Part shown: piece by piece, positions 1 through 64,000 of the stretch | Layout of the letters: each line of letters starts with the position of its first letter | Position numbering within the stretch: the first letter of the stretch is position 1 | IMG/VR virus record: IMGVR_UViG_3300027844_002282 | Direction: 5' to 3' (one strand) | Source of the DNA: a virus | DNA: 64,000 nt | Made by a program: the position numbers and the translations under genes | Notes under the pieces: model-generated | The model's input: the letters and a program-made list of their open reading frames with translations, nothing else | Database searches by the model: none | Told to the model about the DNA's origin: nothing

Positions 1-3000
1 ATACACCTGAACCGTCATCATAGATCTCGTCAGAATCTCTAGAATAATGCCAGTATTTCATTTGTGCTCTCTCATAAGCCGCTCTCCATCGCTTGTACTT
101 ACTTCTTCCCGTAGATCCGCCTCTGGCGTAACCATCTGGAACCGCATCTTTTCTAATTATATACCCACCATCACCAAGGTCTACTGACATAGGGTTCTTC
201 AAAGCAGCGTTATACGAATCTCCTACAACGCCGCCAGAATTTTTTAGTGCTCCACTGTTTATATACTCAGCGAGTTGCATACCGTTTCCGCTAAGCATTT
301 TGGCAGGTATAAATCCCTCTCCAGATCCAACAATCACTCTTTCGCCATTATTCAAGTAACCAAACATATTGTCACGTCCTGCGGCGGCGGTGCCTGGAAT
401 AACCCCCCCATTTGCAATATTAACCGCTCCCCCCTTAGCGCGGCCGCCGTATAGGGGGCCAGACCAGTTCCCGATTCCGATATTGGCGGTGTCGCTCTGT
501 TTGGATGGGTTCACGAACTGTGCTCCAGTGACTTCCTGGTGTTGTTGATTTGCGTACTTTATATGCTCTTGAACAGATGATACTGGGCCGTGGCCAGATA
601 GGCCAAACGGGCCATACCTCGGGGCATTACCGGCCATTGTGGCGTCTCCAAATCCAGTCATTGATGCAAAACCAACTCTCATCGCTCCGCCAAAATCTGC
701 CGACGACATCAATCTTGACATATCAAGAAGTTGCATCCTTCCCCTTTCTGCATTTGGTAACAATCTTGAAATAAGATCACTCCCGGTCGTCATCTCGTCA
801 ATAACATCAAGGAAACCTTCTCGAATCGACATGGTCAGGTCAAGCTCCTTGCTTTTTAACTGAACTATCTTAGTATTGGTATCAAGAATTAGATTATATT
901 GTTGAACAAGGGATTTTGCAGCATCTATTTTACCGCCATCGATGAGGGCTTCTTTCGCATTCTGAAAAGCTATTCTATCTCCCATACCGACTCTTTTCAA
1001 TAAATCTTCGCTCACAATACCAGTGTCTTTAATAGACTTAGTTTCCACGAGGGTTTTTGTATTCGCGACCGCCATCTTCTCATACTCAAGCCTCTCTGCC
1101 CTTGTTAAGTTATATGACTCCTGCCTCATAGCATATGATGCGGCCATACCAAGCGCCATTTTCTCGACATAATTTTGATTATGTTCGGCGAAAGCTTGCT
1201 GTTTATTATATAGGAGGGCCTGCGCTTCCATTTCCACAGTGTTGGCCTTATTGATGCCCCTAACGCTTGCGAGTGCGGCCAAAGAAGCGGCGGAAGCAGT
1301 TCTGGACTCAACTGCCTTCACGGCTTGCTCTGTCATCGCGGCGGTACCGCTCTTTAAGGACACTACAGTGGCATTCAATAGCTCTAATCGGCTATGAGCG
1401 CTACCTGTCGCGCCTACCATTTCGAGACCTATTTTTTGGATCAGAGCATCGCCAAGTGCGGCACGAGCGCCGATATTGTCTTCATTTTGCATGCTCTTTA
1501 GGTCCTTTTCATACTTTGGGTTATCTTGGATGGCGCGCTGGTATATAGTCCCATCGTCGGTTCCCTCATCCTCTTCAACTTTCTTTATTAGCTCCAGATA
1601 TTCCAACGTCTGTTCATGAACCATTTTGGCGGCGTTGGCTTCGGTTTTTAAGGCCTCCGAACGCCTTTTATAGTGCCCTGTCAAATCACTACCGGTATGG
1701 CCGATGGAGATTAAGTGAGACCCGATCTTCTCTTCTTCCTGAGCTATTTGTTGAGCGGAACTCATGATCTGCCCATAAACCACCTCGATCTCCTGAAGCG
1801 TTTTCAACTTCATCATAGAGGTTTGCTCAGTTATCTTTTGTTTTTGATTCAACTTCGTCTCTGCTTCGGCGGCGAGCTGGGCATACGATAAAGATTGTTT
1901 ATCGTGTATCCCCTTACTTCCGAGATTCTCGTCCATCTTTGCAACTTGGACTTGCCATTCTCCACCAGTCATGCCAGAATTTGGCATGTATTGCTTCATA
2001 AACTCTTGCGCTTGTCTTGAACTTATATCACCAGACTTCAATGCCGATCCAACTTTCTCAAGAGCCTGTTCTGGCTTGACGCCATAGAGGTTGCCCATCT
2101 TGGATATCATGTCCTGGGGCCCAAATCCTTGCGACTTGTTCAGTGCGTCCATAAAGTTTGAGGTTGCAGTTCTCTCTACGGCTAATTTCTTATGCTTTCT
2201 CTCTTCTAGTCCGAAAGGCTGCCAACCCATTTCCTTTGAATCTCTAAGATATTGAATGGTCTGTTGTTTGCGTTTAAGCTCTTCATCATCGACCATGAAT
2301 CCCTGGGCCTTTCTTTTTTTGAGAGTCTCATAGTCTTGCTCAGCCTCATCAAGATTCTTACCTTTCATATGTAATTTATGGGCGACGACGGCTACGGACG
2401 CAGCAACGATGGTGAGGGCCACTATCGGATTCACCATGGCAGCGCCTCGAAGTGCGAGGGAACCGGCGGCGCTACCGCCAGCACTGAGGCCAGCACGAGC
2501 AGCGACGGGTGCTGCGCCCTTCACCGTGTGCCTCGCAATTGATTGCGCTACCGGCGATGAACCTCTCCTCGCTGCTGCAATTGATTGCGCTACCGGCGAT
2601 GAACCTCTCCTCGCTGCTGCCCTCGCCGCCGCTGTATAAGTAGCACCACCAGCAACATTGGCAGCAACATTGGCAGCTGTTTTGGCAACGGGAGCGGTAT
2701 TAGCAGCTATTTTACCCAGACTTCTCATTTGCATCCCTTGAGCGACAACGCTGGCCACGCCAATTGCTGGTGACAAGAAATTACTTCCCTGGCTCAAAAT
2801 CTGAGCCTTCCCCATAACACCTGTCATTTTTTCAAGCTGTCTTGTGAGGGTAGTTAATGAGTCTGTGAGGCCAGACATCACATTTTCAATCCCGGTTAAT
2901 GCCCCTTCCATATCCTTTGAGACAAGCGTATTAAAGTCTTGAATACTCTGATTTCTTCCAGACATAGCCTTCTCAAACTTCAATGTACCTTGTTCGGCGG

Positions 3001-3925
3001 ATGATAGTTCTTCAACGTATCTTGAAAGAAAGTTTAGAGACCTGTTATCTGCGCCCATCTCCTTGAAAAATAGTAATGTCTTATCCAACTGGCCTTGGCC
3101 GCCGCCAGCGGCATTCAGCCCTCTGATCATATCAAGATGCTCTTGCAACCTGGGCATTTTCCCTTGTAAATCAATAAATCTCTGGAAACTCTCGTTGACC
3201 TTATCAACAGATGCTCCCATCTTGTTTGACATCACTTCGGAAAGGTCAAGAAGCCTGTTTCTTGTCAGAGGAACACCTACAATAAGCTGGTTCATCTTCT
3301 GATTTAGACTTAAAAACGCATCTCTACCAAGTTCGGTGTTGTTCTTTAACTTTGACCAAAATTGTTCTTGGAAAACTTCTGATCTGCCAAGCGTAGTGTT
3401 CATCCTCATTGACTCAAGCATCAATTGATTGTAACTAAGTAGAGCTTTTCTGAACCCACCCATTGCAGTCTCTGGAGAAGAAAACGCCTTTGAAAACCCT
3501 CCACCAATAGCGTCTAAGGTTTTGGATAGGGTTTTCAGTCCTTTTATAGCGCCATGAACAGCCGCTCCGGTGTCTTTCATTCTAAACGAAGCGATCTTCA
3601 GCCCGGCTGCCAAAACCTTAGCGGCAACCGCGTTTCTATTCATCTCCGCCTTCATATCAGAGACGGCTCTTGATGTCTCTACAATATCCTGCCTTGCCTG
3701 TGACCCCATCGCGGTTTTCAAGCTACCAAATGCTTCCCCAAGACCCTGTGACCCGGCTATGCTCTTTGTAAGCTCTGCAAAAGCTTTTTCCGCCCTAATA
3801 ATATCAGGTGACAATTTACTGATTGTAGCTTGAGCCAGCACGGCGGATCTGCTCGCTTGATCAAGAGTGCCGACGACACTTCTCATGGATTTTTCTAAAC
3901 TTTGCAAATCTCTATTAAAGGCCAT
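1..3925 (-). CDS. Tape measure protein (partial, runs off the left edge; at least about 1308 aa)
   Basis: Not in the ORF track because it is truncated. ATG at 3925 (MAFNRDLQSLEKSMRSVVG...) gives an Ala/Lys-rich helical sequence downstream of tube and chaperones. Near 330-450 it reads AKGGAVNIANGGVIPGTAAAGRDNMFGYLNNGERV, the GG-x-IPG...D...L..GE.V pattern common near TMP C-termini. Only parts of the frame were translated by hand. Confidence 0.85.
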   Translation of the reverse strand, partial: MAFNRDLQSLEKSMRSVVGTLDQASRSAVLAQATISKLSPDIIRAEKAFAELTKSIAGSQGLGEAFGSLKTAMGSQARQDIVETSRAVSDMKAEMNRNAVAAKVLAAGLKIASFRMKDTGAAVHGAIKGLKTLSKTLDAIGGGFSKAFSSPETAMGGFRKALLSYNQLMLESMRMNTTLGRSEVFQEQFWSKLKNNTELGRDAFLSLNQKMNQLIVGVPLTRNRLLDLSEVMSNKMGASVDKVNESFQRFIDLQGKMPRLQEHLDMIRGLNAAGGGQGQLDKTLLFFKEMGADNRSLNFLSRYVEELSSAEQGTLKFEKAMSGRNQSIQDFNTLVSKDMEGALTGIENVMSGLTDSLTTLTRQLEKMTGVMGKAQILSQGSNFLSPAIGVASVVAQGMQMRSLGKIAANTAPVAKTAANVAANVAGGATYTAAARAAARRGSSPVAQSIAAARRGSSPVAQSIARHTVKGAAPVAARAGLSAGGSAAGSLALRGAAMVNPIVALTIVAASVAVVAHKLHMKGKNLDEAEQDYETLKKRKAQGFMVDDEELKRKQQTIQYLRDSKEMGWQPFGLEERKHKKLAVERTATSNFMDALNKSQGFGPQDMISKMGNLYGVKPEQALEKVGSALKSGDISSRQAQEFMKQYMPNSGMTGGEWQVQVAKMDENLGSKGIHDKQSLSYAQLAAEAETKLNQKQKITEQTSMMKLKTLQEIEVVYGQIMSSAQQIAQEEEKIGSHLISIGHTGSDLTGHYKRRSEALKTEANAAKMVHEQTLEYLELIKKVEEDEGTDDGTIYQRAIQDNPKYEKDLKSMQNEDNIGARAALGDALIQKIGLEMVGATGSAHSRLELLNATVVSLKSGTAAMTEQAVKAVESRTASAASLAALASVRGINKANTVEMEAQALLYNKQQAFAEHNQNYVEKMALGMAASYAMRQESYNLTRAERLEYEKMAVANTKTLVETKSIKDTGIVSEDLLKRVGMGDRIAFQNAKEALIDGGKIDAAKSLVQQYNLILDTNTKIVQLKSKELDLTMSIREGFLDVIDEMTTGSDLISRLLPNAERGRMQLLDMSRLMSSADFGGAMRVGFASMTGFGDATMAGNAPRYGPFGLSGHGPVSSVQEHIKYANQQHQEVTGAQFVNPSKQSDTANIGIGNWSGPLYGGRAKGGAVNIANGGVIPGTAAAGRDNMFGYLNNGERVIVGSGEGFIPAKMLSGNGMQLAEYINSGALKNSGGVVGDSYNAALKNPMSVDLGDGGYIIRKDAVPDGYARGGSTGRSKYKRWRAAYERAQMKYWHYSRDSDEIYDDGSGV
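2535..2620. repeat. Perfect 42-bp tandem duplication inside the tape measure gene (14-aa unit AAARRGSSPVAQSI)
   Basis: gcaattgattgcgctaccggcgatgaacctctcctcgctgct x2 (2535-2576, 2577-2618); a nearby 12-bp repeat cagcaacattgg x2 starts at about 2650. Confidence 0.95.
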
Positions 3926-3928
3926 TAT

Positions 3929-5236
3929 TTAATACCAACTATTATTTACCATATGGTAGACAATCCATACGGACATGTTGATCTCGTCAACTGGCGAGTG
4001 AGCAGATGAGTTAAGGCTAGATATTATAACTTCGACGAATGCGGCTTCATCCCTTATGTTAGGGTCGTCTATTTTTGCCGGATCTGTTGGTAAAACTGCA
4101 TTCATAGCAAGATCAAGAGTCCTCTTGGCAATAATATTATTCATCTCAAGATTAACGTTGTCCCCACCCTTAAACGTCTCTAAAAATTCCGACATTTCCT
4201 GAAGCCTTTCTATATCCCCGTGTGGAACCATCTCTTCCCTATCCTCTGTCCCATACGACGGATTCCAAACATGTTCTTCGTTTTCATATAGGCCCTCGTT
4301 AAGCCCAAGTCTAACAAGCCCCGTATTACCACTCGGCATAGACGCCATTGCGGTTACGACGTTCTCTGCATCAACTTCCTTAACATCATCTTGAAGATCG
4401 TCTTGAATCATCACTTTCAATTCCGTCTCTTCGTCATTTATAGATTGTTCTGGATCACCCGACTGACTAAGAGGACGATTATCCGTGTGATTTTTAAGAA
4501 CATAGTTGTATAACTCTATAAATGGAGGGTAAGCCTTTCCCCAAACGGTCTTATATTTGTCAATGAATTTGTGGTATATATCAAATCTTGATAGAGACTT
4601 TAATTCAGCCTCTAATCTTGGAAGAAGTATCCTTAGAAAAGCGGTCATATCTTCCTGCTTTTTCCCTGCACCAAGTTCTTTCAACAATTGATCTACGGCT
4701 TTCCCAAAATGTGCCCTGATCGCGTCATCTATAATGTCTCTTACAAACGATGCTTCGCCGGGATTCCTCCTGAGATTTAGGCAAATCTTCAAGAGGCGTT
4801 CATATTCGGCGCTTTCGAGACCCCTTCCCATCTCTTGCGACTTTCCAAGGAAATATAAAACGGCAGAATACTGTCCCATTTTCCCCATGGAATTTTCGTT
4901 AACTTTAAATGCCACACCCCGGTTCAAAGAATTATTTAAATCAGTTTCAAAGTTTTGTATATTGAATATACTACCATCTTCTTCCAAAGTGTTATCCGGC
5001 AAAAGATTTTTTATAGCATTTGCCACGCCATCTTTGAAAGATTTCATAAACACTGCTACACGATCTTCGGGGGATGGATCTGCTGATAGCTTAGAAAGCG
5101 AAGCGTAGACATCCCTTACATCTTCTGATCTGTCAAAAAATGATAATGCCGATATATCTGAAAGAAGTGTCTTAACTGAGTAGCAATGACTGATAGAGTC
5201 CCTCTTCAATGAGTTTTTCCTGAAGGAGTTCAACAT
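3929..5236 (-). CDS. Hypothetical protein between tail chaperones and tape measure (start uncertain)
   Basis: 435-aa ORF ending 3 bp before the TMP start; its ATG overlaps the upstream gene by 65 nt. Confidence 0.7.
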   Translation of the reverse strand: MLNSFRKNSLKRDSISHCYSVKTLLSDISALSFFDRSEDVRDVYASLSKLSADPSPEDRVAVFMKSFKDGVANAIKNLLPDNTLEEDGSIFNIQNFETDLNNSLNRGVAFKVNENSMGKMGQYSAVLYFLGKSQEMGRGLESAEYERLLKICLNLRRNPGEASFVRDIIDDAIRAHFGKAVDQLLKELGAGKKQEDMTAFLRILLPRLEAELKSLSRFDIYHKFIDKYKTVWGKAYPPFIELYNYVLKNHTDNRPLSQSGDPEQSINDEETELKVMIQDDLQDDVKEVDAENVVTAMASMPSGNTGLVRLGLNEGLYENEEHVWNPSYGTEDREEMVPHGDIERLQEMSEFLETFKGGDNVNLEMNNIIAKRTLDLAMNAVLPTDPAKIDDPNIRDEAAFVEVIISSLNSSAHSPVDEINMSVWIVYHMVNNSWY

Positions 5237-5603
5237 ATAACCTCGTGATGTCTGGTCTCAACTCATTTAGTTTCTCCAGATTGAGTGGTATTCCCTTCTC
5301 TTCGTCGCTTTCTGGGTCTTTTTCTGTAAGGTTCCACTCTTGTGCTAAATAGGTCAAAAGATTGTTCCTAAATGAACCGTCGCTGAAAGCCCCATTTGCA
5401 TCCTGGTCCATAGAGTTTCTCATAATAGCTTTTGAGATACCAAAATCAGGGTATGAAAAGGTAATAACCATCTTACTCCAATTGTCCATTTCCGACTCGG
5501 CAATAGCGTCTCCTCTTCTCACTTCCATCTTCCCATCTTTTGTGTAATACGCGGATAAAGAAAATGTATTCTCCTTTTTTACAAATAGTCTACTTGCGTC
5601 CAT
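5172..5603 (-). CDS. Second tail assembly chaperone-like protein (probable paralog of 5922..6362)
   Basis: Shares N-terminal FVKK and an EW-x-x-T-x-KD segment with the 146-aa chaperone; AGGAG RBS. Confidence 0.6.
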   Translation of the reverse strand: MDASRLFVKKENTFSLSAYYTKDGKMEVRRGDAIAESEMDNWSKMVITFSYPDFGISKAIMRNSMDQDANGAFSDGSFRNNLLTYLAQEWNLTEKDPESDEEKGIPLNLEKLNELRPDITRLYVELLQEKLIEEGLYQSLLLS

Positions 5604-5619
5604 AATTTATTCTCCTGTG

Positions 5620-5934
5620 TTATAGTTCATGGTAACGTTTTACTCCACCTTGCATGTTCTCTCCAATTACTGGAGGACCATTCTTTTCTGCTACGCTCTT
5701 CTCGTAGCCCTTTCTTGCCGAAACTTCAGCATCAATGTTAAGTCTCATATTCAACACCAACATCATTTCTTCCATCCTTTCTCCCGGTATCTCATCTATC
5801 TGCTGAGGTGTCCAATTGTACTTCTCAGCGAATATGAGGTCCATTACTGGCCTTGGGGTGACCACTCGCCCGATTCCTTCGTCATGCCCAGCTTCTGCCA
5901 GGTAATAAAGGCGAATGGCCGCTAGGAGTTTTTT
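5620..5934 (-). CDS. Tail assembly chaperone, -1 frameshift extension (gpT-like part of gpGT)
   Basis: The -1 frame from the slippery site reads KLLAAIRLYYLAEAGHDEGIGRVVTPRPVMDLIFAEKYNWTPQQIDE... without a stop into ORF 5620..5865; WTPQQID resembles gpT-type chaperone extensions. Confidence 0.8.
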   Translation of the reverse strand, partial: KKLLAAIRLYYLAEAGHDEGIGRVVTPRPVMDLIFAEKYNWTPQQIDEIPGERMEEMMLVLNMRLNIDAEVSARKGYEKSVAEKNGPPVIGENMQGGVKRYHEL

Positions 5935-6362
5935 CGGTCATCTTCCGACATCTCAAATCTTTTATTATACTCTTTCAAAATATAATCACCGACTAGAGAA
6001 TGGAGGGCGCTTACTGACTCGTCAGATACCTCCACGGATATATCATCACCATCTTGATCCTTATATGTAAAATCCCATTCAACAATCAAAGCTCTCAGCT
6101 TAGATTTCATATACCTATCGCCATCAAACGCTTTTTTTCCAGTTTCATGGTCAAATATGTGTGATTCACTCTGTAGGTTACAAATTGTCCCCCAATTCAG
6201 AGGTGTGACTGATAGATTACACTCATCGTAGTCTTTTTGCTTCAGAGAGGCTTCCTTCCCCAGCTGATTTGGAGACAGTATTGAGATGCCATCATCATCC
6301 ACCTTTACAAAAAACTTTATCTTACATTTATCATTCTTTTTTACAAAAACCGAATTTGACAT
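5922..6362 (-). CDS. Tail assembly chaperone (gpG-like)
   Basis: Directly downstream of the tail tube, 146 aa, ends at a slippery site; GGAGG RBS. Confidence 0.8.
   Translation of the reverse strand: MSNSVFVKKNDKCKIKFFVKVDDDGISILSPNQLGKEASLKQKDYDECNLSVTPLNWGTICNLQSESHIFDHETGKKAFDGDRYMKSKLRALIVEWDFTYKDQDGDDISVEVSDESVSALHSLVGDYILKEYNKRFEMSEDDRKNS
5928..5934 (-). other. Programmed -1 ribosomal frameshift slippery heptamer A AAA AAC
   Basis: Minus strand CGA AAA AAC TCC TAG at the 3' end of the chaperone gene; canonical X XXY YYZ. Confidence 0.85.
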
Positions 6363-6408
6363 AGATACCTCCTGATATTACTTCGATTATACAACTTACT
6401 TTAAACAC

Positions 6409-6443
6409 AAAAAAAGAGGAGAACCCGAAAGCTCTCCTCTTTT
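6409..6443 (-). terminator. Intrinsic terminator after the tail tube gene
   Basis: aaaagaggag...ctcctctttt inverted repeat followed by a T run on the minus strand. Confidence 0.75.
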
Positions 6444-6464
6444 AAGATGTAGGCATCTTTGTCA

Positions 6465-7343
6465 TTAAGAGAATACGTTATGAACCGAAGCGAATGGGTT
6501 CTCTCCACCCCAATGCGCAATTCCATCAAATCCCATTGTCGTAAGGACAGGACCTGTGGAAAGCTCACTTGTTGCTCTATGCCAAACGACGGTGCATCTG
6601 AGTTCTGTTCCACCAAGATCGATCTTGATCGGATAGTAATCATCACCATCATATGTGTCCCAGTGCTCGGCACCTTCGCCAAACTGTGAACCAGTAACCG
6701 CTTCTGTTGACTTTAACTCATAAGAGACAGCCTGACCGGATACCGCACTCATCCCACGAACAAGATCGCCAAAGAGATCGGAACCCCTAATAGCAAACTG
6801 ACGGGAAACGTTGTTTGTGATTGTAATTGAGAAAGACTGCAATCCGCTAAGTAATGTGTTAACAGTCCCCCAATCTGGATCTCCGCTTTGAGTTCCGTAA
6901 TACATAGCCGCCTTATCCCATGTCAAAAGCTTTTCTGACTCGGTGTGTGGGTCCATCGCCGCAAGGGCCGTTGAGGAAAATCCTGTACCAAGGAAATCGA
7001 GCGTAAAGTTTACAACCTCACCAGCGTTCACGTTGATAGTGAGACTGTTTGCCAACATCCCAGTGAAATTTCTTCGATACCCACCGTAATATTTTAATTC
7101 TATTGTTCTCGGCGCACTCCAGACATAATCTACGAAGGCCATGGTGCTCTCGGTCATAGGACCCGACAATTGACCACCCACTTCGATTTTACCGTATGCC
7201 CAGGCATTATGGGTATAATCACCCATTACCAAGTCTGGTGCTTCGACCGTCTGGACCGCATTGAGACTGCAACTGGCGAATCTCACTGGATTTGAACCCG
7301 CTCTCGCCCAGCCAGTAAAACCAGGAGTAATTGTTACTGCCAT
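6465..7343 (-). CDS. Major tail (tube) protein
   Basis: Beta-rich 292 aa with two tube-like halves (NSLTINVNAGEVVNFTLDFLG; LQSFSITITNN); precedes chaperone and TMP; strong RBS and own terminator. Confidence 0.75.
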   Translation of the reverse strand: MAVTITPGFTGWARAGSNPVRFASCSLNAVQTVEAPDLVMGDYTHNAWAYGKIEVGGQLSGPMTESTMAFVDYVWSAPRTIELKYYGGYRRNFTGMLANSLTINVNAGEVVNFTLDFLGTGFSSTALAAMDPHTESEKLLTWDKAAMYYGTQSGDPDWGTVNTLLSGLQSFSITITNNVSRQFAIRGSDLFGDLVRGMSAVSGQAVSYELKSTEAVTGSQFGEGAEHWDTYDGDDYYPIKIDLGGTELRCTVVWHRATSELSTGPVLTTMGFDGIAHWGGENPFASVHNVFS

Positions 7344-7400
7344 TATATACCTCCATTAATTAATGTAAATCGTCAGCTTATCAAATAAAACTGTACTTTC

Positions 7401-8450
7401 TTATACAAAATATTTTTGAAGAGTCCCTTTTTTATGTATGATGTTTATAACCTCTTCAACAGAAATGCTATTCATACATTTTTTTGTACCTCTACCCAAA
7501 ATACATTTGTCTAGAGATATGTACTCACAGGCCTGGCACTTTCCCTTCCTAATGATACTTGAATATTTGCCCATATGATCCACCCGCTTTGATGACGGAC
7601 CCTTTAAGAAAACAAACTCGGTGTCTGGTAAGAAAATAGCCGCATGAGCGGGCCATGAGTCTGTACCAATATATAATGACGATCTTTTTAATAAATACAG
7701 ATAGTCGAAGAACGTCGCGTCATCTCCGATGATTTTACTATGTATGATTGATTTGTCAAAAGCCCCCTGATTGCTTGATAATAAATGGACAATGTTACAA
7801 CTCATATTTTCCGATAAATTATTGCTCAACTCATTCCATTTGTCAAAATCCCAAGATTTCAGATGGTGGATATTATCGAGTCTGCTGTCGTGTAATATTA
7901 CATATGGGTCAAACTGGCGAATCATATCATCATGCTTTTCAATCGTCGCGTCTGGAATATCAATATTCACATCTTCATAGCTGACATCTATTCCAAATCT
8001 TCTGGCATCAATAAAATAATCATCTTCATTAACCAGGATGTGTATTAATCCGTTATATATCTCTTCATCAATAGATTTGACCTCTCTACCAAGATCTTTT
8101 GACAAATTAGCCATGTATTCCGCTCTTTTATCTCTAACATATGGAATAAATTCCTCATTGACAGCGTAGAAGAAGTTACAAAGACCATCATTATCGCGCT
8201 CAAATCTATTCCATACGACAAGGTCACAATCTGAAAGGTTTGTCTTCACCGTGTCTTCAGAAGTTCCCCAATAGTCGATCTCCCTGAACCTGGTCTCAGC
8301 GTTTTCAAGAGTGTTTACTATGGGCTCCATATGATTGTTGAAATACAACAACACAAAATCTCCGTCAAACATCTCCTGTATCTTTTTGGCAACAGCTATC
8401 CATAATATAGCGTCTCCAATGCCACCAGTTAGTATAAACCCGACTTTCAT
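7401..8450 (-). CDS. GT9-family (heptosyltransferase-like) glycosyltransferase
   Basis: Likely start MKVGFILTGGIGDAILW at 8450 (GGIGD); YIGTDSWPAHAA matches the GT9 IGxDSGxxHxA pattern; C-terminal CxxC...C...CM.SISVEEV. Confidence 0.8.
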   Translation of the reverse strand: MKVGFILTGGIGDAILWIAVAKKIQEMFDGDFVLLYFNNHMEPIVNTLENAETRFREIDYWGTSEDTVKTNLSDCDLVVWNRFERDNDGLCNFFYAVNEEFIPYVRDKRAEYMANLSKDLGREVKSIDEEIYNGLIHILVNEDDYFIDARRFGIDVSYEDVNIDIPDATIEKHDDMIRQFDPYVILHDSRLDNIHHLKSWDFDKWNELSNNLSENMSCNIVHLLSSNQGAFDKSIIHSKIIGDDATFFDYLYLLKRSSLYIGTDSWPAHAAIFLPDTEFVFLKGPSSKRVDHMGKYSSIIRKGKCQACEYISLDKCILGRGTKKCMNSISVEEVINIIHKKGTLQKYFV

Positions 8451-8475
8451 GCAATACCCCTTTTGCATATTATAC

Positions 8476-8501
8476 AGGATCAAATACAATATTTTAAGAA
8501 T
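8476..8501 (+). promoter_or_regulatory. AGG-N19-GAAT promoter-like motif, overlapping a divergent TATAAT (8469-8474, minus)
   Basis: acAGG atcaaatacaatattttaa GAAT upstream of ORF 8525. Confidence 0.65.
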
Positions 8502-8524
8502 GTATACAAAAATGGAGCATAGCG

Positions 8525-9123
8525 ATGGACTGGTATAAAAAATCAACATATGACCCACAAGAAAACGCCACGCATGATTTTTATGAAAAAATCACTGATC
8601 AAGAATATAGGGTGTTAAATGAGTTTGTTCAGAGAACGCCTGGGCAATCTCAACCGTGGCACCCCGTACCATTCGCAAGAGTTCAGAAAATATGGTCTGA
8701 CTTTAACAAGTTTGGATTTGTTAGAGAGACCCGTGGAATGGACATGATTTGCGATAAAAATTAGATAGTATCGCGAAGCTATACGCCAACACTCAGCTTG
8801 CTGGACATACACAATCCGATCCACAAGAGATATATAAAGATTTTCTTGAGGGCCGTGAAGATATAGAAGAGTCTGTAGAGGAACTTGATGGGGCATTCTC
8901 CGAATGGGTATATGACGAAAAGCAGGGCCAATATAGAATTAGTGACTATGCCTTAGAGCCGCTATTCAACTTAGGCACGAGTCTTCTTATGGCCACGGGT
9001 AGCGCTGAGGAGCAGTTAAGATTAATGGATAGGATATTTAACGTGGTGCATCAGAGGTCTGATTTGACCGCCCTATTTCTTGAAGGTGGCACAAGGGCCT
9101 TTATGAAACTTCATGAGGGCTAA
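8525..9123 (+). pseudogene. Frameshifted gene (about 200 aa if repaired)
   Basis: ORF 8525..8764 (MDWYKKS...) stops at an A5 run; the -1 frame continues 120 codons (LDSIAKLYANTQLAGH...ISDYALEPL...NVVHQRSDLTALFLEGG...) to TAA at 9121-9123. Confidence 0.7.
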
Positions 9124-9968
9124 ATCATAAAAAGCCCATAATTGTAAATGGGGTGTTCTTTTACAACGGATTTGAACCCATCGTCCACTTTAGAGGCCAC
9201 AGCTTCCTGAGGACCCCAATAATGATGAAGATCATCGAATTCCTCAACCACCATATTTCCAGTAGCGTTCATCCCGTGATGAATGTCCAAGACATCTTCA
9301 CCGTGTAAGACAAGGCAGCTGCTGCTAAACCCATCCTTATCTATATTTGTTTTTCCAATCGTTGATTCACAGAACCCATCAATACGGGGCTCAAAGTATT
9401 TACTATCGATCTCTTTCGCCTCTATAAACCTTAGAAAAGCGTCTTTCTTGAATGCATACCTACTGAATGCTACCGTGAAGGGGGAGAAAAACCCATTGTT
9501 CACGTCAAAATACACGCTATTCTTCCAGTACACAACATCGGCTCTTTTAAGCCCTTCGACCACGTAATCAATATAATTTTCTGGATATAGAACATCGTGT
9601 TCGAAAATAATAATATTATCTGATGTGGCAAAACTTGCTGCTAATTTCAACTGGGCTATAATTGTTTCTATGGAGTACTCACGTTCTCCAACAACTATGT
9701 TTTTCACTCTTGTTTCTGCCGAGATAACATGGGGAGAACATAGATCGATAGGGGTTTTTAGAATAGCGTCAGAGAGCCTGTCATGTGTCTCTTTTTCAAT
9801 TCCTGGAAGGTCTTTTTCTATCCAATCCTCACGCACTGGATAGTGGGAAACAATTATTAGCTCGGTGTCTTCATCGTCGATCACGCGAGAGATCGCCTCA
9901 GATAGAGTCCACTTTAGAATCTCTTCTGGGATAAGATTGTTTGTGCAAAATACTATTGAATTCTTCAT
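9120..9968 (-). CDS. Putative GT-A fold glycosyltransferase
   Basis: IIIFEHDVLYPENY, a DxD-like motif after a hydrophobic strand as in GT2-like enzymes. Confidence 0.55.
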   Translation of the reverse strand: MKNSIVFCTNNLIPEEILKWTLSEAISRVIDDEDTELIIVSHYPVREDWIEKDLPGIEKETHDRLSDAILKTPIDLCSPHVISAETRVKNIVVGEREYSIETIIAQLKLAASFATSDNIIIFEHDVLYPENYIDYVVEGLKRADVVYWKNSVYFDVNNGFFSPFTVAFSRYAFKKDAFLRFIEAKEIDSKYFEPRIDGFCESTIGKTNIDKDGFSSSCLVLHGEDVLDIHHGMNATGNMVVEEFDDLHHYWGPQEAVASKVDDGFKSVVKEHPIYNYGLFMI

Positions 9969-10014
9969 AATATGTTCTCATTTTTATTTGCGACTTCGAA
10001 GAATATTATACAAC

Positions 10015-10956
10015 CTACATAAGACCGACAGTTGAATGTTGTGGGAACGTCAAGTCGCTAACTTCCTTGCCCCACCAATTAAGCCTTGCAGCCTTATATA
10101 TAGCGCTTCCCTTTTGGATAAATCCCATCTCTACATTTGAGACCATAGAATTCCATATATATCTAACCCTTCGCCTTAGAAGAGCTTGCTCTGTTGTCGA
10201 GTAAGAGAGGCCAGTTGGTCGATTGAGAACAAGCCTTGGAGGACCACTTAAAACTTGTGATATCGAAAAGTCTTCTTCAGTGTTGATCCTGTCCTGAAGC
10301 TCATAACGATAAGAAATATCATCGGTCCAGCCAGCTGTGTCTGCGACATGGATGTCAGTATCTCCGGCTGTGACATTTGCGGCGAGAAGGATTTCATCAT
10401 TAACGATGTCGAGATGGATCTTGTTAATGAATAAGTCAAAAATGTAATCGGCATATTTCTGCACAATTCTCGCGGCATTTTCATGTTCGTCAGACTTTGA
10501 ATAGATACTGACGACAACATTATGCTGAATTGAAAGCCCCCCTTGGATATACATCCATTCCATATCATTCATAGACTCTGGCTCAACAGTGATTGTGACA
10601 TCGGGGTTCGGTATGACTTCGCGATCCCCGAATAAAACGTCTTCATCACCAAGGGGAACATGCGCTATTGCTTTTTGGACCGTGGCAGTGTTTGCTACAG
10701 TGAAATCTGACTCTACAGGATTGACTACCCACAAAGTTGTGGTATCAACAACCTTTAGTATACTATGATACTCAATATGTCCATCTTGAATATCGATAAG
10801 AACTATTCCCTCAGCATCTCTGAATCTGAAAGTGCTGTCAACATTTACAACATTTGTCCCAGTCAGGGCGTCAGAGGCCAATACGGTTCTTGACCCCGCA
10901 TTTTTCCTTATGAAATCTATTATTGCATCAGCAACTTGTTCTAATGAGTGAACCAT
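10015..10956 (-). CDS. Tail completion/terminator-like protein with two inserted beta domains
   Basis: Lies between adaptor and tube; core segments ITVEPES, HNVVVSIY, YKAARLNW; two similar inserts (LASDALTGTNVVNVDS; LAANVTAGDTDIHVAD). Confidence 0.55.
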   Translation of the reverse strand: MVHSLEQVADAIIDFIRKNAGSRTVLASDALTGTNVVNVDSTFRFRDAEGIVLIDIQDGHIEYHSILKVVDTTTLWVVNPVESDFTVANTATVQKAIAHVPLGDEDVLFGDREVIPNPDVTITVEPESMNDMEWMYIQGGLSIQHNVVVSIYSKSDEHENAARIVQKYADYIFDLFINKIHLDIVNDEILLAANVTAGDTDIHVADTAGWTDDISYRYELQDRINTEEDFSISQVLSGPPRLVLNRPTGLSYSTTEQALLRRRVRYIWNSMVSNVEMGFIQKGSAIYKAARLNWWGKEVSDLTFPQHSTVGLM

Positions 10957-11192
10957 CTTGTAACCTTCCTATATAACACTGCTTCTTTCTTAGCTTTTTC
11001 ATAACCGTCTTTCGTCCGAATGTCGTTCTTTTTAGCCTCAAGCGGAGTGTCAGAAAGGCCCTGCGTAACCAGGGGTTCAATCCCATTTACGTCATCCATT
11101 CCTATCGATCCCTTACCGTCCAAGAATCCAGCGACCTTATTCTTAAGATCGCCCAAGACCATTGTGAAATCTGACAAAACTTCTTTTTCCAT
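10941..11192 (-). CDS. Hypothetical protein
   Basis: 83-aa ORF coupled to both neighbours. Confidence 0.6.
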   Translation of the reverse strand: MEKEVLSDFTMVLGDLKNKVAGFLDGKGSIGMDDVNGIEPLVTQGLSDTPLEAKKNDIRTKDGYEKAKKEAVLYRKVTRWFTH

Positions 11193-11193
11193 T

Positions 11194-11922
11194 TTAGTTC
11201 TCTAATGCTTGAGTAACATCCAAATTGTCGATAGACAGGCTTACCGCGTCAAACAATTGGGTTCTAACGAATCTTCTACTATTAAATTCTTGCCCAAGCA
11301 ATCTTATCTGCCCGGCCAAAACCCCATTCATGTCAACTGTAGCCAAATTTCTTAATCTTTTACCATAACCTGAAATATCTGGTGATTGATCCGCCACGAA
11401 TATTTTATCAAGGAGTAGCGAGCAAGCATATCTTGCTGCTATTAATGGAATAGGGTCTGGATACGTTATCATATGAACCATCCCATCGCTTCCTGCATCA
11501 TAGGCGTTTTGTGACGGGGCGCTCAGGGTGATATGATTGTAATTAACCACTGTAATTCCACCCTCAACAACGTTTTCAGGAATGGCTGATACGATACCCT
11601 TCTCTGAACCATTGGAGTCTTCTATCAAAACCGCCTCCCCAACCGCAAATCCACCAACGTCTGAAACGTTAACGTCAGTCGATGCTGGCAACATGTTAGC
11701 TATCAAGTCTGCGGTAACCTTTCTAATCTTTATAACAGGAACAACGTACACTTGTGACAACCGACTGTCTATAAACTGAGCCGCGAATCCAATATACTTG
11801 TTCGCCGTGCTTGTAGATATAGTATTTCCAGCTCTACTGGCCACAGTTGGTGTAGTGTTGTCCCCAATTGTAATATTCTTTGGGAGTAACTCCCTCATAT
11901 CTTGTATTGAACAATATGCCAT
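11194..11922 (-). CDS. Head-tail adaptor (Mu gp36/DUF1320-like)
   Basis: MAYCSIQDMRELLP N-terminus, A..FIDSRL...Y.VP core, P..I..IAARYA; carries an inserted beta domain. Confidence 0.7.
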   Translation of the reverse strand: MAYCSIQDMRELLPKNITIGDNTTPTVASRAGNTISTSTANKYIGFAAQFIDSRLSQVYVVPVIKIRKVTADLIANMLPASTDVNVSDVGGFAVGEAVLIEDSNGSEKGIVSAIPENVVEGGITVVNYNHITLSAPSQNAYDAGSDGMVHMITYPDPIPLIAARYACSLLLDKIFVADQSPDISGYGKRLRNLATVDMNGVLAGQIRLLGQEFNSRRFVRTQLFDAVSLSIDNLDVTQALEN

Positions 11923-12132
11923 TTAACTTCCGCTCCTTGTAACAATCATGGATGGGTATGGTGCCGATTTCTTTTTATTTGATGTTAAAATAGACATTTC
12001 ACTTTCCTTTTTACACTCTGGGCAAACAAATCTTATCGTTTGATCAATGAAATCCAACTCAATTCTCGACATTGATTCCAATTGCCCCTCCGTAACTGCA
12101 CTGCAAACTGCACATCTACAAATAAAAAGCAT
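11923..12132 (-). CDS. Small zinc-ribbon protein
   Basis: CAVC ... CPEC. Confidence 0.65.
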   Translation of the reverse strand: MLFICRCAVCSAVTEGQLESMSRIELDFIDQTIRFVCPECKKESEMSILTSNKKKSAPYPSMIVTRSGS

Positions 12133-12143
12133 TTATTCGCCCC

Positions 12144-12482
12144 TTATAGCTGGCCAAGTCCACGTAATGACCCGGTTGGTGGCAACGTGTTCTGCTCTTG
12201 AACCTTAGACTTGCACATCTCAAGAAGTTTGACCTGAACGCTTGTTAAAACATTGAGAAACTCTTCTGTCTGAGCCTTGTCGATATCGTTTGGCCCAGAG
12301 TTTGCAAACTCGTGCAAACTATCAACAGCCGTATTGATACTTTCGACGCAATTGAATAGCGGGGTCAAAGAACCTTTTCTCGTGTTCTTATCTTTTATAT
12401 CTTTCATGGCGATAATATCAAACGGGGACATGCCCTGCCCCTTCACGACAGCCACTTCTTGATTTTTTTGTGTATCACTCAT
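12144..12482 (-). CDS. Hypothetical protein
   Basis: 112-aa ORF with AGGAG RBS and upstream promoter motif. Confidence 0.65.
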   Translation of the reverse strand: MSDTQKNQEVAVVKGQGMSPFDIIAMKDIKDKNTRKGSLTPLFNCVESINTAVDSLHEFANSGPNDIDKAQTEEFLNVLTSVQVKLLEMCKSKVQEQNTLPPTGSLRGLGQL

Positions 12483-12520
12483 TTTTATCTCCTAAATTGG
12501 CGGTAAACAATCATTATTAT

Positions 12521-12548
12521 GTTCGACAATACTACCTAAACTCCCTTT
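12521..12548 (-). promoter_or_regulatory. AGG-N19-GAAC promoter-like motif
   Basis: Minus strand aaAGG gagtttaggtagtattgtc GAAC. Confidence 0.6.
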
Positions 12549-12588
12549 AATGATGTAAAATCTATCAAGCTATATATGGGGATTATAC

Positions 12589-12888
12589 ATGTCTAAAAAT
12601 AATAAAAAGAAACTAATGTCATCTGGGCTAATAAAATGCCCAATAGATGGAACGTATGAAGGCCCCTTGGTAAGACACCATATACATGGTAGAAAAGTTC
12701 GGAAATGGGACGATGATTGGAATATCGTGTTCGTGTCCCCAAATACACACCAATTAATACACGAAGGGTTGATCATTCTTGAAGGTTGGTTTCAGACCAC
12801 AAATGGAAGATCCCTCATGTGGCACAGGAAAGGCGAGGAATCACTCACGGGAAGAGACGCTAAGCCGCACCTTATTGAAAGGAAATAG
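12589..12888 (+). CDS. Small HNH endonuclease-like protein
   Basis: RHHIHG...NIVFVSPNTHQLIH fits HH...N...H...H. Confidence 0.7.
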   Translation: MSKNNKKKLMSSGLIKCPIDGTYEGPLVRHHIHGRKVRKWDDDWNIVFVSPNTHQLIHEGLIILEGWFQTTNGRSLMWHRKGEESLTGRDAKPHLIERK

Positions 12889-12905
12889 CCATTGTGTTAT
12901 GGAAT
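12878..12905 (+). promoter_or_regulatory. AGG-N19-GAAT promoter-like motif
   Basis: aaAGG aaatagccattgtgttatg GAAT, upstream of ATG 12942. Confidence 0.65.
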
Positions 12906-12941
12906 ATGTAATAAAATACAACCATAACAAAATGGTATCAA

Positions 12942-13233
12942 ATGAAAATAATTCAATTGTCAACTGGAAAAGAGGTTAAAGTTGCGGAATCTAGCGAGCC
13001 AATTGATACAACAGAATGGGTTGACTTTCCCGGTGGTAAAGTTAGGGTTATTTTACTCTTAAAACACACGCCCATATGGAGCGTTTGACTCTGAATCAAA
13101 AATGTATAAGGTTGTACTTCAAACCTCAAATGGTATGCCCCATCCCTCTCTCCCTCCGCCACCGCCTGAGACATTTAATATCGGAATAGCCCGCAGTACT
13201 TTCGACAGGTACAAAAGTGAAATAATGGGTTAG
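12942..13233 (+). pseudogene. Probable frameshifted small gene (about 96 aa if repaired)
   Basis: MKIIQLSTGKEVKVAESSEPIDTTEWVDFPGGKVRV... stops after 48 aa; the +1 frame continues ...RPYGAFDSESKMYKVVLQ...RYKSEIMG* to 13233; has its own promoter motif. Confidence 0.5.
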
Positions 13234-13244
13234 AAAGAATATTT

Positions 13245-13475
13245 TTAAGTCTTCTTAACAAAAAATTTTGCGTGCTCTCTTATAGATCTGGCTATTCTAT
13301 CATCATCATATATTTCTTTCAATATATACGACCACTCATCACTCATCTCTTCTTCTAATTCATAGCCTCTTTCGTTGAATTTTTCTTCCCACCACTCAAA
13401 AGGTTTGCAATTTATATGTTTAAAACCCTGTTGCCCAAGGGGCGCAGAAAACCAATGAACAGTATCTGAGGTGGA
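13245..13475 (-). pseudogene. C-terminal remnant of a class I SAM-dependent methyltransferase
   Basis: 76 codons preceded by TAG with no start at the 5' end: ...WFSAPLGQQGFKHINCKPFEWWEEKFNERGY..., matching the A-x-PGQ-x-G-x-x-HIN...W...F...GY tail of glycan-locus methyltransferases. Confidence 0.6.
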
Positions 13476-13566
13476 CTATATGATTTAGTCTCTCCGCATA
13501 ATTAAATAAAAAAAGGCGCTTTTACATCCCCCTTTTTATAAATTTCTGATTTATACAAGACTTCTT

Positions 13567-14667
13567 TCATGTTTGCTTTTCAAAAATAGCCTTCTTCATC
13601 TGTTCTTCTTGAACATGTTTCACTGGGATACACTTTTCACCGGCAAGCATGGCCTTAGAAAGCCTATGGTATCCATCAATAATCTTCCCGTTCTTTGCTC
13701 TAACCAATATTGGATTGCTAAAATCTGAAGTTCTTATCTTCTTCATATGATCAAAATATATTTCATCAAAGGATGGAGAACTCATAACTGACATCGGAGA
13801 GATCGGTCTTTCGCCCACAGCCCAGGCATCACCGTCATACAGCTGATCAGAAAGCTCTTTTATCTTTATTCGTCTAACGGCATTGCCATCAACTATACGA
13901 TTAAGGATCTCCATATCATATACGTAGTTCCCATCACTATAAACTTGCCCCTGAGTCCACGAGCTATCATCGGCAACTATTTTATTTATGACTACAGTCG
14001 CTGCTGTGGCGTCAACTTTTTCGTTCATTCTGTCTAACACGTGTCTGACTCCTGGATGTAATGTTTCTGGGGCATAATCTTGATCATGCCATTCGTGACC
14101 ATGAGATTCTGTTGCAAACTCAGGGGTTGTTCCCCCTTCAATTATTTGATTTAGGTCTTCTTTTTGATCATCGTCAAGGTTTACTATAAATGTTACATAT
14201 GGGATATTGTTCTCCCACTTCACATAACGTTTACTTGACTCATATTGGTCTTCAACACCATATGGAACTCCACCTATCTCTTCCTCCACCTCTTTCAATG
14301 CTGAGACCCATAATGTTTGAATAGAATTCTCATTCAATATCGGCTTTTCTTTTACAGATTGGTAACTCTTATCAATAATATTAGGATTCTCTCTTAAAAA
14401 CTTTTCAAGATCATCAGGGTTTACATCATAATGATTCATTAGTCTACCGCTAACGTTTCTGTGCTCAAGAATTACCGCTATCTTTTCTTCGTGAGACATG
14501 TCTTTAGAAAAGAAAAATTCCCCGTCTAATGCGCCACCTGGAACGCCCCATGTTCCTGAATCTTCTACAGCACCACGAAGTTGTAATAACATTTTCCCAT
14601 TGTTGACAAACATCACTCCAGACGCCATGGTGCCCCACATCAATGAAGCTGTTTTGTGTATTTTCAT
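13567..14667 (-). CDS. Nudix hydrolase + ParB/Srx-like domain fusion
   Basis: LLQLR...GTWGVPGG...ALKEVEEEIG (split Nudix box), LHPGV; C-terminal PILV...IIDGYHRL. Confidence 0.75.
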   Translation of the reverse strand: MKIHKTASLMWGTMASGVMFVNNGKMLLQLRGAVEDSGTWGVPGGALDGEFFFSKDMSHEEKIAVILEHRNVSGRLMNHYDVNPDDLEKFLRENPNIIDKSYQSVKEKPILNENSIQTLWVSALKEVEEEIGGVPYGVEDQYESSKRYVKWENNIPYVTFIVNLDDDQKEDLNQIIEGGTTPEFATESHGHEWHDQDYAPETLHPGVRHVLDRMNEKVDATAATVVINKIVADDSSWTQGQVYSDGNYVYDMEILNRIVDGNAVRRIKIKELSDQLYDGDAWAVGERPISPMSVMSSPSFDEIYFDHMKKIRTSDFSNPILVRAKNGKIIDGYHRLSKAMLAGEKCIPVKHVQEEQMKKAIFEKQT

Positions 14668-14669
14668 TA

Positions 14670-15686
14670 TTACCCTGTGGAGCTAACGTATAGATATCTG
14701 TACCAACGCGCACGACCACCAGGTAATGTGTATTCTGGAATAACAATCATTCCGATATTCGGCAACTTCTTCTTGATTCCTTCAGAGACTTCTTTCCAAA
14801 GTTCAAGGTATGATTGATATAATTCCCTAACAATATCTCTTGCGGAACTAAGCTGATCGCCAGTCCCAAAGATGATAGATCTTTCTTGCATTGACATGCC
14901 AAGCAAGACTCGTCTCAGAGCCAACACGGCGGCATATAGCAAAATGCCATATGACCATTCATATGGAATTTGTTCAATAGTTCTATACGACGAAACTGGA
15001 GGGATGGCATTTAGAGCCCCTATTCCCTGATCTAAAAATCCTGCTATTTCTTCTTTTGAGAAGTAAGCGAAATTGTAATGGGCATAAATCGTCTCATTTG
15101 AAGTGAATGGATCATCAAAGAATACGTTTCCGTTGTAATCTGGATACCACCCCTTACTTATGAGCTTTGATGAGTTCCTTATGGTCGGCCTCGGATCTTG
15201 ATTCCAATTCCCAAAAGCAAAATTGAACCTTTGAAGACTCGCGGTTCTCATCGCCTGTTCGCCATATACCGGAATATGCTGCACTTCATAGATGAAATAA
15301 TTAGCAAGGTCTCTGATAGCCCTTTCCATCAGATTTGTATACTTCTGAGATATTAATGAGGATGTAAAGTTTAGAGTCGAATCCTTTGGATGAATCTCAA
15401 AATGCGTGATTGCCTCAGAAGCAGCCGTGTCTCCAGAAAATGAATAAGTCCATTTATCATAATACTGACCAAGATCGGCGTCAATTGGGACAAAGTAATC
15501 AACGAAATAAATACCGGCGTTTTGCATCGTTGCTGTGATTGTAGTTATCGGATCGACGCCGTTCTGGTCAATGATCGTAACTACCGGTAGGTCAGGAAGT
15601 TCAGACAGGTTTCCAGATGTCTCGAACGTTCTGTAAAGTCTTACATTTTCATTCTGTAAAGCACTATATCTATCTTGGACAACCAT
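14670..15686 (-). CDS. Putative neck/head-completion virion protein with N-terminal Ig-like domain
   Basis: Beta-rich N-terminus (GIYFVDYFVP...GQYYDKW), helical adaptor-like C-terminus; position after the capsid module. Confidence 0.5.
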   Translation of the reverse strand: MVVQDRYSALQNENVRLYRTFETSGNLSELPDLPVVTIIDQNGVDPITTITATMQNAGIYFVDYFVPIDADLGQYYDKWTYSFSGDTAASEAITHFEIHPKDSTLNFTSSLISQKYTNLMERAIRDLANYFIYEVQHIPVYGEQAMRTASLQRFNFAFGNWNQDPRPTIRNSSKLISKGWYPDYNGNVFFDDPFTSNETIYAHYNFAYFSKEEIAGFLDQGIGALNAIPPVSSYRTIEQIPYEWSYGILLYAAVLALRRVLLGMSMQERSIIFGTGDQLSSARDIVRELYQSYLELWKEVSEGIKKKLPNIGMIVIPEYTLPGGRARWYRYLYVSSTG

Positions 15687-15717
15687 CTATATCTCCTAAT
15701 GGGTATTTAGGTTTAAT

Positions 15718-15745
15718 ATTAAGAAATACGAAGTTAAAACCCTTT
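15718..15745 (-). promoter_or_regulatory. AGG-N19-TAAT promoter-like motif (variant)
   Basis: Minus strand aaAGG gttttaacttcgtatttct TAAT. Confidence 0.5.
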
Positions 15746-17156
15746 ATTTACCATGCTTTTGGAGCGGCTTCCATATTTTGGATGTTGTTCCCGCCATCCT
15801 TGTTTGCTGTGAGGCCATCATCGCAGCGGATGGGGCTTCGCCAGTTGCTGGCATCCCCATCTCCTGTTGTGGGTTGGAGTTGATCATTCCAAGCATCGAA
15901 CTTTGTTCGTCCGCAGAGGACTCGTTAACATCATTTACGATCATAGCAGAAGGCCTTGAGGTCATTGCGTTGTCTCCTTGTGCATTCACCTGTCTATCGA
16001 ATATTGCGCCTTCCCCTGCGGTCGGAGTAACATCTACAGATCCAGTGGAAGCCCTTTCAATACCTTCCCCGTCCGGTCCCGTGTAAACAGGTAAGTGGCC
16101 AGGCCCAACATCATATCCGGCTTCCTGGTCGGCGGTTTCAGCCAAAACTCTTGCTTGCTCTGAATTTATGAACAATACCCACCCATTCAACAAGGCCCTT
16201 TGAAGGTCTGTGCTTTTCTTAAGCTTGAATAATGGGATTGAAGATAAATTACATGCTAAATTAGGTTTTAATGCTACGGCAATGTCATCGACACACAATT
16301 GACCAATTTCTTCTTTTGTTATAACATAAGCTGGCTTTGGAAGTTTGTATCTTTCAAGTTCCACGGCCTCTTGCTTAGTAAGGCGTCTTGACGTGTCAAT
16401 TTCTGGGATGTCACCCATTCCATCAATCACCTCGTTTAATTCTTCAATTGACATAATCGACGGAACCGGCTCTCTCACCTCTTGAACCTGTGGCACCGCT
16501 TCACCACTAGCCATTTGAGTCATCATATCCTTCATGGCCATCATTTGCTTTTGCATATCAATCAATTGAGCGTCCCTTGGGCCCAGCGGCTGGGCCTGTG
16601 GGGTTGGCTGTTGTGGAATAAACTGCTGTGGTTGGGCGACTGGAACTTGCAGCGGGGTTGGGGCCGGTGCCCATTCTGATGAGGACGGTAGCGGAGCGGG
16701 CTGGGTTGGCGGTGGGGTAATATCCTGCATAGTAGGAGGATTTGGTGCCATCGCCTGTCTAATCATTGGCTCTGGATTGGGCGATACTGGTGGTTCGAAC
16801 CCACCTGTCCCGCATAACGTTTGGATTGGAACCCCAAGCTCCTTTCCAACCTTATCTCGGATCTCATCGTATTCTTTCTCGACATGCGGAAGAGCGGGCT
16901 CTCTCGGCTGCTGCGCCGGGGCAACATCCTGACTAATTGAGCCTTCGACTGGCAATATCGTATCCAGTTCCAAGTTTAATGACATGGGACTAAGTGCGCC
17001 TAACATCGGACCAGAAACCCCTTCCTTAAATGAAGCGTCTATCACCGCTTTGTAAGCGCCCTCATCACCATTTATATTTGATATCCGAATTGTTAAATCG
17101 CTACCCTCAGATAAAAATGGCATTAATTTTTCAATTCTAACTGTAATTTCATACAT
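15744..17156 (-). CDS. Pro/Gln-rich hypothetical protein sharing a small domain with the adjacent GT4
   Basis: 470 aa, low-complexity PQ region; domain LCVDDIAVALKP...IP...LKKSTDLQRALLNGWV. Confidence 0.7.
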   Translation of the reverse strand: MYEITVRIEKLMPFLSEGSDLTIRISNINGDEGAYKAVIDASFKEGVSGPMLGALSPMSLNLELDTILPVEGSISQDVAPAQQPREPALPHVEKEYDEIRDKVGKELGVPIQTLCGTGGFEPPVSPNPEPMIRQAMAPNPPTMQDITPPPTQPAPLPSSSEWAPAPTPLQVPVAQPQQFIPQQPTPQAQPLGPRDAQLIDMQKQMMAMKDMMTQMASGEAVPQVQEVREPVPSIMSIEELNEVIDGMGDIPEIDTSRRLTKQEAVELERYKLPKPAYVITKEEIGQLCVDDIAVALKPNLACNLSSIPLFKLKKSTDLQRALLNGWVLFINSEQARVLAETADQEAGYDVGPGHLPVYTGPDGEGIERASTGSVDVTPTAGEGAIFDRQVNAQGDNAMTSRPSAMIVNDVNESSADEQSSMLGMINSNPQQEMGMPATGEAPSAAMMASQQTRMAGTTSKIWKPLQKHGK

Positions 17157-17159
17157 AAT

Positions 17160-18452
17160 TCACTGAGTCTCCGTTATTTTATTTAACTCAACAATCCTAT
17201 TATACACCCTTTCGGCTGACTTTTTCCAAGAATACCTTTCTACAAAAATGTCGCCAAACTCGATTGCTTTTCTTTTCGCCTCATCATAATTATTATACAC
17301 GTACCTCATTTTACTTGCGGCAACGTCTAAAGCGCCTTCTGTAAACCCAGAGAAAATTGAATCGTCATAAATGCTCGAAAGTCTACTCATAGAATAATGA
17401 GGTCTAACCCAGGTGTCTGGTGTTACAAGATAGGAATATTTATGATCAAGATATTCCATCTGACCAGTTGTGTAACTCCCAATAATTGGAATTCTACAAG
17501 CCGCCGCTTCTGAATACGGTAACCCCCATCCCTCGCCCCTTGACAACAATGAAAAAACATCTGCCGAACAATATACTGCGGGCATCACCTCTTCTGGAAT
17601 CAAAGCGTTTGAATGAACGATATGCGGCGGATCTACACCAACAATATCAGCAACCAAATGTTTTATGTCGCTATCATATATGTCTGTTCCATCAAGTGTA
17701 TGAATGACCAAAGAAACGTTCTTGTTTCCACTAAACGCTTTACAAAAAGCCTTTATCAAACAATCCCATCCCTTCCTCCAACTCCAACTTGAAATGGCTA
17801 AAAAGACAAACTCATTTGTTCCTGAAGTGTACTTAACCCTCTCTTTTACAGGCTTGTAAATCTTCTCATCAACGCCCAATGGCATAACTTTTATTTCCAC
17901 GTCAAGGTCAAGGTTTTCAAGAAGATTTTTATTCCAATTCGATGGTACCCAAATCTCGTTGTTCTGCCTTATGCCTTCTATAAAGTCCTCTGAAGAAAGG
18001 GATTGCGTCTCATTCATCATATAGTGAGTGACGTATTCGTCCTTATGAGTTGACTGAACAGCGCCGTAGATTACAGGTGAATTTTCCGGCACATCGCAGT
18101 GTCCGTCCCATGCTAATTCGAACGCTTCCTTGACTGAGATATCGATCTTTTTGATAAAACTGTATAGCTTTATATTCGCGCCTAAATCCCGCAAGTTTTG
18201 AACCATATACCTATTCATTTTTTGATATCCGGTATATTCAAAAACCCCACCAACCCATTTGCAAGATGGCTGATCTGGGTCGCTCTCGACCAGGTTGTCA
18301 TCTCTCATATACTTGTTACATCGAATGACAAACTTCAACAACTTATTTGATTCTGTAACAGAATCTGGACTTGTTAGAACACCGGATTCAACCTTATTTG
18401 GTCTTTTAGTAGACCCACATAAGGTTCTGCTTTCTATGTATATATCATCCAT
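17160..18452 (-). CDS. GT4-family glycosyltransferase (copy 3)
   Basis: IWVPSNWN, MPLGVD, RKGWDCLIKAF, SRGEGWGLPYSEAAAC (E-x7-E). Confidence 0.9.
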   Translation of the reverse strand: MDDIYIESRTLCGSTKRPNKVESGVLTSPDSVTESNKLLKFVIRCNKYMRDDNLVESDPDQPSCKWVGGVFEYTGYQKMNRYMVQNLRDLGANIKLYSFIKKIDISVKEAFELAWDGHCDVPENSPVIYGAVQSTHKDEYVTHYMMNETQSLSSEDFIEGIRQNNEIWVPSNWNKNLLENLDLDVEIKVMPLGVDEKIYKPVKERVKYTSGTNEFVFLAISSWSWRKGWDCLIKAFCKAFSGNKNVSLVIHTLDGTDIYDSDIKHLVADIVGVDPPHIVHSNALIPEEVMPAVYCSADVFSLLSRGEGWGLPYSEAAACRIPIIGSYTTGQMEYLDHKYSYLVTPDTWVRPHYSMSRLSSIYDDSIFSGFTEGALDVAASKMRYVYNNYDEAKRKAIEFGDIFVERYSWKKSAERVYNRIVELNKITETQ

Positions 18453-20172
18453 TCATGTCTCTCAATCTCTCGCCAACTCTTCGGGCTGATTTCTTCCAAG
18501 TAAACTGTTCTATAAACTTTTCTCTCCCCTTAGCGGCCTTTAATTTCGCCTCTTCCTCATGGTCATAAACGTATCTCATCAAATGTGAGGCTTCATCAAT
18601 TGCCTTCTCTGAATAGTCAACAAACCTCATACTTTCATAGAATGGGCTAATGTGCTGCATGCTTGCGTGACACCCAGACACCTTGTCTGGCTTGACAAGG
18701 TATGAGTTATCATTGTTCAAAAACGCTTGTTGTCCACCATGATCAGCACCAATAACGGGAACCCCACTCGCGAGCGCCTCAGAGTATGGCAACCCCCACC
18801 CTTCTCCACGAGTGAATAGAGAAAAACAGTTTGCGGAGTTATATAAATATGGCATAACCTCCGCTGGTAATATGTTATTCATAACGACAAGGTTAGGTAA
18901 GTTTTGGTTGTCTTCTCCAACCCAAGACTTAATGTCTTCTCGCATAGCGGTGATTTGGTTTCGACCAAGTATGGGTACGCGGGTAAAGATCAACAGGGTA
19001 ACATCGTCATCAGCCGTAAAAGCTCTTGTATAGGCCTTTAATAACACGTCAAAACCCTTTCTCCATAGCCATGTTGACATGCTCAAAAAAACAAACCGCT
19101 TTACGCCGAATCCAAACTCTATTTTTGGAGGTCTTGGCTTAAATCTATCAGAGTCAATCCCTAATGGCATTACTTTTATATCTTGCTCAACCCCACCAGC
19201 CTTGAATGTTTGTCTATTCCACTCTGACGGAACCCATATTTCATCTGCTATTTCAAGTCTCTTAGCTAAGTTTGGGTGAATTTTATCTTCCGTCTCCATC
19301 ATCGTATAAGAGACGATCTTTCCATCATGCATACTTGGAGCGTTTGTGGAAAAAACCTTGGGGCTTCCAGGCTTTACTTTCACATCGGAGTACTTCGCTA
19401 TTTTTTCTTGAAACGGAAGCTCGATATCAACACTTGTATCAAATCTTGTCGGCTTAACTCTCAACCCCATGGCATTTAGGTTGATGATATATTGCCTATT
19501 CATATTGGCATACCCACCAGCATCAAGGAGAGGCCCTTCCCAATAGGCGTGGGTCTCAGAATACTCTGGATCGTCACCTAAATCCGAACCACTTAGCTCT
19601 TCTGGCTTATCCGGCTCGCACTCAACCCACATAACATCGCCACTCTTCTTGTTTATCCTGGCCTCTAAAGCGTGTTTCAATTTCAATGTGCCGTTTCTTA
19701 TCGCTTGCTGTATCTCAAGATTCTTGAACTCTTTTTCATCGATAGTTATCTCTTTTCTGAACTCAGTTAATATGACATTTATCGTGTCGATACTAACATT
19801 ATGAATCACATTCTTTTGGATAGTAAACCTTTTCGGCATTTTCTTATTTGTTGTGATCCTCTCAATCGCTTCTTCCGGCGGGATCTCGCCATCATCAACC
19901 CCGATCTTAATTTCAGAAATAGTTTTCCCATCTCCCGGCCAAAGGGTTGTTCCAGGAACAACATTCTTGTCCTTCCCATCAACGTTGGCCATCTTTATAT
20001 CGTCACCATCGGCAAAGGCTCGGACGTGTCCGCCTCTTAATAGTCCAATAATATCTTTTGACGCGGTCAATGTACTATCCGGTATAAATTTCAACCCCGC
20101 GCTTGATGGAGGTATCATAACCTCTATGTCGCTGACAAATATGGCTGACGGGGTGTTATTTAGTATTCTCAC
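18445..20172 (-). CDS. GT4-family glycosyltransferase (copy 2) with N-terminal extension
   Basis: GGYANMNR, METE, RKGFDVLLKAY, TRGEGWGLPYSEALA. Confidence 0.9.
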   Translation of the reverse strand: MRILNNTPSAIFVSDIEVMIPPSSAGLKFIPDSTLTASKDIIGLLRGGHVRAFADGDDIKMANVDGKDKNVVPGTTLWPGDGKTISEIKIGVDDGEIPPEEAIERITTNKKMPKRFTIQKNVIHNVSIDTINVILTEFRKEITIDEKEFKNLEIQQAIRNGTLKLKHALEARINKKSGDVMWVECEPDKPEELSGSDLGDDPEYSETHAYWEGPLLDAGGYANMNRQYIINLNAMGLRVKPTRFDTSVDIELPFQEKIAKYSDVKVKPGSPKVFSTNAPSMHDGKIVSYTMMETEDKIHPNLAKRLEIADEIWVPSEWNRQTFKAGGVEQDIKVMPLGIDSDRFKPRPPKIEFGFGVKRFVFLSMSTWLWRKGFDVLLKAYTRAFTADDDVTLLIFTRVPILGRNQITAMREDIKSWVGEDNQNLPNLVVMNNILPAEVMPYLYNSANCFSLFTRGEGWGLPYSEALASGVPVIGADHGGQQAFLNNDNSYLVKPDKVSGCHASMQHISPFYESMRFVDYSEKAIDEASHLMRYVYDHEEEAKLKAAKGREKFIEQFTWKKSARRVGERLRDMNG

Positions 20173-20175
20173 AGA

Positions 20176-21657
20176 TTATATCTCCTTACATATTTCAGAG
20201 AGCCTATTATATGCTCTGCTAACAGAATGCTTCCAGTCGAATTTTTCTACCAATCTTTCTCTGAGTTTAACCGCTCTTCTTTTGGCCTCTGGGTAGTTCT
20301 CATAGACACTTCTCATTTTTGACTTTAAGAGTTCGAACGACTCTCCTTCAAAGTCTGGGAACAACTGATTCTCATAAAAATGTGAGATCCAAGCCATATT
20401 CTTATACTGTGGATCTTGAGTTTTGCTTACAAAATAATCATTTGGAGGGATCATATATGCCGTCTCTTCATCAAGAAAGTCCTTCTGCCCACCGTGATCC
20501 GATGCGATTACTGGGATTTCACATGCGCCAGCTTCACAATACGGCAATCCCCACCCTTCACCTCTTGAAATAAGCGCAAAACAATCTGCTGCTGCAAAGA
20601 AGTTTGGCATCTTGTTTTCTGGAGTGTAAGTAGAGTGCAACACAATATGTGGCAACTCAGAATCTGGCTTTTTAACCATAGATCTGAATGCCTGGAAATC
20701 TGAAAGTAATCTGTTCTTTGATTTTTGTGATAGGTTTCCGGAAAACCTTGAGGATATAATCAGTGTGGTGTCGTCTTTCGGTGAGAACTCTTCCATATAA
20801 GCCCTAATTAGTATGTCAAAACCCTTTCTGTATGACCATCCAGATATACTCATGAATTTGAATGATCTAACGCTGTCGCCGAAGTCTATTGGCTCAAGAC
20901 CGGGGCGATACCTGTCAGTGTCAACCCCAAGTGGCATGAGTTTTATTGGCGCACTAACCCCGCTATCCTCAAAAACTTCTTTACACCACGAACATGGTGT
21001 CCATATCTCATCAGCCATTGATAATCTGTCGGCATATTCCTGATGAACCTTTTTAGATGTCTCCATCATGGTAAAAAGAATCTTTTTTCCTGGATGAACG
21101 ATAAGATCGGGGATAGTCATCCCAAATATCTTAGGGTAAACGTCTGGAACGTTGGTTATGGCAAGGGACCTCAAAGCGGCCTCTGTTCTGCCGTTGACAT
21201 TCATGATACTATCAAATGGATCTACCTTTACAAGAGCACCGTGATTTCTTAATCCGAAAATAAATGTTCTATTCATCCTGGCATAGCCGCCATAATCAAA
21301 TATTGGGCCTCTATAATGGGTTTTCACTTCGAATTCTTCGAGTCTTGGGTCAGCCATTTCTGAGTACGCCTCTGTTTCGGGAATTTCCGGGTGCGTCAAC
21401 GCCTCAACTTTTTCTATGCTGGTTACCTGATCTATTTCTTGTGGGTCAATGCCTAACGGCTCTGGCCTCTCTTCTATCATTTTTGAAATCGGTGGATTGA
21501 ACTCTTCGCACGGAATAAATAGGTCCTCATCATATTCACTTTCAAATCTCTTTGGTCTGCTGGCGTCTTGGTTGGAGTTTTCATCACCCCCCAGATTTCT
21601 CGTTGAAGCAATATCGTAGGCTGACTTTAGCTTATTGTCGAATTCTGGCAATTCCAT
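20176..21657 (-). CDS. GT4-family glycosyltransferase (copy 1) with acidic N-terminal extension
   Basis: GGYARMNR, RKGFDILIRAY, SRGEGWGLPYCEAGAC. Confidence 0.9.
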   Translation of the reverse strand: MELPEFDNKLKSAYDIASTRNLGGDENSNQDASRPKRFESEYDEDLFIPCEEFNPPISKMIEERPEPLGIDPQEIDQVTSIEKVEALTHPEIPETEAYSEMADPRLEEFEVKTHYRGPIFDYGGYARMNRTFIFGLRNHGALVKVDPFDSIMNVNGRTEAALRSLAITNVPDVYPKIFGMTIPDLIVHPGKKILFTMMETSKKVHQEYADRLSMADEIWTPCSWCKEVFEDSGVSAPIKLMPLGVDTDRYRPGLEPIDFGDSVRSFKFMSISGWSYRKGFDILIRAYMEEFSPKDDTTLIISSRFSGNLSQKSKNRLLSDFQAFRSMVKKPDSELPHIVLHSTYTPENKMPNFFAAADCFALISRGEGWGLPYCEAGACEIPVIASDHGGQKDFLDEETAYMIPPNDYFVSKTQDPQYKNMAWISHFYENQLFPDFEGESFELLKSKMRSVYENYPEAKRRAVKLRERLVEKFDWKHSVSRAYNRLSEICKEI

Positions 21658-21678
21658 ATCGTCGTTTTTTCCCGTTAA

Positions 21679-22350
21679 TTATTTAGGTCGTCTGTATACA
21701 AAATAAATTCCTGTATTCTCCCCTACGTAGTCCTCATAAGGGCTAACGATTCTTATGTGACTCCTGAAAATAGCCATTTTAGATAACTTGGCCTTCAACC
21801 AGGGGAGTGATGTTTGACAAAGCTGGAATTTACCAGCTTTTCTTTTGTCTTCCTTAACAAAATCAGCCATAATCCCACCGGCTTTCATTATCAATGATAA
21901 TACACCGGAATTTCTGCTGCTGAGCGCATGAATGTAATCTAATCCGTCTATTCCAAGAGCTTCTACAAACTTATCCATGTTGCTTTCGGCACATACGACA
22001 TGGTTTTTGCACTTGAAATACTCATTTGTTCTTGGGAATATCCAATATTTACCATACAAGAATCCTTCCTTATGTTTATCGGACCTGATTTTTTGGACCA
22101 ATTCCTTTGGCTTGATTCCAATCTTGTTTCTCAACAATGACGATGCAGTCTCCCAAATAATATTAATTTCTTCTTTCGAAAGATCGTCTAACTTTTTATG
22201 GTATGACAAGACGTTGTCAAAAAGGGGCCGGTCTATAGGATCAAGAGTACGTAGACCTCCGGCCCTCTCTACAAAAACAGCAAGCTCTTCTATGATGGCT
22301 TTTAAGTGCTGTGGGTCTTTATCATTAAGCATTCTATGTGGTCTTGGCAT
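21679..22350 (-). CDS. Hypothetical protein
   Basis: 223-aa basic ORF with RBS and upstream promoter motifs. Confidence 0.7.
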   Translation of the reverse strand: MPRPHRMLNDKDPQHLKAIIEELAVFVERAGGLRTLDPIDRPLFDNVLSYHKKLDDLSKEEINIIWETASSLLRNKIGIKPKELVQKIRSDKHKEGFLYGKYWIFPRTNEYFKCKNHVVCAESNMDKFVEALGIDGLDYIHALSSRNSGVLSLIMKAGGIMADFVKEDKRKAGKFQLCQTSLPWLKAKLSKMAIFRSHIRIVSPYEDYVGENTGIYFVYRRPK

Positions 22351-22384
22351 AACTCGGCTCCTGAGGGGTTAATTGCTTGTTTAT

Positions 22385-22413
22385 ATTTCATTAACGAACG
22401 TCTTATTCCCTAT
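22385..22413 (-). promoter_or_regulatory. AGG-N19-GAAA promoter-like motif
   Basis: Minus strand atAGG gaataagacgttcgttaat GAAAT, just past the capsid terminator. Confidence 0.6.
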
Positions 22414-22432
22414 GAGTTCATTATACACGGGT

Positions 22433-22473
22433 AAAAAAAAAAGGCGGCGCTCGAATAAACGAGCGCCACCTTT
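22433..22473 (-). terminator. Intrinsic terminator after the major capsid gene
   Basis: aaggcggcgctcg-aataaa-cgagcgccacctt stem-loop followed by T10 on the minus strand. Confidence 0.9.
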
Positions 22474-22494
22474 GAATTTCTAATCTAAGTCAGA

Positions 22495-23361
22495 TTAGGA
22501 GCTTGATGTCACTGAAACCTTAGCACATGCATAGGAGTTAATGATAACAATTCCAATCTCTTCATAGATAACCCATCCCAAACGAAGAACACGAGGTTCA
22601 TCAGCTGGAATTACGGTGATGTCCTGACGAATCGGGAACGCACCTACATACTCGGCTGGAGCAAGGACGAAGACATCGGTCGTCGGCATTCTTGAGCTAA
22701 CATGAATGTCAGCTGTCCAAATATGGCCGAAGAGACCAGTGGTCAAAACTTCCTTGGTCGTGGCTTCGTCGTAAACCGTCTTACCCCAATTTCTCACATC
22801 AGCATAACGGAGCGGATGCATAACGATCTTACCAACGATAAGGTCATGCTGCTCGACTGTTGCGAAAGCCTGGTTAAGAGCGGTGATTGACAATGCGCCA
22901 CCGGTACTTGTTACGGTATGATTACCATCGATAGCCGCACCAATAACGTTGAAGATCAAACGATCCTCTTCTTTCTGGAGGGCTTCCTTGGCCTTGATTT
23001 GTGCTCTATCAACAATAAAGAACCTACGGGCCTTTACTTCACTCAATCTGATAGTAGGATGTGTCGCGATTTCAAAGAGCGGAACGAGGATTTCCTCGCC
23101 TTCTGTGATACCACGTGGTACACCACCACGTCTTGAGATGACCTGAGCGGTCTGACGAACATCCTTTTCGTAACGAGGCAATGCTCCCTGAGGAAGCTCA
23201 TCAATCATAAGTAACTTACGACCAACGGCCTGATATTCAAGTGCTCGTCTAATGGGTTCTACCATTGCTTGTGCCAATGCTACACGACCCTCTGTGGAAT
23301 CGAGTGCTTGGGCTACGAGGGTCTCCCTCTCGACATTAACTGAACGTTTTTCTAAACTCAT
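22495..23361 (-). CDS. Major capsid protein (HK97 fold)
   Basis: ALAQAMVEPIRRALEYQAVGRKLL..DELPQGALPRYEKD...FEIATHP.I.LSEVK.RRF.IVDRAQ; follows decoration gene; strong terminator. Confidence 0.9.
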   Translation of the reverse strand: MSLEKRSVNVERETLVAQALDSTEGRVALAQAMVEPIRRALEYQAVGRKLLMIDELPQGALPRYEKDVRQTAQVISRRGGVPRGITEGEEILVPLFEIATHPTIRLSEVKARRFFIVDRAQIKAKEALQKEEDRLIFNVIGAAIDGNHTVTSTGGALSITALNQAFATVEQHDLIVGKIVMHPLRYADVRNWGKTVYDEATTKEVLTTGLFGHIWTADIHVSSRMPTTDVFVLAPAEYVGAFPIRQDITVIPADEPRVLRLGWVIYEEIGIVIINSYACAKVSVTSSS

Positions 23362-23377
23362 TTTATTCTCCTATTCG

Positions 23378-23881
23378 TTAAATCAAGAGTTTGAACTCTA
23401 TATATTGGTTAGTGTTTGCCCCACCAAGAGCTTGATCGCCATTGATATCGACGCCAGGGACGCCAGATGGGTATGAACCTGCTGCTTTTGTGAGAACTGC
23501 GATAGCTGTTCCAGAAGAAGCAGCCTGAAATAATCCCGCCGATGAGCCATAAAGATAGGCACCAACAGTAGCGGTCAATACATCAGTATCGAACTGATCT
23601 GTAGCAAACTCTCCACCACCATGGTAGACAGTCATAAGGTCAGAAGCGTCAGTCTCATCAAATGAATCGCTTACACGATTCTGCCAACCGGCGGCTACAC
23701 CAGGTAGTGCAGATGCGGAGCTGCTCTTTGTGTCGCCAGCGACACCAAGAATTACTCCACTACCGGCATAAGGAATTATTTCCTGTGAACTATTCATAGT
23801 CACAAGCTGTCCTTCGTCTATGTCGGTGCTGCCCTGCGGATGTTCCGAGGCGACAACGATGAATTTTTCAATAAGAGCCAT
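23378..23881 (-). CDS. Capsid decoration/cement protein
   Basis: Likely start MALIEKF at 23881 (GGAGG RBS); Gly/Ala/Ser-rich, G.LV...ILGVAGD...GGEFATDQF; immediately upstream of MCP. Confidence 0.7.
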   Translation of the reverse strand: MALIEKFIVVASEHPQGSTDIDEGQLVTMNSSQEIIPYAGSGVILGVAGDTKSSSASALPGVAAGWQNRVSDSFDETDASDLMTVYHGGGEFATDQFDTDVLTATVGAYLYGSSAGLFQAASSGTAIAVLTKAAGSYPSGVPGVDINGDQALGGANTNQYIEFKLLI

Positions 23882-24004
23882 TTGTTTTTCCTCCAAAGGT
23901 CTCATTTATACTAAAATCGTATGATTTTAGCAATGTTTTAAACGAAGATAACTGTCTAACGAAAATGTCTTAACGATGTATATAATTCCACTACTGGGAT
24001 ATGT

Positions 24005-24032
24005 ATACTAATAAAACGGTTGGGAATCCTCC
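24005..24032 (-). promoter_or_regulatory. AGG-N19-GTAT promoter-like motif for the decoration/capsid operon
   Basis: Minus strand ggAGG attcccaaccgttttatta GTAT. Confidence 0.55.
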
Positions 24033-24069
24033 CTAACTCGTTAAAATAATGATAGTTTCATTACTTTTT

Positions 24070-27000
24070 TTATCTAGAGACAGTGATCTTTCTGAAGGAT
24101 GAAGTGGATTCTGTGTTATAAGGAACCTTCTTCAATCGAAACCTTAATGTCTCTCTGTTCCTGAACGCATCTGCTATTGCATGAATGTTCGAATTGAACA
24201 ATATATCTGTAGATCCAGAGATCTCAGGAATATCTCCAAGGGTTCTATTTCGCTTGGCCTCAATGGCTTTCACCTTTATCTTCTCTTTTATAACTCTATA
24301 TGCAATCTTGGAATAGTAATCCGTGGTATTGCTACTTCTATCACTATCATCATCATCACCAAAAAGATTAATCTCATCCATTTCATCCTCTTTCTTCGCA
24401 ACCGCTGCTGGTGGCGGTTCTGGAATTGGCTCCGCAACCGCTGCTGGTGGCGGTTCTGGAATTGGGTCTACGACTTCTGCTGGTGGCGGTTCTGGAATTG
24501 GGTCTACGACTTCTGCTGGTGGCGGTTTCTCGTCACCCATCTGCTTAAAATTAAACTTATATTCTGAATCTTCAGTCGGGGCATCAACAACGAGTTCGTT
24601 ATATCTTTCCTCATCTAAGGTTTGATTACCGATCATGTTTTGAGCAAATAGTTTAAGACTCTTGTTTTCACTCAAGTCTAAGGATTTCCTTGCGGCGGCG
24701 GACGAGCTTTCTCTTATTTTTGAGGTGATCTCATCAACTTCTCCGCCGTCTTTGTAAAGATTCAATTTTCTAATAGATTCAATACACCCGCCCATAATAG
24801 ACATTCCAACAGATATATTCGTATATGCAATTCCAGCACCTGAAGCGTTACTTTGATTAAAGAGCCCCTTGACGGCTTGGCCGTAATTATAATCGAAATT
24901 CTCAAATACCTCAAACATGTTTTCACAATAAATAAACAATTGCCCAAACTGCGTAAAGTCACCAGCTAATATTTGCTGAGCAAGTGTTCTAACGACCTCT
25001 CTAACCTGGATAAACCCATTAAAGAACGAGGTCGTCCCCTTAGATTTTGCTCTACCGTACTTTTCCGCCTCTGTCAACACTTCATTTGACAATTCAATTT
25101 GTGTTAAAATAGAGTCGTTTCCAAAAGCGTTGATAGCCTTGTTTGCGAGGAACCTGGCTCCGCCATCTCCATCTTCATCAAGTCCAGCAGCAGCAATCAT
25201 CTCCATTCCTGATTCAACGCTTTTTTTCAACTGAGCGTCAGTCATCCAAAACTCTGGAGGTGGAGCAAGTCCTGTCTTAATATTTGATGCAGACATGAAT
25301 GATCTAAAGAATGTGATACCGTCCTGAGACTTGTCGGTTTCAATAGCATTCATAAGAGTACTATCATCCCTGTCGTCCTCAGATAGTCTGTCAACATCTA
25401 CAGTTGTAGAAAAAGTTTGCGCGTCCAGAATTAGCTTGATCAATTTTGGACCAGCCTCAATCATTCCCTCACCAGACTTTGCTCTCTGATGCAATTCGAA
25501 AATTCTCTGGAAAATATTGTTGATCTCACGGATATTTGTTCTAGCATACTTTTCGGCATTATGCCTCGTCGGATCGGTTGGATATGTCATCTTTTCAGAG
25601 AGGGTGGAACACATAGCCTGCATTGGATTAATCTTCTTTGACTCGATATCACCTGTGGCCTTAATTTTAACATTGACATCCACTGCTTGATTCATCCCGT
25701 GAAGAATTTCGCCAATCTCTATATACCCTTTAACAAAGTCCTCAACAGCATCAATTGGCTCTTCTGGTGTTGGGAGGTTCATAGAGGCCATCATCTGCCT
25801 CTCGGCCTGTAATGGTCTAACAATTGCTCCATTAATAAAGAACCCAGGCTTCTTGTCGTCGATTATTTTTCTATACATTTCAATGATTGCTTGATCCTGA
25901 GGATCGTCGCTACCCCATAAACTAACCATTTCCTTTGCCATCTCAGCAAGGGATACGTCGTCACCGCATTTGTTATTAATAAGGTTGTTGACTATGGCGT
26001 TCCCGCTAAATAGTTCCATTAATGTCTCGTAACTTGATGGAAGATCCACATGAAAATCCCTCAATCTGCTGGCAATAGCCTCTCTCTTTGCGACAAACTT
26101 CTCCCAATAGTTACAGGTACAAATTATATGGAAGTTGTTTTCAGAATATGTGCTACGATCATCTTCCCAAGCGGTAAGAAGTTTCTCGACACAAATCTCC
26201 ACATCCTTATTGTCAGATCCACTGGATGAATCTAAGAACTTATCAATTTCGTCAATAAGCAGAACAGAGTCTGTCATGCTTTTCATTGTAGATACCATTC
26301 GCTCAAGATTCTGTTCGACCTCCCCTCTGAATTTTCCTCTCTTACCGCTATAGGCCATATTGCTCAACGTGGTGGCCAAGTACTTGCAATCCAATGCCGA
26401 TGCCAAGACTTCGGCGTAAATGCTCTTACCGGTACCTGGAGACCCTTCTAATGCGATAATTGGCGGATAACTTGTCTTCTGAGCCCTGATTTCCGCGTCC
26501 AGACTCTTTATTTCACCAGAAATCTTGTCCTCATAAGCGTTCAGGGACTCTTCGTTCTTAACAACTAAGGCGTCAGACCCTACAGCTTCAAACAAATTGC
26601 CATCTATAGAATATCCAGCTGGCTTCGCTAATTCAAGAAGAGAGTTATCTGGCTGTACGCCAGGTTCAACAACTAAATCATTAAGCGAGAACCAAACCAT
26701 TTTTTGACTTGCGTTTGGAGATGGGAAAGAAACAGATACTTCAGTATATTGCTCACCGTCCTCTTCCTTTGGCTCAGTACCGGATAAGGTGCAAAATCCA
26801 ATTCCAGTATCCACGGCTCTTGCAAAGAAATCAGCCTTTGCCTTATAGGCGGTTATCGACTCAATGATATTCTTTAACTCTCCGGTTACATGGTCACCCC
26901 ATGAACTACCCTTTTCTGTGACATATTCGTCAATACTGAATCGTGGCGATGTACACCTGATTCCAAGATCCTCAAGATTCTTGTCAGTAGTTCCAAAGTC

Positions 27001-30000
27001 TTCAATTCTTCTGTTAAAATTGTTTTTATTAGCATCCAATGCCTTAATAACGCTTCCAAGGTTCATATATGTTTCAAACAACTCGCCAATTATTTCAAAT
27101 ATAAACTCATCAAGCCTTTGAAAATCAAGGTTTGCCAAGGCCGATTGTAATTTCCTAATAAATGAGTCTGGAACAATAAATTCAGCCGCAAGCGCTCCAA
27201 GTCTCTCGCTTTCAGTCTGGACTCCGTCTTCAACCTCTATCTGATCTTCTGGCAAAGACGAAAGGTATTGCTCTTTAACCCTTCCGGTGTAAAAATCCAC
27301 AAACGAGGATATTTCCTCATAGCTCATCGTACTTGTGTGTAGATCAATATAGGCTGGCTCGACAACTAAATTCGGAATTCTCTTCTCAGAAATTATAACA
27401 ACATGGCTATTCAAAGCCTTCGGGTCCGCTCCCGCTGAACCGGCTTGGCCAGCCACTTTTGAGTGAAGCTGCTTCATCTTTGCCTCAAACCCTGGAGCCC
27501 AACCTCTCTTTGCTCTCTCTCCGGCTCCGGTTTCAACCATAAATCCGTTTCCTGTCTGAGCGCTAATTTCGGTATCGGCGCTTCTGATTAAGAAGACATT
27601 CTTCCTACTCGCCCACCCTTCGATAACTTCTTTCTTTATTTCTTCAAACCTATTAAACTTTTCCTCTCCAAGAATTTCTTTAAGAGCCTCCGCCCCAACT
27701 GACGCTCCGTATGACCCGACTTCAATATCTTCAGTCTGGCACCTTCTGGCTATCTCCTTAAACAAGCTGGCATTAGTGTGCTCTTTCTCCCTTGTCATGC
27801 TCAATGATGGATCTCTTGTGTCAACAATCGCCGAACTTCTGTTTGGGTACTTATGCGCAGCGAATTGGTTAAGGAACAACTGAATTTCCCCAATTTCTTG
27901 CTCAAGCGTGTCCAATGCTGGCTCAAGCTCCTTCTTTGACTTTTGACTATAGCTCATTTCACTAATGTACGAAGTTCTCAATGCTATTCTATCCTGAAGC
28001 GCTTTTTTAAGATTGTGTGGGTTATTTGGGTGTCCAGTTCCAGGCTCGGATTGCGGTCTTAGATCATATGGCGCTGGTGACCATGATGGCAATATACTAA
28101 ACGACAATGAAACCCCGTTTGCCTTGTGAGCCCTTCTTATAGGATTCGGAGAACTGTAAAACGATGAATACAAATCATCTCCCAAGCTTGAAAGCCCCGT
28201 GTTCCCCCCGCTTTTAACAAGACTATACGATCCTGAAATTCTTTCCTTTATTACCTCAGTAATATACCATAACGACCCGTTATCGCTCTCTTCCACTTCC
28301 TCGACTTCTACGGTTTCTATAATATCCCCGCGACTGTCCACAATAGAAATGCCACTTCCGTTCTCTCTAATCCACTTATCAGACTCGTCTTTTGAAAGAG
28401 TAACTGGAATCATATAGTCGCCAGGATTAAGAATAGCCGAATCGTCTCCTTTAGGGACCGTTTCTGGGCTGTCTTCCGATGAAGAGACCCCAGCGCCCTT
28501 TAGACAAGTGTTTACAAGATGCTTAATAAAGAGGTCAACAATATACTCTGATGATATTGACGATGAAACAACTTCATTAATACCCTTCTGGTTTGTTACA
28601 ATATCAACTAATTTCTTGTAGAGATCGCTTTGCAACACTTCTGCCGTTGCCGCTGTCTTAATAGTCTCGCTATCAAGGTTTGCATACTTGTTTTGATTCT
28701 TCTTAACCGTGGCCCAAATGATTGGGGCGTATCCTATACCATCCTGACCAAGCTCTTCGCTTGCCCAGTCAGCAAAAACAGAGTATGGAATATCTTCATT
28801 TAGATCAAACTCTTTTTGAGCTAATGCAATTATCCCATTCAAATTGTTTGTATTTGACGCTGATCGAGTTATCGCATTTTTATGGTTAGAGTTCTCTTTG
28901 TACTGAAAAACCGCAGCCCCTTTTTCTTGCATCACTGATGGTCCAAACTCGTCATCAATCCATTCGTTTACCTGGGCGGAACTCCAATCAAAAAAAGCGT
29001 CGCCCTCTTCGGCATACATTCTTTTAGCAATTCCACCAGTAGACATATCGGCCATGGGGAACACTGGACCGGACGCTTCGCCGCCCTCCGCCGGATCATC
29101 GCCTATTGGAATATTGATATCCACTCCACCGCCACCAGAAAGGGAGGCGAGGAAACTCAATAAGGCTCGCTCAATTACATCATCTGAAATATCAGGGAAT
29201 GCAGGAGCGTTCTCTCCATAGGCTCTCGACCTATTGACCCCTTGATCATCGACCTCAAAACCACCAGCGTGAAACAAAGAAATCAATGGGACCCCTTGTA
29301 TTTTAGACAATATTTGCATCATCAATACCCACTTCTTATTAAGTGAGTTGTCAGCGAGGCCATTTTCAATAGACGACCTGTAATTTCCAGCCGCCTCCGC
29401 TTCTGCATTCTTAAATCTATTTGACATATATGGGTATCTGTATGACATTGGATTTCTTGGGTCAAATCTCAAATGTACATTCCCAGCCCTTTCGTCAAAA
29501 AATAAAGACTGTGGTACCGCAGCGGGCTCTTCGGTTATGTTTGCAGGAGACCCCATTGGCGATCTTAATATCGCTTTCCCTTTGTGTTCATTAAAGTCAA
29601 ATGTTTCATGAGGGTTTCCGTCTACCTCGAACCCTCCCGTATTTCTTCTCGCCCTCGAAACTTCCCTATCGGATAGCGGCTCGATACCGGCAGCGTTCTG
29701 CTCTTGTTCGGGAGCTGGTGGGACTGGGCTTTTCTGATAATCGGTTATGTATTCATACAAACAGTTAATCGAATTTTCTGGATCAAAGAAATCTGTACCG
29801 AAAAATCCTGTGTCAACTGTTGCTTCTACATATTTCGGAGCATCTGCTCCATATGCTGAAACAACCCCTGCCACGTCTATGTCTGAAATGATACTGTCTT
29901 CATGCTTCTTCTGCCTATTCTCTCTATCTTTTCTCTTATCAGCTAAGGAGGCGTCTTCTGATAGGGATGATGAGTCAGTTAGTGCTGTAGAAACCACAAG

Positions 30001-30294
30001 ATCTACAAGATCCTTGTTTTTTGAGTATTCTGGAGCGACAACATTTATTACGAAACTTCCACTCTTGATCGCGGCCTTGATATCCTCAGCGGCCTTGGCG
30101 AATTTTGGAGAGTCAACACATCTTCTTTTTAACTTATTGTCAATATCTGAAGAGAAGTCGTCAAAAGTCCTCAGAACGCTTAATGTACTAATTTCTGGAT
30201 CGGAAGACTCGTTGGTCACTACCGCAGATACCTTATTAATAACCTGGTCTAATTTTTTCGATAATTCGTGCTGTAAATCTATCATGCTTGTCAT
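24070..30294 (-). CDS. 2074-aa protein with a classic AAA+ ATPase domain
   Basis: Walker A GSPGTGKS, Walker B VLLIDEIDK, sensor-1 ICTCN, Arg finger ASRL; C-terminal Pro-rich repeats. Confidence 0.85.
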   Translation of the reverse strand: MTSMIDLQHELSKKLDQVINKVSAVVTNESSDPEISTLSVLRTFDDFSSDIDNKLKRRCVDSPKFAKAAEDIKAAIKSGSFVINVVAPEYSKNKDLVDLVVSTALTDSSSLSEDASLADKRKDRENRQKKHEDSIISDIDVAGVVSAYGADAPKYVEATVDTGFFGTDFFDPENSINCLYEYITDYQKSPVPPAPEQEQNAAGIEPLSDREVSRARRNTGGFEVDGNPHETFDFNEHKGKAILRSPMGSPANITEEPAAVPQSLFFDERAGNVHLRFDPRNPMSYRYPYMSNRFKNAEAEAAGNYRSSIENGLADNSLNKKWVLMMQILSKIQGVPLISLFHAGGFEVDDQGVNRSRAYGENAPAFPDISDDVIERALLSFLASLSGGGGVDINIPIGDDPAEGGEASGPVFPMADMSTGGIAKRMYAEEGDAFFDWSSAQVNEWIDDEFGPSVMQEKGAAVFQYKENSNHKNAITRSASNTNNLNGIIALAQKEFDLNEDIPYSVFADWASEELGQDGIGYAPIIWATVKKNQNKYANLDSETIKTAATAEVLQSDLYKKLVDIVTNQKGINEVVSSSISSEYIVDLFIKHLVNTCLKGAGVSSSEDSPETVPKGDDSAILNPGDYMIPVTLSKDESDKWIRENGSGISIVDSRGDIIETVEVEEVEESDNGSLWYITEVIKERISGSYSLVKSGGNTGLSSLGDDLYSSFYSSPNPIRRAHKANGVSLSFSILPSWSPAPYDLRPQSEPGTGHPNNPHNLKKALQDRIALRTSYISEMSYSQKSKKELEPALDTLEQEIGEIQLFLNQFAAHKYPNRSSAIVDTRDPSLSMTREKEHTNASLFKEIARRCQTEDIEVGSYGASVGAEALKEILGEEKFNRFEEIKKEVIEGWASRKNVFLIRSADTEISAQTGNGFMVETGAGERAKRGWAPGFEAKMKQLHSKVAGQAGSAGADPKALNSHVVIISEKRIPNLVVEPAYIDLHTSTMSYEEISSFVDFYTGRVKEQYLSSLPEDQIEVEDGVQTESERLGALAAEFIVPDSFIRKLQSALANLDFQRLDEFIFEIIGELFETYMNLGSVIKALDANKNNFNRRIEDFGTTDKNLEDLGIRCTSPRFSIDEYVTEKGSSWGDHVTGELKNIIESITAYKAKADFFARAVDTGIGFCTLSGTEPKEEDGEQYTEVSVSFPSPNASQKMVWFSLNDLVVEPGVQPDNSLLELAKPAGYSIDGNLFEAVGSDALVVKNEESLNAYEDKISGEIKSLDAEIRAQKTSYPPIIALEGSPGTGKSIYAEVLASALDCKYLATTLSNMAYSGKRGKFRGEVEQNLERMVSTMKSMTDSVLLIDEIDKFLDSSSGSDNKDVEICVEKLLTAWEDDRSTYSENNFHIICTCNYWEKFVAKREAIASRLRDFHVDLPSSYETLMELFSGNAIVNNLINNKCGDDVSLAEMAKEMVSLWGSDDPQDQAIIEMYRKIIDDKKPGFFINGAIVRPLQAERQMMASMNLPTPEEPIDAVEDFVKGYIEIGEILHGMNQAVDVNVKIKATGDIESKKINPMQAMCSTLSEKMTYPTDPTRHNAEKYARTNIREINNIFQRIFELHQRAKSGEGMIEAGPKLIKLILDAQTFSTTVDVDRLSEDDRDDSTLMNAIETDKSQDGITFFRSFMSASNIKTGLAPPPEFWMTDAQLKKSVESGMEMIAAAGLDEDGDGGARFLANKAINAFGNDSILTQIELSNEVLTEAEKYGRAKSKGTTSFFNGFIQVREVVRTLAQQILAGDFTQFGQLFIYCENMFEVFENFDYNYGQAVKGLFNQSNASGAGIAYTNISVGMSIMGGCIESIRKLNLYKDGGEVDEITSKIRESSSAAARKSLDLSENKSLKLFAQNMIGNQTLDEERYNELVVDAPTEDSEYKFNFKQMGDEKPPPAEVVDPIPEPPPAEVVDPIPEPPPAAVAEPIPEPPPAAVAKKEDEMDEINLFGDDDDSDRSSNTTDYYSKIAYRVIKEKIKVKAIEAKRNRTLGDIPEISGSTDILFNSNIHAIADAFRNRETLRFRLKKVPYNTESTSSFRKITVSR
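24397..24526. repeat. 36-bp tandem repeats (PIPEPPPAEVVD/AAVAE), about 3.5 units
   Basis: Direct reading; a 52-nt block is identical to 36155..36206. Confidence 0.95.
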
Positions 30295-30325
30295 CCTTTT
30301 GAGAGGAAAAAGTTTTCAATATACT

Positions 30326-30353
30326 ATTCTGCCCTTGAAGTTGTCATTCCTTT
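30326..30353 (-). promoter_or_regulatory. AGG-N19-GAAT promoter-like motif
   Basis: Minus strand aaAGG aatgacaacttcaagggca GAAT. Confidence 0.65.
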
Positions 30354-30364
30354 AATTATAAACG

Positions 30365-30400
30365 AAAAAAGGGCCTCAGCGCTAACTGAGACCCTTTTTT
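30365..30400 (-). terminator. Intrinsic (possibly bidirectional) terminator after protease/scaffold
   Basis: aaaaaagggcctcag-cgctaa-ctgagaccctttttt. Confidence 0.85.
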
Positions 30401-30418
30401 TATTTTATGGCAGAGTGC

Positions 30419-33400
30419 TTAGAAGTTGTATGTCTTATCTTCGCTTTCTCTGTCAGCCATATCCATTCGGATGGCTCTATTCTGTTGCTGACTTCCGATA
30501 GTAAACATGTCCGCAAGCTGGGACTCTATTGAAACGTCAGTCTCATCATTCGCTTGGAACGTTGGCTCTTCAATTATCGCCGATGTCAACATTGGAAGTG
30601 ATGTTGCAGCGGTCTTAGTTGTAGAAGCCTTCTTCTGAGGAAGCAAGAGACGATCAACATGTGCCTTCATACGGTCAAGAGGCATTACTGAAAGGTCATT
30701 AACAAAGTCTGAAACTTCAGCTTCCTTGATAATCCCTCTTTCAACAAGCTGTCCAGCGAATCTGGCGGCATGCTCACGTCTTGCAGACGAGATCTTCTCA
30801 AGCTGCTTCTCTCTTTCGGCTTCACGTCCACGCATCGTTGTGTCGGTTCCGCTATCTTCTGATGGGACAACTGGTTCGATAGTTACTGGTGGGCTTTCAT
30901 TTCCCATGGTCGCATCCGACCTTGGTATATCTGGTCCACCCTCTGTCAAAGCCTGCTCATCGTTAATTGTAGCGTTAGGGTTTCTGACTACATTGTCATG
31001 GCCCTCGATACTCTCAACAACTTCAACCTTTTTCTCGGTGCATGGCTTCTCTTGCAAGGCGTTATCGCCTGTCGTGCTGTCTGGATGCACATGCTCCGCG
31101 TTATCGTTCCTTGTCATAGGCTCAATTTCGCCATATGCTACCTTTTCCATTCCTTCTCCTTGTGATGTTGCTTCGGCCTGGTTCTTCAACGCTGAAGAGT
31201 TGGTCTCGCTGTTTTCAATTGGTACGCTGACGCCTTCGGCTGGAGCGGCTTCTTCTTTACCAATAGTCGCGTTTCCACGTGGTACGTCTGGATCTGCTGG
31301 AGCTTCCGTGTCTTCGTCTCCCATCTTACTTCTGGAAGCAGATGGCTCTTCATTTGGATTTTCCGAAATGGAATCGACATTATCGACCTTCTTTTCGGTG
31401 TTCTTCTGCTCTTTGGTCTTTGTAACACCATCGGAACCCTTATCTACAACTGGTGGCGGATTATCAAATTCTCCCGCTTCCTTTTGCAATTCGGATTCTG
31501 TGAACAAGGCAACTTCCTCTTGAAGACCGGCTGTCAACGCTTCAACATCTGCGCTCACTTCGGTTTCAACAAACTCAGGAAGATCAAAGACTGTCGCAAT
31601 AACCTTACTGGCTTCGGCAACTGTCCCGTCTGGTGCGAGGCTCTTGTCATATTCGGCCATCTTACGCAAGATACCCGTATCAATCTGTGAGGACAACGCT
31701 GCGATATAGATATTGTTATCTTCTTCTCCAGCGAACTTCTCTTTTAAGCAATCGCAAAGCTTGCTTGATTCAGCAACGGTGTAACCCCTCTTCTTCTGAT
31801 CGCGGACGCATTTCTCCATCGGATCTTCAGCTGACTGGGCATCTGCCAAGGCTTGAATATGAGCAATCTTTGTAAATCCGAACCTTGAGGCCTGACTTAC
31901 AATCGTTTCGGAAAAGTCCTGCCCCTTATATGGACCAGTAGTTACCAACTCGATCTCTGGATAGGTATTAGCAACCCACCCGGCTAATCTGTCCTTAGGA
32001 AGATCAACGGTCGCAGCCCTCTTCATCATCTTATCAAAGACCATGGTTGCTGCGAACTTCTTCGCTTCCTGTTTGCAAGAACCGCACTTTCTCTTCATTG
32101 GATCAATTGACCAAGCGATTTGCAACTTACTTTCTGTTGGACTATCAACATTAATCATCATTGTCTTCTCAGTCTCGGTCTTGCACTTGGAGCAAGCAAT
32201 CGTGAGTTCGGATGGATGTCCCTGAACCTGAACCTCTCCGCTTCCGCATGCTGGGCAAATATGTCCAACTTCCTTCTGCATATCAGCGATCTTCTTCATG
32301 GAACCTCTATCAATATCAATCATTGCCGCAACTGGCATCTCTGGCGCTGATGGCGCTTCAAGATCAAGTTCTGACTCGTCATCTTCGGCGACCGACTCTG
32401 GATTCAACAATTCTATGTTTACGTGATACAAGTACTTGATTCCGCAAGAGTTACAGTCGAACTGTCCCGGTTGCTGATCCTTGTTTCCGGTCTCGGTATC
32501 GGTTGATCCACAGACTGGGCAAATCGTTCCCGGTTCCATCTGCTCATCGTCACCAGGAAGCTCTTCTTCATCCGTAAACGACTGGAGGCCAGCGCCTTCT
32601 TCTGGAACGGTATCTGGAGTTAATCCAATAGATGGATCTACGCCACCGCCACTTTCATCCGGGAGGGCTCCGCCTGATCCAGCGCCGGGGTCGCCGCCGC
32701 CAAACTGAGCAACCTTCTTCTCACCCTTCGTTGATGTAAAAGCACCAAGTCCGGTTGATAATTCAGGGGTTTCTGGACCGCCTTCGCCGAAATCGCCCAG
32801 TGGAGCAGCGTCTTCTGGCATCGGACCTTCATCGGCCAAGCCATCGGCCAACTCTATTGGCTCTTCAATCGCACCTTCGTTTTCTACAGGGATCTCAACC
32901 GATCCGCCTTCTGTGTCAACTGCGATAATAACATCGCCGGTATCACCATCAACTGTTACATTGACAACGGCGGCGACCTTGACTCCAAGATGGGCGAACG
33001 CGCCATGCGCAAAGCATGAGGCAGCAGCCTTGACAATGTTGTCATTGCCACGACTTGCTTCTGGGACACCAATTTCTTTGAACGAGGTTTCAATAATATG
33101 ACTTGAGGTTTTAACGGCCTTCCTTTCTAGCGCGGCTGTCAATATATCAACGTCTTCCTTGACTGAGGCTTCCTTGTCGTCAGAGCAGGAGCATTCGCAT
33201 CCAGCACTTTCGCAATCGGTGCATTCCTTGCATTCCTTGTCTTTACACTTGAAACAGAAACCGGAAGCTTTCTTGCATGCGCATTCGCATCCAGCGCTTT
33301 CGCATGTTACACATTCCTTACACTCTTCATTTTCGCACTTCTCGCAGCAATCTGAGGCTTCCGTAATCATGGAATCAAGCTCGCTGTTCATGTCGTCTTC

Positions 33401-35683
33401 AAGACTCGCTTCTACAACTTCACCGCTTTCTATAATTTCTTCAACTCGGCCTGAAACGATTGCGTCGGAGTGATCGTTGGCCTTAACCACGGCAAATGCC
33501 TTAAGCAACATATCGGGATTAAGCTTTTGTGTCTTGGAGGCGTTTGCTGCAAAGGCTATAATCATCTGCTTAATTTGTGGGTCTGTTGCGGAAGAAGCAG
33601 TAACACCTTTCTGTGCCCAATAAGCTACCCTTTCGTTGAAATTATCAACTGCTGGAACTTCGCCCGAATAAACGGAGATGTCATTGACAAGTGATGCCTG
33701 GTTATCTAATGAAAGCAACGCGAAAGATCCCGCTGTTTTAATAACCTTGCTTGGGGTTGACTGAGAACTTACAACTGTCTTCGCAATAACGTCAACAGCA
33801 GCCTTGATGTGATCCTGATGACTTGCCCATCGAGTAGACGGAGTGTCAACCTTAGGATGGCTCAAAAGATCTTCAATGATCGTATTCGGCTCATTGTTTG
33901 TTCTTTCAGTTTCAAGCTGTGCTTGGGTTGTCTGTTCTACAGCATCACCCTCGCGAGTTGGTTCTAACTGATTCTGGCCAACGGTATTTGGGGCGTCATC
34001 TGTTCTGACAGACTCAAGTAGCCCCTGTTCAATTTCGTTTGGATTACCCTCATGGAAATCCGCGAGTTGCTTACCAATGACGTCTTCTCTGACATCGCCC
34101 TCTCTTGGGTGATGCTTGACACCGTCGCTAAGTTGCTTCTCTGTTACAGCAAGAGGCGTTTGTTTCGCCTTCGCTTCTATAATGTTTGACATATCTCTAC
34201 CTCCGACTTGTTCGATATTTTTGTCACTTAAAGTTACTTCGCCTGCAAGACTTTCTTTCATTGTATTACTAATTTTTTCTACTTTTTCCTGCCAGTTTGT
34301 CTCTAATGCGCTAGTTATTTTTTCCCTCTCCTTCATATTATTAGCTGGGGTTCGTCTCATATTCGTATTTTCCTCTATTGTTGATGCCCCTTTTGAACGC
34401 GGTGATACGGGCTTTTTAACCCCACCGAGTCCCATGCTTGGAGACGGTCTTGTTTTATCCTTAAATTTACCTGGAGCGGATGGCGCAGCGGCAAGTGGTG
34501 ACCCATCGGCCCCGCTTACCTCTCCGGCTCCACCCAAGGATTGTTGATCTGAAATTGGTCGGTCTCCAGGAAGTCCGCCGACTCCGGCGGCTGGTAACGG
34601 CGGCAAGCCAGCGTCACCCATTCCTTCAGCACCTGGCATTCTAGGATCTGCGGCCTCATCAGGAACGTTTCCTGGGATCTCATCTGGCAATCTGCCAAAT
34701 CCAGCCTGTACAAGAGCGTCTACATATTCTTGAAGGTCTGCCAAAATAGATACTAAATCAGATGAGAATTGCATTTCAATGTTTTCTCTCTGTCCGATTA
34801 GCTTGATCGCAATATCCTCAAGAGTGGACAAGACTTCATTCAGTCTCTCAATATCCTGCTCTGAAGCTTCTTTCTTAAACGTATCGCTTGACGCAAAAAC
34901 CATTAGCTTGTTTGAGAAATTACAAATTGATGAAGCTGCCTTTGTGAAGTCTTCGTTATTATAGATGGCTCCAATCTGACATGATGGGCAGGCCGGGTCT
35001 ACAACTCCACTTAATTCAATAAATCTTATTCCGAAGTTGTCTTCGTAAACCGCCGCTTCCTTATAGTCTCTGGTTTGTCCGGTTTTAACATCGGTAGCTC
35101 TTCCTGTGAATTTTCTACCCTTAAGGTTTCTAATATGTGCGCAATAATCATCTTGGGAGATGGCCTGGTTACTACAAATGGAGCATGTGCTATATTCAAC
35201 GCTGCATCCCATCGATACGCCAGTGACATACTCTTGCTCAATCCCGCGAGCTAACGGGGCATAAGCGTCTCGATCAACGAACGCAATAACATAAATCGCC
35301 TGTTGCTCTTCGCTCCATTCGGCAAAAACAATTTTACCCTTGGCTTTTTCAACGTCGTCGTTTTGATGGTTTGTGAAAAAAGGAACCCCAACAAATGTCT
35401 GTGTGGATTTCTTTAGCTCGTCTGCGCTGAAGAAGTCTCCGTTATTGTTGGGGATGTCTGCCTCGATTGCTCTTGCTTTGAAGAACAAAGCATTTGGTCG
35501 CTTAGCAATCTCTTGTTTTAGTACTGAATCAGCCTCTGAAGAACCATCTATATCCTTTGAGGAAGCGGTTTTAATATTTTCACTTCCAACCTTGCACTCT
35601 CTAACTTCTGAAAAGTCAAAACTTGCTATTTTTCTAATCCCAGATGGCTTGTGGCCACACTCGGAATCGCTTAAATTTTGCAT
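30419..35683 (-). CDS. Prohead protease fused to a very long scaffold-like region with Zn ribbons
   Basis: NNNGDFF..EL, FFTNH (His), VSMGC...CSIC...CAH, FIELSGVVDPA (Ser): HK97/herpes-type head maturation protease; acidic tail with CPVC/CNSC, CPAC/CSKC and a helical C-terminus. Confidence 0.85.
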   Translation of the reverse strand: MQNLSDSECGHKPSGIRKIASFDFSEVRECKVGSENIKTASSKDIDGSSEADSVLKQEIAKRPNALFFKARAIEADIPNNNGDFFSADELKKSTQTFVGVPFFTNHQNDDVEKAKGKIVFAEWSEEQQAIYVIAFVDRDAYAPLARGIEQEYVTGVSMGCSVEYSTCSICSNQAISQDDYCAHIRNLKGRKFTGRATDVKTGQTRDYKEAAVYEDNFGIRFIELSGVVDPACPSCQIGAIYNNEDFTKAASSICNFSNKLMVFASSDTFKKEASEQDIERLNEVLSTLEDIAIKLIGQRENIEMQFSSDLVSILADLQEYVDALVQAGFGRLPDEIPGNVPDEAADPRMPGAEGMGDAGLPPLPAAGVGGLPGDRPISDQQSLGGAGEVSGADGSPLAAAPSAPGKFKDKTRPSPSMGLGGVKKPVSPRSKGASTIEENTNMRRTPANNMKEREKITSALETNWQEKVEKISNTMKESLAGEVTLSDKNIEQVGGRDMSNIIEAKAKQTPLAVTEKQLSDGVKHHPREGDVREDVIGKQLADFHEGNPNEIEQGLLESVRTDDAPNTVGQNQLEPTREGDAVEQTTQAQLETERTNNEPNTIIEDLLSHPKVDTPSTRWASHQDHIKAAVDVIAKTVVSSQSTPSKVIKTAGSFALLSLDNQASLVNDISVYSGEVPAVDNFNERVAYWAQKGVTASSATDPQIKQMIIAFAANASKTQKLNPDMLLKAFAVVKANDHSDAIVSGRVEEIIESGEVVEASLEDDMNSELDSMITEASDCCEKCENEECKECVTCESAGCECACKKASGFCFKCKDKECKECTDCESAGCECSCSDDKEASVKEDVDILTAALERKAVKTSSHIIETSFKEIGVPEASRGNDNIVKAAASCFAHGAFAHLGVKVAAVVNVTVDGDTGDVIIAVDTEGGSVEIPVENEGAIEEPIELADGLADEGPMPEDAAPLGDFGEGGPETPELSTGLGAFTSTKGEKKVAQFGGGDPGAGSGGALPDESGGGVDPSIGLTPDTVPEEGAGLQSFTDEEELPGDDEQMEPGTICPVCGSTDTETGNKDQQPGQFDCNSCGIKYLYHVNIELLNPESVAEDDESELDLEAPSAPEMPVAAMIDIDRGSMKKIADMQKEVGHICPACGSGEVQVQGHPSELTIACSKCKTETEKTMMINVDSPTESKLQIAWSIDPMKRKCGSCKQEAKKFAATMVFDKMMKRAATVDLPKDRLAGWVANTYPEIELVTTGPYKGQDFSETIVSQASRFGFTKIAHIQALADAQSAEDPMEKCVRDQKKRGYTVAESSKLCDCLKEKFAGEEDNNIYIAALSSQIDTGILRKMAEYDKSLAPDGTVAEASKVIATVFDLPEFVETEVSADVEALTAGLQEEVALFTESELQKEAGEFDNPPPVVDKGSDGVTKTKEQKNTEKKVDNVDSISENPNEEPSASRSKMGDEDTEAPADPDVPRGNATIGKEEAAPAEGVSVPIENSETNSSALKNQAEATSQGEGMEKVAYGEIEPMTRNDNAEHVHPDSTTGDNALQEKPCTEKKVEVVESIEGHDNVVRNPNATINDEQALTEGGPDIPRSDATMGNESPPVTIEPVVPSEDSGTDTTMRGREAEREKQLEKISSARREHAARFAGQLVERGIIKEAEVSDFVNDLSVMPLDRMKAHVDRLLLPQKKASTTKTAATSLPMLTSAIIEEPTFQANDETDVSIESQLADMFTIGSQQQNRAIRMDMADRESEDKTYNF

Positions 35684-35703
35684 TGCATTTCCTCTATTTT
35701 AAG

Positions 35704-40482
<4,779 letters not shown>

Positions 40483-40490
40483 TCAAGTTA

Positions 40491-42773
40491 TTACTTTTTG
40501 TCAGGTATACTATTTTTACGCTTTTCCTCTAGCTTTTTCCTTTGTTCGGTGATCCAGCGCTCTCTTTTTCCTATCTCGTTCATGATCCTGGTCATCACAC
40601 CACCGATGTTACTTTCGATTTCTTCTTCTCCAAATCTAATTATTACCCAACCTTTATTATTTAATTTCTGATCTCTCTTCTTATCTCGCTCTATATTCTC
40701 TGGAGAGCCGTGGAATGTAGTTCCATCACACTCTACTCCAAGCTTAATATCTGGGAACGCAACGTCAATCATAACCGGTCTTCCACCAGTATGCACTTCG
40801 TATGAAGGGGATACGTTATATGTTATCTTCCCACTTCTCTGATGGTTCTCAATAGCTTTGATAACCGCCCTCTCAATAGAAGTAAGCATTATTCTTCCCA
40901 TTCTATCTCTCATGAACCCATCACCACCAACCCCGCTGGGGGATTGAACGTTATGCTCTCTCTTTGATTGTTCTTTATCAACCTTTTCTCTATCTCTATC
41001 AAGCTTTTCTCTGGTTTTGTCAGTTAATATCTTTCCGCCGTATTGTCCAGGGTCCGCCTGTGAGGTTACTTTAATCGATTTAGACGACGCTAAGCCCATT
41101 GGGGCGGCGTCGCCCGGGTCTCCCATGCCTCCGCCCATTTCTCCGCCCATTAAGTCACCACCGCCTGGTTCTCCCATGCCTCCGCCAAGGTCTAAGCCAC
41201 CGCCACCGCCTCCCAGGCCGCCACCCATGTCCATTCCACCCATGCCGCCCTCTTCACCAGCAGCCTGTCCCGGTGGTTGTTCAGCCATCGCTTCAATTCT
41301 TTCCCATCTCATCTGCTCGAATTCAGTGTCTGGATCGATATCGAACTCTGTCAATACTCTTGTGGCACTAATAAGTCCCTTGTCGAACAACTGTAAAATC
41401 ATTTGTCTTTCTTGCTGTCTGTCTCTAAGATTTAAGCTTCCCCATTTTATCTTCGGATAAATCCATTCGTCTTCGCCCCATTCATTGGTCTTTCTAAAGC
41501 CCTTCATCTTAGAAATCGGCAAGTAGATCTCTTCTTCGATCCATCTTTTTAACTCAAGTCTCCACGACTCAAGTCTCTTAATCATTATTTCCGCACCCAT
41601 AGCTGCGCTTGAGTATGTCGGACCTTCACCAGTAATCAACTGCTTGTTAAGACCGAAACCGTCCATAATTTCCTGATTGATGAACTCGTACTCTCCCTGA
41701 ATAGGAAGAACTTGACCATTTGCTCCAACCCAATCGAGTTCGAATGCATGATGAGTAACGATAACCATGTTAGGATCGTTAGATGCCGCCTGTAGCTGCC
41801 CTTGTACGGCAGTAATGTCCGCTTCGCTCGCTGGACGTTCCTCAGTACCGACTTTGACGACCTTGATAGGAAGGATCAGTCTTTCTGCCACGATCCATTG
41901 GGCGGTCATGATCTTCGTCTTATAACTCAAGATCGGGAAAAGTCTTCTGGTCATCGAGATCCCGTATCTTCTATAGCCAGACTCGCCAAATTTCAAATGA
42001 CTTACATTTCTGCTATCTAATGGAATTGGTCTTCCTTGAGCAATAAAATCTTTCACTTCTTTTGACAGCTTATCTGTACCTGGGCCACTCTTAATAACAA
42101 GATCTCGCAATTCATCATCTGGAACGTATGTGATAACGTCTTCTGGTGAAATCGAGTTTGAGAAAACCTCAACAAAGTCGGGATTTAGGATTAGGAGCCT
42201 CTTGAACGTTCCACCTTCATGCTCGCAGATTTCATCTCCAATCCTACCGCTTCCACCGCAATGGTCGCATTCTATTTCTTTGAACGGAAAACAATCTCCC
42301 ATCAAATGGACTTCATGACTAATGAGTCGAGCCCACTTGTCAATGTTTAGTTTCTTGTTAACCTCTTCATCAAAGAAGTGTTTAATGTATCTATCTGAAC
42401 ATTCTGTCTCGAAAGTCGTAATAGGGAACTTGCTGTAAAAATCAATAGCGGTCGCGACACGGGGCTCGTTCTCGTACCAATAGCGACACCACATATATAT
42501 TTCTCGGCGGCGTGATGGGATCTGCCAGTTGATTGGCGTATATACAGGAGAAAAGAACTGTGGCTGACCATAAGAGATTCCAGCTGTCGTCTGCTTTGTT
42601 TTCCTATTGTAACTACCAAAGTTAGAATGGGAAACCGTTGCGGCAGAATAATCCCTTGGTGTCTGTGTTGCTTGTGGCGCTTGCCCGAACGTTGTATTCG
42701 GGCTCGCCTCTAATCGTTCACCCCTCTTAAGACTGTTGAAGTGCTTTTCGAGATCGGCTACTACCATTTCCAT
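40491..42773 (-). CDS. Portal protein fused to a C-terminal Vsr/DUF559-like endonuclease domain
   Basis: Portal-like core (WCRYWYENEPRVATAIDFYS...VSHLK...YGIS...PKIKW..LNLRD), Gly/Met linker, then IDVAFPDIKLGVECDG..FHG....RDKKRDQKL...GWVIIRF. Confidence 0.85.
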   Translation of the reverse strand: MEMVVADLEKHFNSLKRGERLEASPNTTFGQAPQATQTPRDYSAATVSHSNFGSYNRKTKQTTAGISYGQPQFFSPVYTPINWQIPSRRREIYMWCRYWYENEPRVATAIDFYSKFPITTFETECSDRYIKHFFDEEVNKKLNIDKWARLISHEVHLMGDCFPFKEIECDHCGGSGRIGDEICEHEGGTFKRLLILNPDFVEVFSNSISPEDVITYVPDDELRDLVIKSGPGTDKLSKEVKDFIAQGRPIPLDSRNVSHLKFGESGYRRYGISMTRRLFPILSYKTKIMTAQWIVAERLILPIKVVKVGTEERPASEADITAVQGQLQAASNDPNMVIVTHHAFELDWVGANGQVLPIQGEYEFINQEIMDGFGLNKQLITGEGPTYSSAAMGAEIMIKRLESWRLELKRWIEEEIYLPISKMKGFRKTNEWGEDEWIYPKIKWGSLNLRDRQQERQMILQLFDKGLISATRVLTEFDIDPDTEFEQMRWERIEAMAEQPPGQAAGEEGGMGGMDMGGGLGGGGGGLDLGGGMGEPGGGDLMGGEMGGGMGDPGDAAPMGLASSKSIKVTSQADPGQYGGKILTDKTREKLDRDREKVDKEQSKREHNVQSPSGVGGDGFMRDRMGRIMLTSIERAVIKAIENHQRSGKITYNVSPSYEVHTGGRPVMIDVAFPDIKLGVECDGTTFHGSPENIERDKKRDQKLNNKGWVIIRFGEEEIESNIGGVMTRIMNEIGKRERWITEQRKKLEEKRKNSIPDKK

Positions 42774-42794
42774 ATGAGCCCTCTTCTATTTTTA

Positions 42795-43589
42795 TTATTC
42801 GATTAAGCCAACTTCTTTACATGTATTCACGAGAGAACCGCCCCCTTCTTCCACGGTTTCCTTCTGAAGACCAGTAGCATCCTCATCGGTCCCTGGAACA
42901 TCGTTCTTCTTTGAACATGGGAGACACTTTTCATGGCGATTCTTCCTACGCCTTCTTCTACTTCTCGATACATCAGCATATTTCTTTGTTATCTCTGTGG
43001 ACTCCGAAGCGATTGCTTCTAACATAATTACTTTGTTGACAGGTATATTATACGCCGAACTTATATCAACGAGATCACTGTTCTCCAATTCTCCTATGTC
43101 AGTCAAATATGCAATCCTCTCGAAAGCTCTCGCCATAGATAGTTTCTTATTGTCAAAAGACTCTGTCAATGCTTTCTTCTTTTTCTTTGTCTTTTTATGA
43201 AGAGATCTTCTATCATCGTCACTCAAAATCATACCTTCGGTAATGCCGAGAGCCAATTCATCAGTGTCGGTCGCTTGATGGAAAGCGACCTTTTCCCCTC
43301 TGCTCTCTGATAATCTCGCTTCTGTAGAATACTCTTGAGGCCTTGGCGTTGAAGTTCTAAAATCAACATTTCTTCTCATGTCGTTTCCGGCAGTGTCGAT
43401 CTCTGTGTCATAAATTTCGTCTGGAATAACTCCCCTATCGGAGATCTTGGCTTTTGAATACCAACTAATACGGTCTTCGGTTGTAACCTCTGCTTCGCCC
43501 ATTTCGAGGACTTCTATACCGCCATCGCGATTAACCCTCTCAACACCACTGGCGTTGGCCCTTCCTCCAATTGATCTATATGCGTTCAT
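42795..43589 (-). CDS. Hypothetical head-associated protein with basic patches
   Basis: KKTKKKKK, RSRRRRRK; SWYSKA motif; GGAGG RBS. Confidence 0.7.
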   Translation of the reverse strand: MNAYRSIGGRANASGVERVNRDGGIEVLEMGEAEVTTEDRISWYSKAKISDRGVIPDEIYDTEIDTAGNDMRRNVDFRTSTPRPQEYSTEARLSESRGEKVAFHQATDTDELALGITEGMILSDDDRRSLHKKTKKKKKALTESFDNKKLSMARAFERIAYLTDIGELENSDLVDISSAYNIPVNKVIMLEAIASESTEITKKYADVSRSRRRRRKNRHEKCLPCSKKNDVPGTDEDATGLQKETVEEGGGSLVNTCKEVGLIE

Positions 43590-43598
43590 GATTGCCTC

Positions 43599-43829
43599 CT
43601 AAACAATTCCTATTTTATCTTCAAGAAAGTCGAAAAGAGAATTGACATCTTCAAAAGCTCTGTCATAAGTCGAACCTTCAGATATCAAAGTGCAAGAGTC
43701 TTTAATGTCTTGTGTTAGATCTTCCCCCGTAGCCGCCTGAACGGACCTTGAAAGCCCGCCAATTGCCTTGCCAACATCATTGTTGACAAAGGTGAAAAGA
43801 TCATACTGGTTAACAAAAAAGCATCCCAC
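43599..43829 (-). CDS. Hypothetical protein
   Basis: 76 aa; GTG start overlaps the upstream stop. Confidence 0.6.
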   Translation of the reverse strand: MGCFFVNQYDLFTFVNNDVGKAIGGLSRSVQAATGEDLTQDIKDSCTLISEGSTYDRAFEDVNSLFDFLEDKIGIV

Positions 43830-44791
43830 TATTTTATCTTCTCCATTTCATCTTGTAAGCAATTAAAAAATAAATCCGAAACTAGTGGAGTCTTACTTGA
43901 CTTGACGGTGTCCCAACTTCTATCGTCTTTCTTTCCACGCTGAATAGCCTCTCTTCTGGAGGTGGTCTTATCAGCAAGGTGCTCGCCCGCCGTCTTTTCA
44001 GGAATAGACTCGTTGTTGTCTTTATCATCAAACATAGAGTGCTGCCCTTGCCCTATAGATCCATGTTGCTGCCCATGACCGGCACCTGTCAACTTTACTC
44101 CATCCTTGGCAATAATGCCAGGGTCTGGCAAGTTAGCTAACGTTTCCCTTTCCCATTCAGACTTGTCAAAAGCGATCTCCTTTCTTCTCGCCTCATTAGC
44201 CTCTCTAAGCTGAGCTACCGTAAGACTCTGATCAGGGGCTTTAATCTCTGGGTCTGCAATTGAGTTTTCGCCAGGTCTTACTCCAACAACTCTTTGCTCT
44301 TCGTAAGTCTCTCTTCCGTCAAGTCTGCCAACGGACCCGGCCTGTGATGGTTTGCCACTAATAGGCATCTTCTGAGAAGGTGTTACCTTATTCCAATCTT
44401 CATTTTTCTCAAAAGAAGATTCTGATGCGAACCCTTCTAATATTCCAAATGGATCTGGGGCCTCGGAGGCGTCTACTTCTGCCACCTTCACCTCTCTTTC
44501 GTTAGCGGATAAAGCGATCTCTTCTTTCGAGACTCCGATAACATCCTCGTCTCTCAAACCGCACAGTGATGCGTATTCTTTTAGCTCGCCCTGATTCTTG
44601 CTTGAAGAGTCAAAATAAAACGGCTTGCCATCTTTGGAACAAGCTTCTATTTTAGTTCTCGCGTCCACCAAATCATCATCGCTATTAACGATAACCGCAG
44701 AAGACACGTCATCTCCAATGTTTATAACAGCGGCGTTTGTCATCCAATCGGCCACTGATCCTTCAGAGTTTTTATTAAGTGGAATTGCCAT
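43829..44791 (-). CDS. Hypothetical acidic protein (putative head/core)
   Basis: 320 aa, RBS, upstream promoter motifs. Confidence 0.7.
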   Translation of the reverse strand: MAIPLNKNSEGSVADWMTNAAVINIGDDVSSAVIVNSDDDLVDARTKIEACSKDGKPFYFDSSSKNQGELKEYASLCGLRDEDVIGVSKEEIALSANEREVKVAEVDASEAPDPFGILEGFASESSFEKNEDWNKVTPSQKMPISGKPSQAGSVGRLDGRETYEEQRVVGVRPGENSIADPEIKAPDQSLTVAQLREANEARRKEIAFDKSEWERETLANLPDPGIIAKDGVKLTGAGHGQQHGSIGQGQHSMFDDKDNNESIPEKTAGEHLADKTTSRREAIQRGKKDDRSWDTVKSSKTPLVSDLFFNCLQDEMEKIK

Positions 44792-44880
44792 TTAGTCTCT
44801 CCTGTTTTAATTTCCTGGCTATTACTATGGTTGAATAAGCCATTAAAAAATCTTGTAAATCTATTATACCACGGGTTAAA

Positions 44881-44908
44881 CTACAATTTTTTTTAGTTGT
44901 TTCCCTTT
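44881..44908 (-). promoter_or_regulatory. AGG-N19-GTAG promoter-like motif, plus TGGTATAAT at about 44863-44871
   Basis: Minus strand aaAGG gaaacaactaaaaaaaatt GTAG. Confidence 0.5.
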
Positions 44909-44916
44909 ATACAGAC

Positions 44917-44950
44917 AAAAAAAAGGACCAGGTTTCCCTGGCCCTTTTTT
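44917..44950 (-). terminator. Intrinsic (possibly bidirectional) terminator
   Basis: aaaaaaaaggaccagg-tttc-cctggccctttttt. Confidence 0.85.
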
Positions 44951-44969
44951 CATATCATTCTTGGAATAA

Positions 44970-45641
44970 TTACTTATATTCCTTGAGCATCATACCAACC
45001 CACTCAGAGTCATAACCTAAAGTCTTAACCCAATAGGACTTCAACTTCTTTTTATTAGCTGGGGATAGTGTCGCGATTTTAACAAACCTTTCGCTACTCG
45101 CTTCAACAGACGCTGTTTCATCAGAGTACACACCCGCTTCCGCTTCTGGCTCTTCAATCTCTACGACGACCGCTGAATCGCCAGGCTCATCAATGTCGAT
45201 AGCGTCTTCTTCAACAGAAACCGGAACTTCCGCTATTTCATCGTCGCCTTCAACCGTTGCTCCAGCATCGGTCAACGCCTCGGCTGCGTTATCAAGGATG
45301 TCCTGCGCGTCCGCAACCGCTTCGGCTGCTTCGTCAAGGGGATCTCCGCCAAGTTCGGCATCATCGAGATCGTCAATGTCGTCGCCTTCACCGCCAATCT
45401 CGTCTGAAATAGGCGCGTCTTCCAACCCTGGTTCTCCATCGACAACCACTGCCTCTTCAACAGCCACGTCTTCCGGCGGCTCGACCTCAAAAGAAAACTG
45501 TGCAAGCTTTCTTAAATCGTCCGTAGACATAGCGTCAACGCCGATCTTCTCTATATTATCTTCTGTTGAAACAACCTCTTCACCAGGAACGTTATCGGTC
45601 CAGGATCTGTTCTTTCCGCCAGCTGAAAAAATCTTACTCAT
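44970..45641 (-). CDS. Highly acidic scaffold/core-like protein
   Basis: Likely start MSKIFS at 45641 (GGAGG); D/E-rich core flanked by LRKLAQ and FVKIAT; own promoter and terminator. Confidence 0.7.
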   Translation of the reverse strand: MSKIFSAGGKNRSWTDNVPGEEVVSTEDNIEKIGVDAMSTDDLRKLAQFSFEVEPPEDVAVEEAVVVDGEPGLEDAPISDEIGGEGDDIDDLDDAELGGDPLDEAAEAVADAQDILDNAAEALTDAGATVEGDDEIAEVPVSVEEDAIDIDEPGDSAVVVEIEEPEAEAGVYSDETASVEASSERFVKIATLSPANKKKLKSYWVKTLGYDSEWVGMMLKEYK

Positions 45642-45705
45642 ATTAATCCCTCCATTAGATTGCAATTAATTATTGATTCAAAATCAAACCAACATTAATT
45701 CCCCT

Positions 45706-45733
45706 ATTCTTAAATGCTCAACGATTTCCCTCT
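45706..45733 (-). promoter_or_regulatory. AGG-N19-GAAT promoter-like motif
   Basis: Minus strand agAGG gaaatcgttgagcatttaa GAAT. Confidence 0.65.
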
Positions 45734-45755
45734 ATAAAGAGAGAATAATTTCTAT

Positions 45756-46514
45756 CTACTGAACTTCCACAATGCCGTTTTCATAAACGGTAGCAAAATA
45801 ACCAACGAAGTTTACACCATCTATATCATAGTCTGAAGACGAATTGATCGTTTCGTCAATGGTTAAATCTATAGGGCTTTCTTCCTCTAAAGTATATTCT
45901 GTATCGTGAATATACAAAAGACTCCATTCACTTGATAAATTAAGCTCTGAAATCGTATTTAGAGGTGTTATATGAAGATTCGCCACATCATCAGAATAAA
46001 TAAAGTTTGAAACGCCGTCTTCTGTCCAAACTTGAGACCCCTTAGATTCATAAAATCCTGGAGACGTGACTGTTACAGATGCTATTCCGGTAAACAAAGA
46101 CAGTTCTTCTCCGTCGAGGTTTATATCTGATAGGATAAGCCCTCCACCACCCCCAACAAAAGATAAAATGTTGGCCCTAATGAGAGGGGAGAGATTGTTG
46201 TCTATCCCAAAAAACAACACCGCGTCGAAACCCTGAATATATTCAAGTGTTGAGAGATCTTCGATAGCCCCTCTCGTAACATTTATATCATCTACATTAT
46301 CTACGATACCGACACTTCCATCATCTACGCCATCCACTATCACTAATGCATTTATTACCCCCTCGTCGCTTATTGATGATGCGAACTGGAAGCACCTCTC
46401 CACCAATGATGGCGGAAAAGAGGCGTTGTCTGTATTAATATTTGCAAATCGGCTGCAAATTAACAGAATATTACCTTGCTGATAGTCTAATGATGATATA
46501 ATTGAAAATTTCAT
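45756..46514 (-). CDS. Hypothetical virion protein (possible class I glutamine-amidotransferase-like fold)
   Basis: Likely start MKFSII at 46514; FDAVLFFG...ILSFVGGGGGLILSD pattern. Confidence 0.55.
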   Translation of the reverse strand: MKFSIISSLDYQQGNILLICSRFANINTDNASFPPSLVERCFQFASSISDEGVINALVIVDGVDDGSVGIVDNVDDINVTRGAIEDLSTLEYIQGFDAVLFFGIDNNLSPLIRANILSFVGGGGGLILSDINLDGEELSLFTGIASVTVTSPGFYESKGSQVWTEDGVSNFIYSDDVANLHITPLNTISELNLSSEWSLLYIHDTEYTLEEESPIDLTIDETINSSSDYDIDGVNFVGYFATVYENGIVEVQ

Positions 46515-46515
46515 G

Positions 46516-47490
46516 TTAGTCCAATACGTTATCCGAATCTGCACCAAGCAAAAACGCTATTTCCTGTACTACTGGAACGCTAACGTCGCTATAAGACGAT
46601 AGTTTTATCCCTACTTTGACCGAGCTTCCCCATGTGGTTGAAAGATCTTCCACTTTATCAAGATCAATGATCTTATAATCCTGCCAATTGGAACTGTTCC
46701 CGCTCGTTACCCCAAATCTTATTTCTGTATTTTCAGGTATAGATGTGGATGCGGTCAAAAGCATATCGTCTACATTTGAATTCTTTTCTATCTTTATCTT
46801 CCTCGTGAAGAAGAAAACAGAGTGTTTTCCGCCATAGGTTATTATGAATTCACTAACTATTGGGTTCTCAATGGTTGTTTCTGTTTCGAGATCTACCTTA
46901 AACATCATGAATCTGCCTTTAAGGTTGAATCTATCCAAATCTTTATTAACAACAAACGTGCTTGGCAAGGCATATCCGCCATAAGCGACTTCGGCCTCTT
47001 CTGAAATGTAATACTCCCAATCTTTTGCAATAACATCCGCCTCCGTCTCGGCTACCTTGAGCGCCACAACGACTCTTCCATGACTACTATTTTGTGTCCA
47101 TGTTATAGACTTCCAGAATCCGAAGTCTTCATCGGCTTTAAGAACGTCAGATGTATACACAGCCGTAGCCCTGGTGTTTTTTGACACTCTAAACGAATCG
47201 GTATTCTCTTCTATAATATCGAACCCGGTGCCTATTCCACTCGACTTTACAATAGCGTTGTACAGATCATAATAAATAGAAGTGTTTGCTACGGATGAGA
47301 TGTCGCCCTCTCCATTAACGATCTGAGCGAACACATAATTAAGGCCTTTACCGAACGGGTTTATTGGAAGCTCGTTAATATTACTTACCACGCCTTCCTC
47401 TGAAAATATAAACACTTCTCCCGCGCCATGAAAATATTTCACGTCGGTTATGTTCCCATTTTGGGACTTAAAAATTGGTCTGAAACTCAT
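46516..47490 (-). CDS. Beta-rich putative virion structural protein
   Basis: GRFMMFKVDL...P.VSEF and VKVGIKL...PVVQE repeats; coupled operon. Confidence 0.6.
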   Translation of the reverse strand: MSFRPIFKSQNGNITDVKYFHGAGEVFIFSEEGVVSNINELPINPFGKGLNYVFAQIVNGEGDISSVANTSIYYDLYNAIVKSSGIGTGFDIIEENTDSFRVSKNTRATAVYTSDVLKADEDFGFWKSITWTQNSSHGRVVVALKVAETEADVIAKDWEYYISEEAEVAYGGYALPSTFVVNKDLDRFNLKGRFMMFKVDLETETTIENPIVSEFIITYGGKHSVFFFTRKIKIEKNSNVDDMLLTASTSIPENTEIRFGVTSGNSSNWQDYKIIDLDKVEDLSTTWGSSVKVGIKLSSYSDVSVPVVQEIAFLLGADSDNVLD

Positions 47491-48419
47491 TATAAATAAT
47501 AAACCTGGTCAAGTTTTCCTGGTCTAACGCTATATCCGCTATCGTTAACAATTACTTCGTCTTCCTCGCCAAGGAATAGTTTCCCTGTCGAAGTGTCAAA
47601 GCCAACGTATATAAAACTACCATAATTCAAGCTTTCTGACAGGACATACCCCTGTGTTAATATGCCATTGAATATTCCAGCTCCGTCTGTACTTACCCCA
47701 CCCTTTTTGACAAACTTGCCGGATGATACGAGCATCAATCTCGACACAAACGTTACCGGTGTGAAAACATCTAAAGAAACTGGTGGTGAAGATACGATAA
47801 GGGTTCTGTCTTCGTCAAAATACCACTTCAAAGTGAGCGAAAATAACATTGTTAGAACGCCATAATTTCCAGTGTCTATAACCGACTTGTTAATCGACGA
47901 GCCAGGCGATATTGTAGAGGCGGAAATAGCAAAGGGGGTATTATAATCGCTTGAGTATGTAACGTCGCAGCTTAAAGACGGATAGTACGATGTCCCTGAC
48001 ACAACTTCAGCATCAAATTTTGACAGTCCGCCTGACACATATATCGATATATCAGTATCGTCGAAGTCCCATGGCGTTTGTCTTAGGTCTAACGCCTCTC
48101 CATTGTTTGCACTTTTAGACGCGACCTCGTCTAACCAGGACTTCATACTAAATTGAGAGGTAAATACACTTGTTGAGTCGGGAATTATCTCATACAAGAG
48201 CTTCTTCCCATCCCCAACGTATCCAATAAACTCTTCATCAGAGTGGTCTATATCTAATAAGAAGTCCCCATCAGTCTTGTAGAACGCTCTCTTTATAGTT
48301 TTGGTTCCGGTTTCAAGAAACGTCACCGATGCGGTTTGGCTCTCCACAAGAGAAAGGTTCCTACTACCTATTTCAAATGGAACTGGATACTGTTCTGGGT
48401 CTTGGACTAAATTAATCAT
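47490..48419 (-). CDS. Hypothetical virion structural protein
   Basis: 309 aa, beta-rich, overlapping start/stop with neighbours. Confidence 0.6.
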   Translation of the reverse strand: MINLVQDPEQYPVPFEIGSRNLSLVESQTASVTFLETGTKTIKRAFYKTDGDFLLDIDHSDEEFIGYVGDGKKLLYEIIPDSTSVFTSQFSMKSWLDEVASKSANNGEALDLRQTPWDFDDTDISIYVSGGLSKFDAEVVSGTSYYPSLSCDVTYSSDYNTPFAISASTISPGSSINKSVIDTGNYGVLTMLFSLTLKWYFDEDRTLIVSSPPVSLDVFTPVTFVSRLMLVSSGKFVKKGGVSTDGAGIFNGILTQGYVLSESLNYGSFIYVGFDTSTGKLFLGEEDEVIVNDSGYSVRPGKLDQVYYL

Positions 48420-49218
48420 TTGCCCCCTCCATTATATAAACCATGTCATCTACGGCCACCAAAAGCTGGTCTGCCCCAACGACATCAAGAGATCGTATCT
48501 TCTCGCCTTCCCACTGTCCTGCGATCTTCACATCTGTCCCGTCATATTCATAGAGATTACACCTGTTCTCCGGGGCAAAGTAAAGCTTATCATCAAATGA
48601 TACTGCACAGGAAAACGAGACATCAAAGTTTTCGTTCTTTTCAAGAGTAGCCAAGGATGTTGTGACCTTTGAAAATGTTGAAATAGAGAAAAAATCATCC
48701 CCATCCTTTAGCATGGACCAGCCACTCGAATTCAAAACTGGAATAGACTCTATCCCCTCGACAAAAACATATAAAGAACCCCCATGAGAAACCATTGCTT
48801 TAATCCCCCCACCATATGCGTCATACTCCATTCTCCAATCAGTTCCGTCAAATGATAATATTAGCCCGCTCGGAGAAGTCCCAGCATAAAGTTTGTTATC
48901 ATGAACTTCGAATGCTGTTACTTTGTAATCTCCAGTGGTTACATAATGGAATCTATTTCCAGTGTTGAAATTGTGCATCATTATCCTACCATTTGGAGAG
49001 GTTCCAACGAATAAGGCGTTTCCATAGTCGGCAATCGCCGTGGCATACATGTCTCCCACCTTGTAAAACTCCAAATTAGATGTCCCGTCAAGGGTTCTAT
49101 AAACAATACCCTCTGGACCGGTCCCTACATATAGGTATCTACCAAAAACATGGGTTGATTGAATAACTCTGTTATCAACTGATTTATACTTGGCTATGAT
49201 TGTTCTTGTTGTAATCAT
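48412..49218 (-). CDS. Beta-propeller repeat protein
   Basis: Repeats LYVGTGPEGIVY / LFVGTSPNGRIM / LYAGTSPSGLIL. Confidence 0.75.
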   Translation of the reverse strand: MITTRTIIAKYKSVDNRVIQSTHVFGRYLYVGTGPEGIVYRTLDGTSNLEFYKVGDMYATAIADYGNALFVGTSPNGRIMMHNFNTGNRFHYVTTGDYKVTAFEVHDNKLYAGTSPSGLILSFDGTDWRMEYDAYGGGIKAMVSHGGSLYVFVEGIESIPVLNSSGWSMLKDGDDFFSISTFSKVTTSLATLEKNENFDVSFSCAVSFDDKLYFAPENRCNLYEYDGTDVKIAGQWEGEKIRSLDVVGADQLLVAVDDMVYIMEGAND

Positions 49219-50978
49219 TATATTTTCGCGGCCTCAAATGTTTTATCTTGATAATCAGTTGGGTCTCTATCCGAGCCCGAACCATTAAAATCAAAGTAAG
49301 AGGAGTTCTCTCCTCCTCCAGAAAGATCCACATTTCTCTTATCAACCTTATACGCACCATGTCTCAAGTCTGTTACAGTAATATTATCAACTGAAAAGTC
49401 AGCGGTGAAGCCCCCTACAATACTCGCGCTAACACCTTCGTTTCTTGCGGTCGCAGAAAACGTCCCGTTAAAATAAACGCCACTATCATAGTCGAAGCTC
49501 AAAATATTTATTCCAGGATTACTAACTCTATTTACCATCGCTCTAAGATTAGTATTGTCTATTGCCACAAAACTATCCTGGTTATACCCTCTTCTTACGT
49601 AGATTCGATCTATATTCACCATTATATTAGAGGAGAAATTAGGCTCGAAGGCTTTATTGAATGAGTACACTCTTCCATCAGAATACGCCGTTACTATATC
49701 CCTTGTGTTTACATTTAACCCAAACCCAACGAACCCAGATGATAAAGTTAGGGCCTTAATAACAGCATTGCCTCTAACCACATATATCTTTTGATCATAT
49801 GGAGAGTGGACATAAACGTCTCCATTGATGGCGACCTCAAGATACCCAGACCTACTTATTGGTTTGTTTACCAATAAGTTTCCGTCTGAGTCATAATGTC
49901 TAATCCTATTATAGCCAACATCCGAAACCCAGCAAGATCCATCGAGTCCCAATTTTACAAATCCCGGATTGCTGAATCCAGAAGAAATGGTAAAGACAGT
50001 ATTCATATTTTCATCAAGCTTCACCAGACTTGTCTTATTAATCACCCAGACGCCATCACAGGTTGAATCGTCATAATATAAAGACTTTGGGTAGTCCAGA
50101 CCATCCTTTTGTATAAGGGCTATCGATTTTGGTTCTTCAAATAAATCTGACTTGGCTGATATTTTTGATCTGGTAACATCAAACTTCATAACCCGACCAG
50201 CCTTGTATCCGTCCCCAAAATATGAAGAGAAGTATATGTCACCTGTTATGTCACAAATCTCAAGACATGATTCCGAATCGGCGAAGCATTTTATTTCCTC
50301 AACAAAAGTGGGGCCTTTATATAACCCATTGCCAAAAAACAAGCTCCCATTTTTCCCAACCAAAACCGCTTCATCAAGACTAAATCTAAAGTGGGTTAGG
50401 CTGGACACCGAATCGTTTTTTCCAACAGGAACATTTGAGTAGGTAACTATATCGTCGATATTACACTGTAGGTTAAAATCTACGGTCTTCGAGTCAAGTG
50501 AGAAGAAATCCAAGTCAGATATTGTCTCTGAATATATGTTAAAATTACCAGACGCTGTACATTCATCGTTAACAAATATAGCCATAGTTGCGCCTGACCC
50601 AAGAATTAAACCTGAACTATCCCAATAAAACTCAACGATGAATGACGTGTCTGAAGATATTGACGTTTTAGTATCGACTATTACAAACTTTCCATTTCGA
50701 GTCCATAATGTAAGAATTATTCCTTCGTCTGACAATGAAGCGTAAACCCCTGGGAAGTCGATAAATTGCGCCTTCTGGTTAGTTCCGAACAAAATATAAT
50801 CTGTAAGATACTTCTCACCATCGCATAAAGCATACACCCCATTTGATATGGCGTTTGGAAGAGTTAATTGTAATAGGACCCCTCCAGACGAAAACGTGAA
50901 CAACTCTGATGCGTCATCATTATAAATGAACGTGTCAGAGTACTCAGTCTTTTTAATACTGTTTTTATTTGTTTCCAT
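49218..50978 (-). CDS. LamG-like + NHL/beta-propeller protein
   Basis: YWDSSG...AIFVND...IDDIV (ConA-like); DGSCWVSDVGYNRIRHYDSDG (NHL-like). Confidence 0.6.
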   Translation of the reverse strand: METNKNSIKKTEYSDTFIYNDDASELFTFSSGGVLLQLTLPNAISNGVYALCDGEKYLTDYILFGTNQKAQFIDFPGVYASLSDEGIILTLWTRNGKFVIVDTKTSISSDTSFIVEFYWDSSGLILGSGATMAIFVNDECTASGNFNIYSETISDLDFFSLDSKTVDFNLQCNIDDIVTYSNVPVGKNDSVSSLTHFRFSLDEAVLVGKNGSLFFGNGLYKGPTFVEEIKCFADSESCLEICDITGDIYFSSYFGDGYKAGRVMKFDVTRSKISAKSDLFEEPKSIALIQKDGLDYPKSLYYDDSTCDGVWVINKTSLVKLDENMNTVFTISSGFSNPGFVKLGLDGSCWVSDVGYNRIRHYDSDGNLLVNKPISRSGYLEVAINGDVYVHSPYDQKIYVVRGNAVIKALTLSSGFVGFGLNVNTRDIVTAYSDGRVYSFNKAFEPNFSSNIMVNIDRIYVRRGYNQDSFVAIDNTNLRAMVNRVSNPGINILSFDYDSGVYFNGTFSATARNEGVSASIVGGFTADFSVDNITVTDLRHGAYKVDKRNVDLSGGGENSSYFDFNGSGSDRDPTDYQDKTFEAAKI

Positions 50979-50985
50979 TATTTAC

Positions 50986-53253
50986 CTAACTTGAACTTGA
51001 ACTACTTGAGCAACTACTTGAACATGATGTCCATGTTCCAGAGTTCAAAAATTTACCGGACCCGTTATTATACAAAGATCTGGCCATTGCTGCACAGGCT
51101 CGCTCATTTGACAGAGTGGGCTCTTTCCAAACTGCCACCTCATCCATTGTGACATCAAAATTTGACCAATTCCCATGTAAAAGGAATGGGCACGAACTCT
51201 CACTTATAGTCCCATCATAAGATTTGCTCTCCTTCAAAACGCCATCTATATAAAGATGTATATTACTACCGTCTGCCACACCAAAGATATGATGAAAAAC
51301 GTCTTCGGTAACCTCATGATTACCCATTGATGAATAAGTCAAATCTGATTGTCTAATCAGCCAACTAACTCTAAAATGCTGTGAAGAACTCCCATTAAAT
51401 GTAAAGTGGTAACTGCTAAGTTTACCCTCTGAAGATCCACCAGAACCAGAATTGTAATGTTGTTTTACCCACATTGAAATAGCAACCTTATTGGTGGCGG
51501 ATAAATCAATGGAGTCCGGTGCCATCAGACTCGCCGCAGCTCTACCAGTTGGCCCTGGCCCGCGACGGCCTGCGCTTTCACTAAACAAGGATGCGTTGCC
51601 CTCTTTGCCGGAAACTGCGTCAATGGTCTCATTGTCTATTAAATCATTCGACCCTACCGAGTCGAACCTCCTACCAGTCGTTTCCTCCATATCCCAATAC
51701 GCCACTAATTTTGAATCCTGGTCTGTAATGTTGGTACAAAAATTCGTTGAGCTACTCGAACTCGCGCTACTTACAGAGCTTGTGCTGGTACTAACATAGC
51801 TTGAATATGAAGGACTTGATGGGCTAAGCCAACTCGAACACGAACAGCTACTACTGCTGCTTGAGGAGCTTGAGCAAGAACAGCTTGAACTACTCAACCA
51901 GCTTGAGCAACTACTCGAACTACTCGCTACTGTACCATGCTCGAATCTCCAAAATATATGTACTTTTTCATCCCCATCATAGTTTTCACCAGACGTGAAT
52001 GTTATCTTAATATCCTTTGAATCATCAAACCCAAAATTTCCAGGTGGGTGAATACTTCCATTTTCATATAGATCAAACTTACTTCTATCAAGAGTCTCGG
52101 CGGTGTTGGCATAATCAATCAGACCGTCAAAAAATGGATTCAACTTTGTAAAATCATTCAATAATCCATCGTCAAAATATTCTGATAATACCGGGCTTGT
52201 TCCGACAATCACATGTGCATCATACCTGTCTGGGAAAGTTCCCGCCGATATCTCAATAAATGATGACGTGTTGAAAGATCTACCTGGAGTCTTTATAAAA
52301 TCAGACGACTGTAGAACTTTTGCTATCCAAGTCGTGTTCCCACCATCCCAATAAGCCCTGTAAACGGCGAACAGGGCCGTTTTTGTATCTATTGATGGTG
52401 AAATAAAAACCATTTTATTTCCGTACAAGGAGCCGAGTGGTCCGTCCTCACCAAACCCTACAAAAGACGATCCGTCAAAATAAGTGAACCCAGTCGGAGA
52501 ATCTCCAGAATCTCTGTACATCAATGGTGTAACCAAACTTCCAGTATAATCGGAAACGTCTCCAGATGATCCTATATAAATCTCATAATGGATATTAGAA
52601 GACGGTGGCCAGGTGTTAAAGTAATCGCTTATTTCCGGTAGAAGATCTACGGATAATGGTGACGTTCTGTTTTCTCCAGTATTAGAAAAGGTGCTTGCAT
52701 ACAGGTTTATTTTTTTGCCAGAATAACTAGAATACTCGTTAGACAGTGTTATATCACCGCCAGATACTGTGCAGCCCCTCGATCTATGGAATAAGTACAA
52801 GTCCTGAGTGAAATCAATTGTCAAATCTGTTGCTATAAATTTAGACTTTAATAGCCTTGTAGTATGCCATGATGTATACCCCTCTCCAGGCAGGGAGTAT
52901 ATCTTATCATATTCTATTGCCCAGCCATCTATATCTATAGATTCAAACTTATACAAAACATCGGCGGTCAACTCTCCATCCAGAACAAAATCCTGATTAT
53001 ATGTGAGAACATACTCAATATGGGCATAAGAATACCCAATTGGGACATCTGGCAAATCTGTTTCCAGAATTAATATGGTACTGTCTGAATAATAAGGTGG
53101 CGTAATACTAGATTTCGCCCATGACGAAACATCAATATATTTTCTTGGGTTCGATCTATAAATGGTCCCCTCACTATTCAATGTCAAGTCCACATCGCCA
53201 GAATCCACCCCTACAATATGTCCAAAATGCTTGTTTAGTTTTACTTTCTTCAT
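50986..53253 (-). CDS. Fibre-like protein with Ser/Cys tracts and C-terminal LamG domain
   Basis: Likely start MKKVKLNK at 53253; LVAYWDMEE...AISMWVK...FHHI...LYIDG...MDEVAVW; Ser tracts before and after LamG. Confidence 0.75.
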   Translation of the reverse strand: MKKVKLNKHFGHIVGVDSGDVDLTLNSEGTIYRSNPRKYIDVSSWAKSSITPPYYSDSTILILETDLPDVPIGYSYAHIEYVLTYNQDFVLDGELTADVLYKFESIDIDGWAIEYDKIYSLPGEGYTSWHTTRLLKSKFIATDLTIDFTQDLYLFHRSRGCTVSGGDITLSNEYSSYSGKKINLYASTFSNTGENRTSPLSVDLLPEISDYFNTWPPSSNIHYEIYIGSSGDVSDYTGSLVTPLMYRDSGDSPTGFTYFDGSSFVGFGEDGPLGSLYGNKMVFISPSIDTKTALFAVYRAYWDGGNTTWIAKVLQSSDFIKTPGRSFNTSSFIEISAGTFPDRYDAHVIVGTSPVLSEYFDDGLLNDFTKLNPFFDGLIDYANTAETLDRSKFDLYENGSIHPPGNFGFDDSKDIKITFTSGENYDGDEKVHIFWRFEHGTVASSSSSCSSWLSSSSCSCSSSSSSSSSCSCSSWLSPSSPSYSSYVSTSTSSVSSASSSSSTNFCTNITDQDSKLVAYWDMEETTGRRFDSVGSNDLIDNETIDAVSGKEGNASLFSESAGRRGPGPTGRAAASLMAPDSIDLSATNKVAISMWVKQHYNSGSGGSSEGKLSSYHFTFNGSSSQHFRVSWLIRQSDLTYSSMGNHEVTEDVFHHIFGVADGSNIHLYIDGVLKESKSYDGTISESSCPFLLHGNWSNFDVTMDEVAVWKEPTLSNERACAAMARSLYNNGSGKFLNSGTWTSCSSSCSSSSSSS

Positions 53254-53261
53254 TATTACCC

Positions 53262-55130
53262 CTAACTCGAACTGCTCGAACTGCTTTGGGTCCAAGTTCC
53301 GCCATCATAAAATGTTCCATGATCGCCATTATAAATATAGTCAGCCATACTGTCTGCTTCGGCAACACTACTAAGTGGAATGTCTCCCCAAAAAGCAAAT
53401 TCATCAAGGCCCGAATCGTCATCTACACTTATCCATACCTCAGTGTCATTGGAAAAGTCCTGTATTGTGCTGGAAAACGACTCTATACCCGACTGAACCC
53501 CATCGACATATATTATGATCCTATTTATACCAGAATCAGCAATACATAAAATGTGATGCCAATTTGCAAGTGACATCGCCCCAGACGTTATCAATCTATC
53601 ATCAGCCTGAAAAGTAAGTTTTGCACTTCCAGTGTCTAAAAAGTGAGAAACTTCGTACTCATTTGTCTTTCTTATAATTATTTTCCCAGGAGATACATTT
53701 AGTGGGTCTGGGTAATACCAGAAACTCATTATAACAGAACTCGCATGGACCCCGCTTATTCCAGTCACCAAACCAAACGTCACATCCGCCTCTGGTGTCG
53801 TTGCGTTAGTCTTCTTTCCAGGATCTGTTTTTACTGTTGATGCGTCTTTTGTTATCAAATGATTATATGGTAGCACATCATCGGAATGAATCGACCCAGT
53901 AGTCTCATCAAAGTCCCAATGAGCCAGCATATACGAATTGTAAGCATTAATGTCCGAAGTCCAAGAAGAGGAACATGAGCAAGAACTACTACTGCACGAT
54001 GAGGAACACGATGAGGAGCACGATGAGGATGATGAGTTATTGCAAGATGACGAACTACATGATGACGAACTTGAAGAACTGCTTGACACAATCGCGTCAT
54101 CTAAGTTCATCGTGATCGCTGTGTCAAAATTTTTCCATTGATTTTCAGTCTTGCTGAAGTATGTCATGTATATATCTTCGCCCTTTTGGGCGGAGGCGTA
54201 AACAACACCTCTGTTGTCAACGCTTATTTGAGGATATATCAAGTCAGAAACAGCACCAAATGGTGTTGACGATGCAAAGAACCTCCACTCATCATTGTCT
54301 TTACCAAACCCTACAACCGGGACAAATATTGAGTTTACAGGGTCATAGCTTACAGATATCGCATATACATAGCTGTCGTAAATAAAAAATGAGTTATCAT
54401 CTGTCGGGTTCTCTAATGAGCATAATGAAGGGAAGATAGATCTTTCGGTACAGAACGACCTGAAAGTAGAATAAGAGCCAGAGGCCAGACATAGAATTGC
54501 TTCTGGACTCCCTGCATAGTGTTGTATCGTTTCCCCAAAATCTTCTTCTATAATTTCATACGGGTATTCTATATCTCTTTTTACAACAAATAGTATAACA
54601 TCATTCACCATCGACTTGGCATCAACAAGGATATAGTCTGTCAATTCTGCTTTCTTGGTTACCGACGTTGTTGTAACTTCATAAATAACAACGTTGCCTC
54701 CAACTTGAGAGGCCATGAAAATATCATCGGTGTCAACCTTCACTAACTTAGAGAATGATGGAAAGATTCCATTTACACATGCGTCACTATCGATAGCTTT
54801 CCATGTGGTATCAAGATATGTGTAATAGCCACAGTCAAATTGTCCATCAAAAACTCTGTTTGGATTGTTTCCTGTGCCCAAAACTGAGACGTTATCTGAG
54901 GCGAGTTCTACGAGGGACAGGTTCTCCCCCACATAGTCTCTTGGAAGACGGTCTGTCGAGGCTGGGAAAGATACAGTGGTGTCCAACACCTCATCAGTTC
55001 TATAGACTGAAATGTTACCGTCTTTATCTCTAAACAAATAATGGACATAATCATCAGAGAACCTCTTAAAGTCTCTGATGTTTGTTTTTATTGGTGTTAG
55101 GAAGTTTCTTCTGTCATTCTGTGGTTTCAT
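53262..55130 (-). CDS. Fibre-like protein with Ser/Cys tracts and C-terminal LamG domain
   Basis: LAHWDFDE...SFWY...WHHI...IYVDG...LDEFAFW; Ser tract before LamG and at the C-terminus. Confidence 0.75.
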   Translation of the reverse strand: MKPQNDRRNFLTPIKTNIRDFKRFSDDYVHYLFRDKDGNISVYRTDEVLDTTVSFPASTDRLPRDYVGENLSLVELASDNVSVLGTGNNPNRVFDGQFDCGYYTYLDTTWKAIDSDACVNGIFPSFSKLVKVDTDDIFMASQVGGNVVIYEVTTTSVTKKAELTDYILVDAKSMVNDVILFVVKRDIEYPYEIIEEDFGETIQHYAGSPEAILCLASGSYSTFRSFCTERSIFPSLCSLENPTDDNSFFIYDSYVYAISVSYDPVNSIFVPVVGFGKDNDEWRFFASSTPFGAVSDLIYPQISVDNRGVVYASAQKGEDIYMTYFSKTENQWKNFDTAITMNLDDAIVSSSSSSSSSCSSSSCNNSSSSSCSSSCSSSCSSSSCSCSSSWTSDINAYNSYMLAHWDFDETTGSIHSDDVLPYNHLITKDASTVKTDPGKKTNATTPEADVTFGLVTGISGVHASSVIMSFWYYPDPLNVSPGKIIIRKTNEYEVSHFLDTGSAKLTFQADDRLITSGAMSLANWHHILCIADSGINRIIIYVDGVQSGIESFSSTIQDFSNDTEVWISVDDDSGLDEFAFWGDIPLSSVAEADSMADYIYNGDHGTFYDGGTWTQSSSSSSS

Positions 55131-55570
55131 TATGAGTGATCAAGGCTTACCTGATACGTCACAGACCCCGCTTCTGCGGCGTCCATGGACATTCTTGAGT
55201 TCATGAATATATACTTTGACACATTGTCAGCCCTTGTCCCTATCGTTACTGGTTGGTCAAGACCCGCGAAGAATCTCGACAGTGTGCTTCTTGAGACAAA
55301 ATTATCGTCAAGTTCTATTCCGAAATTTCCATTCCCCGCTGTCCCGTCAGAAGTGATATCTACAGGGCTGTCATTTACTGTGATTTGTGGGGAGGCTGTT
55401 ATTTGAAGAGTCACATTAGAAAGAAACGATACGTCTGGGACATACAGATCAAAAACTCTGATCGGGCTGAATTCGCCTATGTTGACATTTCCAAATGACA
55501 AAGAGGTGACTGTTCCCATTAACTTTCCTGTCGATGGGTTATACTCTCTCCATACTGCTGCTATAGCCAT
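55130..55570 (-). CDS. Small beta-rich virion protein
   Basis: Likely start MAIAAVW at 55570 (GGAGG RBS); LSFGNV Ig-like motif. Confidence 0.65.
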   Translation of the reverse strand: MAIAAVWREYNPSTGKLMGTVTSLSFGNVNIGEFSPIRVFDLYVPDVSFLSNVTLQITASPQITVNDSPVDITSDGTAGNGNFGIELDDNFVSRSTLSRFFAGLDQPVTIGTRADNVSKYIFMNSRMSMDAAEAGSVTYQVSLDHS

Positions 55571-55595
55571 TTTTCTCCCTCCAAATATAGTCCAA

Positions 55596-55623
55596 ATTCT
55601 TTCATAACACTTCAAACTCCTTT
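55596..55623 (-). promoter_or_regulatory. AGG-N19-GAAT promoter-like motif heading the fibre operon
   Basis: Minus strand aaAGG agtttgaagtgttatgaaa GAAT. Confidence 0.65.
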
Positions 55624-55639
55624 AATTTATAATTGTACA

Positions 55640-56566
55640 TTAACTAAGGCCGTTGGACATCCAACGACTAAAACATTCGTTATTCAAAATGTCCTCACAA
55701 CTACTGTCTATCATTAATTGATGCCTCATTATCGCCCCAAGATAGTTCTTTACCACTTCCCTATCTGGGGTGAAGTCGTCAAACCCTGACAATTTACCTT
55801 CGTAAGTAGCCCCTGAGCCCGTATATGCCGATCTGCCGATGGTCGCCACAGGAATACCACTAAATAGCGCCTCAGTTGCCACTGTTGAATTAATTGTAAT
55901 AACCTTTGAGCATCTTGATATAGATCTATATACAGATTTTTCCAAATCTAACTCCCATCTATCGCCAAATATTTTAACCCCCTCTTCTCTAACTTCTTCC
56001 CAGTCGGATCGGTGCCTTGGGTGTGGTCTAACAATAATTTCCTTGTCTGGGAACTGTTTCTTTACTCTTGACAACAATGATAAGATACTACTCCCTTTAC
56101 CGTAATCGTCATAACAATATTTTACAGGAGCGTCATTCTCTCTTTGTAAAACTACAAGAATCGGACCTTCCGGGTCGTATTCTTGAAAATAATCAACCCA
56201 ACCAAACCTTTCTTCCGCAATTTCATAGAACTTATCTATCTCAAATGACGAGGCGGATTGTAAATACTCCTTATCTGTACATATTGTAGAGTCCGAAAAC
56301 CACCCGTTCGTATCTAAGAATATTCCACTCCCCTGATTGAATAATGCGTTCTCGATAAACAAAAAGTTTTTGCCGTGTTTGTCGTACCATTCTTTTGGAA
56401 CTTTCAAACCCCAGGTAATAATATTGTCATATTCTTTTATAAGATTTATATACTCATTTTTAACGCAAGAAAATCGGACAGATATTTCTTTATCAGTTAA
56501 AACATGTTCTATTTGATGTTTTAACTGATCGTGGTTTTCTGGGAAAAATAAACATGCTACTCTCAT
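55640..56566 (-). CDS. Capsule polysaccharide synthesis (KpsC/KpsS-like) glycosyltransferase
   Basis: ILVVLQ..ND, IIVRPHP, VITINSTVATEALFSGIPV...G...Y.G.G. Confidence 0.8.
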   Translation of the reverse strand: MRVACLFFPENHDQLKHQIEHVLTDKEISVRFSCVKNEYINLIKEYDNIITWGLKVPKEWYDKHGKNFLFIENALFNQGSGIFLDTNGWFSDSTICTDKEYLQSASSFEIDKFYEIAEERFGWVDYFQEYDPEGPILVVLQRENDAPVKYCYDDYGKGSSILSLLSRVKKQFPDKEIIVRPHPRHRSDWEEVREEGVKIFGDRWELDLEKSVYRSISRCSKVITINSTVATEALFSGIPVATIGRSAYTGSGATYEGKLSGFDDFTPDREVVKNYLGAIMRHQLMIDSSCEDILNNECFSRWMSNGLS

Positions 56567-56592
56567 GATTTAATCTCTTATGATGACGATAA

Positions 56593-58215
56593 TTATATAC
56601 TGCTACTACTTGAACAGCTACTTGAACAGCTACTACTGCTGCTTGAGAAACTCATTGATGATGACGAGAGCGAATAGCTCGACGAAGAACTAATACTTTC
56701 TGATGAACAACTACTTGACACCCAACTTGAACAGCTGCTTGACGAACTGCTTGAATTTGTCCAACAAAGGGAACTAACTTGACCGCCAGACTGATTCAAT
56801 GTAAAGTCGCACCCTGTGATATCAATAATCCATGCTGTGCCAGCTAATGGTGCTTGAACGCAAACTTCAACAGGACAAGTCGCCTCAACAATATAGGTGT
56901 TGTAATTCTGATAAGTAGATATTGATCCCGTATCCAATATACTTCCGGTATTATCTGTAACGGTCAATCTGTCTGGAATCGTATACGTCTTAAATTTGAT
57001 AGTCATTGTTCCGCACGATTCTCCAGGTGAACATTGACCAATGGCCTGGACGGAGCTTATAGACTCGCTCGATTTGCTAAACGAACTACTGCTTGATTCC
57101 CAACTTGAACATGAACTCGAACAACTTGAGCTACTTGAGCTACTTGACGAGCTACAAGAGTTACTCGATGAGCTACTTGATATGCAAACGGTACAGGCGG
57201 CATGTGTTGATGGAGGTGTCGGAACAGTGTCATTGCCCTGCCTTTTTATGTAAAAGCAATAGGCGTCGGGTGGGGGACAACACGATAAAAAATTCCACGT
57301 GGTAGTTACTGGAGCACCTGTAAGTTTTGCACTCTTTATCCTAACAATGGATGTAGCATCAATATCTTCAATAGCATTATAGGTAACCTCGAATCCTGCT
57401 CTGGCAAAAGACTCTGTTGGAAGCGGTGGCGTTCCTTCGCCAGAATATTTCTTTCTAAATGTGACAGAGAAACTGTCAAAATAAACGCCTGTGAAAAAAT
57501 TGTACTTAGTCACATCTTTATTCAACATTGTTAGTGGGTCTCTTACCCATGAAGCTGGAGCGGTTCCAGAATACAGCCCGGTATTATTGAATTCTGTCAA
57601 TGTAAGAACAGATCCGCCAGACTCTGGAGCTTCGAACTGGGCTTTTGCCTCCCAATAAAATTCTCCTACACCACTTAGTGATGAGCTTTCCCAACTTGAA
57701 CAGCTTGAAGAGCAACTACATAATGAGCTTTCCCAGCTGGAACAGCTTGAGGAACAGCTTGAGGAACAACTACTACTTGAGGAACTACATGAACAACTAC
57801 AACTTGATGAGCTACAACTTGAGGAAAGACTTGATGAGCTAAAGCTACCAGATCTTGATGATGAAGAACAAGAACAAGAACAGCTTGAACTACTATTCGA
57901 CGAGCTACTGGAAGAACAGCTGCTGGAAGAACTTGAACTGCTTATTTGATCACCAAGAATAGCGGGGAAAATATTCTCCTTATATCTTGATCCGGTTGCC
58001 ATAACTACCGGGCCATTGATCATCACGTTTTTCAACTCTCCCTTTTCTGGATTATTGAAAGCGTCTACCTCATCACAAGAAGAATAGAATGACACATCAT
58101 CAATGGGGTTTTTATTATTCCATTGAAAATCGTCTGGGTAATTTCCCTCCTGATTCACCGAAGAAGCATTGCTTCCCGGTAGCGCTAAGTCTGCGTACCA
58201 ATTTGAAAGTGCCAT
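56593..58215 (-). CDS. Extremely Ser/Cys-rich modular protein
   Basis: Three long S/C tracts separating small beta domains (e.g. YTIPDRL...DTG...GTAW). Confidence 0.75.
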   Translation of the reverse strand: MALSNWYADLALPGSNASSVNQEGNYPDDFQWNNKNPIDDVSFYSSCDEVDAFNNPEKGELKNVMINGPVVMATGSRYKENIFPAILGDQISSSSSSSSCSSSSSSNSSSSCSCSCSSSSRSGSFSSSSLSSSCSSSSCSCSCSSSSSSCSSSCSSSCSSWESSLCSCSSSCSSWESSSLSGVGEFYWEAKAQFEAPESGGSVLTLTEFNNTGLYSGTAPASWVRDPLTMLNKDVTKYNFFTGVYFDSFSVTFRKKYSGEGTPPLPTESFARAGFEVTYNAIEDIDATSIVRIKSAKLTGAPVTTTWNFLSCCPPPDAYCFYIKRQGNDTVPTPPSTHAACTVCISSSSSSNSCSSSSSSSSSSCSSSCSSWESSSSSFSKSSESISSVQAIGQCSPGESCGTMTIKFKTYTIPDRLTVTDNTGSILDTGSISTYQNYNTYIVEATCPVEVCVQAPLAGTAWIIDITGCDFTLNQSGGQVSSLCWTNSSSSSSSCSSWVSSSCSSESISSSSSYSLSSSSMSFSSSSSSCSSSCSSSSSI

Positions 58216-58258
58216 GTTTACTCATCTCAAAACTTTTAGTAGAAATTCACAAGTCTTT

Positions 58259-58432
58259 TTACTTCTTGCCTCTTTCTCTCTTGTGTTTCGCCTCGTTTTC
58301 ACTTAAATACTCAAGGATTGCCTGCCCTTCCGTCATACCCTTATCTTTCTTGCTCTTTAGATTTTCCCAATACTCTGTCATCATATTTGAGCTATCTCCG
58401 GCGTCTTGGGCTTCTTTTTTAATATCTTCCAT
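58259..58432 (-). CDS. 57-aa protein below the ORF-track cut-off
   Basis: MEDIKKEAQDAGDSSNMMTEYWENLKSKKDKGMTEGQAILEYLSENEAKHKRERGKK*; AAGGAG RBS. Confidence 0.65.
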   Translation of the reverse strand: MEDIKKEAQDAGDSSNMMTEYWENLKSKKDKGMTEGQAILEYLSENEAKHKRERGKK

Positions 58433-58441
58433 TTTAACTCC

Positions 58442-59368
58442 TTATGAAATTAGATCTGACCAATCATCAAGAAAGGTCTTCTTCTTTGGTGGTTTTTCCT
58501 GCACCGGAACATTTTGTACCGGAACATCCTGTACTTGAGTATCCGGTGGCGGGGTCTCTTGAACGGGCGGTTCTCTTCTTTTTGTATCAATTACATCTAT
58601 TCGATTAGGGTCAAACATTTCAATTTGATCACGCGCTTGTTCAAGCGTCTCTCTCGCCCGCTGCTCATGATCTTTTCCCTCTTCAATAGAGGTTAAATAA
58701 TTTCTAATGTCATGAGGGTTAACTGGGCCGTCCTTTGTTATAAATTGATACCCAACGATATCATCCAACTTAAATGTTCTTGGTTGACCGCCTCTAGTTA
58801 AATCAACAACAGTTATATTGTCGCCGTCCCTCTCAAATATTTTACCGCTTGGAAGCTTGGCGGTTCCACTTGTTGCTAATTGATGATCTAACATGCCTCT
58901 GTGGCCACCGGTGTACATATAGGATATCTCCATGTTCAACCCGTTCTTTATTGCGAAATCAAGGGCGTCAACAAAGTTCTGTGTTATTCTAACGTTAAAC
59001 TCTTCGGCTCCGGCTGTTTTTATACTGTCTCCAAAACTATGACCAACCACAACATTGTTCTTAGCAAACCACCCACGATTAACTTCAAGTGCGTACCTAC
59101 ATTTTGTCGATGACTTTACGGGCCTTAGAGATAATGGTATCAAGGGTTTAATATCTAACACTTTGAAATCGCTACTCAAAAAGGCTATGTCCAAGGGAAT
59201 ATAGGTGTTAGACATCCAGAAACTAAGGTGCCTATCTGACGCAAAGCAAAATAGCATCCCGCGATTTTCTCCGAGATGCTTCTTGTACATCAGCCCCTGC
59301 TCTCTTGTGTAGGGGTCGTTTGCGACATCTACCATTAAATTAATTGTCTTTTTTTCACTCGCAGCCAC
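58442..59368 (-). CDS. DUF192-family protein fused to a WYL-like domain
   Basis: QGLM...GMLF.F...FWM.NT.IPLDIAF...YALEV..GW (DUF192); then ISY...D.TR...RTFKLDDI (WYL-like). Confidence 0.75.
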   Translation of the reverse strand: MAASEKKTINLMVDVANDPYTREQGLMYKKHLGENRGMLFCFASDRHLSFWMSNTYIPLDIAFLSSDFKVLDIKPLIPLSLRPVKSSTKCRYALEVNRGWFAKNNVVVGHSFGDSIKTAGAEEFNVRITQNFVDALDFAIKNGLNMEISYMYTGGHRGMLDHQLATSGTAKLPSGKIFERDGDNITVVDLTRGGQPRTFKLDDIVGYQFITKDGPVNPHDIRNYLTSIEEGKDHEQRARETLEQARDQIEMFDPNRIDVIDTKRREPPVQETPPPDTQVQDVPVQNVPVQEKPPKKKTFLDDWSDLIS

Positions 59369-59392
59369 GGCTACAAACCTCCAATTTCACGC

Positions 59393-59590
59393 TTATCTTC
59401 TATTTGTTCTTGTCGGCGTATTAGACTGCCATGCACAACCATATGAAGAAACTATACGTATTAATTTAGAAGCGCTCGCCTCATCAACCTCAACATAATA
59501 ATTTCGACCACTTGATTTATACTTAAAACCACTCAGCCTACCTTCTTTTATCTCACGATCAAATTTTTCAGTCGCAAAGAAAAAGATCAT
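59393..59590 (-). CDS. Hypothetical protein
   Basis: 65 aa, coupled to the upstream stop. Confidence 0.55.
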   Translation of the reverse strand: MIFFFATEKFDREIKEGRLSGFKYKSSGRNYYVEVDEASASKLIRIVSSYGCAWQSNTPTRTNRR

Positions 59591-60051
59591 TACTTTTTAC
59601 CCACAGAGAGTCTTGGTCCATTTCCAAATTTCTTCTTTTTATCAGCGAGAATTTCCTGGAGCCCCTTGGTTTCAGAACTCTTATCAAAACTATTCTCTTC
59701 TGAAAGAACCAGAGTCTTAATAACCTCTCTCCCTCTGCTTGTGTACGTAAAAGTCTCTATATCTCCACTTATAAGACCAGAGGCTTTTAGCCTTAAAACG
59801 TCGTTCTGACTTACCGTCTCTGGAATAGGTATCTTTTCATCACTGGCGCTACCGCTACTGTCTTTCCAAAGCTTGAAAAGTATTCCCGCCTCGAAATTGC
59901 TGACCTTTATGATATCATTGGCTTTCGACTGTTTTTCTGTAACAAATGGTAACAGGCTTACATCTATACCGTAATCAACCTGAGGGGTCATTGGTTTGTT
60001 TTGATCTAACATCAAATAATCTGTATTCATTGGTACTATTGGGACTGGCAT
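59590..60051 (-). CDS. Hypothetical protein (possible winged helix)
   Basis: LKASGLI....YTSRGREVI pattern; GGAGG RBS. Confidence 0.6.
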   Translation of the reverse strand: MPVPIVPMNTDYLMLDQNKPMTPQVDYGIDVSLLPFVTEKQSKANDIIKVSNFEAGILFKLWKDSSGSASDEKIPIPETVSQNDVLRLKASGLISGDIETFTYTSRGREVIKTLVLSEENSFDKSSETKGLQEILADKKKKFGNGPRLSVGKK

Positions 60052-60060
60052 TTTGACCTC

Positions 60061-62496
60061 CTATACTGTTTCAAAAAATTCCGGCTGCTCTTTAACTACT
60101 TTTGCATGTATTTCTTTCAATTTTTCAAGGCCGTATTCCTTTAGCATGTATTCTCCGTCAGGGCCGTAGCCTATGATCTTCTCATATTCATATGCCAATC
60201 TCTTTTCAGAAACCTTCGCGCCGTCAAACAATAATTCTTTATTTCTATGAATCGACTCATCAAGCTCTGGGTCTATAGAATATCCTCTAAGGTTTAATAT
60301 GATCGCCCTCGTAACCATGAGCGGATTAATCGGGATAACAACGTCTGGGTTGAGGATCGGTCTAACAATCTTGGCCTCAATATCATCCATGGCTTTTCCC
60401 GTTATATCGTAGATATTATTGTCAATAAAACTATAAAGTAGACTATTGACGGTAAAGTCTCTGGCATACACGTCTAAGTGAATTGGGGTCGTTGAGATAT
60501 TCTCTTCTCTCATAAGCGGTCTTACACCCTCTGTGAAAATACGTTTTCCACGAAAGTCCATCGATACGCCTTCATACTCATAACTCATCGTTCCAGTTCT
60601 TTGGCTAAATCCGATATCGACAATACCAAGATCTGCCGCAAGAAGACCGCCAAGTTTTTGAACGTTCTCGACTACCGGAGATGTGAAATCAAGATCGTTA
60701 ACCTCAAGGAAATTCTTTGTCGTTGCCAATGTTCTTGGGAATCCACCAACTACGAAACAGTCTTCTATCCCATATGTCTGTGATAATATCTTACACTTAC
60801 TAAGTATCTTATTGATTGTTTCCTTAAGTCTTCCCTGAAGGTTAACAAATGAGTTTACACGATCAATGTTAGATCCAGAGTTTACATTGTCCTCAATTTC
60901 TTTAATATCTTCTAAGTCTTCATCCCCAGTAATCCAAACTACAACTTTATCCTTGAGATTGTCATTCTCAAATATTGCATACGGAAAATCTCCTAATGCG
61001 TCAACAACATGAGGTAAAGCGTCTTCATGAACAATCAGCCTGGCTACATTTATCTTTTTTGACAAAACCATCTTCTTATAATACCCAACCCTTCTCAATA
61101 TTTGAACAATATAATTCTTAGATTCGTTATCTGTCACATTATAAAGAGAGTTGCCAACTGCCCCAGCAGTACCAAAATCGGATCGGCCAGACCAATAAGT
61201 ATCTCTATCGTTCCACTTCTCTGGTCTATTCCTATGTTCTGGTGAAGCAAGGTCAATCTGGATATCATTTTTCCAGTAAGATCTACCAAATCTATCTTTG
61301 GCTATTTTACCCCTACCGTACCTTTCATCATATCTTCTCATCCAATATCTTCTGTCTGAAGATTCTCCGTCGTAATATCCATGGGTGTCAGAAATATCAT
61401 CAGCCTCAAATGGCTCTCTCCAACCCGCATTAAATCCATTTAGATATCCAAAGACGCCACCAATATGCGGGCCACCAACGTTACTTCTCCATGACGCGAA
61501 CTTAATAAGTTTATTTGTCGATGCCGCTTTTTGAATAGGAATAATCAAAGCGTGAGGAAGCTTGTCCATTAACATTTTCTCTAACGTTACAGACTCTGTC
61601 TCAGCAACCCCCTTCTCTTTCCTTTCTTGAGTAAGGTTTTCCTCACAAGTTTTATCTCCCGATTCGTCACCAGTGTGAAGATTGTTTTCAAGAAGGGTTT
61701 CCACTGAGTCATACTTTGTCCCTTCGGTAGCGAATTCTTGAAAGTTAACCTCTTGATTGGATCTCAACACTGTTTCAATTAGACTCCACTGGAACGGGGC
61801 GATCTGAGCCTTCCTATACCAACTATTTTCATTTGAAGCGTGAGTCATTTCCCCTGTCGTTTCAAAAGGCAGGTTAAACCTATTCATCCCCCAAGAAAGA
61901 AGGGAATTTTGCAACTCTTGACATGGGCCTTCGTCCCCACCTTTGGCATGTAAGGCTTCGTGGGCAATAATGGAAGCTAACTGAACTTTTCGAAGGTTGT
62001 TCTTATCATCCTCGGTAATCGTATCTGGATCGGAGTCCAAAATCATTTGGTCAGTAATATCCATGATTCTTGCAATATCGATGCCAATAACGCTTCCACC
62101 TTCAGATTTTTTCTTTTCAAAAAGTCTTCTCATCTCTTCTGTCACTTCTTCTGGATCTTTATCTGGAGAATATGCATATAGAAGATCACTTTCTGAAGGG
62201 CTCTCTGGAATATTAGTTACATAACCAGATCTTTCAAGCTCTTTCTTAACCCTGACCCAATCAACTGTTTCGTTCAATGATGGGTTGAAAACCCCGAATG
62301 CATCTACATCAGTAGAATTGTAAATGTATGCTACATTTTTCAACAGATCTCCCCCAGCAAATTCGTTAACTAACGAAACAGCCTCGGAAGCGCCGGGGAA
62401 TCTCCCGGAAATTTCATCAGAATTAACATTTCCTGAGCCTACGTTCTGCTCAATTGTGTCAACCTTCTGTTCTATCTCTTGCAATTCTGGATTCAT
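60061..62496 (-). CDS. HExxH metalloprotease-like domain fused to a class II CCA-adding/poly(A) polymerase-type nucleotidyltransferase
   Basis: IIAHEALH (HExxH at 61948-61962); C-terminal FVVGGFPR...DLDF...ARDFTVNSL...D.TG....DI....VR...VSEKRL. Confidence 0.8.
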   Translation of the reverse strand: MNPELQEIEQKVDTIEQNVGSGNVNSDEISGRFPGASEAVSLVNEFAGGDLLKNVAYIYNSTDVDAFGVFNPSLNETVDWVRVKKELERSGYVTNIPESPSESDLLYAYSPDKDPEEVTEEMRRLFEKKKSEGGSVIGIDIARIMDITDQMILDSDPDTITEDDKNNLRKVQLASIIAHEALHAKGGDEGPCQELQNSLLSWGMNRFNLPFETTGEMTHASNENSWYRKAQIAPFQWSLIETVLRSNQEVNFQEFATEGTKYDSVETLLENNLHTGDESGDKTCEENLTQERKEKGVAETESVTLEKMLMDKLPHALIIPIQKAASTNKLIKFASWRSNVGGPHIGGVFGYLNGFNAGWREPFEADDISDTHGYYDGESSDRRYWMRRYDERYGRGKIAKDRFGRSYWKNDIQIDLASPEHRNRPEKWNDRDTYWSGRSDFGTAGAVGNSLYNVTDNESKNYIVQILRRVGYYKKMVLSKKINVARLIVHEDALPHVVDALGDFPYAIFENDNLKDKVVVWITGDEDLEDIKEIEDNVNSGSNIDRVNSFVNLQGRLKETINKILSKCKILSQTYGIEDCFVVGGFPRTLATTKNFLEVNDLDFTSPVVENVQKLGGLLAADLGIVDIGFSQRTGTMSYEYEGVSMDFRGKRIFTEGVRPLMREENISTTPIHLDVYARDFTVNSLLYSFIDNNIYDITGKAMDDIEAKIVRPILNPDVVIPINPLMVTRAIILNLRGYSIDPELDESIHRNKELLFDGAKVSEKRLAYEYEKIIGYGPDGEYMLKEYGLEKLKEIHAKVVKEQPEFFETV

Positions 62497-62498
62497 AA

Positions 62499-62879
62499 TT
62501 ATGCTGTCTCTGGACCCTCTTGGACGACTTCTTGCTGTCTCGCAATATCCGCTCTCTGTTCCTCACGGACTGTGTCAACAACTCCGGCACTTGGGTCGTC
62601 TGGTGGCTCATCATCTCCAAACCCGGCTCCGTTTCTCATCTCACCCTGAGATTGCTGTAAACTCTTTGAAGCATCAGATATCGCAAACAAATCATTAAAA
62701 AGATTTATCTCATTTGTTCCCCTGTGCTCACCCTCTTTGGCTTCAATGGCAATATCTACGCCTGTGCCATCATCATTTATCTTGTAACAAACAGTCCATT
62801 CGGCTCTCTGAACGTTTCCCGCTCCAGTTTGCGCCTTAACTAACTGCCCACTACTGTCTACCTTATATATTTTCATCAC
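62499..62879 (-). CDS. Hypothetical protein
   Basis: 126 aa, GGAGG RBS, LVKAQ motif. Confidence 0.65.
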   Translation of the reverse strand: MMKIYKVDSSGQLVKAQTGAGNVQRAEWTVCYKINDDGTGVDIAIEAKEGEHRGTNEINLFNDLFAISDASKSLQQSQGEMRNGAGFGDDEPPDDPSAGVVDTVREEQRADIARQQEVVQEGPETA

Positions 62880-63885
62880 TTACCTCCTGTTGTAAAAACT
62901 TTGAAAACCTCTTAAAACAAACATCTATAGGGATACCTGCATTTAACCCGTAATTTCCTACTGATTCCACTATTACGGCGGCTATCCCAAAAACCCTTCC
63001 ATCTGACGAATCAACAACCGCTCCGCCACTTGATCCTGGATACACAGATAAATCCATAAAGAAATAATTGCTTCCGCTATTTATCTCTCTGTCTTTAGAC
63101 GAGATTATTCCTCGTGACACATTATTGTCATAACCATATGGGCTACCAACGCAAAGTATAGATTCTCCGACGCCGACCGAATCGATTCTTTTAGGCTCTA
63201 CCTCTGTGTGTTTTACAGAGTCGCAATAAAGAACAGCGATATCCAATTCATAGTCAACGTCTAATATTGTTGCCGAATACTGTCTGTCTCCATCTATAAC
63301 ATACGCCGATACACTTTCAAAGCGTTCCTCGTTTCTACTGATTACGTGTGCGCATGTGATGAGGATGTTTGGTTTAACAAAAAAACAAGATCCCACCTCT
63401 TTGACCCCGTGGGTGTGAGACTCTGTCTCTATCTTAAAGCATGAAGATAGAAGATCTGCGACGATTGGAACCATTTCCGTTTCTTTATTGGCGGTTTTCA
63501 TCATAGTATCATCGCTTGATGCCATGGGGGATATTAGACGCCATTTTTTGTTCTTCTTACCAAGATCCGCAACTATCTCATGAATAGGTCTGTTTTCATA
63601 AACGACCTGCTTACCGCCTTCTAAATACACAACAAATCGTCTTACTTTATCGCCAAGTAATCCTGATCTATTCCAAAGGTCTTCCCCATGAAACGGGTCG
63701 TTGATATGCCAAGATATATCTACCGTGTCAGGACTTGATATTCCAGTATGGTCCGAAAAACCCTTATCTAAATCTTTTCTTCTCTTAAGATCTCTATCAA
63801 TATTTAGAGCGCGGCCTTTGTCGGTTATAGGACTAAGCTTATCGTCCAAGAACGGCATCGTCGTTCTATATGATTTAATTTGCAA
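62863..63885 (-). CDS. Trypsin-like (HtrA/S1C-type) serine protease without PDZ, with N-terminal extension
   Basis: GSCFFV...ITCAHVI (His), DIAVL (Asp), PGSSGG (Ser), VGSPYG...VSRGIIS. Confidence 0.9.
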   Translation of the reverse strand: MQIKSYRTTMPFLDDKLSPITDKGRALNIDRDLKRRKDLDKGFSDHTGISSPDTVDISWHINDPFHGEDLWNRSGLLGDKVRRFVVYLEGGKQVVYENRPIHEIVADLGKKNKKWRLISPMASSDDTMMKTANKETEMVPIVADLLSSCFKIETESHTHGVKEVGSCFFVKPNILITCAHVISRNEERFESVSAYVIDGDRQYSATILDVDYELDIAVLYCDSVKHTEVEPKRIDSVGVGESILCVGSPYGYDNNVSRGIISSKDREINSGSNYFFMDLSVYPGSSGGAVVDSSDGRVFGIAAVIVESVGNYGLNAGIPIDVCFKRFSKFLQQEVSDENI

Positions 63886-63900
63886 GATAATCCCCTCATG

Positions 63901-64000
63901 TTAATCTTTTGGCACAACAATGTCTTCTGATTCTTCAAAGGTATTTTTTCGGCTATCATCTGCAAATATAATGTCATCATCTACTTTTTCAGTACTACTT
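63901..64000 (-). CDS. 3' end of a gene entering from the right edge
   Basis: ...SSTEKVDDDIIFADDSRKNTFEESEDIVVPKD*. Confidence 0.5.
   Translation of the reverse strand, partial: SSTEKVDDDIIFADDSRKNTFEESEDIVVPKD

Follow-up and report, generated by a model that had tools for sequence, protein, structure and literature searches.

Virion glycosylation by phage-encoded glycosyltransferases (GTs) has been described for the mycobacteriophages Che8, Corndog and Myrna, in which, at least in the account that PMC12619734 gives of Freeman et al. 2023, O-glycans are carried by the C-termini of the capsid and tube proteins. On that account, the precedent of phages glycosylating capsid or tail, to which a preliminary description of the present locus appealed, is real. 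In bacteria, O-glycosylation of protein Ser residues is the feature of the bacterial autotransporter heptosyltransferases (BAHT enzymes), among them TibC and AAH.

The window studied here, a stretch of 64,000 nucleotides, spans the structural genes, from head to tail, of an uncultured ~250-kb phage with a capsid of the Bacillus phage G type; its relatives are environmental metagenome loci and genomes, e.g. G001. The genes are closely packed on one strand throughout (the minus strand, to which all features below belong), and strong terminator-like hairpins occur at two places only, behind the capsid gene (22440..22473; a 14-bp stem with nine GC pairs, then a T-run) and behind the tube gene (6412..6443; a 14-bp stem and a T-run). 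All six GT genes claimed previously are real and intact, and they lie amid genes for head, neck/tail and Ser-rich proteins. However, they form three separate, independent modules (GT-A/GT9, GT4 and KpsC/S-like), for which no single system is demonstrated. The proposal of one “glyco-coat” system was overstated, because linkage to structural genes in the relatives is firm for the GT-A/GT9 pair, weak for the GT4 genes and absent for the KpsC/S-like gene. For the same reason, the placement of each GT beside its own substrate gene is too strong a claim: the GT4 linkage is weak and the adjacency of the KpsC/S-like gene is not kept. The suggested mimicry of LPS or capsule is drawn from the family names alone.

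The best reading of the locus, which we favour tentatively, is glycosylation of virion proteins, and the GT-A/GT9 tail pair provides the strongest case for it. The folds of these enzymes, their catalytic motifs and their conserved gene order are established. The GT-A-fold enzyme (9120..9968, 282 aa) had no match in Pfam and PHROG searches, and was recognised from its AlphaFold model (pLDDT 90), for which Foldseek returned SpsA, TarP, WrtF and RmlT (E ~1e-7, TM ~0.45); E123 and D125 of its E-x-D motif are invariant (45 homologues). The divergent GT9-fold enzyme (7401..8450, 349 aa if, as is probable, M37 is the real start) carries the motifs GGIGD and GTDSWPxHAA and has no Pfam match, falling below the Pfam GT9 threshold. 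Its predicted model (pLDDT 92) matches GT9 structures with Z 16.5-20.1 and other GT-B enzymes with Z of at most 13; the match with TibC (Z 19.0, rmsd 3.5, 270 residues aligned) is on a par with those of the top LPS-type GT9 structures (Z 20.1 and 18.2). In addition, C305, C308, C316 and C325 form a C-terminal cluster that is invariant in 36 homologues, and in the same region TibC has a four-cysteine iron finger which binds the protein substrate (PMC4358343). These TibC-like features of the predicted structure, absent from the preliminary description, add support to virion glycosylation.

The two genes do lie between neck and tail tube. In 20 of 20 related loci with an upstream flank and in 14 of 14 with a downstream flank, the gene for the 313-aa neck protein is followed in the same way by GT-A, GT9 and tube, and the GT9 identity across the loci that keep this order is 31-47%. 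The wider order, seen in G001 and ~20 metagenomic loci, is adaptor-like, 313-aa, GT-A, GT9, tube, chaperone-like ORFs and tape-measure-like. In more distant relatives (G002, G004 and G005 for the 313-aa protein), the 313-aa and tube genes are present and the pair is absent, which fits one ancient insertion that was retained afterwards. Since the order is kept within one clade, descent instead of function may be its cause. Both neighbours are candidate acceptors. The 313-aa neck-module protein (10015..10956), the gene for which always precedes the GT-A gene (~20 loci), had no match in family or PDB searches. The tail tube protein (6465..7343, 292 aa; Pfam Phage_tube_2, E 1.7e-16) is encoded invariably downstream of the pair in loci with a flank, and tubes of phages with the pair have no extra Ser/Thr-rich tail or insert compared with those of pair-less phages.

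We suggest that the pair, being firmly placed in the neck/tail gene string, would be produced late along with the tail proteins, and that its most likely task is the O-glycosylation of a virion protein, with the tube and the 313-aa neck protein as the alternatives. The GT9 enzyme may take a sugar of the heptose type from a nucleotide sugar of the host and place it onto Ser/Thr in a TibC-like manner, after which the GT-A enzyme would contribute a second sugar. We infer that proteins are the acceptors, and we likewise infer the identity of these proteins and of the sugars. On much weaker grounds, the GT4 enzymes could plausibly act alike on head proteins, and the KpsC/S-like enzyme on the Ser-tract proteins. 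If this reading is true, the phage may coat its own particle with sugar.

The tandem GT4 trio reported after the capsid gene (17160-21657) was recovered, with a single 223-aa ORF (21679..22350) intervening at the head of the string. GT4-1 (20176..21657, 493 aa) is common to 20 relatives, GT4-2 (18445..20172, 575 aa) is common to G001 and has a long N-terminal extension with no match in the Pfam search, and GT4-3 (17160..18452, 430 aa) is an extra paralogue of the source phage. All three match Pfam Glycos_transf_1/Glyco_trans_1_4 above the cut-offs and PHROG 2170 (E 1e-25 to 1e-32), share 33-36% pairwise identity and have an intact, invariant E-x7-E motif. The best match of every relative's GT4 gene is GT4-1, and G001 has two GT4 genes only. 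Family and PDB searches gave no match for the 223-aa ORF; it has homologues in six relatives, in two of which (L010 and L014) it lies directly upstream of a GT4 gene. The string ends with a NUDIX/ParB-like gene.

Of 55 relatives, 20 (36%) have a GT4 orthologue 0.1-8 kb downstream of the capsid gene, while relatives lacking GT4 have LAGLIDADG homing endonucleases (14 ORFs) or DNA methylases (8 ORFs) at this site. The site behind the terminator is a general insertion and cargo hot-spot, and therefore the adjacency of GT4 and capsid genes may mean little. The major capsid protein itself (22495..23361, 288 aa; PHROG 2522, E 9e-70) is 55% identical to gp27 of Bacillus phage G and ends in VSVTSSS. 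Of 80 relatives, 76 have S or T as its C-terminal residue, while phage G has no such tail; the tail does not follow GT4 presence (S/T in the last six residues, 2.55 versus 2.38). A “methyltransferase remnant” proposed at 13245-13475 was not confirmed: this is a 76-codon open stretch lacking an ATG, GTG or TTG start, for which the Pfam search gave no methyltransferase match and the relatives' loci no counterpart.

The identity of the KpsC/KpsS-type (beta-Kdo-transferase-like) GT (55640..56566, 308 aa) is supported by Pfam PF05159 (Capsule_synth, 52 bits, cut-off 20) and by profile matches with KpsC (6mgd, E 1.3e-6) and WbbB (5fa0, 2e-4), in which the HP and Q-x-x-x-D motifs are aligned. The Ser tracts around it are also real. 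They occur in a 540-aa protein (56593..58215) of 31% Ser, in which seven Ser/Cys tracts separate globular pieces, encoded 26 bp upstream of the GT gene and having no G001 homologue; in a 622-aa protein (53262..55130) that has one Ser/Cys tract at its centre and ends in poly-Ser, the G001 homologue of which is likewise poly-Ser; and in a 769-aa LamG-domain protein (50986..53295; Pfam Laminin_G_3, E 7.6e-15) that contains Ser/Cys tracts and also ends in Ser/Cys. The Ser codons of the tracts are mixed, which points to selection at the protein level. The “fibre” label given to this cluster was not confirmed, as PHROG and phage-database searches gave no match for these proteins and the LamG domain is all that was recognised in them. 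The adjacency of GT gene and Ser tracts is not conserved. The GT gene is lineage-specific, with four close homologues found; the closest relative, G001, lacks it yet has poly-Ser proteins, and in the two viral loci with a homologue the gene does not adjoin Ser tracts. The known KpsC/S enzymes use lipids or glycans as acceptors, and a protein acceptor would, to our knowledge, be unprecedented in this family.

The main rival, which we consider rather unlikely, is remodelling of the host envelope, whereby the enzymes act on the LPS core, the capsule linker or other lipid-linked glycans of the host and either block superinfection or keep the progeny from sticking to debris. This is how the LPS-type GT genes of marine phages are usually interpreted, and the GT clusters among the tail-fibre genes of pelagimyophages and cyanomyophages were read as modifying the host O-chain (PMC7029224). 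The canonical substrates are indeed lipid-linked, GT9 comprising the LPS heptosyltransferases WaaC and WaaF, and KpsC adding Kdo onto the capsule linker; the PHROG category of the GT4 family is “moron, auxiliary metabolic gene and host takeover”, and the GT4 genes, like the KpsC/S-like one, occupy variable, cargo-like sites. However, an unchanging position between the neck and tube genes, kept over the observed GT9 divergence, brings little to a host-modifying gene, and co-expression with the tail genes would be late for superinfection exclusion. Moreover, the GT9 enzyme is as close to TibC as to WaaC/WaaF and has the four-cysteine cluster.

A division of roles, in which the GT-A/GT9 pair alone serves the virion while the GT4 and KpsC/S-like genes are unrelated cargo in permissive sites and no “glyco-coat” system exists, appears improbable to us. 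It agrees with the different distributions of the modules: the pair occurs throughout one subclade, GT4 genes occur at the hot-spot in about a third of the relatives, and G001 is not among the carriers of the KpsC/S-like gene. Least probable is hypermodification of DNA, with the GT4 or GT-A enzymes glycosylating hydroxymethylated phage bases. The phage GTs that glycosylate DNA include TarP-like GT-A and BshA/MshA/PglH-like GT-B folds and are often encoded near ParB-like genes and methyltransferases (preprint 10.1101/2023.12.21.572611); correspondingly, the GT-A model matches TarP, and a NUDIX/ParB-like gene closes the GT4 string. Nevertheless, thymidylate-synthase-type and Tet/JBP genes were found neither in the window nor in the whole of G001, a genome with both the GT4 and the GT-A/GT9 module (for Tet/JBP, the search lacked a positive control), and the GT genes belong to structural, not replication, strings. 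We know of no case of DNA heptosylation.

Compared with the described systems, virion glycosylation here would resemble that of mycobacteriophages in its phage-encoded GTs, capsid and tube being modified there and candidates here; the capsid belongs to the same broad family as that of Myrna (26% identity) and has a Ser/Thr end. Unlike them, the phages here are uncultured, ~250 kb, from environmental metagenomes and not actinophages; their GT families are GT9-like and KpsC/S-like, and GT genes lie inside the neck/tail string. With the GtfA/GtfB system of serine-rich-repeat adhesins, the phage shares GT4 enzymes and long Ser tracts in one genome, but its GT4s match the GtfA and SdgA models very poorly (E 0.004-0.05) and lie 30 kb away from the Ser-tract genes, and its tracts are short Cys-containing linkers, not long repeat domains. 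The KpsC/S-like enzyme agrees with KpsC/KpsS and WbbB (GT107/GT99) in its domain and aligned motifs, but is a single module, and kps, kds and export genes are absent from the window.

The GT9 enzyme shares with TibC/AAH (PDB 4rap, 4rb4) the GT9-type GT-B core and the C-terminal four-cysteine cluster. It differs in lacking the N-terminal beta-barrel (the alignment begins at TibC residue 97) and an autotransporter partner, and in cysteine spacing (CxxC-x7-C-x8-C versus C339, C342, C358 and C370 in TibC). WaaC/WaaF and other GT9 enzymes (PDB 2h1h, 1psw, 3tov) are among its best structural matches, and it has their N-terminal GxGD and DS-x-x-x-H-type nucleotide-sugar motif, but it is only 11-14% identical to them, possesses the extra cysteine cluster and stands in a structural-gene context. 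The tail-fibre GT clusters of pelagimyophages and cyanomyophages (PMC7029224) likewise come from marine phages with LPS-type GTs among structural genes; those clusters occupy hypervariable regions, whereas the GT-A/GT9 slot described here is invariant.

Family matches, predicted folds and conserved motifs confirm that the six glycosyltransferases (GTs) proposed for the window are real enzymes. Two of them, a GT-A-like protein (9120-9968, minus strand, 282 aa) and a GT9-like protein (7401-8450, minus strand), are encoded by a gene pair that is conserved as part of the tail gene module. The closest relative of the window, the 255-kb IMG/VR record G001, is syntenic with it over about 80 kb and carries the same pair directly ahead of its tube gene. 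Scanning metagenomes with the GT9 profile gave 22 loci (31-47% identity over the best aligned segment; two short partial matches, 28%), three of the 22 being near-identical copies. The GT-A gene stands directly upstream of GT9 in all 20 loci with upstream sequence, and GT9 is followed by the tube gene wherever downstream sequence is available (14 of 14 loci). The surroundings are also kept: the gene for a 313-aa neck-module protein (10015-10956, minus strand, in the window) and an adaptor-like gene precede the pair, while chaperone-like and tape-measure-like genes come after it. The more distant genomes G002, G004 and G005 lack the GT genes but retain the tube gene and, with it, two small genes and the 313-aa gene, a pattern consistent with one insertion event and subsequent retention of the pair in one subclade.

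All sizeable genes of the window are on the minus strand. In the order of transcription, the landmarks include a portal protein (40491-42773), which has a weak Portal_Mu match and carries a C-terminal endonuclease-like domain (REase_MTES_1575/DUF559) at residues 651-734, and three giant proteins of 1592, 1754 and 2074 aa (24070-40482), parts of which are kept in relatives and the last of which has an AAA ATPase domain at residues 1282-1400. These are followed by a decoration-like protein (23378-23905), the major capsid protein (22495-23361; PHROG 2522, E 9e-70), a weakly matched adaptor-like protein (11194-11922), the tail tube protein (6465-7343; Pfam Phage_tube_2, E 1.7e-16) and, as the last landmarks, small chaperone-like ORFs and a long tape-measure-like protein. 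Pfam, PHROG and PDB-sequence searches found no match for the ORFs of 223, 313, 338 and 470 aa, and an Rfam search of the window gave none. Between head and neck genes, a weak NUDIX and ParB/Srx-like fusion (13567-14667, minus strand) occupies a place kept in many related loci (L093, L095, L097, L104, L107). A methyltransferase remnant suggested at 13245-13475 received no support from family searches or from the loci of relatives.

With gp27 of Bacillus phage G the capsid protein shares 55% identity. Relatives of it are encoded in 165 IMG/VR stretches; the best 80 of these are 60-81% identical, and many of the 80 are carried by contigs of 250-550 kb. The proteins of the window themselves are recorded from a 252,658-bp contig.

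Since Pfam and PHROG matches were absent for both ORFs preceding the tube gene, both were examined by structure. The GT9-like protein probably starts at M37 of the listed ORF, giving 349 aa. Pfam Glyco_transf_9 gave no match to it at E 0.01 and scored the G001 orthologue at 16.4 bits, below the cut-off of 22; TIGR02201 of NCBIfam reached E 0.07, and a profile of the phage protein found nothing significant among PDB sequences (3tov at E 0.74). Its predicted model (pLDDT 92) has a GT-B fold nearest to the solved GT9 enzymes, with Z of 20.1 for 3tov, 19.0 for TibC, 18.2 for WaaF and 16.5-16.9 for WaaC, against 13 or less for GT-B enzymes outside GT9; Foldseek concurs with this assignment. Work on WaaC defined the GT9 signature motifs, an N-terminal G-x-G-D with the catalytic base and a D-S-x-x-x-H of the C-lobe for the nucleotide sugar. 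In the alignment of the phage family alone, GGIGD (residues 9-13) and GTDSWPxHAA (262-271) are nearly invariant. Four invariant cysteines lie, according to alignment and model, between the last strand and the C-terminal helix; this segment, searched by itself, matched no PDB sequence. ADP-heptose is a candidate donor of this GT9-like enzyme. A search of IMG/VR with the GT9 profile returned two loci only, and tblastn against GenBank phages found no match to the GT9-like or the 586-aa protein. Some large relatives carry several GT9-domain genes, and in one of them (G007) a Capsule_synth gene adjoins a GT9 gene; a heptose kinase of the HldE type (TIGR02198) was sought in five large relatives and found in none.

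The model of the GT-A-like protein (pLDDT 90) shows a Rossmann-like GT-A fold and matches SpsA, TarP, WrtF and RmlT in Foldseek (E about 1e-7, probability 1.0, TM 0.42-0.46); viral GT-A proteins are also among its matches. Its segment E123-H-D125, invariant in 45 homologues and a candidate for the D-x-D-type metal and nucleotide motif, was aligned in a profile search of PDB sequences to KfiA and heparosan synthase with marginal E values (0.009-0.05). Pfam Glycos_transf_2, PHROG and NCBIfam offered nothing usable for this ORF, a word-index homologue search returned only the protein itself, and its profile detected only weak loci in IMG/VR. The pair has features like those of protein glycosyltransferases. 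Residues 134-195 of the GT-A-like profile recur as 17 separate matches in one metagenomic protein of 2733 aa (P0102), apparently a repeat protein made of a GT-A sub-fragment.

Several local differences accompany the pair. In relatives the GT-A and GT9 genes abut or overlap, but in the window a gene of the opposite strand (8525-9123, plus strand) is inserted between them. It begins with M-D-W-Y-K-K and is divided into two frames near 8758-8764, for which a frameshift, a pseudogene and a sequencing error are all possible; the head-targeting leader M-[NDS]-W-Y-K was sought in the GTs and is carried by none. A protein of about 120 aa, probably a tail terminator or neck protein, precedes the tube in G001, G002, G004 and G005 and is missing from the window and from its nearest branch (loci L096-L101), as is an ORF of about 480 aa present in L093 and L109 (window 7344-7400 versus L093:11035-12848). 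No homologue turned up anywhere across the window, and a tube-based locus search of IMG/VR found nothing.

Behind the capsid gene there are three GT4 ORFs, GT4-1 (20176-21657), GT4-2 (18445-20172) and GT4-3 (17160-18452), all on the minus strand, which Pfam Glycos_transf_1 scores at 41-49 bits against cut-offs of 26-27. They are paralogues with 33-36% identity and variable N-terminal extensions, and the E-x7-E glutamates (E367 and E375 in GT4-1 numbering) are invariant in all three and in their two orthologues in G001, where the module has two copies instead of three. Among the relatives with at least 6 kb of flank, 20 of 55 have a GT4-1 orthologue on the same strand 0.1-8 kb downstream of the capsid gene. 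In 33 relatives devoid of GT4, 43 families were found at the post-capsid site, and the 25 most frequent of them include no GT family; 14 ORFs there encode LAGLIDADG endonucleases, 8 encode DNA methylases, and others encode further cargo. This site (loci L003-L077) represents a cargo hot-spot of the phage group, the methylases being of N6/N4 type and the further cargo including DUF7487, a Cas7-like protein, a Cas12f-like TNB domain and an ART-PolyVal domain. Between capsid gene and GT4 string there is a strong terminator. In 76 of the best 80 of 165 relatives, the capsid protein has a C-terminal tail of 4-8 residues whose last residue is Ser or Thr (the window's capsid protein ends in TSSS); the tail is absent in Bacillus phage G and two other relatives. 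It does not track GT4 presence, and the tube protein has no such tail. The terminator, the cargo and the independence of the capsid tail from GT4 weaken the idea that the GT4 enzymes stand beside their substrate. Homologues of GT4 in cultured Rhodococcus and Streptomyces phages (24-26% identity) were rejected as synteny support because they neighbour genes for ribonucleotide reductase and endolysin instead of a capsid gene.

The KpsC/S-like gene (55640-56566, minus strand, 308 aa) scores 52 bits with Pfam Capsule_synth against a cut-off of 20. Across five homologues, its RPHPR and LQxxNDA motifs are either invariant or conserved; in alignment they correspond to KPHPD and GQVESDA of KpsC 6mgd (the HP and Q-x-x-x-(K)D motifs). 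The protein is a Capsule_synth member, with CMP-Kdo as putative donor and a putative lipid-linked acceptor. The gene begins 26 bp after that of a 540-aa protein with 31% Ser and ends 24 bp before the next one. Only four close homologues were found; the two viral loci with a homologue have no adjacent Ser tracts, and G001 has poly-Ser proteins without this gene. The link to the Ser tracts thus rests on one genome. The Ser/Cys tracts of the three proteins (50986-53295, 53262-55130 and 56593-58215) are real and use all six Ser codons; to call these proteins fibres is a guess. The tracts often finish in S-S-W-(E/L/V/T)-S, the last residues of two of the proteins are G-T-W-T-x and then poly-Ser, and the poly-Ser tracts of G001 have far fewer Cys residues. 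Upstream of the cluster are a DUF192 protein and a trypsin-like serine protease (58442-59368 and 62863-63885, minus strand), both kept in G001.

The preliminary description united these enzymes into a single "glyco-coat" system, with each GT beside its substrate gene. The linkage to structural genes stands firmly for the GT-A/GT9 pair, is weak for GT4 and fails for the KpsC/S-like gene. The single system is not established, and we regard it as a good lead rather than a finding. The reading we tentatively prefer, at somewhat less than even chances, is glycosylation of virion proteins, for which the tail pair is the main argument. Its more specific form is rather doubtful: a clade of huge phages would O-heptosylate its own tail, the tube or neck protein being modified by a TibC-like, stripped-down GT9 with a four-cysteine finger, paired with the GT-A enzyme, and a genome-wide glycan programme would in addition act on the head and on the poly-Ser/Cys proteins.

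Modification of the host envelope, to which the canonical substrates of these GT families are well suited, is the standard reading of LPS-type GTs among the structural genes of marine myophages (PMC7029224); we consider it a serious but unlikely explanation here. A mixed picture, in which the GT-A/GT9 pair alone serves the virion and the other GTs are unrelated accessory cargo, appears improbable. TarP-like GT-A and BshA/MshA-like GT-B enzymes encoded near ParB-like genes have been associated with DNA hypermodification (10.1101/2023.12.21.572611), and a NUDIX/ParB-like gene closes the GT4 string in the window; however, no hydroxymethylase or Tet/JBP gene was found in the window or in the whole of G001, and this function is very improbable.

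To our knowledge, mycobacteriophages are so far the only phages in which glycosylation of the particles has been shown. Their O-glycans are carried by the capsid and tail-tube subunits, with Ser/Thr at the C-terminus of the modified subunit; the modification shields the particles from antibodies and was considered rare elsewhere. In environmental huge phages, a GT pair fixed between neck and tube genes would widen virion glycosylation to another phage group and another sugar chemistry. An O-heptosylated tail, if true, would be the first case outside actinophages and would involve the first viral protein heptosyltransferase. If the enzymes act on the host envelope instead, LPS-type enzymes can become fixed in a tail gene module, which would need its own explanation.

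Besides gene order, the GT9-like enzyme itself offers a second argument for virion-protein glycosylation by the pair. TibC, a protein O-heptosyltransferase acting on E. coli autotransporters, is among the three best structural matches of the phage GT9-like model (Z 19.0, rmsd 3.5). The four-cysteine iron finger of TibC (C339, C342, C358, C370), located in its C-terminal region, binds the protein substrate (PMC4358343). The phage cysteine cluster occupies the same region of the protein and may bind a metal; the spacing of its cysteines differs. The alignment spans only residues 97-394 of TibC: the N-terminal beta-barrel is missing in the phage enzyme, whose model begins at the first Rossmann strand. 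Because of the missing barrel and the other cysteine spacing, the phage enzyme is not a member of the BAHT family; by analogy it may work in a BAHT-like manner, under our preferred reading only. While BAHT genes adjoin the gene of their autotransporter substrate, the phage GT9-like gene adjoins those of the neck and tube.

Follow-up and report, generated by a model that had tools for sequence, protein, structure and literature searches.

Whether a short Lys-x-Ala (K-x-A) motif that recurs in the head gene module of a huge phage is the signal read by its prohead protease, and whether enzymes encoded nearby carry the same signal, is the question raised by a stretch of viral DNA of 64,000 nt (IMG/VR record IMGVR_UViG_3300027844_002282), which is here called the window. 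Judged from its sequence, the window represents the structural module of a huge phage resembling phage G. The capsid protein encoded there has 55% identity to phage G gp27 by sequence comparison, and the genes lie in the order portal (fused here to a REase), a 1592-aa protein, protease-scaffold, a 2074-aa protein, decoration protein and capsid protein. This core order is kept in relatives, with the protease gene between those of the portal and the major capsid protein. The protease-scaffold matches phrog_18299, "head maturation protease", at 7e-15, and is 44% identical to phage G gp19.

22495..23361, minus strand: major capsid protein, without the motif
30419..35683, minus strand: prohead protease-scaffold fusion of 1754 aa (phrog_18299/phrog_2774)

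A protease had been assigned to this fusion by the first-pass annotation, and the assignment was borne out, since the fold of residues about 50-225 resembles those of T4 gp21 and herpesvirus assemblin. A Foldseek search with the AF2 model rendered T4 gp21 as the best PDB match (5JBL; E 8e-4, probability 1.0), followed by the proteases of HCMV, VZV, HSV/HSV-2, KSHV and PrV; the match is modest, with a TM of 0.45-0.49 normalised to gp21 and a mean pLDDT of 66 for the model. Among the candidate catalytic residues, His106 and Ser157 do not vary across 12 sequences, and His183 reaches a conservation of at least 90%. The modelled fold supports a prohead protease of the assemblin/gp21 class, for which proteolysis is predicted. 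Some relatives carry inteins in this protein, inserted directly after Ser-Met-Gly of the protease.

All 21 motif strings listed in the first-pass annotation are present in the sequence, 20 of them in minus-strand ORFs and WYKKS in a plus-strand ORF. Defined as loosely as it was there, [ILMFVK]-x(0,1)-K-x-[AS], the motif occurs 121 times outside the protease-scaffold against 108 expected from per-protein shuffles, which is chance level. Its recurrence stood in the refined form K-x-A-[SAGQ], with 18 sites observed in the protease-scaffold against 3.5 expected, about 5 times chance (z 8.5 in shuffles that keep composition). K-x-A itself occurs there 24 times against 11.5 expected and is followed by S, A or G in 17 cases (binomial tail 4e-7, computed for 18 or more), and when three-residue patterns were scanned without bias, K.AS ranked first among those lacking cysteine. 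The orthologue is enriched 3-5 fold in 30 out of 30 IMG/VR relatives, whose protease domains are 38-59% identical; as the relatives share ancestry, pooled counts are not independent events. With positions numbered from a presumed scissile bond after Ala, a profile of 26 orthologues showed I, M and L at P4 (7.5-9x), K (3.8x) and R (2.8x) at P3, T (16x) and V (9.6x) at P2, Ala only at P1 (3.8x), and S (6.7x), but also Y, Q, F, T, G and A, at P1'. The best consensus is [I/L/M]-K-[T/V/x]-A-[S/G/A/Q/T]. The proposal of a specificity other than Glu, centred on K-x-A, is thus supported as a predicted signal by enrichment, conservation and placement.

It could also be the case that the recurrence is an artefact of composition or helix periodicity in a protein rich in Lys, Ala and Ser, as in most proteins the loosely defined motif does not exceed chance and K-x-A alone is only about 2-fold enriched in the window protein (p about 8e-4 before correction). 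We find this scarcely credible, because the excess survives the composition-keeping shuffles and because KA[SAG], K..A[SAG], the reversed [SAG]A.K and A.K were all at 0.9-1.1x across the 26 orthologues, so that the motif is specific for spacing and orientation. Moreover, its positions are conserved amid poorly conserved surroundings, as can be seen along the protease-scaffold.

35621..35632, minus strand: site 1, KIAS, residues 18-21, in the disordered N-terminal leader
35561..35572, minus strand: site 2, KTAS, residues 38-41, immediately N-terminal of the protease fold; K38, A40 and S41 invariant
35009..35536, minus strand: protease fold, residues 50-225, confident core of the AF2 model and basis of the Foldseek matches, with the invariant His106 and Ser157
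34931..34942, minus strand: site 3, KAAS, residues 248-251, immediately C-terminal of the fold, in 9/9 relatives; predicted release-site analogue
34862..34873, minus strand: site 4, KEAS, residues 271-274; K-x-[AG]-G in relatives
33161..33274, minus strand: window-specific Cys-rich insert, residues 804-841, with its own KKAS and KEAS sites
32705..32716, minus strand: internal KVAQ, residues 990-993; [IL]-x-K-x-A-Q in 8/9 relatives, in a low-identity region
30605..30634, minus strand: KKAS and KTAA, residues 1684-1693, which precede the conserved tail and lie 64-70 residues short of the C-terminus; candidate maturation-site analogue

The four conserved sites flank the fold and lie in segments with pLDDT below 50 in the AF2 model. 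Site 2 reads [IVL]-K-x-A-[SAQ] in every aligned relative (9/9) and in phage G gp19, and site 3, as a predicted motif in a low-pLDDT segment, reads K-[VIA]-A-S in the same nine and in gp19; in the leader, at residues 5-8, relatives have M-A-x-Y-K-x-A-T. Further along, the sites at residues 627 and 1131 are kept in 7/9 relatives, and local identity around sites 38, 248, 990, 627 and 1131 is 15-40%. The Cys-rich insert is a lineage-specific addition that brings its own motif sites. Upstream of the conserved C-terminal tail, for which a scaffold role may be proposed, relatives have K-x-A or a conserved I-N-E-A-S, with no single aligned position.

A matrix trained only on relatives rendered 8 matches in the window protease-scaffold against 0.5 expected, and 12 against 4.2 in all other window proteins pooled. 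This excess of only about 8 sites, the lack of any enrichment in the giant neighbours (1592 and 2074 aa) and the lack of any site in the portal of the window favour the possibility that K-x-A is cut only in the protease-scaffold (in relatives, also in the portal and in a handful of core head proteins), the matches in enzymes being coincidental or serving another purpose and there being no cargo. Chance level or less was found for tail, fibre-like and glycosyltransferase regions, as well as for the portal and the capsid protein, so that the motif described as rarer in tail and fibre proteins is really at chance level there, and a comparison of head with tail proteins in the window gave no general head excess beyond a handful of sites. 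Among relatives, enrichment was found in portal fusions (79 against 29 expected) and in a small conserved neighbour (17 against 6.8). Orthologues of the capsid protein have no K-x-A-[SAG] against 6.8 expected, which may reflect selection against the motif in the shell. In a complete relative of 461 kb, 21 matrix matches fall in the 20-kb head module, and other 20-kb stretches mostly have 0-2 and never more than 6; the head-module count is inflated, since the matrix was trained on orthologues that include the one of this genome, and the plain K.A[SAG] count in that module (21 against 7.2 expected) also stands out.

The sites outside the protease-scaffold had been proposed to lie near N-termini and at domain junctions. 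About 8 sites outside the protease-scaffold gained support from conservation; they belong to the 811-aa HExxH/CCA-adding-like protein (two sites), the Nudix/ParB leader, the DUF192 junction, a 57-aa module and a trypsin-like protein. Of the 12 examples cited, 4 failed: LEKRS in the capsid protein, IKVTSQ in the portal/nuclease fusion, NKIVA at the Nudix/ParB junction, and LVKAQ were rejected for being off the refined motif or unconserved. The idea of enzymes bearing the signal was retained for the 811-aa HExxH/NTase protein, the leader of the Nudix/ParB protein, the DUF192 junction and a 57-aa module, and abandoned for the portal, the capsid protein, NKIVA and LVKAQ.

60061..62496, minus strand: 811-aa protein, with an invariant HExxH in its N-terminal domain, a CCA-adding-enzyme-like domain at the C-terminus and a long disordered linker between the two
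61804..61821, minus strand: internal WYRKAQ tag of this protein, residues 226-231; [KR]-x-A-Q conserved in the family, Q231 invariant, pLDDT below 50
61492..61503, minus strand: KFAS of this protein, residues 332-335; K-x-A-[SAGR] in 16/17 family members, R-x-A-G in 1/17
14644..14655, minus strand: KTAS, residues 5-8 of the Nudix/ParB protein (13567-14667); homologue leader M-x-W-Y-K-x-[A/S/G]
59009..59020, minus strand: KTAG, residues 117-120 of the 308-aa DUF192 fusion (58442-59368), at the end of the DUF192 domain
58406..58417, minus strand: KEAQ, residues 6-9 of the 57-aa ORF (58259-58432), with a matching junction in relative L057
63487..63498, minus strand: KTAN, residues 130-133 of the trypsin-like protein (62863-63885), in the linker before the Trypsin_2 domain
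45069..45509, minus strand: KLAQ (residue 53) and KIAT (residue 196) of an acidic 231-aa protein (44970-45665); 2 matrix matches, 0.05 expected
8525..8764, plus strand: 79-aa ORF whose start, MDWYKKS, is a variant form of the MNWYK leader; GGAG lies 8 nt before it

In the family of the 811-aa protein H179, E180 and H183 are invariant, and the N-terminal domain has no Pfam or PHROG match. Both of its sites lie in the disordered linker, the KFAS site following a stretch of variable length, and both are conserved across members of 34-100% identity with P2 variable. In L057 the 57-aa module follows the DUF192 protein in a single in-frame fusion, the joint being FIKESQ, so that a gene fusion or fission took place exactly at the motif. 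In a complete relative, 12 unrelated proteins start with M-[NSG]-W-Y-K-x-[AS]-Q/K (the MNWYK-x-A-Q leader), and in the window similar sequences are found in only one to three proteins: the 79-aa ORF, for which no homologues were found, the degenerate MKIHKTAS, and the internal WYRKAQ. The acidic 231-aa protein is encoded upstream of the portal. Accessory matches are mostly one per protein, and P1 drifts to G, S or N in close relatives at the trypsin and DUF192 sites: the former keeps Lys and changes Ala to Gly or Ser, and the latter reads [IL]-K-T-[A/N/S].

The failure of close relatives to keep P1 at these two sites again suits a cut restricted to the scaffold, as does the absence of the 811-aa, Nudix/ParB and trypsin genes from complete relatives, which implies that they are not core head genes. 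On the other hand, such a restriction explains neither the conservation of the two linker sites of the 811-aa family, nor a module boundary placed exactly at the motif, nor the leader of unrelated proteins in relatives, which ends in the same motif; we regard it as unlikely. Disordered placement and a shared N-terminal leader that behaves like an address tag could also mean that K-x-A stays uncut, as a sorting tag or as a binding motif through which a protein would dock, for example, to a chaperone, the portal or the capsid protein. This appears quite improbable, given that the sites flank the fold where assemblin-type and gp21-type proteases free themselves, that about a dozen copies run along a scaffold that must be removed, that the capsid protein is depleted of the motif, and that modules separate in one genome are joined at the motif in another.

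If the motif is a cleavage signal, another protease could be reading it: the trypsin-like protein (62863-63885; after Lys), the HExxH domain or a host enzyme. Lys is the most conserved residue besides Ala, enzymes of the trypsin type cut after Lys, and genes close to the head genes encode a Trypsin_2 domain and an invariant HExxH. However, Trypsin_2 is without a match in two complete relatives, of 461 and 548 kb, a control having matched in 12/14 genomes, and their protease-scaffolds are still enriched (11 against 2.7 and 8 against 2.9 expected, respectively). For the HExxH part of the 811-aa protein, these complete relatives yielded no match either, and a strict Ala two residues after Lys is no trait of trypsin. 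In addition, phage G keeps four gp19 sites, and its published list of proteases includes no trypsin-like enzyme (PMC12484599). A foreign protease is therefore, in our opinion, very improbable.

Taken with the observed enrichment, conservation, placement and fold, the K-x-A signal in the scaffold is very probably the predicted recognition signal of the prohead protease of the lineage itself, and it is rather probable that this extends to accessory substrates. The protease would be made as the N-terminal part of the 1754-aa fusion and, in the procapsid, would free itself through two sites before the fold and two after it, by cutting at the motif, presumably after Ala by analogy with herpesviruses; the scaffold part would then be chopped at about a dozen further sites, and the conserved C-terminal tail would probably be detached, after the model of herpesvirus pUL26 with its release and maturation sites. 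Other proteins would carry the signal as an N-terminal leader related to MNWYK-x-A-Q or in disordered linkers between domains, and the 811-aa, Nudix/ParB, DUF192 fusion, 57-aa, trypsin-like and acidic 231-aa proteins are candidate substrates, probably of the same enzyme. Accessory proteins processed by the prohead protease would enter the procapsid, and their packaging and delivery could follow. More tentatively, a herpesvirus-like head protease may, throughout the clade of huge phages that includes phage G, recognise one code, [I/L/M]-K-x-A|[S/Q/G], used for scaffold dismantling and for enzyme loading, release and delivery. Were this so, the code, in a leader or a linker, would load and free an exchangeable set of enzymes delivered with the DNA, the cargo of the window being the CCA-adding-like NTase, Nudix/ParB, DUF192 and the trypsin-like protease, and genes sharing the code could fuse and split at it without loss of function.

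At the sites where herpesviruses cut for release and maturation, Ala occupies P1 and P1' is Ser or Thr (PMC4498786); here, as far as the enrichment profile goes, P1 is Ala and P1' is preferentially Ser. Further likenesses to assemblin/pUL26 are the fold class detected by Foldseek, the N-terminal protease in a scaffold fusion, the predicted self-release sites right after the fold and the site upstream of a conserved C-terminal tail. Unlike in herpesviruses, Lys (or Arg) at P3 and an aliphatic P4 appear to be required, the prediction includes two additional sites ahead of the fold and around a dozen along the scaffold, and the protein is a 1754-aa fusion with zinc-ribbon inserts and about 10% identity to assemblins.

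T4 gp21 cuts at I/L-x-E, and T4 internal proteins bear a capsid-targeting sequence. Besides the structural match (5JBL), the predicted use of one protease and one short motif for many head proteins recalls T4, as do the motif-ending N-terminal leaders on unrelated proteins in a complete relative; yet the MNWYK-x-A-Q leader is unrelated to the T4 targeting sequence, and the capsid protein has no propeptide. The motif of phiKZ gp175 and SPN3US gp245 is A-x-E (PMC10052503, PMC12991175), so that the predicted P1 in this lineage, in contrast to all three phages, is Ala instead of Glu.

Phage G is the nearest cultivated relative, with 55% identity in the capsid protein, 44-46% in the protease and 34% in the portal. 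Its head module includes gp14 (portal), gp19 (protease), gp21 and gp27 (capsid protein), and the papers that we consulted give no cleavage rule for it. Its gp19 has four K-x-A-[SAG] sites in the same places (0.5 expected), and enrichment extends to gp7 (9 observed, 1.7 expected) and the portal (3 observed, 0.66 expected). In phage G, however, the protease stands alone, as a 300-aa protein with gp20 and gp21 after it, in place of a single fusion.

Polyvalent proteins of phages and conjugative elements are multi-domain proteins predicted to be packaged and proteolytically released (Iyer et al. 2017, PMC5512222). They resemble the proteins described here in combining zincin-like peptidase, NTase and ParB-type domains in phage structural regions, the window encoding HExxH with CCA-adding-like NTase, Nudix with ParB-like, DUF192 with an extension, and portal with REase. 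Those of the window are small (2-3 domains), their likeness to the MPTase being limited to the invariant HExxH, and the signal predicted to release them fits the prohead protease, not a peptidase embedded in the same polypeptide.

The minus strand carries all long open reading frames (ORFs) of the window, among which PHROG and Pfam scans assigned the following:

22495-23361 (-), major head protein
40491-42773 (-), portal fused to an MTES_1575/DUF559 nuclease
30419-35683 (-), head-maturation protease, forming the N-terminal part of a 1754-aa ORF
(-), AAA+ domain in a 2074-aa ORF
(-), DUF192, Nudix, Trypsin_2 and PolyA_pol-head domains in smaller ORFs

Pfam and PHROGs name few other ORFs, so that no clean classification into head and tail proteins is obtained. 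Identity to Bacillus phage G is 55% for the capsid protein (gp27) and 44-46% for the protease domain (gp19), from which the window is identified as the structural module of a huge, phage G-like phage. From IMG/VR, 30 relatives with protease domains 38-59% identical were fetched; two of them are complete genomes (461 and 548 kb). Portal and nuclease, the latter a restriction-endonuclease-like domain, are joined by a Gly/Met-rich linker, an architecture also found in four relatives (L009, L011, L019 and L029), and the portal fusions of the remaining relatives span 1100-1870 aa. Just downstream of the capsid gene lie three tandem paralogous glycosyltransferase genes (phrog_2170; 17160-21657, -), along with which 55640-56566 is listed, and the presumed fibre region holds a capsule-synthesis-like gene and a concanavalin-like lectin domain (50986-53295); together, these genes suggest glycosylated virion proteins. 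A 36-nt tandem repeat coding for a Pro-rich linker (PPAAVAEPIPEP...) at 24371-24522 and 36134-36283 is common to the C-terminal parts of the 2074-aa AAA+ and 1592-aa genes (identity up to ~93%), whose products are otherwise unrelated.

The first-pass annotation had proposed that recurring K-x-A/S strings in the 1754-aa protein (hereafter protease-scaffold, a prohead protease fold followed by a scaffold part) are cleavage sites of that protease. Every string listed there is present in the window sequence. The recurrence stands when the motif is written K-x-A-[SAGQ], with 18 copies observed versus 3.5 expected (z 8.5); the loose form used originally, [ILMFVK]-x(0,1)-K-x-[AS], is too permissive, about 12 copies being expected by chance in a 1754-aa protein, and fails as a head-versus-tail discriminator, being at chance level outside the protease-scaffold (121 observed versus 108 expected). 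K-x-A itself occurs 24 times versus 11.5 expected, the next residue being Ser, Ala or Gly in 17 of the 24 (the binomial tail, computed for at least 18 of 24, is 4e-7), and K.AS was the top non-cysteine pattern in an unbiased scan of the protein. The motif is enriched in the orthologues of all 30 relatives (z 1.3 to 8.2) and, in phage G, also in gp19, gp7 and the portal. In a profile pooled over 26 orthologues, the first position favours Lys (3.8x) and Arg (2.8x), the third is Ala only, Thr or Val is preferred between them, Ile, Met or Leu precedes the Lys, and Ser, Tyr, Gln, Phe, Thr, Gly or Ala follows the Ala. The control patterns (K-A, K-x-x-A, reversed motif, A-x-K) all gave 0.9-1.1x expectation in the same orthologues, which rules out an artefact of composition or helical periodicity. 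The Actinobacteriophage homologues Myrna gp97 and Rhodococcus E3 gp77 were discarded as motif carriers, with just ~2-fold enrichment of [KR]-x-A, so that the phage G-like clade is the only one in which the rule is clear.

Four conserved sites were read from an alignment of the first 330 residues, and the four sites of phage G gp19 match them in place:

Conserved sites around the protease fold
Site 1, extreme N-terminus, M-A-x-Y-K-x-A-T; window KIAS, residue 18
Site 2, just before the fold, [IVL]-K-x-A-S; window KTAS, residue 38 (K38, A40 and S41 invariant)
Site 3, just after the fold, K-[VI]-A-S; window KAAS, residue 248
Site 4, ~20 residues beyond site 3, K-x-[AG]-G/S; window KEAS, residue 271

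In the AlphaFold model, residues 50-225 form a confident core; the best PDB match was T4 gp21, followed by a series of herpesvirus proteases. Residues 1-48 and most of 226-247, which flank the core, are of low confidence. Further on, the scaffold sites at 627, 990, 1131, 1221 and 1316 are retained in six to eight of nine relatives at a local identity of merely 22-40%; the other scaffold sites are lineage-specific, and a Cys-rich insert unique to the window's phage bears its own KKAS and KEAS. Two sites are located 64-70 residues short of the C-terminus, upstream of a conserved C-terminal tail that the end of phage G gp21 resembles by eye, and we infer that the 1754-aa protein would be the joined counterpart of gp19, gp20 and gp21.

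Other features of this protein were also observed. It has CxxC clusters at residues 770-840, 1055-1080 and 1143-1204 (C..C, 13 observed versus 0.9 expected), probably zinc ribbons, one of which is a window-specific insert. Most relatives' scaffolds have a conserved I-N-E-A-S ~45 residues before the end, without Lys and resembling herpesvirus maturation sites (V-N-A|S); the window has IIEEPT at this place and KKAS/KTAA slightly upstream instead. Most of the more distant relatives (L013-L031) carry an intein in the prohead protease, consisting of a Hint domain and a LAGLIDADG-like LIG(L/Y)F(L)AEGS block and inserted right behind the invariant Ser-Met-Gly (Thr-Ser-Met-Gly codons; ~35200-35215, residues 157-160 in the window, whose gene lacks it).

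Outside the protease-scaffold, the motif was counted by protein group in the relatives' loci:

Motif copies in other proteins (counts pooled over relatives, which are not independent events)
Portal fusions: 79 observed, 29 expected
Small conserved protein between portal and protease: 17 observed, 6.8 expected
Unassigned neighbours: 141 observed, 67 expected
Capsid proteins: 0 observed, 6.8 expected
Decoration proteins: 3 observed, 2.7 expected

The portal fusions have a recurrent [ILM]-K-[YTF]-A-S ~40 residues from the C-terminus, and the small conserved protein has a leader ending in K-x-A-G, which the window version lacks, beginning just past it. This protein, of 140-160 aa and encoded between portal and protease in all relatives, is homologous to the first 124 residues alone of the 1592-aa protein (35704-40482, -), the remaining ~1470 being a lineage-specific extension; Met6 (MEKLKD...), aligned with the residue that follows the leader, may be the true start of the 1592-aa protein.

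In the 461-kb relative, the plain motif amounts to 0.84 of the expected number beyond the head module and was found 21 times versus 7.2 expected within it. A scoring matrix gave 21 matches in the 20-kb head-module bin versus mostly 0-2 (maximum 6) elsewhere, although the plain count is the cleaner figure since the matrix was partly trained on this genome's own protease. With the matrix trained on relatives only, the window outside the protease-scaffold had 12 matches versus 4.2 expected, which include:

58-64 kb gene cluster: 3 versus 0.4 expected
Genes just upstream of the portal: 2 versus 0.2 expected
9-12.5 kb neck region: 3 versus 0.3 expected
N-terminus of the Nudix/ParB protein: a match

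The tail, fibre-like and glycosyltransferase blocks were at chance level, so that the supposed rarity of the motif in tail and fibre proteins amounts to chance occurrence, shared by the portal, the capsid protein and the two giant proteins of the window. The small proteins around the head-tail adaptor (9120-12482, -) contain nine K-x-A versus 3.3 expected, and the region of the 461-kb relative homologous to the neck (100-120 kb) has six matrix matches.

Sites had also been proposed at N-termini and domain junctions of putative cargo enzymes. These accessory sites are single sites; those of the 811-aa, Nudix/ParB, DUF192 and 57-aa proteins are supported. The 811-aa protein (60061-62496, -) has 16 full-length homologues (34-51% identity) with an invariant HExxH. 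Two motif copies are conserved in the family: [KR]-x-A-Q at 228-231, inside N-x-W-Y-K-x-A-Q and with invariant Gln, and [ILMV]-K-x-A-[SAGR] at 332-335, behind a linker of variable length and with invariant Ala, P2 being five to six different residues in both. AlphaFold places both in a low-confidence segment (214-391, pLDDT 23-50) that separates a confident N-terminal domain from a C-terminal domain matching CCA-adding enzymes; a third conserved R-L-A-Y, with invariant P2, lies within the folded C-terminal domain. In the window and the syntenic loci L057 and L058, the trypsin-linker site retains its Lys (MMKTAN, LVKVGQ, MIKESQ), and the DUF192 junction (58442-59368, -) is partly retained (IKTAG, LKTNR, IKTSK). 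The 57-aa ORF (MEDIKKEAQ...) is a gene of its own in L058 and an in-frame fusion behind the DUF192 protein in L057, with FIKESQ at the joint. Most members of the Nudix/ParB family (13567-14667, -) begin with M-x-W-Y-K-x-[A/S/G], of which the window's MKIHKTAS is a degenerate copy. Four proposed sites were rejected: LEKRS of the capsid protein, which is not K-x-A and not conserved with phage G, the relatives' capsid proteins avoiding the motif; IKVTSQ between portal and nuclease, with Thr at P1 (0.7x in the profile) and the Lys missing in the four relatives of the same architecture; and NKIVA at the Nudix/ParB junction and LVKAQ of a 126-aa protein, both wrongly spaced and not conserved. Pattern scans of IMG/VR and JGI metagenome contigs found no close relatives of the 811-aa and Nudix/ParB proteins, homologues of which came from the protein database; the latter and most of the former are absent from the five larger IMG/VR relatives.

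Twelve proteins of the 461-kb relative, devoid of detectable mutual similarity, begin with M-[NSG]-W-Y-K-x-[AS]-Q/K, the sequence that also forms the Nudix/ParB leaders and the tag inside the proteins of the 811-aa family. The sole plausible plus-strand gene of the window starts with a variant of this leader:

8525-8764 (+), 79-aa ORF starting MDWYKKS, GGAG 8 nt upstream, a good ribosome-binding site

No homologue of it was found among the fetched loci. It overlaps the listed GTG start of 7401-8558 (-), whose first 36 residues look spurious, Met37 (MKVGFILTGG) being the likelier start. Literature searches found neither the K-x-A rule nor the MNWYK tag.

Since the motif contains Lys, a trypsin-like enzyme would be an obvious candidate for reading it; yet Trypsin_2 is absent from both complete relatives (the control was detected in 12 of 14 genomes), whose protease-scaffolds are still enriched in the motif, and phage G keeps the sites with a published protease list that includes no trypsin-like enzyme (PMC12484599). 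The HExxH part of the 811-aa protein has no match in the two complete relatives either. Of the candidates, only the prohead protease accompanies the motif in every case. It is very probable that the motif in the scaffold is the signal of the head protease, and somewhat more probable than the contrary that this extends to the accessory substrates, while the loading of putative cargo enzymes into the capsid and their delivery is a tentative proposal, rather doubtful at present.

If true, mature head proteins, propeptides and candidate capsid-loaded enzymes could be read from sequence alone in the phage G-like huge phages, most of them uncultivated, and the rule would explain their protease genes of 1800-2400 codons. 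It is directly testable, since phage G can be grown. Prohead proteases trigger CBASS immunity via their cleavage specificity (PMC12991175), and a different specificity is therefore also relevant to the defence sensors that such phages would activate.

The enzyme-bearing proteins of the window are like the polyvalent proteins of Iyer et al. (PMC5512222), except that the predicted release signal here is that of the head protease. In the publications consulted, phage prohead proteases all cut after Glu, as in T4 (I/L-x-E; PMC12991175) and SPN3US (A-x-E; PMC10052503), whereas the candidate rule of the window's clade has Ala at P1. Herpesvirus pUL26 sites have Ala at P1 and Ser or Thr at P1' (PMC4498786); P1 and P1' are thus alike, the clade adding a basic P3 and an aliphatic P4, and the predicted layout (protease, release site, scaffold, maturation site and capsid-binding tail) is also that of pUL26. 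Lys-x-Ala would then be the first herpesvirus-type rule in a phage, and the two branches of the assemblin fold would be connected through specificity in addition to structure.

What the first reader, a model, noticed from the sequence alone, without database searches (positions are those of the whole stretch)
60061..62496. Zincin-nucleotidyltransferase fusion with an altered nucleotide-selection motif
Seen: an HExxH domain and a class II CCA/PAP-type domain in one ORF. Catalytic DxD (DLD) and RD (ARDFTVN) are intact, but where class II CCA enzymes have the EDxxR amino-acid template this protein reads INPLM(VTRA). Established: EDxxR selects CTP/ATP. Inference: a nucleotidyltransferase with non-canonical specificity, possibly tRNA 3'-end repair against host anti-phage tRNases or RNA tailing, delivered from the virion.
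Basis: partly seen in the sequence, partly recalled or inferred. Interest (0 to 1): 0.7.

Follow-up and report, generated by a model that had tools for sequence, protein, structure and literature searches.

The report
Phage zincin–tag–nucleotidyltransferase precursor protein
An uncultured marine giant phage makes an 811-residue protein that joins a small zinc-hydrolase domain, a built-in copy of the huge-phage "address tag", and a stripped-down relative of the tRNA CCA-adding enzyme that has lost both its base-reading residues and its tRNA-holding domains, so it is not a CCA repair enzyme but a new virus-only kind of nucleotidyltransferase whose substrate is still unknown.

Summary
The ORF 60061-62496(-) has an invariant HExxH domain and a class II (CCA/PAP-type) head+neck domain. 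GGxxR, DLD, a third carboxylate, xRD, motif C and motif E are intact. Where the family has EDxxR it reads INPLM, and no EDxxR lies elsewhere.

New here:
- The template loss is family-wide, in a virus-only clade. The Asn is kept equally in catalytically dead relatives, so it looks structural: the template is lost, not retuned.
- The tRNA-binding body and tail domains are absent. An R3H/Smr-like domain precedes the head instead.
- Across 74 cluster representatives HExxH is intact in all, but the three carboxylates in only 41.
- The gene sits in a conserved cassette (trypsin-like protease, small ORF, this gene, 153-aa ORF, DUF192 protein) beside the terminase, also in a complete 296-kb phage.
- Complete relatives carry a separate canonical CCA/HD enzyme with DDPLR.
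- Residues 224-231 (NSWYRKAQ), directly after the zincin domain, copy the MNWYKxAQ N-terminal tag. This scan has already reported that tag on other huge-phage DNA, and I re-verified it.

Best reading: a tagged precursor whose C-terminal part is a template-less RNA 3'-end transferase. CCA repair is unlikely, and virion delivery is plausible but unproven.

The parts
60061..62496 (-). whole ORF, 811 aa (P0001)
   Evidence: 22 full-length homologues
61852..62496 (-). aa 1-215: compact alpha/beta zincin-like metallohydrolase domain
   Evidence: AF2 pLDDT about 90. VIA-align: YbeY Z 7.7, zincin-like Acel_2062 Z 7.5, Wss1 Z 6.9, deuterolysin, archaemetzincin. No Pfam or PDB sequence match.
61930..61962 (-). 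aa 179-189: HEALHAKGGDE, i.e. HExxHxxGxxE, the putative metal site
   Evidence: H179, E180 and H183 invariant; G186 and E189 nearly invariant. HExxH intact in 74 of 74 two-domain representatives.
61804..61827 (-). aa 224-231: NSWYRKAQ, an internal copy of the huge-phage MNWYKxAQ address tag
   Evidence: Only W-Y-[KR]-x-A-Q in any ORF of the window and 19 related loci, always at this position. Present 46-71 aa after HExxH in 51 of 91 representatives. Tag verified at 48 of 49 ORF starts in IMG/VR.
61129..61803 (-). aa 232-456: low-confidence linker that nevertheless holds invariant residues (S338, N339, G341, G342, W385, R388, Y389, G404, W435)
   Evidence: pLDDT 30-65; invariant columns
60847..61128 (-). 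aa 457-550: R3H/Smr-like alpha/beta domain, a candidate single-strand nucleic-acid binder
   Evidence: pLDDT above 90. VIA-align: 2guk Z 9.2, KhpB/Jag R3H Z 8.2 (rmsd 1.8), PARN R3H Z 7.7, Smr Z 6.2. R486 invariant.
60082..60840 (-). aa 553-805: class II nucleotidyltransferase head + neck; the protein ends here, with no body or tail
   Evidence: Foldseek to CCA/PAP structures at E 3e-7 over about 245 columns
60685..60747 (-). aa 584-604: motif A, GGFPR...NDLDF (D601, D603)
   Evidence: invariant
60556..60558 (-). D647, the third catalytic carboxylate (DFRG)
   Evidence: aligned to IDF/LEF of solved enzymes; invariant
60445..60474 (-). aa 675-684: motif B, DVYARDFTVN (xRD; the first Arg of RRD is missing)
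60304..60330 (-). aa 723-731: motif D position, INPLMVTRA in place of EDPLRxLRA
62863..63885 (-). cassette neighbour: trypsin-like serine peptidase (Trypsin_2)
   Evidence: syntenic in all loci long enough to show it
62499..62879 (-). cassette neighbour: 126-aa ORF, no family match
59590..60051 (-). cassette neighbour: 153-aa ORF, no family match
58442..59368 (-). cassette neighbour: DUF192 protein with a C-terminal extension

Best explanation
The gene encodes a modular precursor that belongs to the head/packaging gene block of a phage-G-like marine giant phage.

Module 1 (aa 1-215) is a minimal zincin-type metallohydrolase (HExxHxxGxxE). It is the part of the protein conserved throughout the family.

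Directly after it lies NSWYRKAQ, the same peptide that starts dozens of unrelated proteins in related huge phages. A roughly 230-residue flexible linker follows.

Module 2 (aa 457-805) is an R3H/Smr-like domain plus the head and neck of a class II nucleotidyltransferase.

Shown:
- The transferase has every residue needed for metal-dependent nucleotidyl transfer.
- It has none of the Glu/Asp/Arg template that reads CTP/ATP.
- It has no body or tail to hold a tRNA.

Inferred:
- The polypeptide is split at or next to the tag, by its own zincin domain or by another phage protease. This frees a tag-led R3H-transferase, as seen as a separate gene in one relative (P0059).
- That fragment adds nucleotides to single-stranded RNA 3' ends with relaxed or unconventional base choice, so it is a tailing enzyme and not a CCA adder.
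- Like other tag-bearing proteins it is probably loaded into the head.
For: Domain map and confidence. Class II membership and the motif D alignment. Family-wide xNPL[hydrophobic]. Published mutagenesis: E. coli PAP R215A makes random poly(N) tails, and the Arg sets specificity (PMC2532741). [quoted passage not shown] R3H/Smr-like fold before the head. Internal tag at a fixed place, and tags at module boundaries in longer relatives (P0088, P0081 and P0034 have a tag exactly where the zincin domain starts; P0047 starts with MNWYKKAQ and has a second internal tag; P0059 is tag + linker + R3H + transferase without the zincin). Tag verified as an ORF-start motif on unrelated proteins. Cassette conserved next to TerL and portal-proximal genes. 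A separate canonical CCA/HD enzyme in complete relatives. Identical pieces of the gene occur in contigs of three marine metatranscriptome runs, which is weak evidence for expression. Zincin peptidases as likely processors of multidomain phage proteins: PMC5512222.
Against: No biochemical datum exists for any member. In 33 of 74 two-domain representatives the carboxylate triad is broken (at least about 7 state changes between intact and broken on the tree), so transfer is not the function the family as a whole keeps. Three of five complete tag-bearing huge phages have no detectable zincin homologue, so the zincin cannot be the general tag protease. The tag region and linker are modelled with low confidence, so no cis-docking can be read from the model. 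Fold matches for the zincin-like and R3H-like domains are middling (Z 7-9). Packaging is inferred only from the tag and gene position. RNA-library contigs may derive from DNA.
Confidence: 0.4

Rival explanations
1. The conserved job is proteolysis or morphogenesis. The zincin domain, working with the neighbouring trypsin-like protease, acts in head assembly or cargo maturation. The transferase-like domain is mainly a binding or structural module, and in this phage merely has not yet lost its catalytic residues.
For: HExxH intact in 74 of 74 but carboxylates in 41 of 74. The complete 296-kb phage G005 keeps the whole cassette although its copy reads EELEF / C647 / K679. The cassette always sits beside terminase and portal-proximal genes. 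Asn724 and Pro725 are kept in dead copies.
Against: In the window's own clade (26 representatives, down to 34% identity) every catalytic residue, motif C and motif E are invariant. That is hard to explain without selection for catalysis.
Confidence: 0.3
2. One reading: a tRNA 3'-end repair (CCA-type) enzyme with changed nucleotide choice, injected to counter host tRNases.
For: Class II CCA/PAP homology. CCA enzymes with the template Arg mutated still make CCA through a tRNA-dependent backup (PMC2532741). The phage has many tRNA genes (earlier notes).
Against: No body or tail domains (PMC3925840). E, D and R of the template and the first Arg of RRD are all lost. A separate canonical CCA/HD enzyme with an intact template is present in complete relatives and is reported for this genome (not checked by me). 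Many family members are catalytically dead.
Confidence: 0.1
3. The HExxH domain is a YbeY-like metallo-endoribonuclease, not a peptidase. The protein would then be an RNA cut-and-tail machine.
For: Best structural matches of aa 21-216 include YbeY from three species (Z 7.4-7.7), and the ESM Atlas structure search gives a YbeY cluster first. The other two domains are RNA-related.
Against: YbeY has HxxxHxxxxxH without the catalytic Glu (my knowledge of the family). Here HExxH with an invariant Glu is the peptidase signature. Feature search points to the zincin peptidases M85/M91 (scores below 0.9). Z values do not separate YbeY from zincin peptidases.
Confidence: 0.1
4. The transferase acts on something other than RNA. 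Candidates are phage DNA ends (the first Arg of RRD is missing, and I recall motif B as reading the ribose 2'-OH) or a protein or small molecule.
For: Motif B is xRD in the whole clade. R3H/Smr-like domains bind ssDNA as well as ssRNA. The gene lies next to the packaging genes.
Against: No class II enzyme is known to me with such a substrate, and there is no direct evidence.
Confidence: 0.07

Closest known systems
Class II tRNA nucleotidyltransferases and bacterial poly(A) polymerase I (Pfam PolyA_pol PF01743; e.g. PDB 1miv, 6qy6, 3aqm, 4wby, 9ns4)
   Same: Homologous head and neck. GGxxR, DxD and the third carboxylate, RD of motif B, motif C and motif E are present. Fold match E 3e-7; profile E 1e-31.
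   Different: EDxxR template replaced by xNPL[I/V/M/T]. First Arg of RRD lost. No body or tail. Sits at the C-terminus of a zincin fusion. Found only in viral and metagenomic contigs. Often catalytically dead in relatives.
Canonical phage CCA/HD enzymes (PHROG 2244; Ruegeria phage V10 'poly(A) polymerase'; huge-phage CCA-HD genes)
   Same: Same superfamily, phage-encoded, weak PHROG match.
   Different: They keep EDxxR/DDxxR, RRD, body/tail and an HD domain, and they co-exist with the zincin fusion in the same genomes.
Polyvalent proteins of phages and conjugative elements (Iyer, Burroughs, Anand, de Souza, Aravind 2017, PMC5512222)
   Same: A zincin-like metallopeptidase joined to an unrelated enzymatic domain in one phage polypeptide. 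Self-processing and delivery with the DNA were proposed for that class.
   Different: Only two enzymatic modules. The zincin domain has no sequence match to known families. The partner is a class II CCA/PAP-type domain, which a term search of that paper ('CCA', 'nucleotidyltransferase') did not find among its polyvalent-protein domains. Delivery is untested.
MNWYKxAQ N-terminal tag of phage-G-like huge phages (earlier notes of this scan); by analogy the T4 capsid-targeting sequence of internal proteins
   Same: The same six-residue core, W-Y-K/R-x-A-Q preceded by N/S/G.
   Different: Here it is internal, at the boundary between two modules, not at residue 1. Its function (sorting signal or cleavage site) is unknown.
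Minimal zincins / YbeY fold (PDB 7y7o, 1xm5, 3e11, 5xbn, 4qhf)
   Same: About 100-127 residues superpose, with the HExxH helix in place.
   Different: Z only 7-8; no sequence similarity; the third metal ligand is uncertain.

Membership tests
Class II Pol-beta nucleotidyltransferases (PolyA_pol head, PF01743) | Head-domain profile match above the curated cut-off | tested here: met
   37.6 bits against 23; profile against PDB at E 1e-31
Class II Pol-beta nucleotidyltransferases (PolyA_pol head, PF01743) | Motif A GGxxR...DxD plus a third carboxylate | tested here: met
   G584, G585, R588, D601, D603 and D647 invariant
Class II Pol-beta nucleotidyltransferases (PolyA_pol head, PF01743) | Motif B RRD | tested here: not met
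   A678-R679-D680. The first Arg is S/A/N/G in 73 of 81 catalytically intact representatives. R-D is kept.
Class II Pol-beta nucleotidyltransferases (PolyA_pol head, PF01743) | Head + neck fold | tested here: met
   Foldseek to 6q52, 3aqm, 1miv and others at E 3e-7 to 1e-5, 220-260 columns
CCA-adding enzyme / A-adding / CC-adding / PAP I (functional classes of class II) | Motif D amino-acid template EDxxR | tested here: not met
   I723-N724-P-L-M727; none elsewhere
CCA-adding enzyme / A-adding / CC-adding / PAP I (functional classes of class II) | Body and tail (or PAP leg) domains that bind the RNA substrate | tested here: not met
   The protein ends about 80 residues after motif D, and the model shows only head and neck
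CCA-adding enzyme / A-adding / CC-adding / PAP I (functional classes of class II) | CCA or poly(A) synthesis in vitro | not testable with these tools
   needs an enzyme assay
Zincin-like metallopeptidases | HExxH on a helix | tested here: met
   H179, E180 and H183 invariant, in helix 162-184
Zincin-like metallopeptidases | Third metal ligand on the following element | tested here: inconclusive
   E189 (HExxHxxGxxE) is nearly invariant, but its spacing varies by one residue and the segment is deleted in P0009/P0010
Zincin-like metallopeptidases | Zincin core fold (beta-sheet plus active-site helix) | tested here: inconclusive
   Z 6.9-7.7 to zincin-like proteins and YbeY; Foldseek found no hit; no Pfam hit
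YbeY endoribonuclease | HxxxHxxxxxH three-histidine motif | tested here: not met
   The sequence reads HEALHAKGGDE, with no third His at that spacing
R3H domain | R3H fold and the R-x-x-x-H motif | tested here: inconclusive
   Z 8.2 (rmsd 1.8, 62 residues) to KhpB R3H. R486-x3-H490 is present here; the Arg is invariant but the His is not conserved.
Polyvalent proteins (PMC5512222) | Zincin peptidase plus unrelated effector domain(s) in one phage polypeptide | tested here: met
Polyvalent proteins (PMC5512222) | Packaged and delivered with the DNA | not testable with these tools
   no cultured relative and no virion proteome
MNWYKxAQ-tagged huge-phage proteins | The tag peptide | tested here: met
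   NSWYRKAQ at aa 224-231
MNWYKxAQ-tagged huge-phage proteins | Tag at the very N-terminus | tested here: not met
   Internal here. It is N-terminal in some relatives (P0047, P0059, and MKIFKISQ-like starts).

The most novel reading that the evidence does not exclude
The NWYKxAQ peptide is a module boundary signal. On this reading huge phages build their head cargo from 'tag + domain' units, and this protein is a self-processing two-unit precursor. Its zincin module cuts at its own downstream tag and releases a tag-led, template-free RNA-tailing enzyme that is packaged and injected. That would make it a new functional class of class II nucleotidyltransferase that chooses nucleotides without the EDxxR template and binds RNA through an R3H-like domain instead of body and tail.
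Probability: 0.2. Interest if true: 0.8.

Novelty: new variant of a known kind. Interest (0 to 1): 0.6.

Why it matters
Every class II CCA/PAP-type enzyme whose nucleotide choice I found described explains it by the EDxxR template. Here a large, virus-only clade keeps the chemistry but has dropped the template and the tRNA-binding half. An assay would show what such an enzyme adds, and to what.

The protein also gives a handle on the unexplained MNWYKxAQ tag of huge phages. An internal, conserved copy at a domain boundary next to a protease domain yields a direct test: does cleavage occur there? That would decide whether the tag is a sorting signal, a cleavage site, or both.

The frequent catalytic death of the transferase inside an otherwise conserved morphogenesis cassette warns against annotating these genes as tRNA nucleotidyltransferases.

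Tried and rejected
I therefore did not check myself the nine tagged genes and the canonical CCA gene reported for this genome.
- blastn and tblastn against 50,697 phage records found no homologue of the N-terminal two thirds, only weak C-terminal hits.
- The core family is absent from IMG/VR by its two best peptide patterns and from GTDB species genomes.
- Alignment A3 was too variable for a locus scan.
- The zincin and linker part has no Pfam hit, no PDB sequence hit, and no Foldseek hit in PDB or BFVD.
I found only 0-3 scattered matches.
- Zincin as the universal tag reader is rejected, because three complete tag-bearing phages lack it.
- One internal tag hit in L043 is two genes in one frame, not a family member.
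- No RNA-library contig covered 56.0-57.9 kb. This is not interpretable.
- A literature search for the tag string was uninformative.
- Cho et al. 2007 (PNAS) is not held, so its results are quoted from memory only.
- An ESM Atlas search of the 153-aa neighbour gave nothing usable.
Full report
**1. What is there**

The finding's coordinates are exactly one ORF, 60061-62496 on the minus strand, 811 aa. It lies in a 64-kb stretch in which every long ORF is on the minus strand. The stretch includes a portal gene (40491-42773), a major head protein (22495-23361) and three giant proteins. The head protein is 55% identical to gp27 of Bacillus phage G.

The same DNA recurs in at least a dozen marine or seawater metagenome runs. 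Identical pieces occur in contigs of three metatranscriptome runs. This is weak evidence for expression, because DNA carry-over cannot be excluded.

**2. The observation**

- Pfam places a PolyA_pol head domain at aa 580-712 (37.6 bits against a cut-off of 23).
- PHROGs gives weak matches to 'tRNA nucleotidyltransferase'.
- phmmer against solved structures aligns aa 657-790 with E. coli PAP I and with eukaryotic CCA enzymes. It puts INPLMVTRA on EDPVRMLRA / DPLRVLRA.
- A profile of the domain plus stand-alone relatives scores E 1e-31 to 1e-18 against class II enzymes and repeats that alignment.
- In 22 full-length homologues (34-51% identity, all metagenomic) these residues are invariant: H179, E180, H183, G584, G585, R588, D601, D603, D647, R679, D680, P725, R730, R766 and E770. 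N724 is nearly invariant.
- The three template positions read x-N-...-[I/V/M/T/L] in all of them.
- No [ED]DxxR exists elsewhere in the domain in any of 25 core members.

**3. Anatomy**

AlphaFold2 on a 47-row alignment and on the first 556 residues gives four parts.

- *aa 1-215.* A confident alpha/beta domain whose helix 162-184 carries HExxH. Foldseek finds nothing for it. An exhaustive structural scan gives YbeY (Z 7.4-7.7), a 'predicted zincin-like metalloprotease' (Z 7.5), Wss1, deuterolysin, archaemetzincin and selecase. The ESM Atlas points the same way. This is a zincin-like fold, but at scores that do not prove it. The extended motif is HExxHxxGxxE.
- *aa 220-455.* Modelled with low confidence, yet it holds invariant residues (S338, N339, G341, G342, W385, R388, Y389, G404, W435).
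- *aa 457-550.* A confident small alpha/beta domain. Its best matches are an unknown-function protein (2guk, Z 9.2), the R3H domains of KhpB/Jag (Z 8.2, rmsd 1.8) and PARN, and Smr. I call it R3H/Smr-like and treat a single-strand nucleic-acid binding role as tentative.
- *aa 553-805.* The head and neck of class II enzymes (Foldseek E 3e-7, about 245 columns).

The chain then ends. [quoted passage not shown]

**4. The wider family**

A profile search of 1.84 billion cluster representatives finds 111 proteins at E <= 1e-30. Several forms appear:

- about 800-aa proteins like this one;
- about 1100-aa forms with an extra N-terminal module;
- forms lacking the zincin domain;
- about 250-aa stand-alone head+neck proteins.

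Aligned to the domain model, the motif D position is N in 62 of 81 catalytically intact and 42 of 52 catalytically broken domains. The 'Arg' position is hydrophobic in most. The first Arg of RRD is S/A/N/G. Only the most distant roughly 255-aa proteins keep xDPxR.

Canonical phage enzymes keep the template. Ruegeria phage V10 has EDYLR and the 735-kb phage LR756501 has DDPLR.

- The Asn is conserved regardless of whether the active site is alive, so it is more likely a helix cap than a base reader. The template is lost, not retuned.
- Among 74 representatives with both domains, HExxH is intact in all 74 but the three carboxylates in only 41. A parsimony count gives about seven state changes between intact and broken on the tree, against about 42 for shuffled labels.

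The family as a whole thus keeps the zincin site, not the transferase site. In the window's own clade, however, every catalytic residue is invariant, which argues that this copy is active.

**5. What template loss predicts**

In E. coli PAP I, replacing the template Arg gives random A/C/U tails, so the Arg sets specificity. In CCA enzymes the same change is buffered by the bound tRNA (PMC2532741). An enzyme with no Arg, no Asp, no Glu and no tRNA-holding domains therefore has no known way to make CCA. If active, its most likely behaviour is relaxed or otherwise-determined nucleotide addition to a single-stranded 3' end.

From memory (Cho, Verlinde and Weiner 2007, not held here), motif B also reads the ribose 2'-OH, so use of dNTPs cannot be excluded.

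**6. Genomic context**

In 19 JGI loci, 3 IMG/VR loci and a complete 296-kb phage, wherever the locus is long enough to show it, the gene lies in the same order: trypsin-like serine protease, small ORF, this gene, a 150-aa ORF, a DUF192 protein.

- In L008 the large terminase is just upstream.
- In the 296-kb phage the cassette is followed by homologues of the three window genes that precede the portal.
- The copy in that phage has a degenerate transferase site (EELEF, C647, K679), yet the cassette is intact.

This is a core piece of the packaging/head block, not a stray metabolic gene.

**7. A separate canonical enzyme**

All five complete huge phages that I searched carry one strong PolyA_pol gene (88-103 bits) with GGWVRD, RRD, DDPLR/EDPLR and an HD motif. 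The two that have the zincin fusion have it in addition. Earlier notes say the window's genome also has a CCA/HD enzyme; I could not read that region. The fusion is therefore not the phage's CCA enzyme.

**8. The tag**

Earlier notes of this scan describe an N-terminal peptide M-N-W-Y-K-x-A-Q on many unrelated proteins of phage-G-like huge phages, including nine in this genome.

I verified the tag independently. The degenerate DNA pattern occurs 49 times, in 39 IMG/VR loci. Of these, 48 occurrences sit at the very start of ORFs whose downstream sequences are unrelated.

The window protein contains N-S-W-Y-R-K-A-Q at aa 224-231, immediately after the zincin domain.

- It is the only such motif in any ORF of the window and the 19 loci, and it is always at that position.
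- It persists in relatives of 27% identity (TWYKKAQ, NWYKTAQ, NWYKYAQ).
- It lies 46-71 residues after HExxH in 51 of 91 representatives.

Relatives show tags at other module boundaries.

- Many start with MKIFKISQ-like or MNWYKKAQ peptides.
- P0088, P0081 and P0034 have a tag exactly where the zincin module begins.
- P0059 is a tag followed by linker, R3H-like domain and transferase, without the zincin.

The protein thus looks like two 'tag + domain' units in one chain. A conserved internal tag beside a protease-like domain suggests processing there.

The zincin cannot be the general tag reader, because three complete tag-bearing phages lack it. The function of the tag is itself unproven.

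**9. Verdict**

The fusion and the missing template are real and define a new, virus-only variant of class II nucleotidyltransferases.

- Best-supported mechanism (confidence about 0.4): a tagged, probably processed, probably head-associated precursor whose C-terminal part is a template-less RNA 3'-end transferase.
- Main rival (about 0.3): the conserved role is proteolytic or morphogenetic, and the transferase fold is mostly a binding module.
- CCA or tRNA repair: unlikely (about 0.1).
- Not shown: packaging, cleavage, activity and substrate.

Noticed in passing
window 56593-58215 (-), joint 56647 to 57875: The Ser-rich 540-aa gene has a length variant. One DNA run (X10) and one RNA-library run (X13) hold contigs that skip 1227 bases, with 9 other letters at the joint. 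Other repeat-type joints occur in the same gene.
   Followed up: no
window 61129-61803 (-), aa 232-456 of the ORF: A linker predicted as disordered holds invariant residues (SNxGG at 338-342, YW..RY at 384-389, G404, W435). This suggests a segment that folds on a partner. No explanation yet.
   Followed up: partly
window 22495-23361 (-): The major head protein is 55% identical to gp27 of Bacillus phage G (497 kb), although no other gene tested here has a cultured-phage relative.
   Followed up: partly
window 40491-42773 (-): The portal protein (760 aa) carries a C-terminal stretch (aa 650-750) that matches an HNH endonuclease PHROG (E 9e-6).
   Followed up: no
window 30419-35683 (-) and 24070-30294 (-): The 1754-aa protein starts with a head-maturation-protease-like domain (aa 38-232). 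The 2074-aa protein has an AAA/clamp-loader-like ATPase at aa 1269-1420.
   Followed up: no
P0148 (2325 aa, metagenomic relative): A giant protein ends in a live head+neck domain of the same clade (motif D NSPIIMLRA). It also carries a 2H phosphoesterase / Acb1-like domain at aa 1548-1663 and an HExxH at aa 76. This looks like a polyvalent-type protein with RNA-end chemistry.
   Followed up: no
P0043, P0055, P0057, P0083, P0103 and others: Many family members begin with M-K-I-[FYI]-K-[IL]-[SA]-Q. This looks like a variant of the MNWYKxAQ tag (same spacing of aromatic/aliphatic, K and A/S-Q).
   Followed up: partly
window 13567-21657 (-): Three consecutive glycosyltransferase genes and a NUDIX-like gene lie between the head protein gene and the low-coordinate end of the window.
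   Followed up: no
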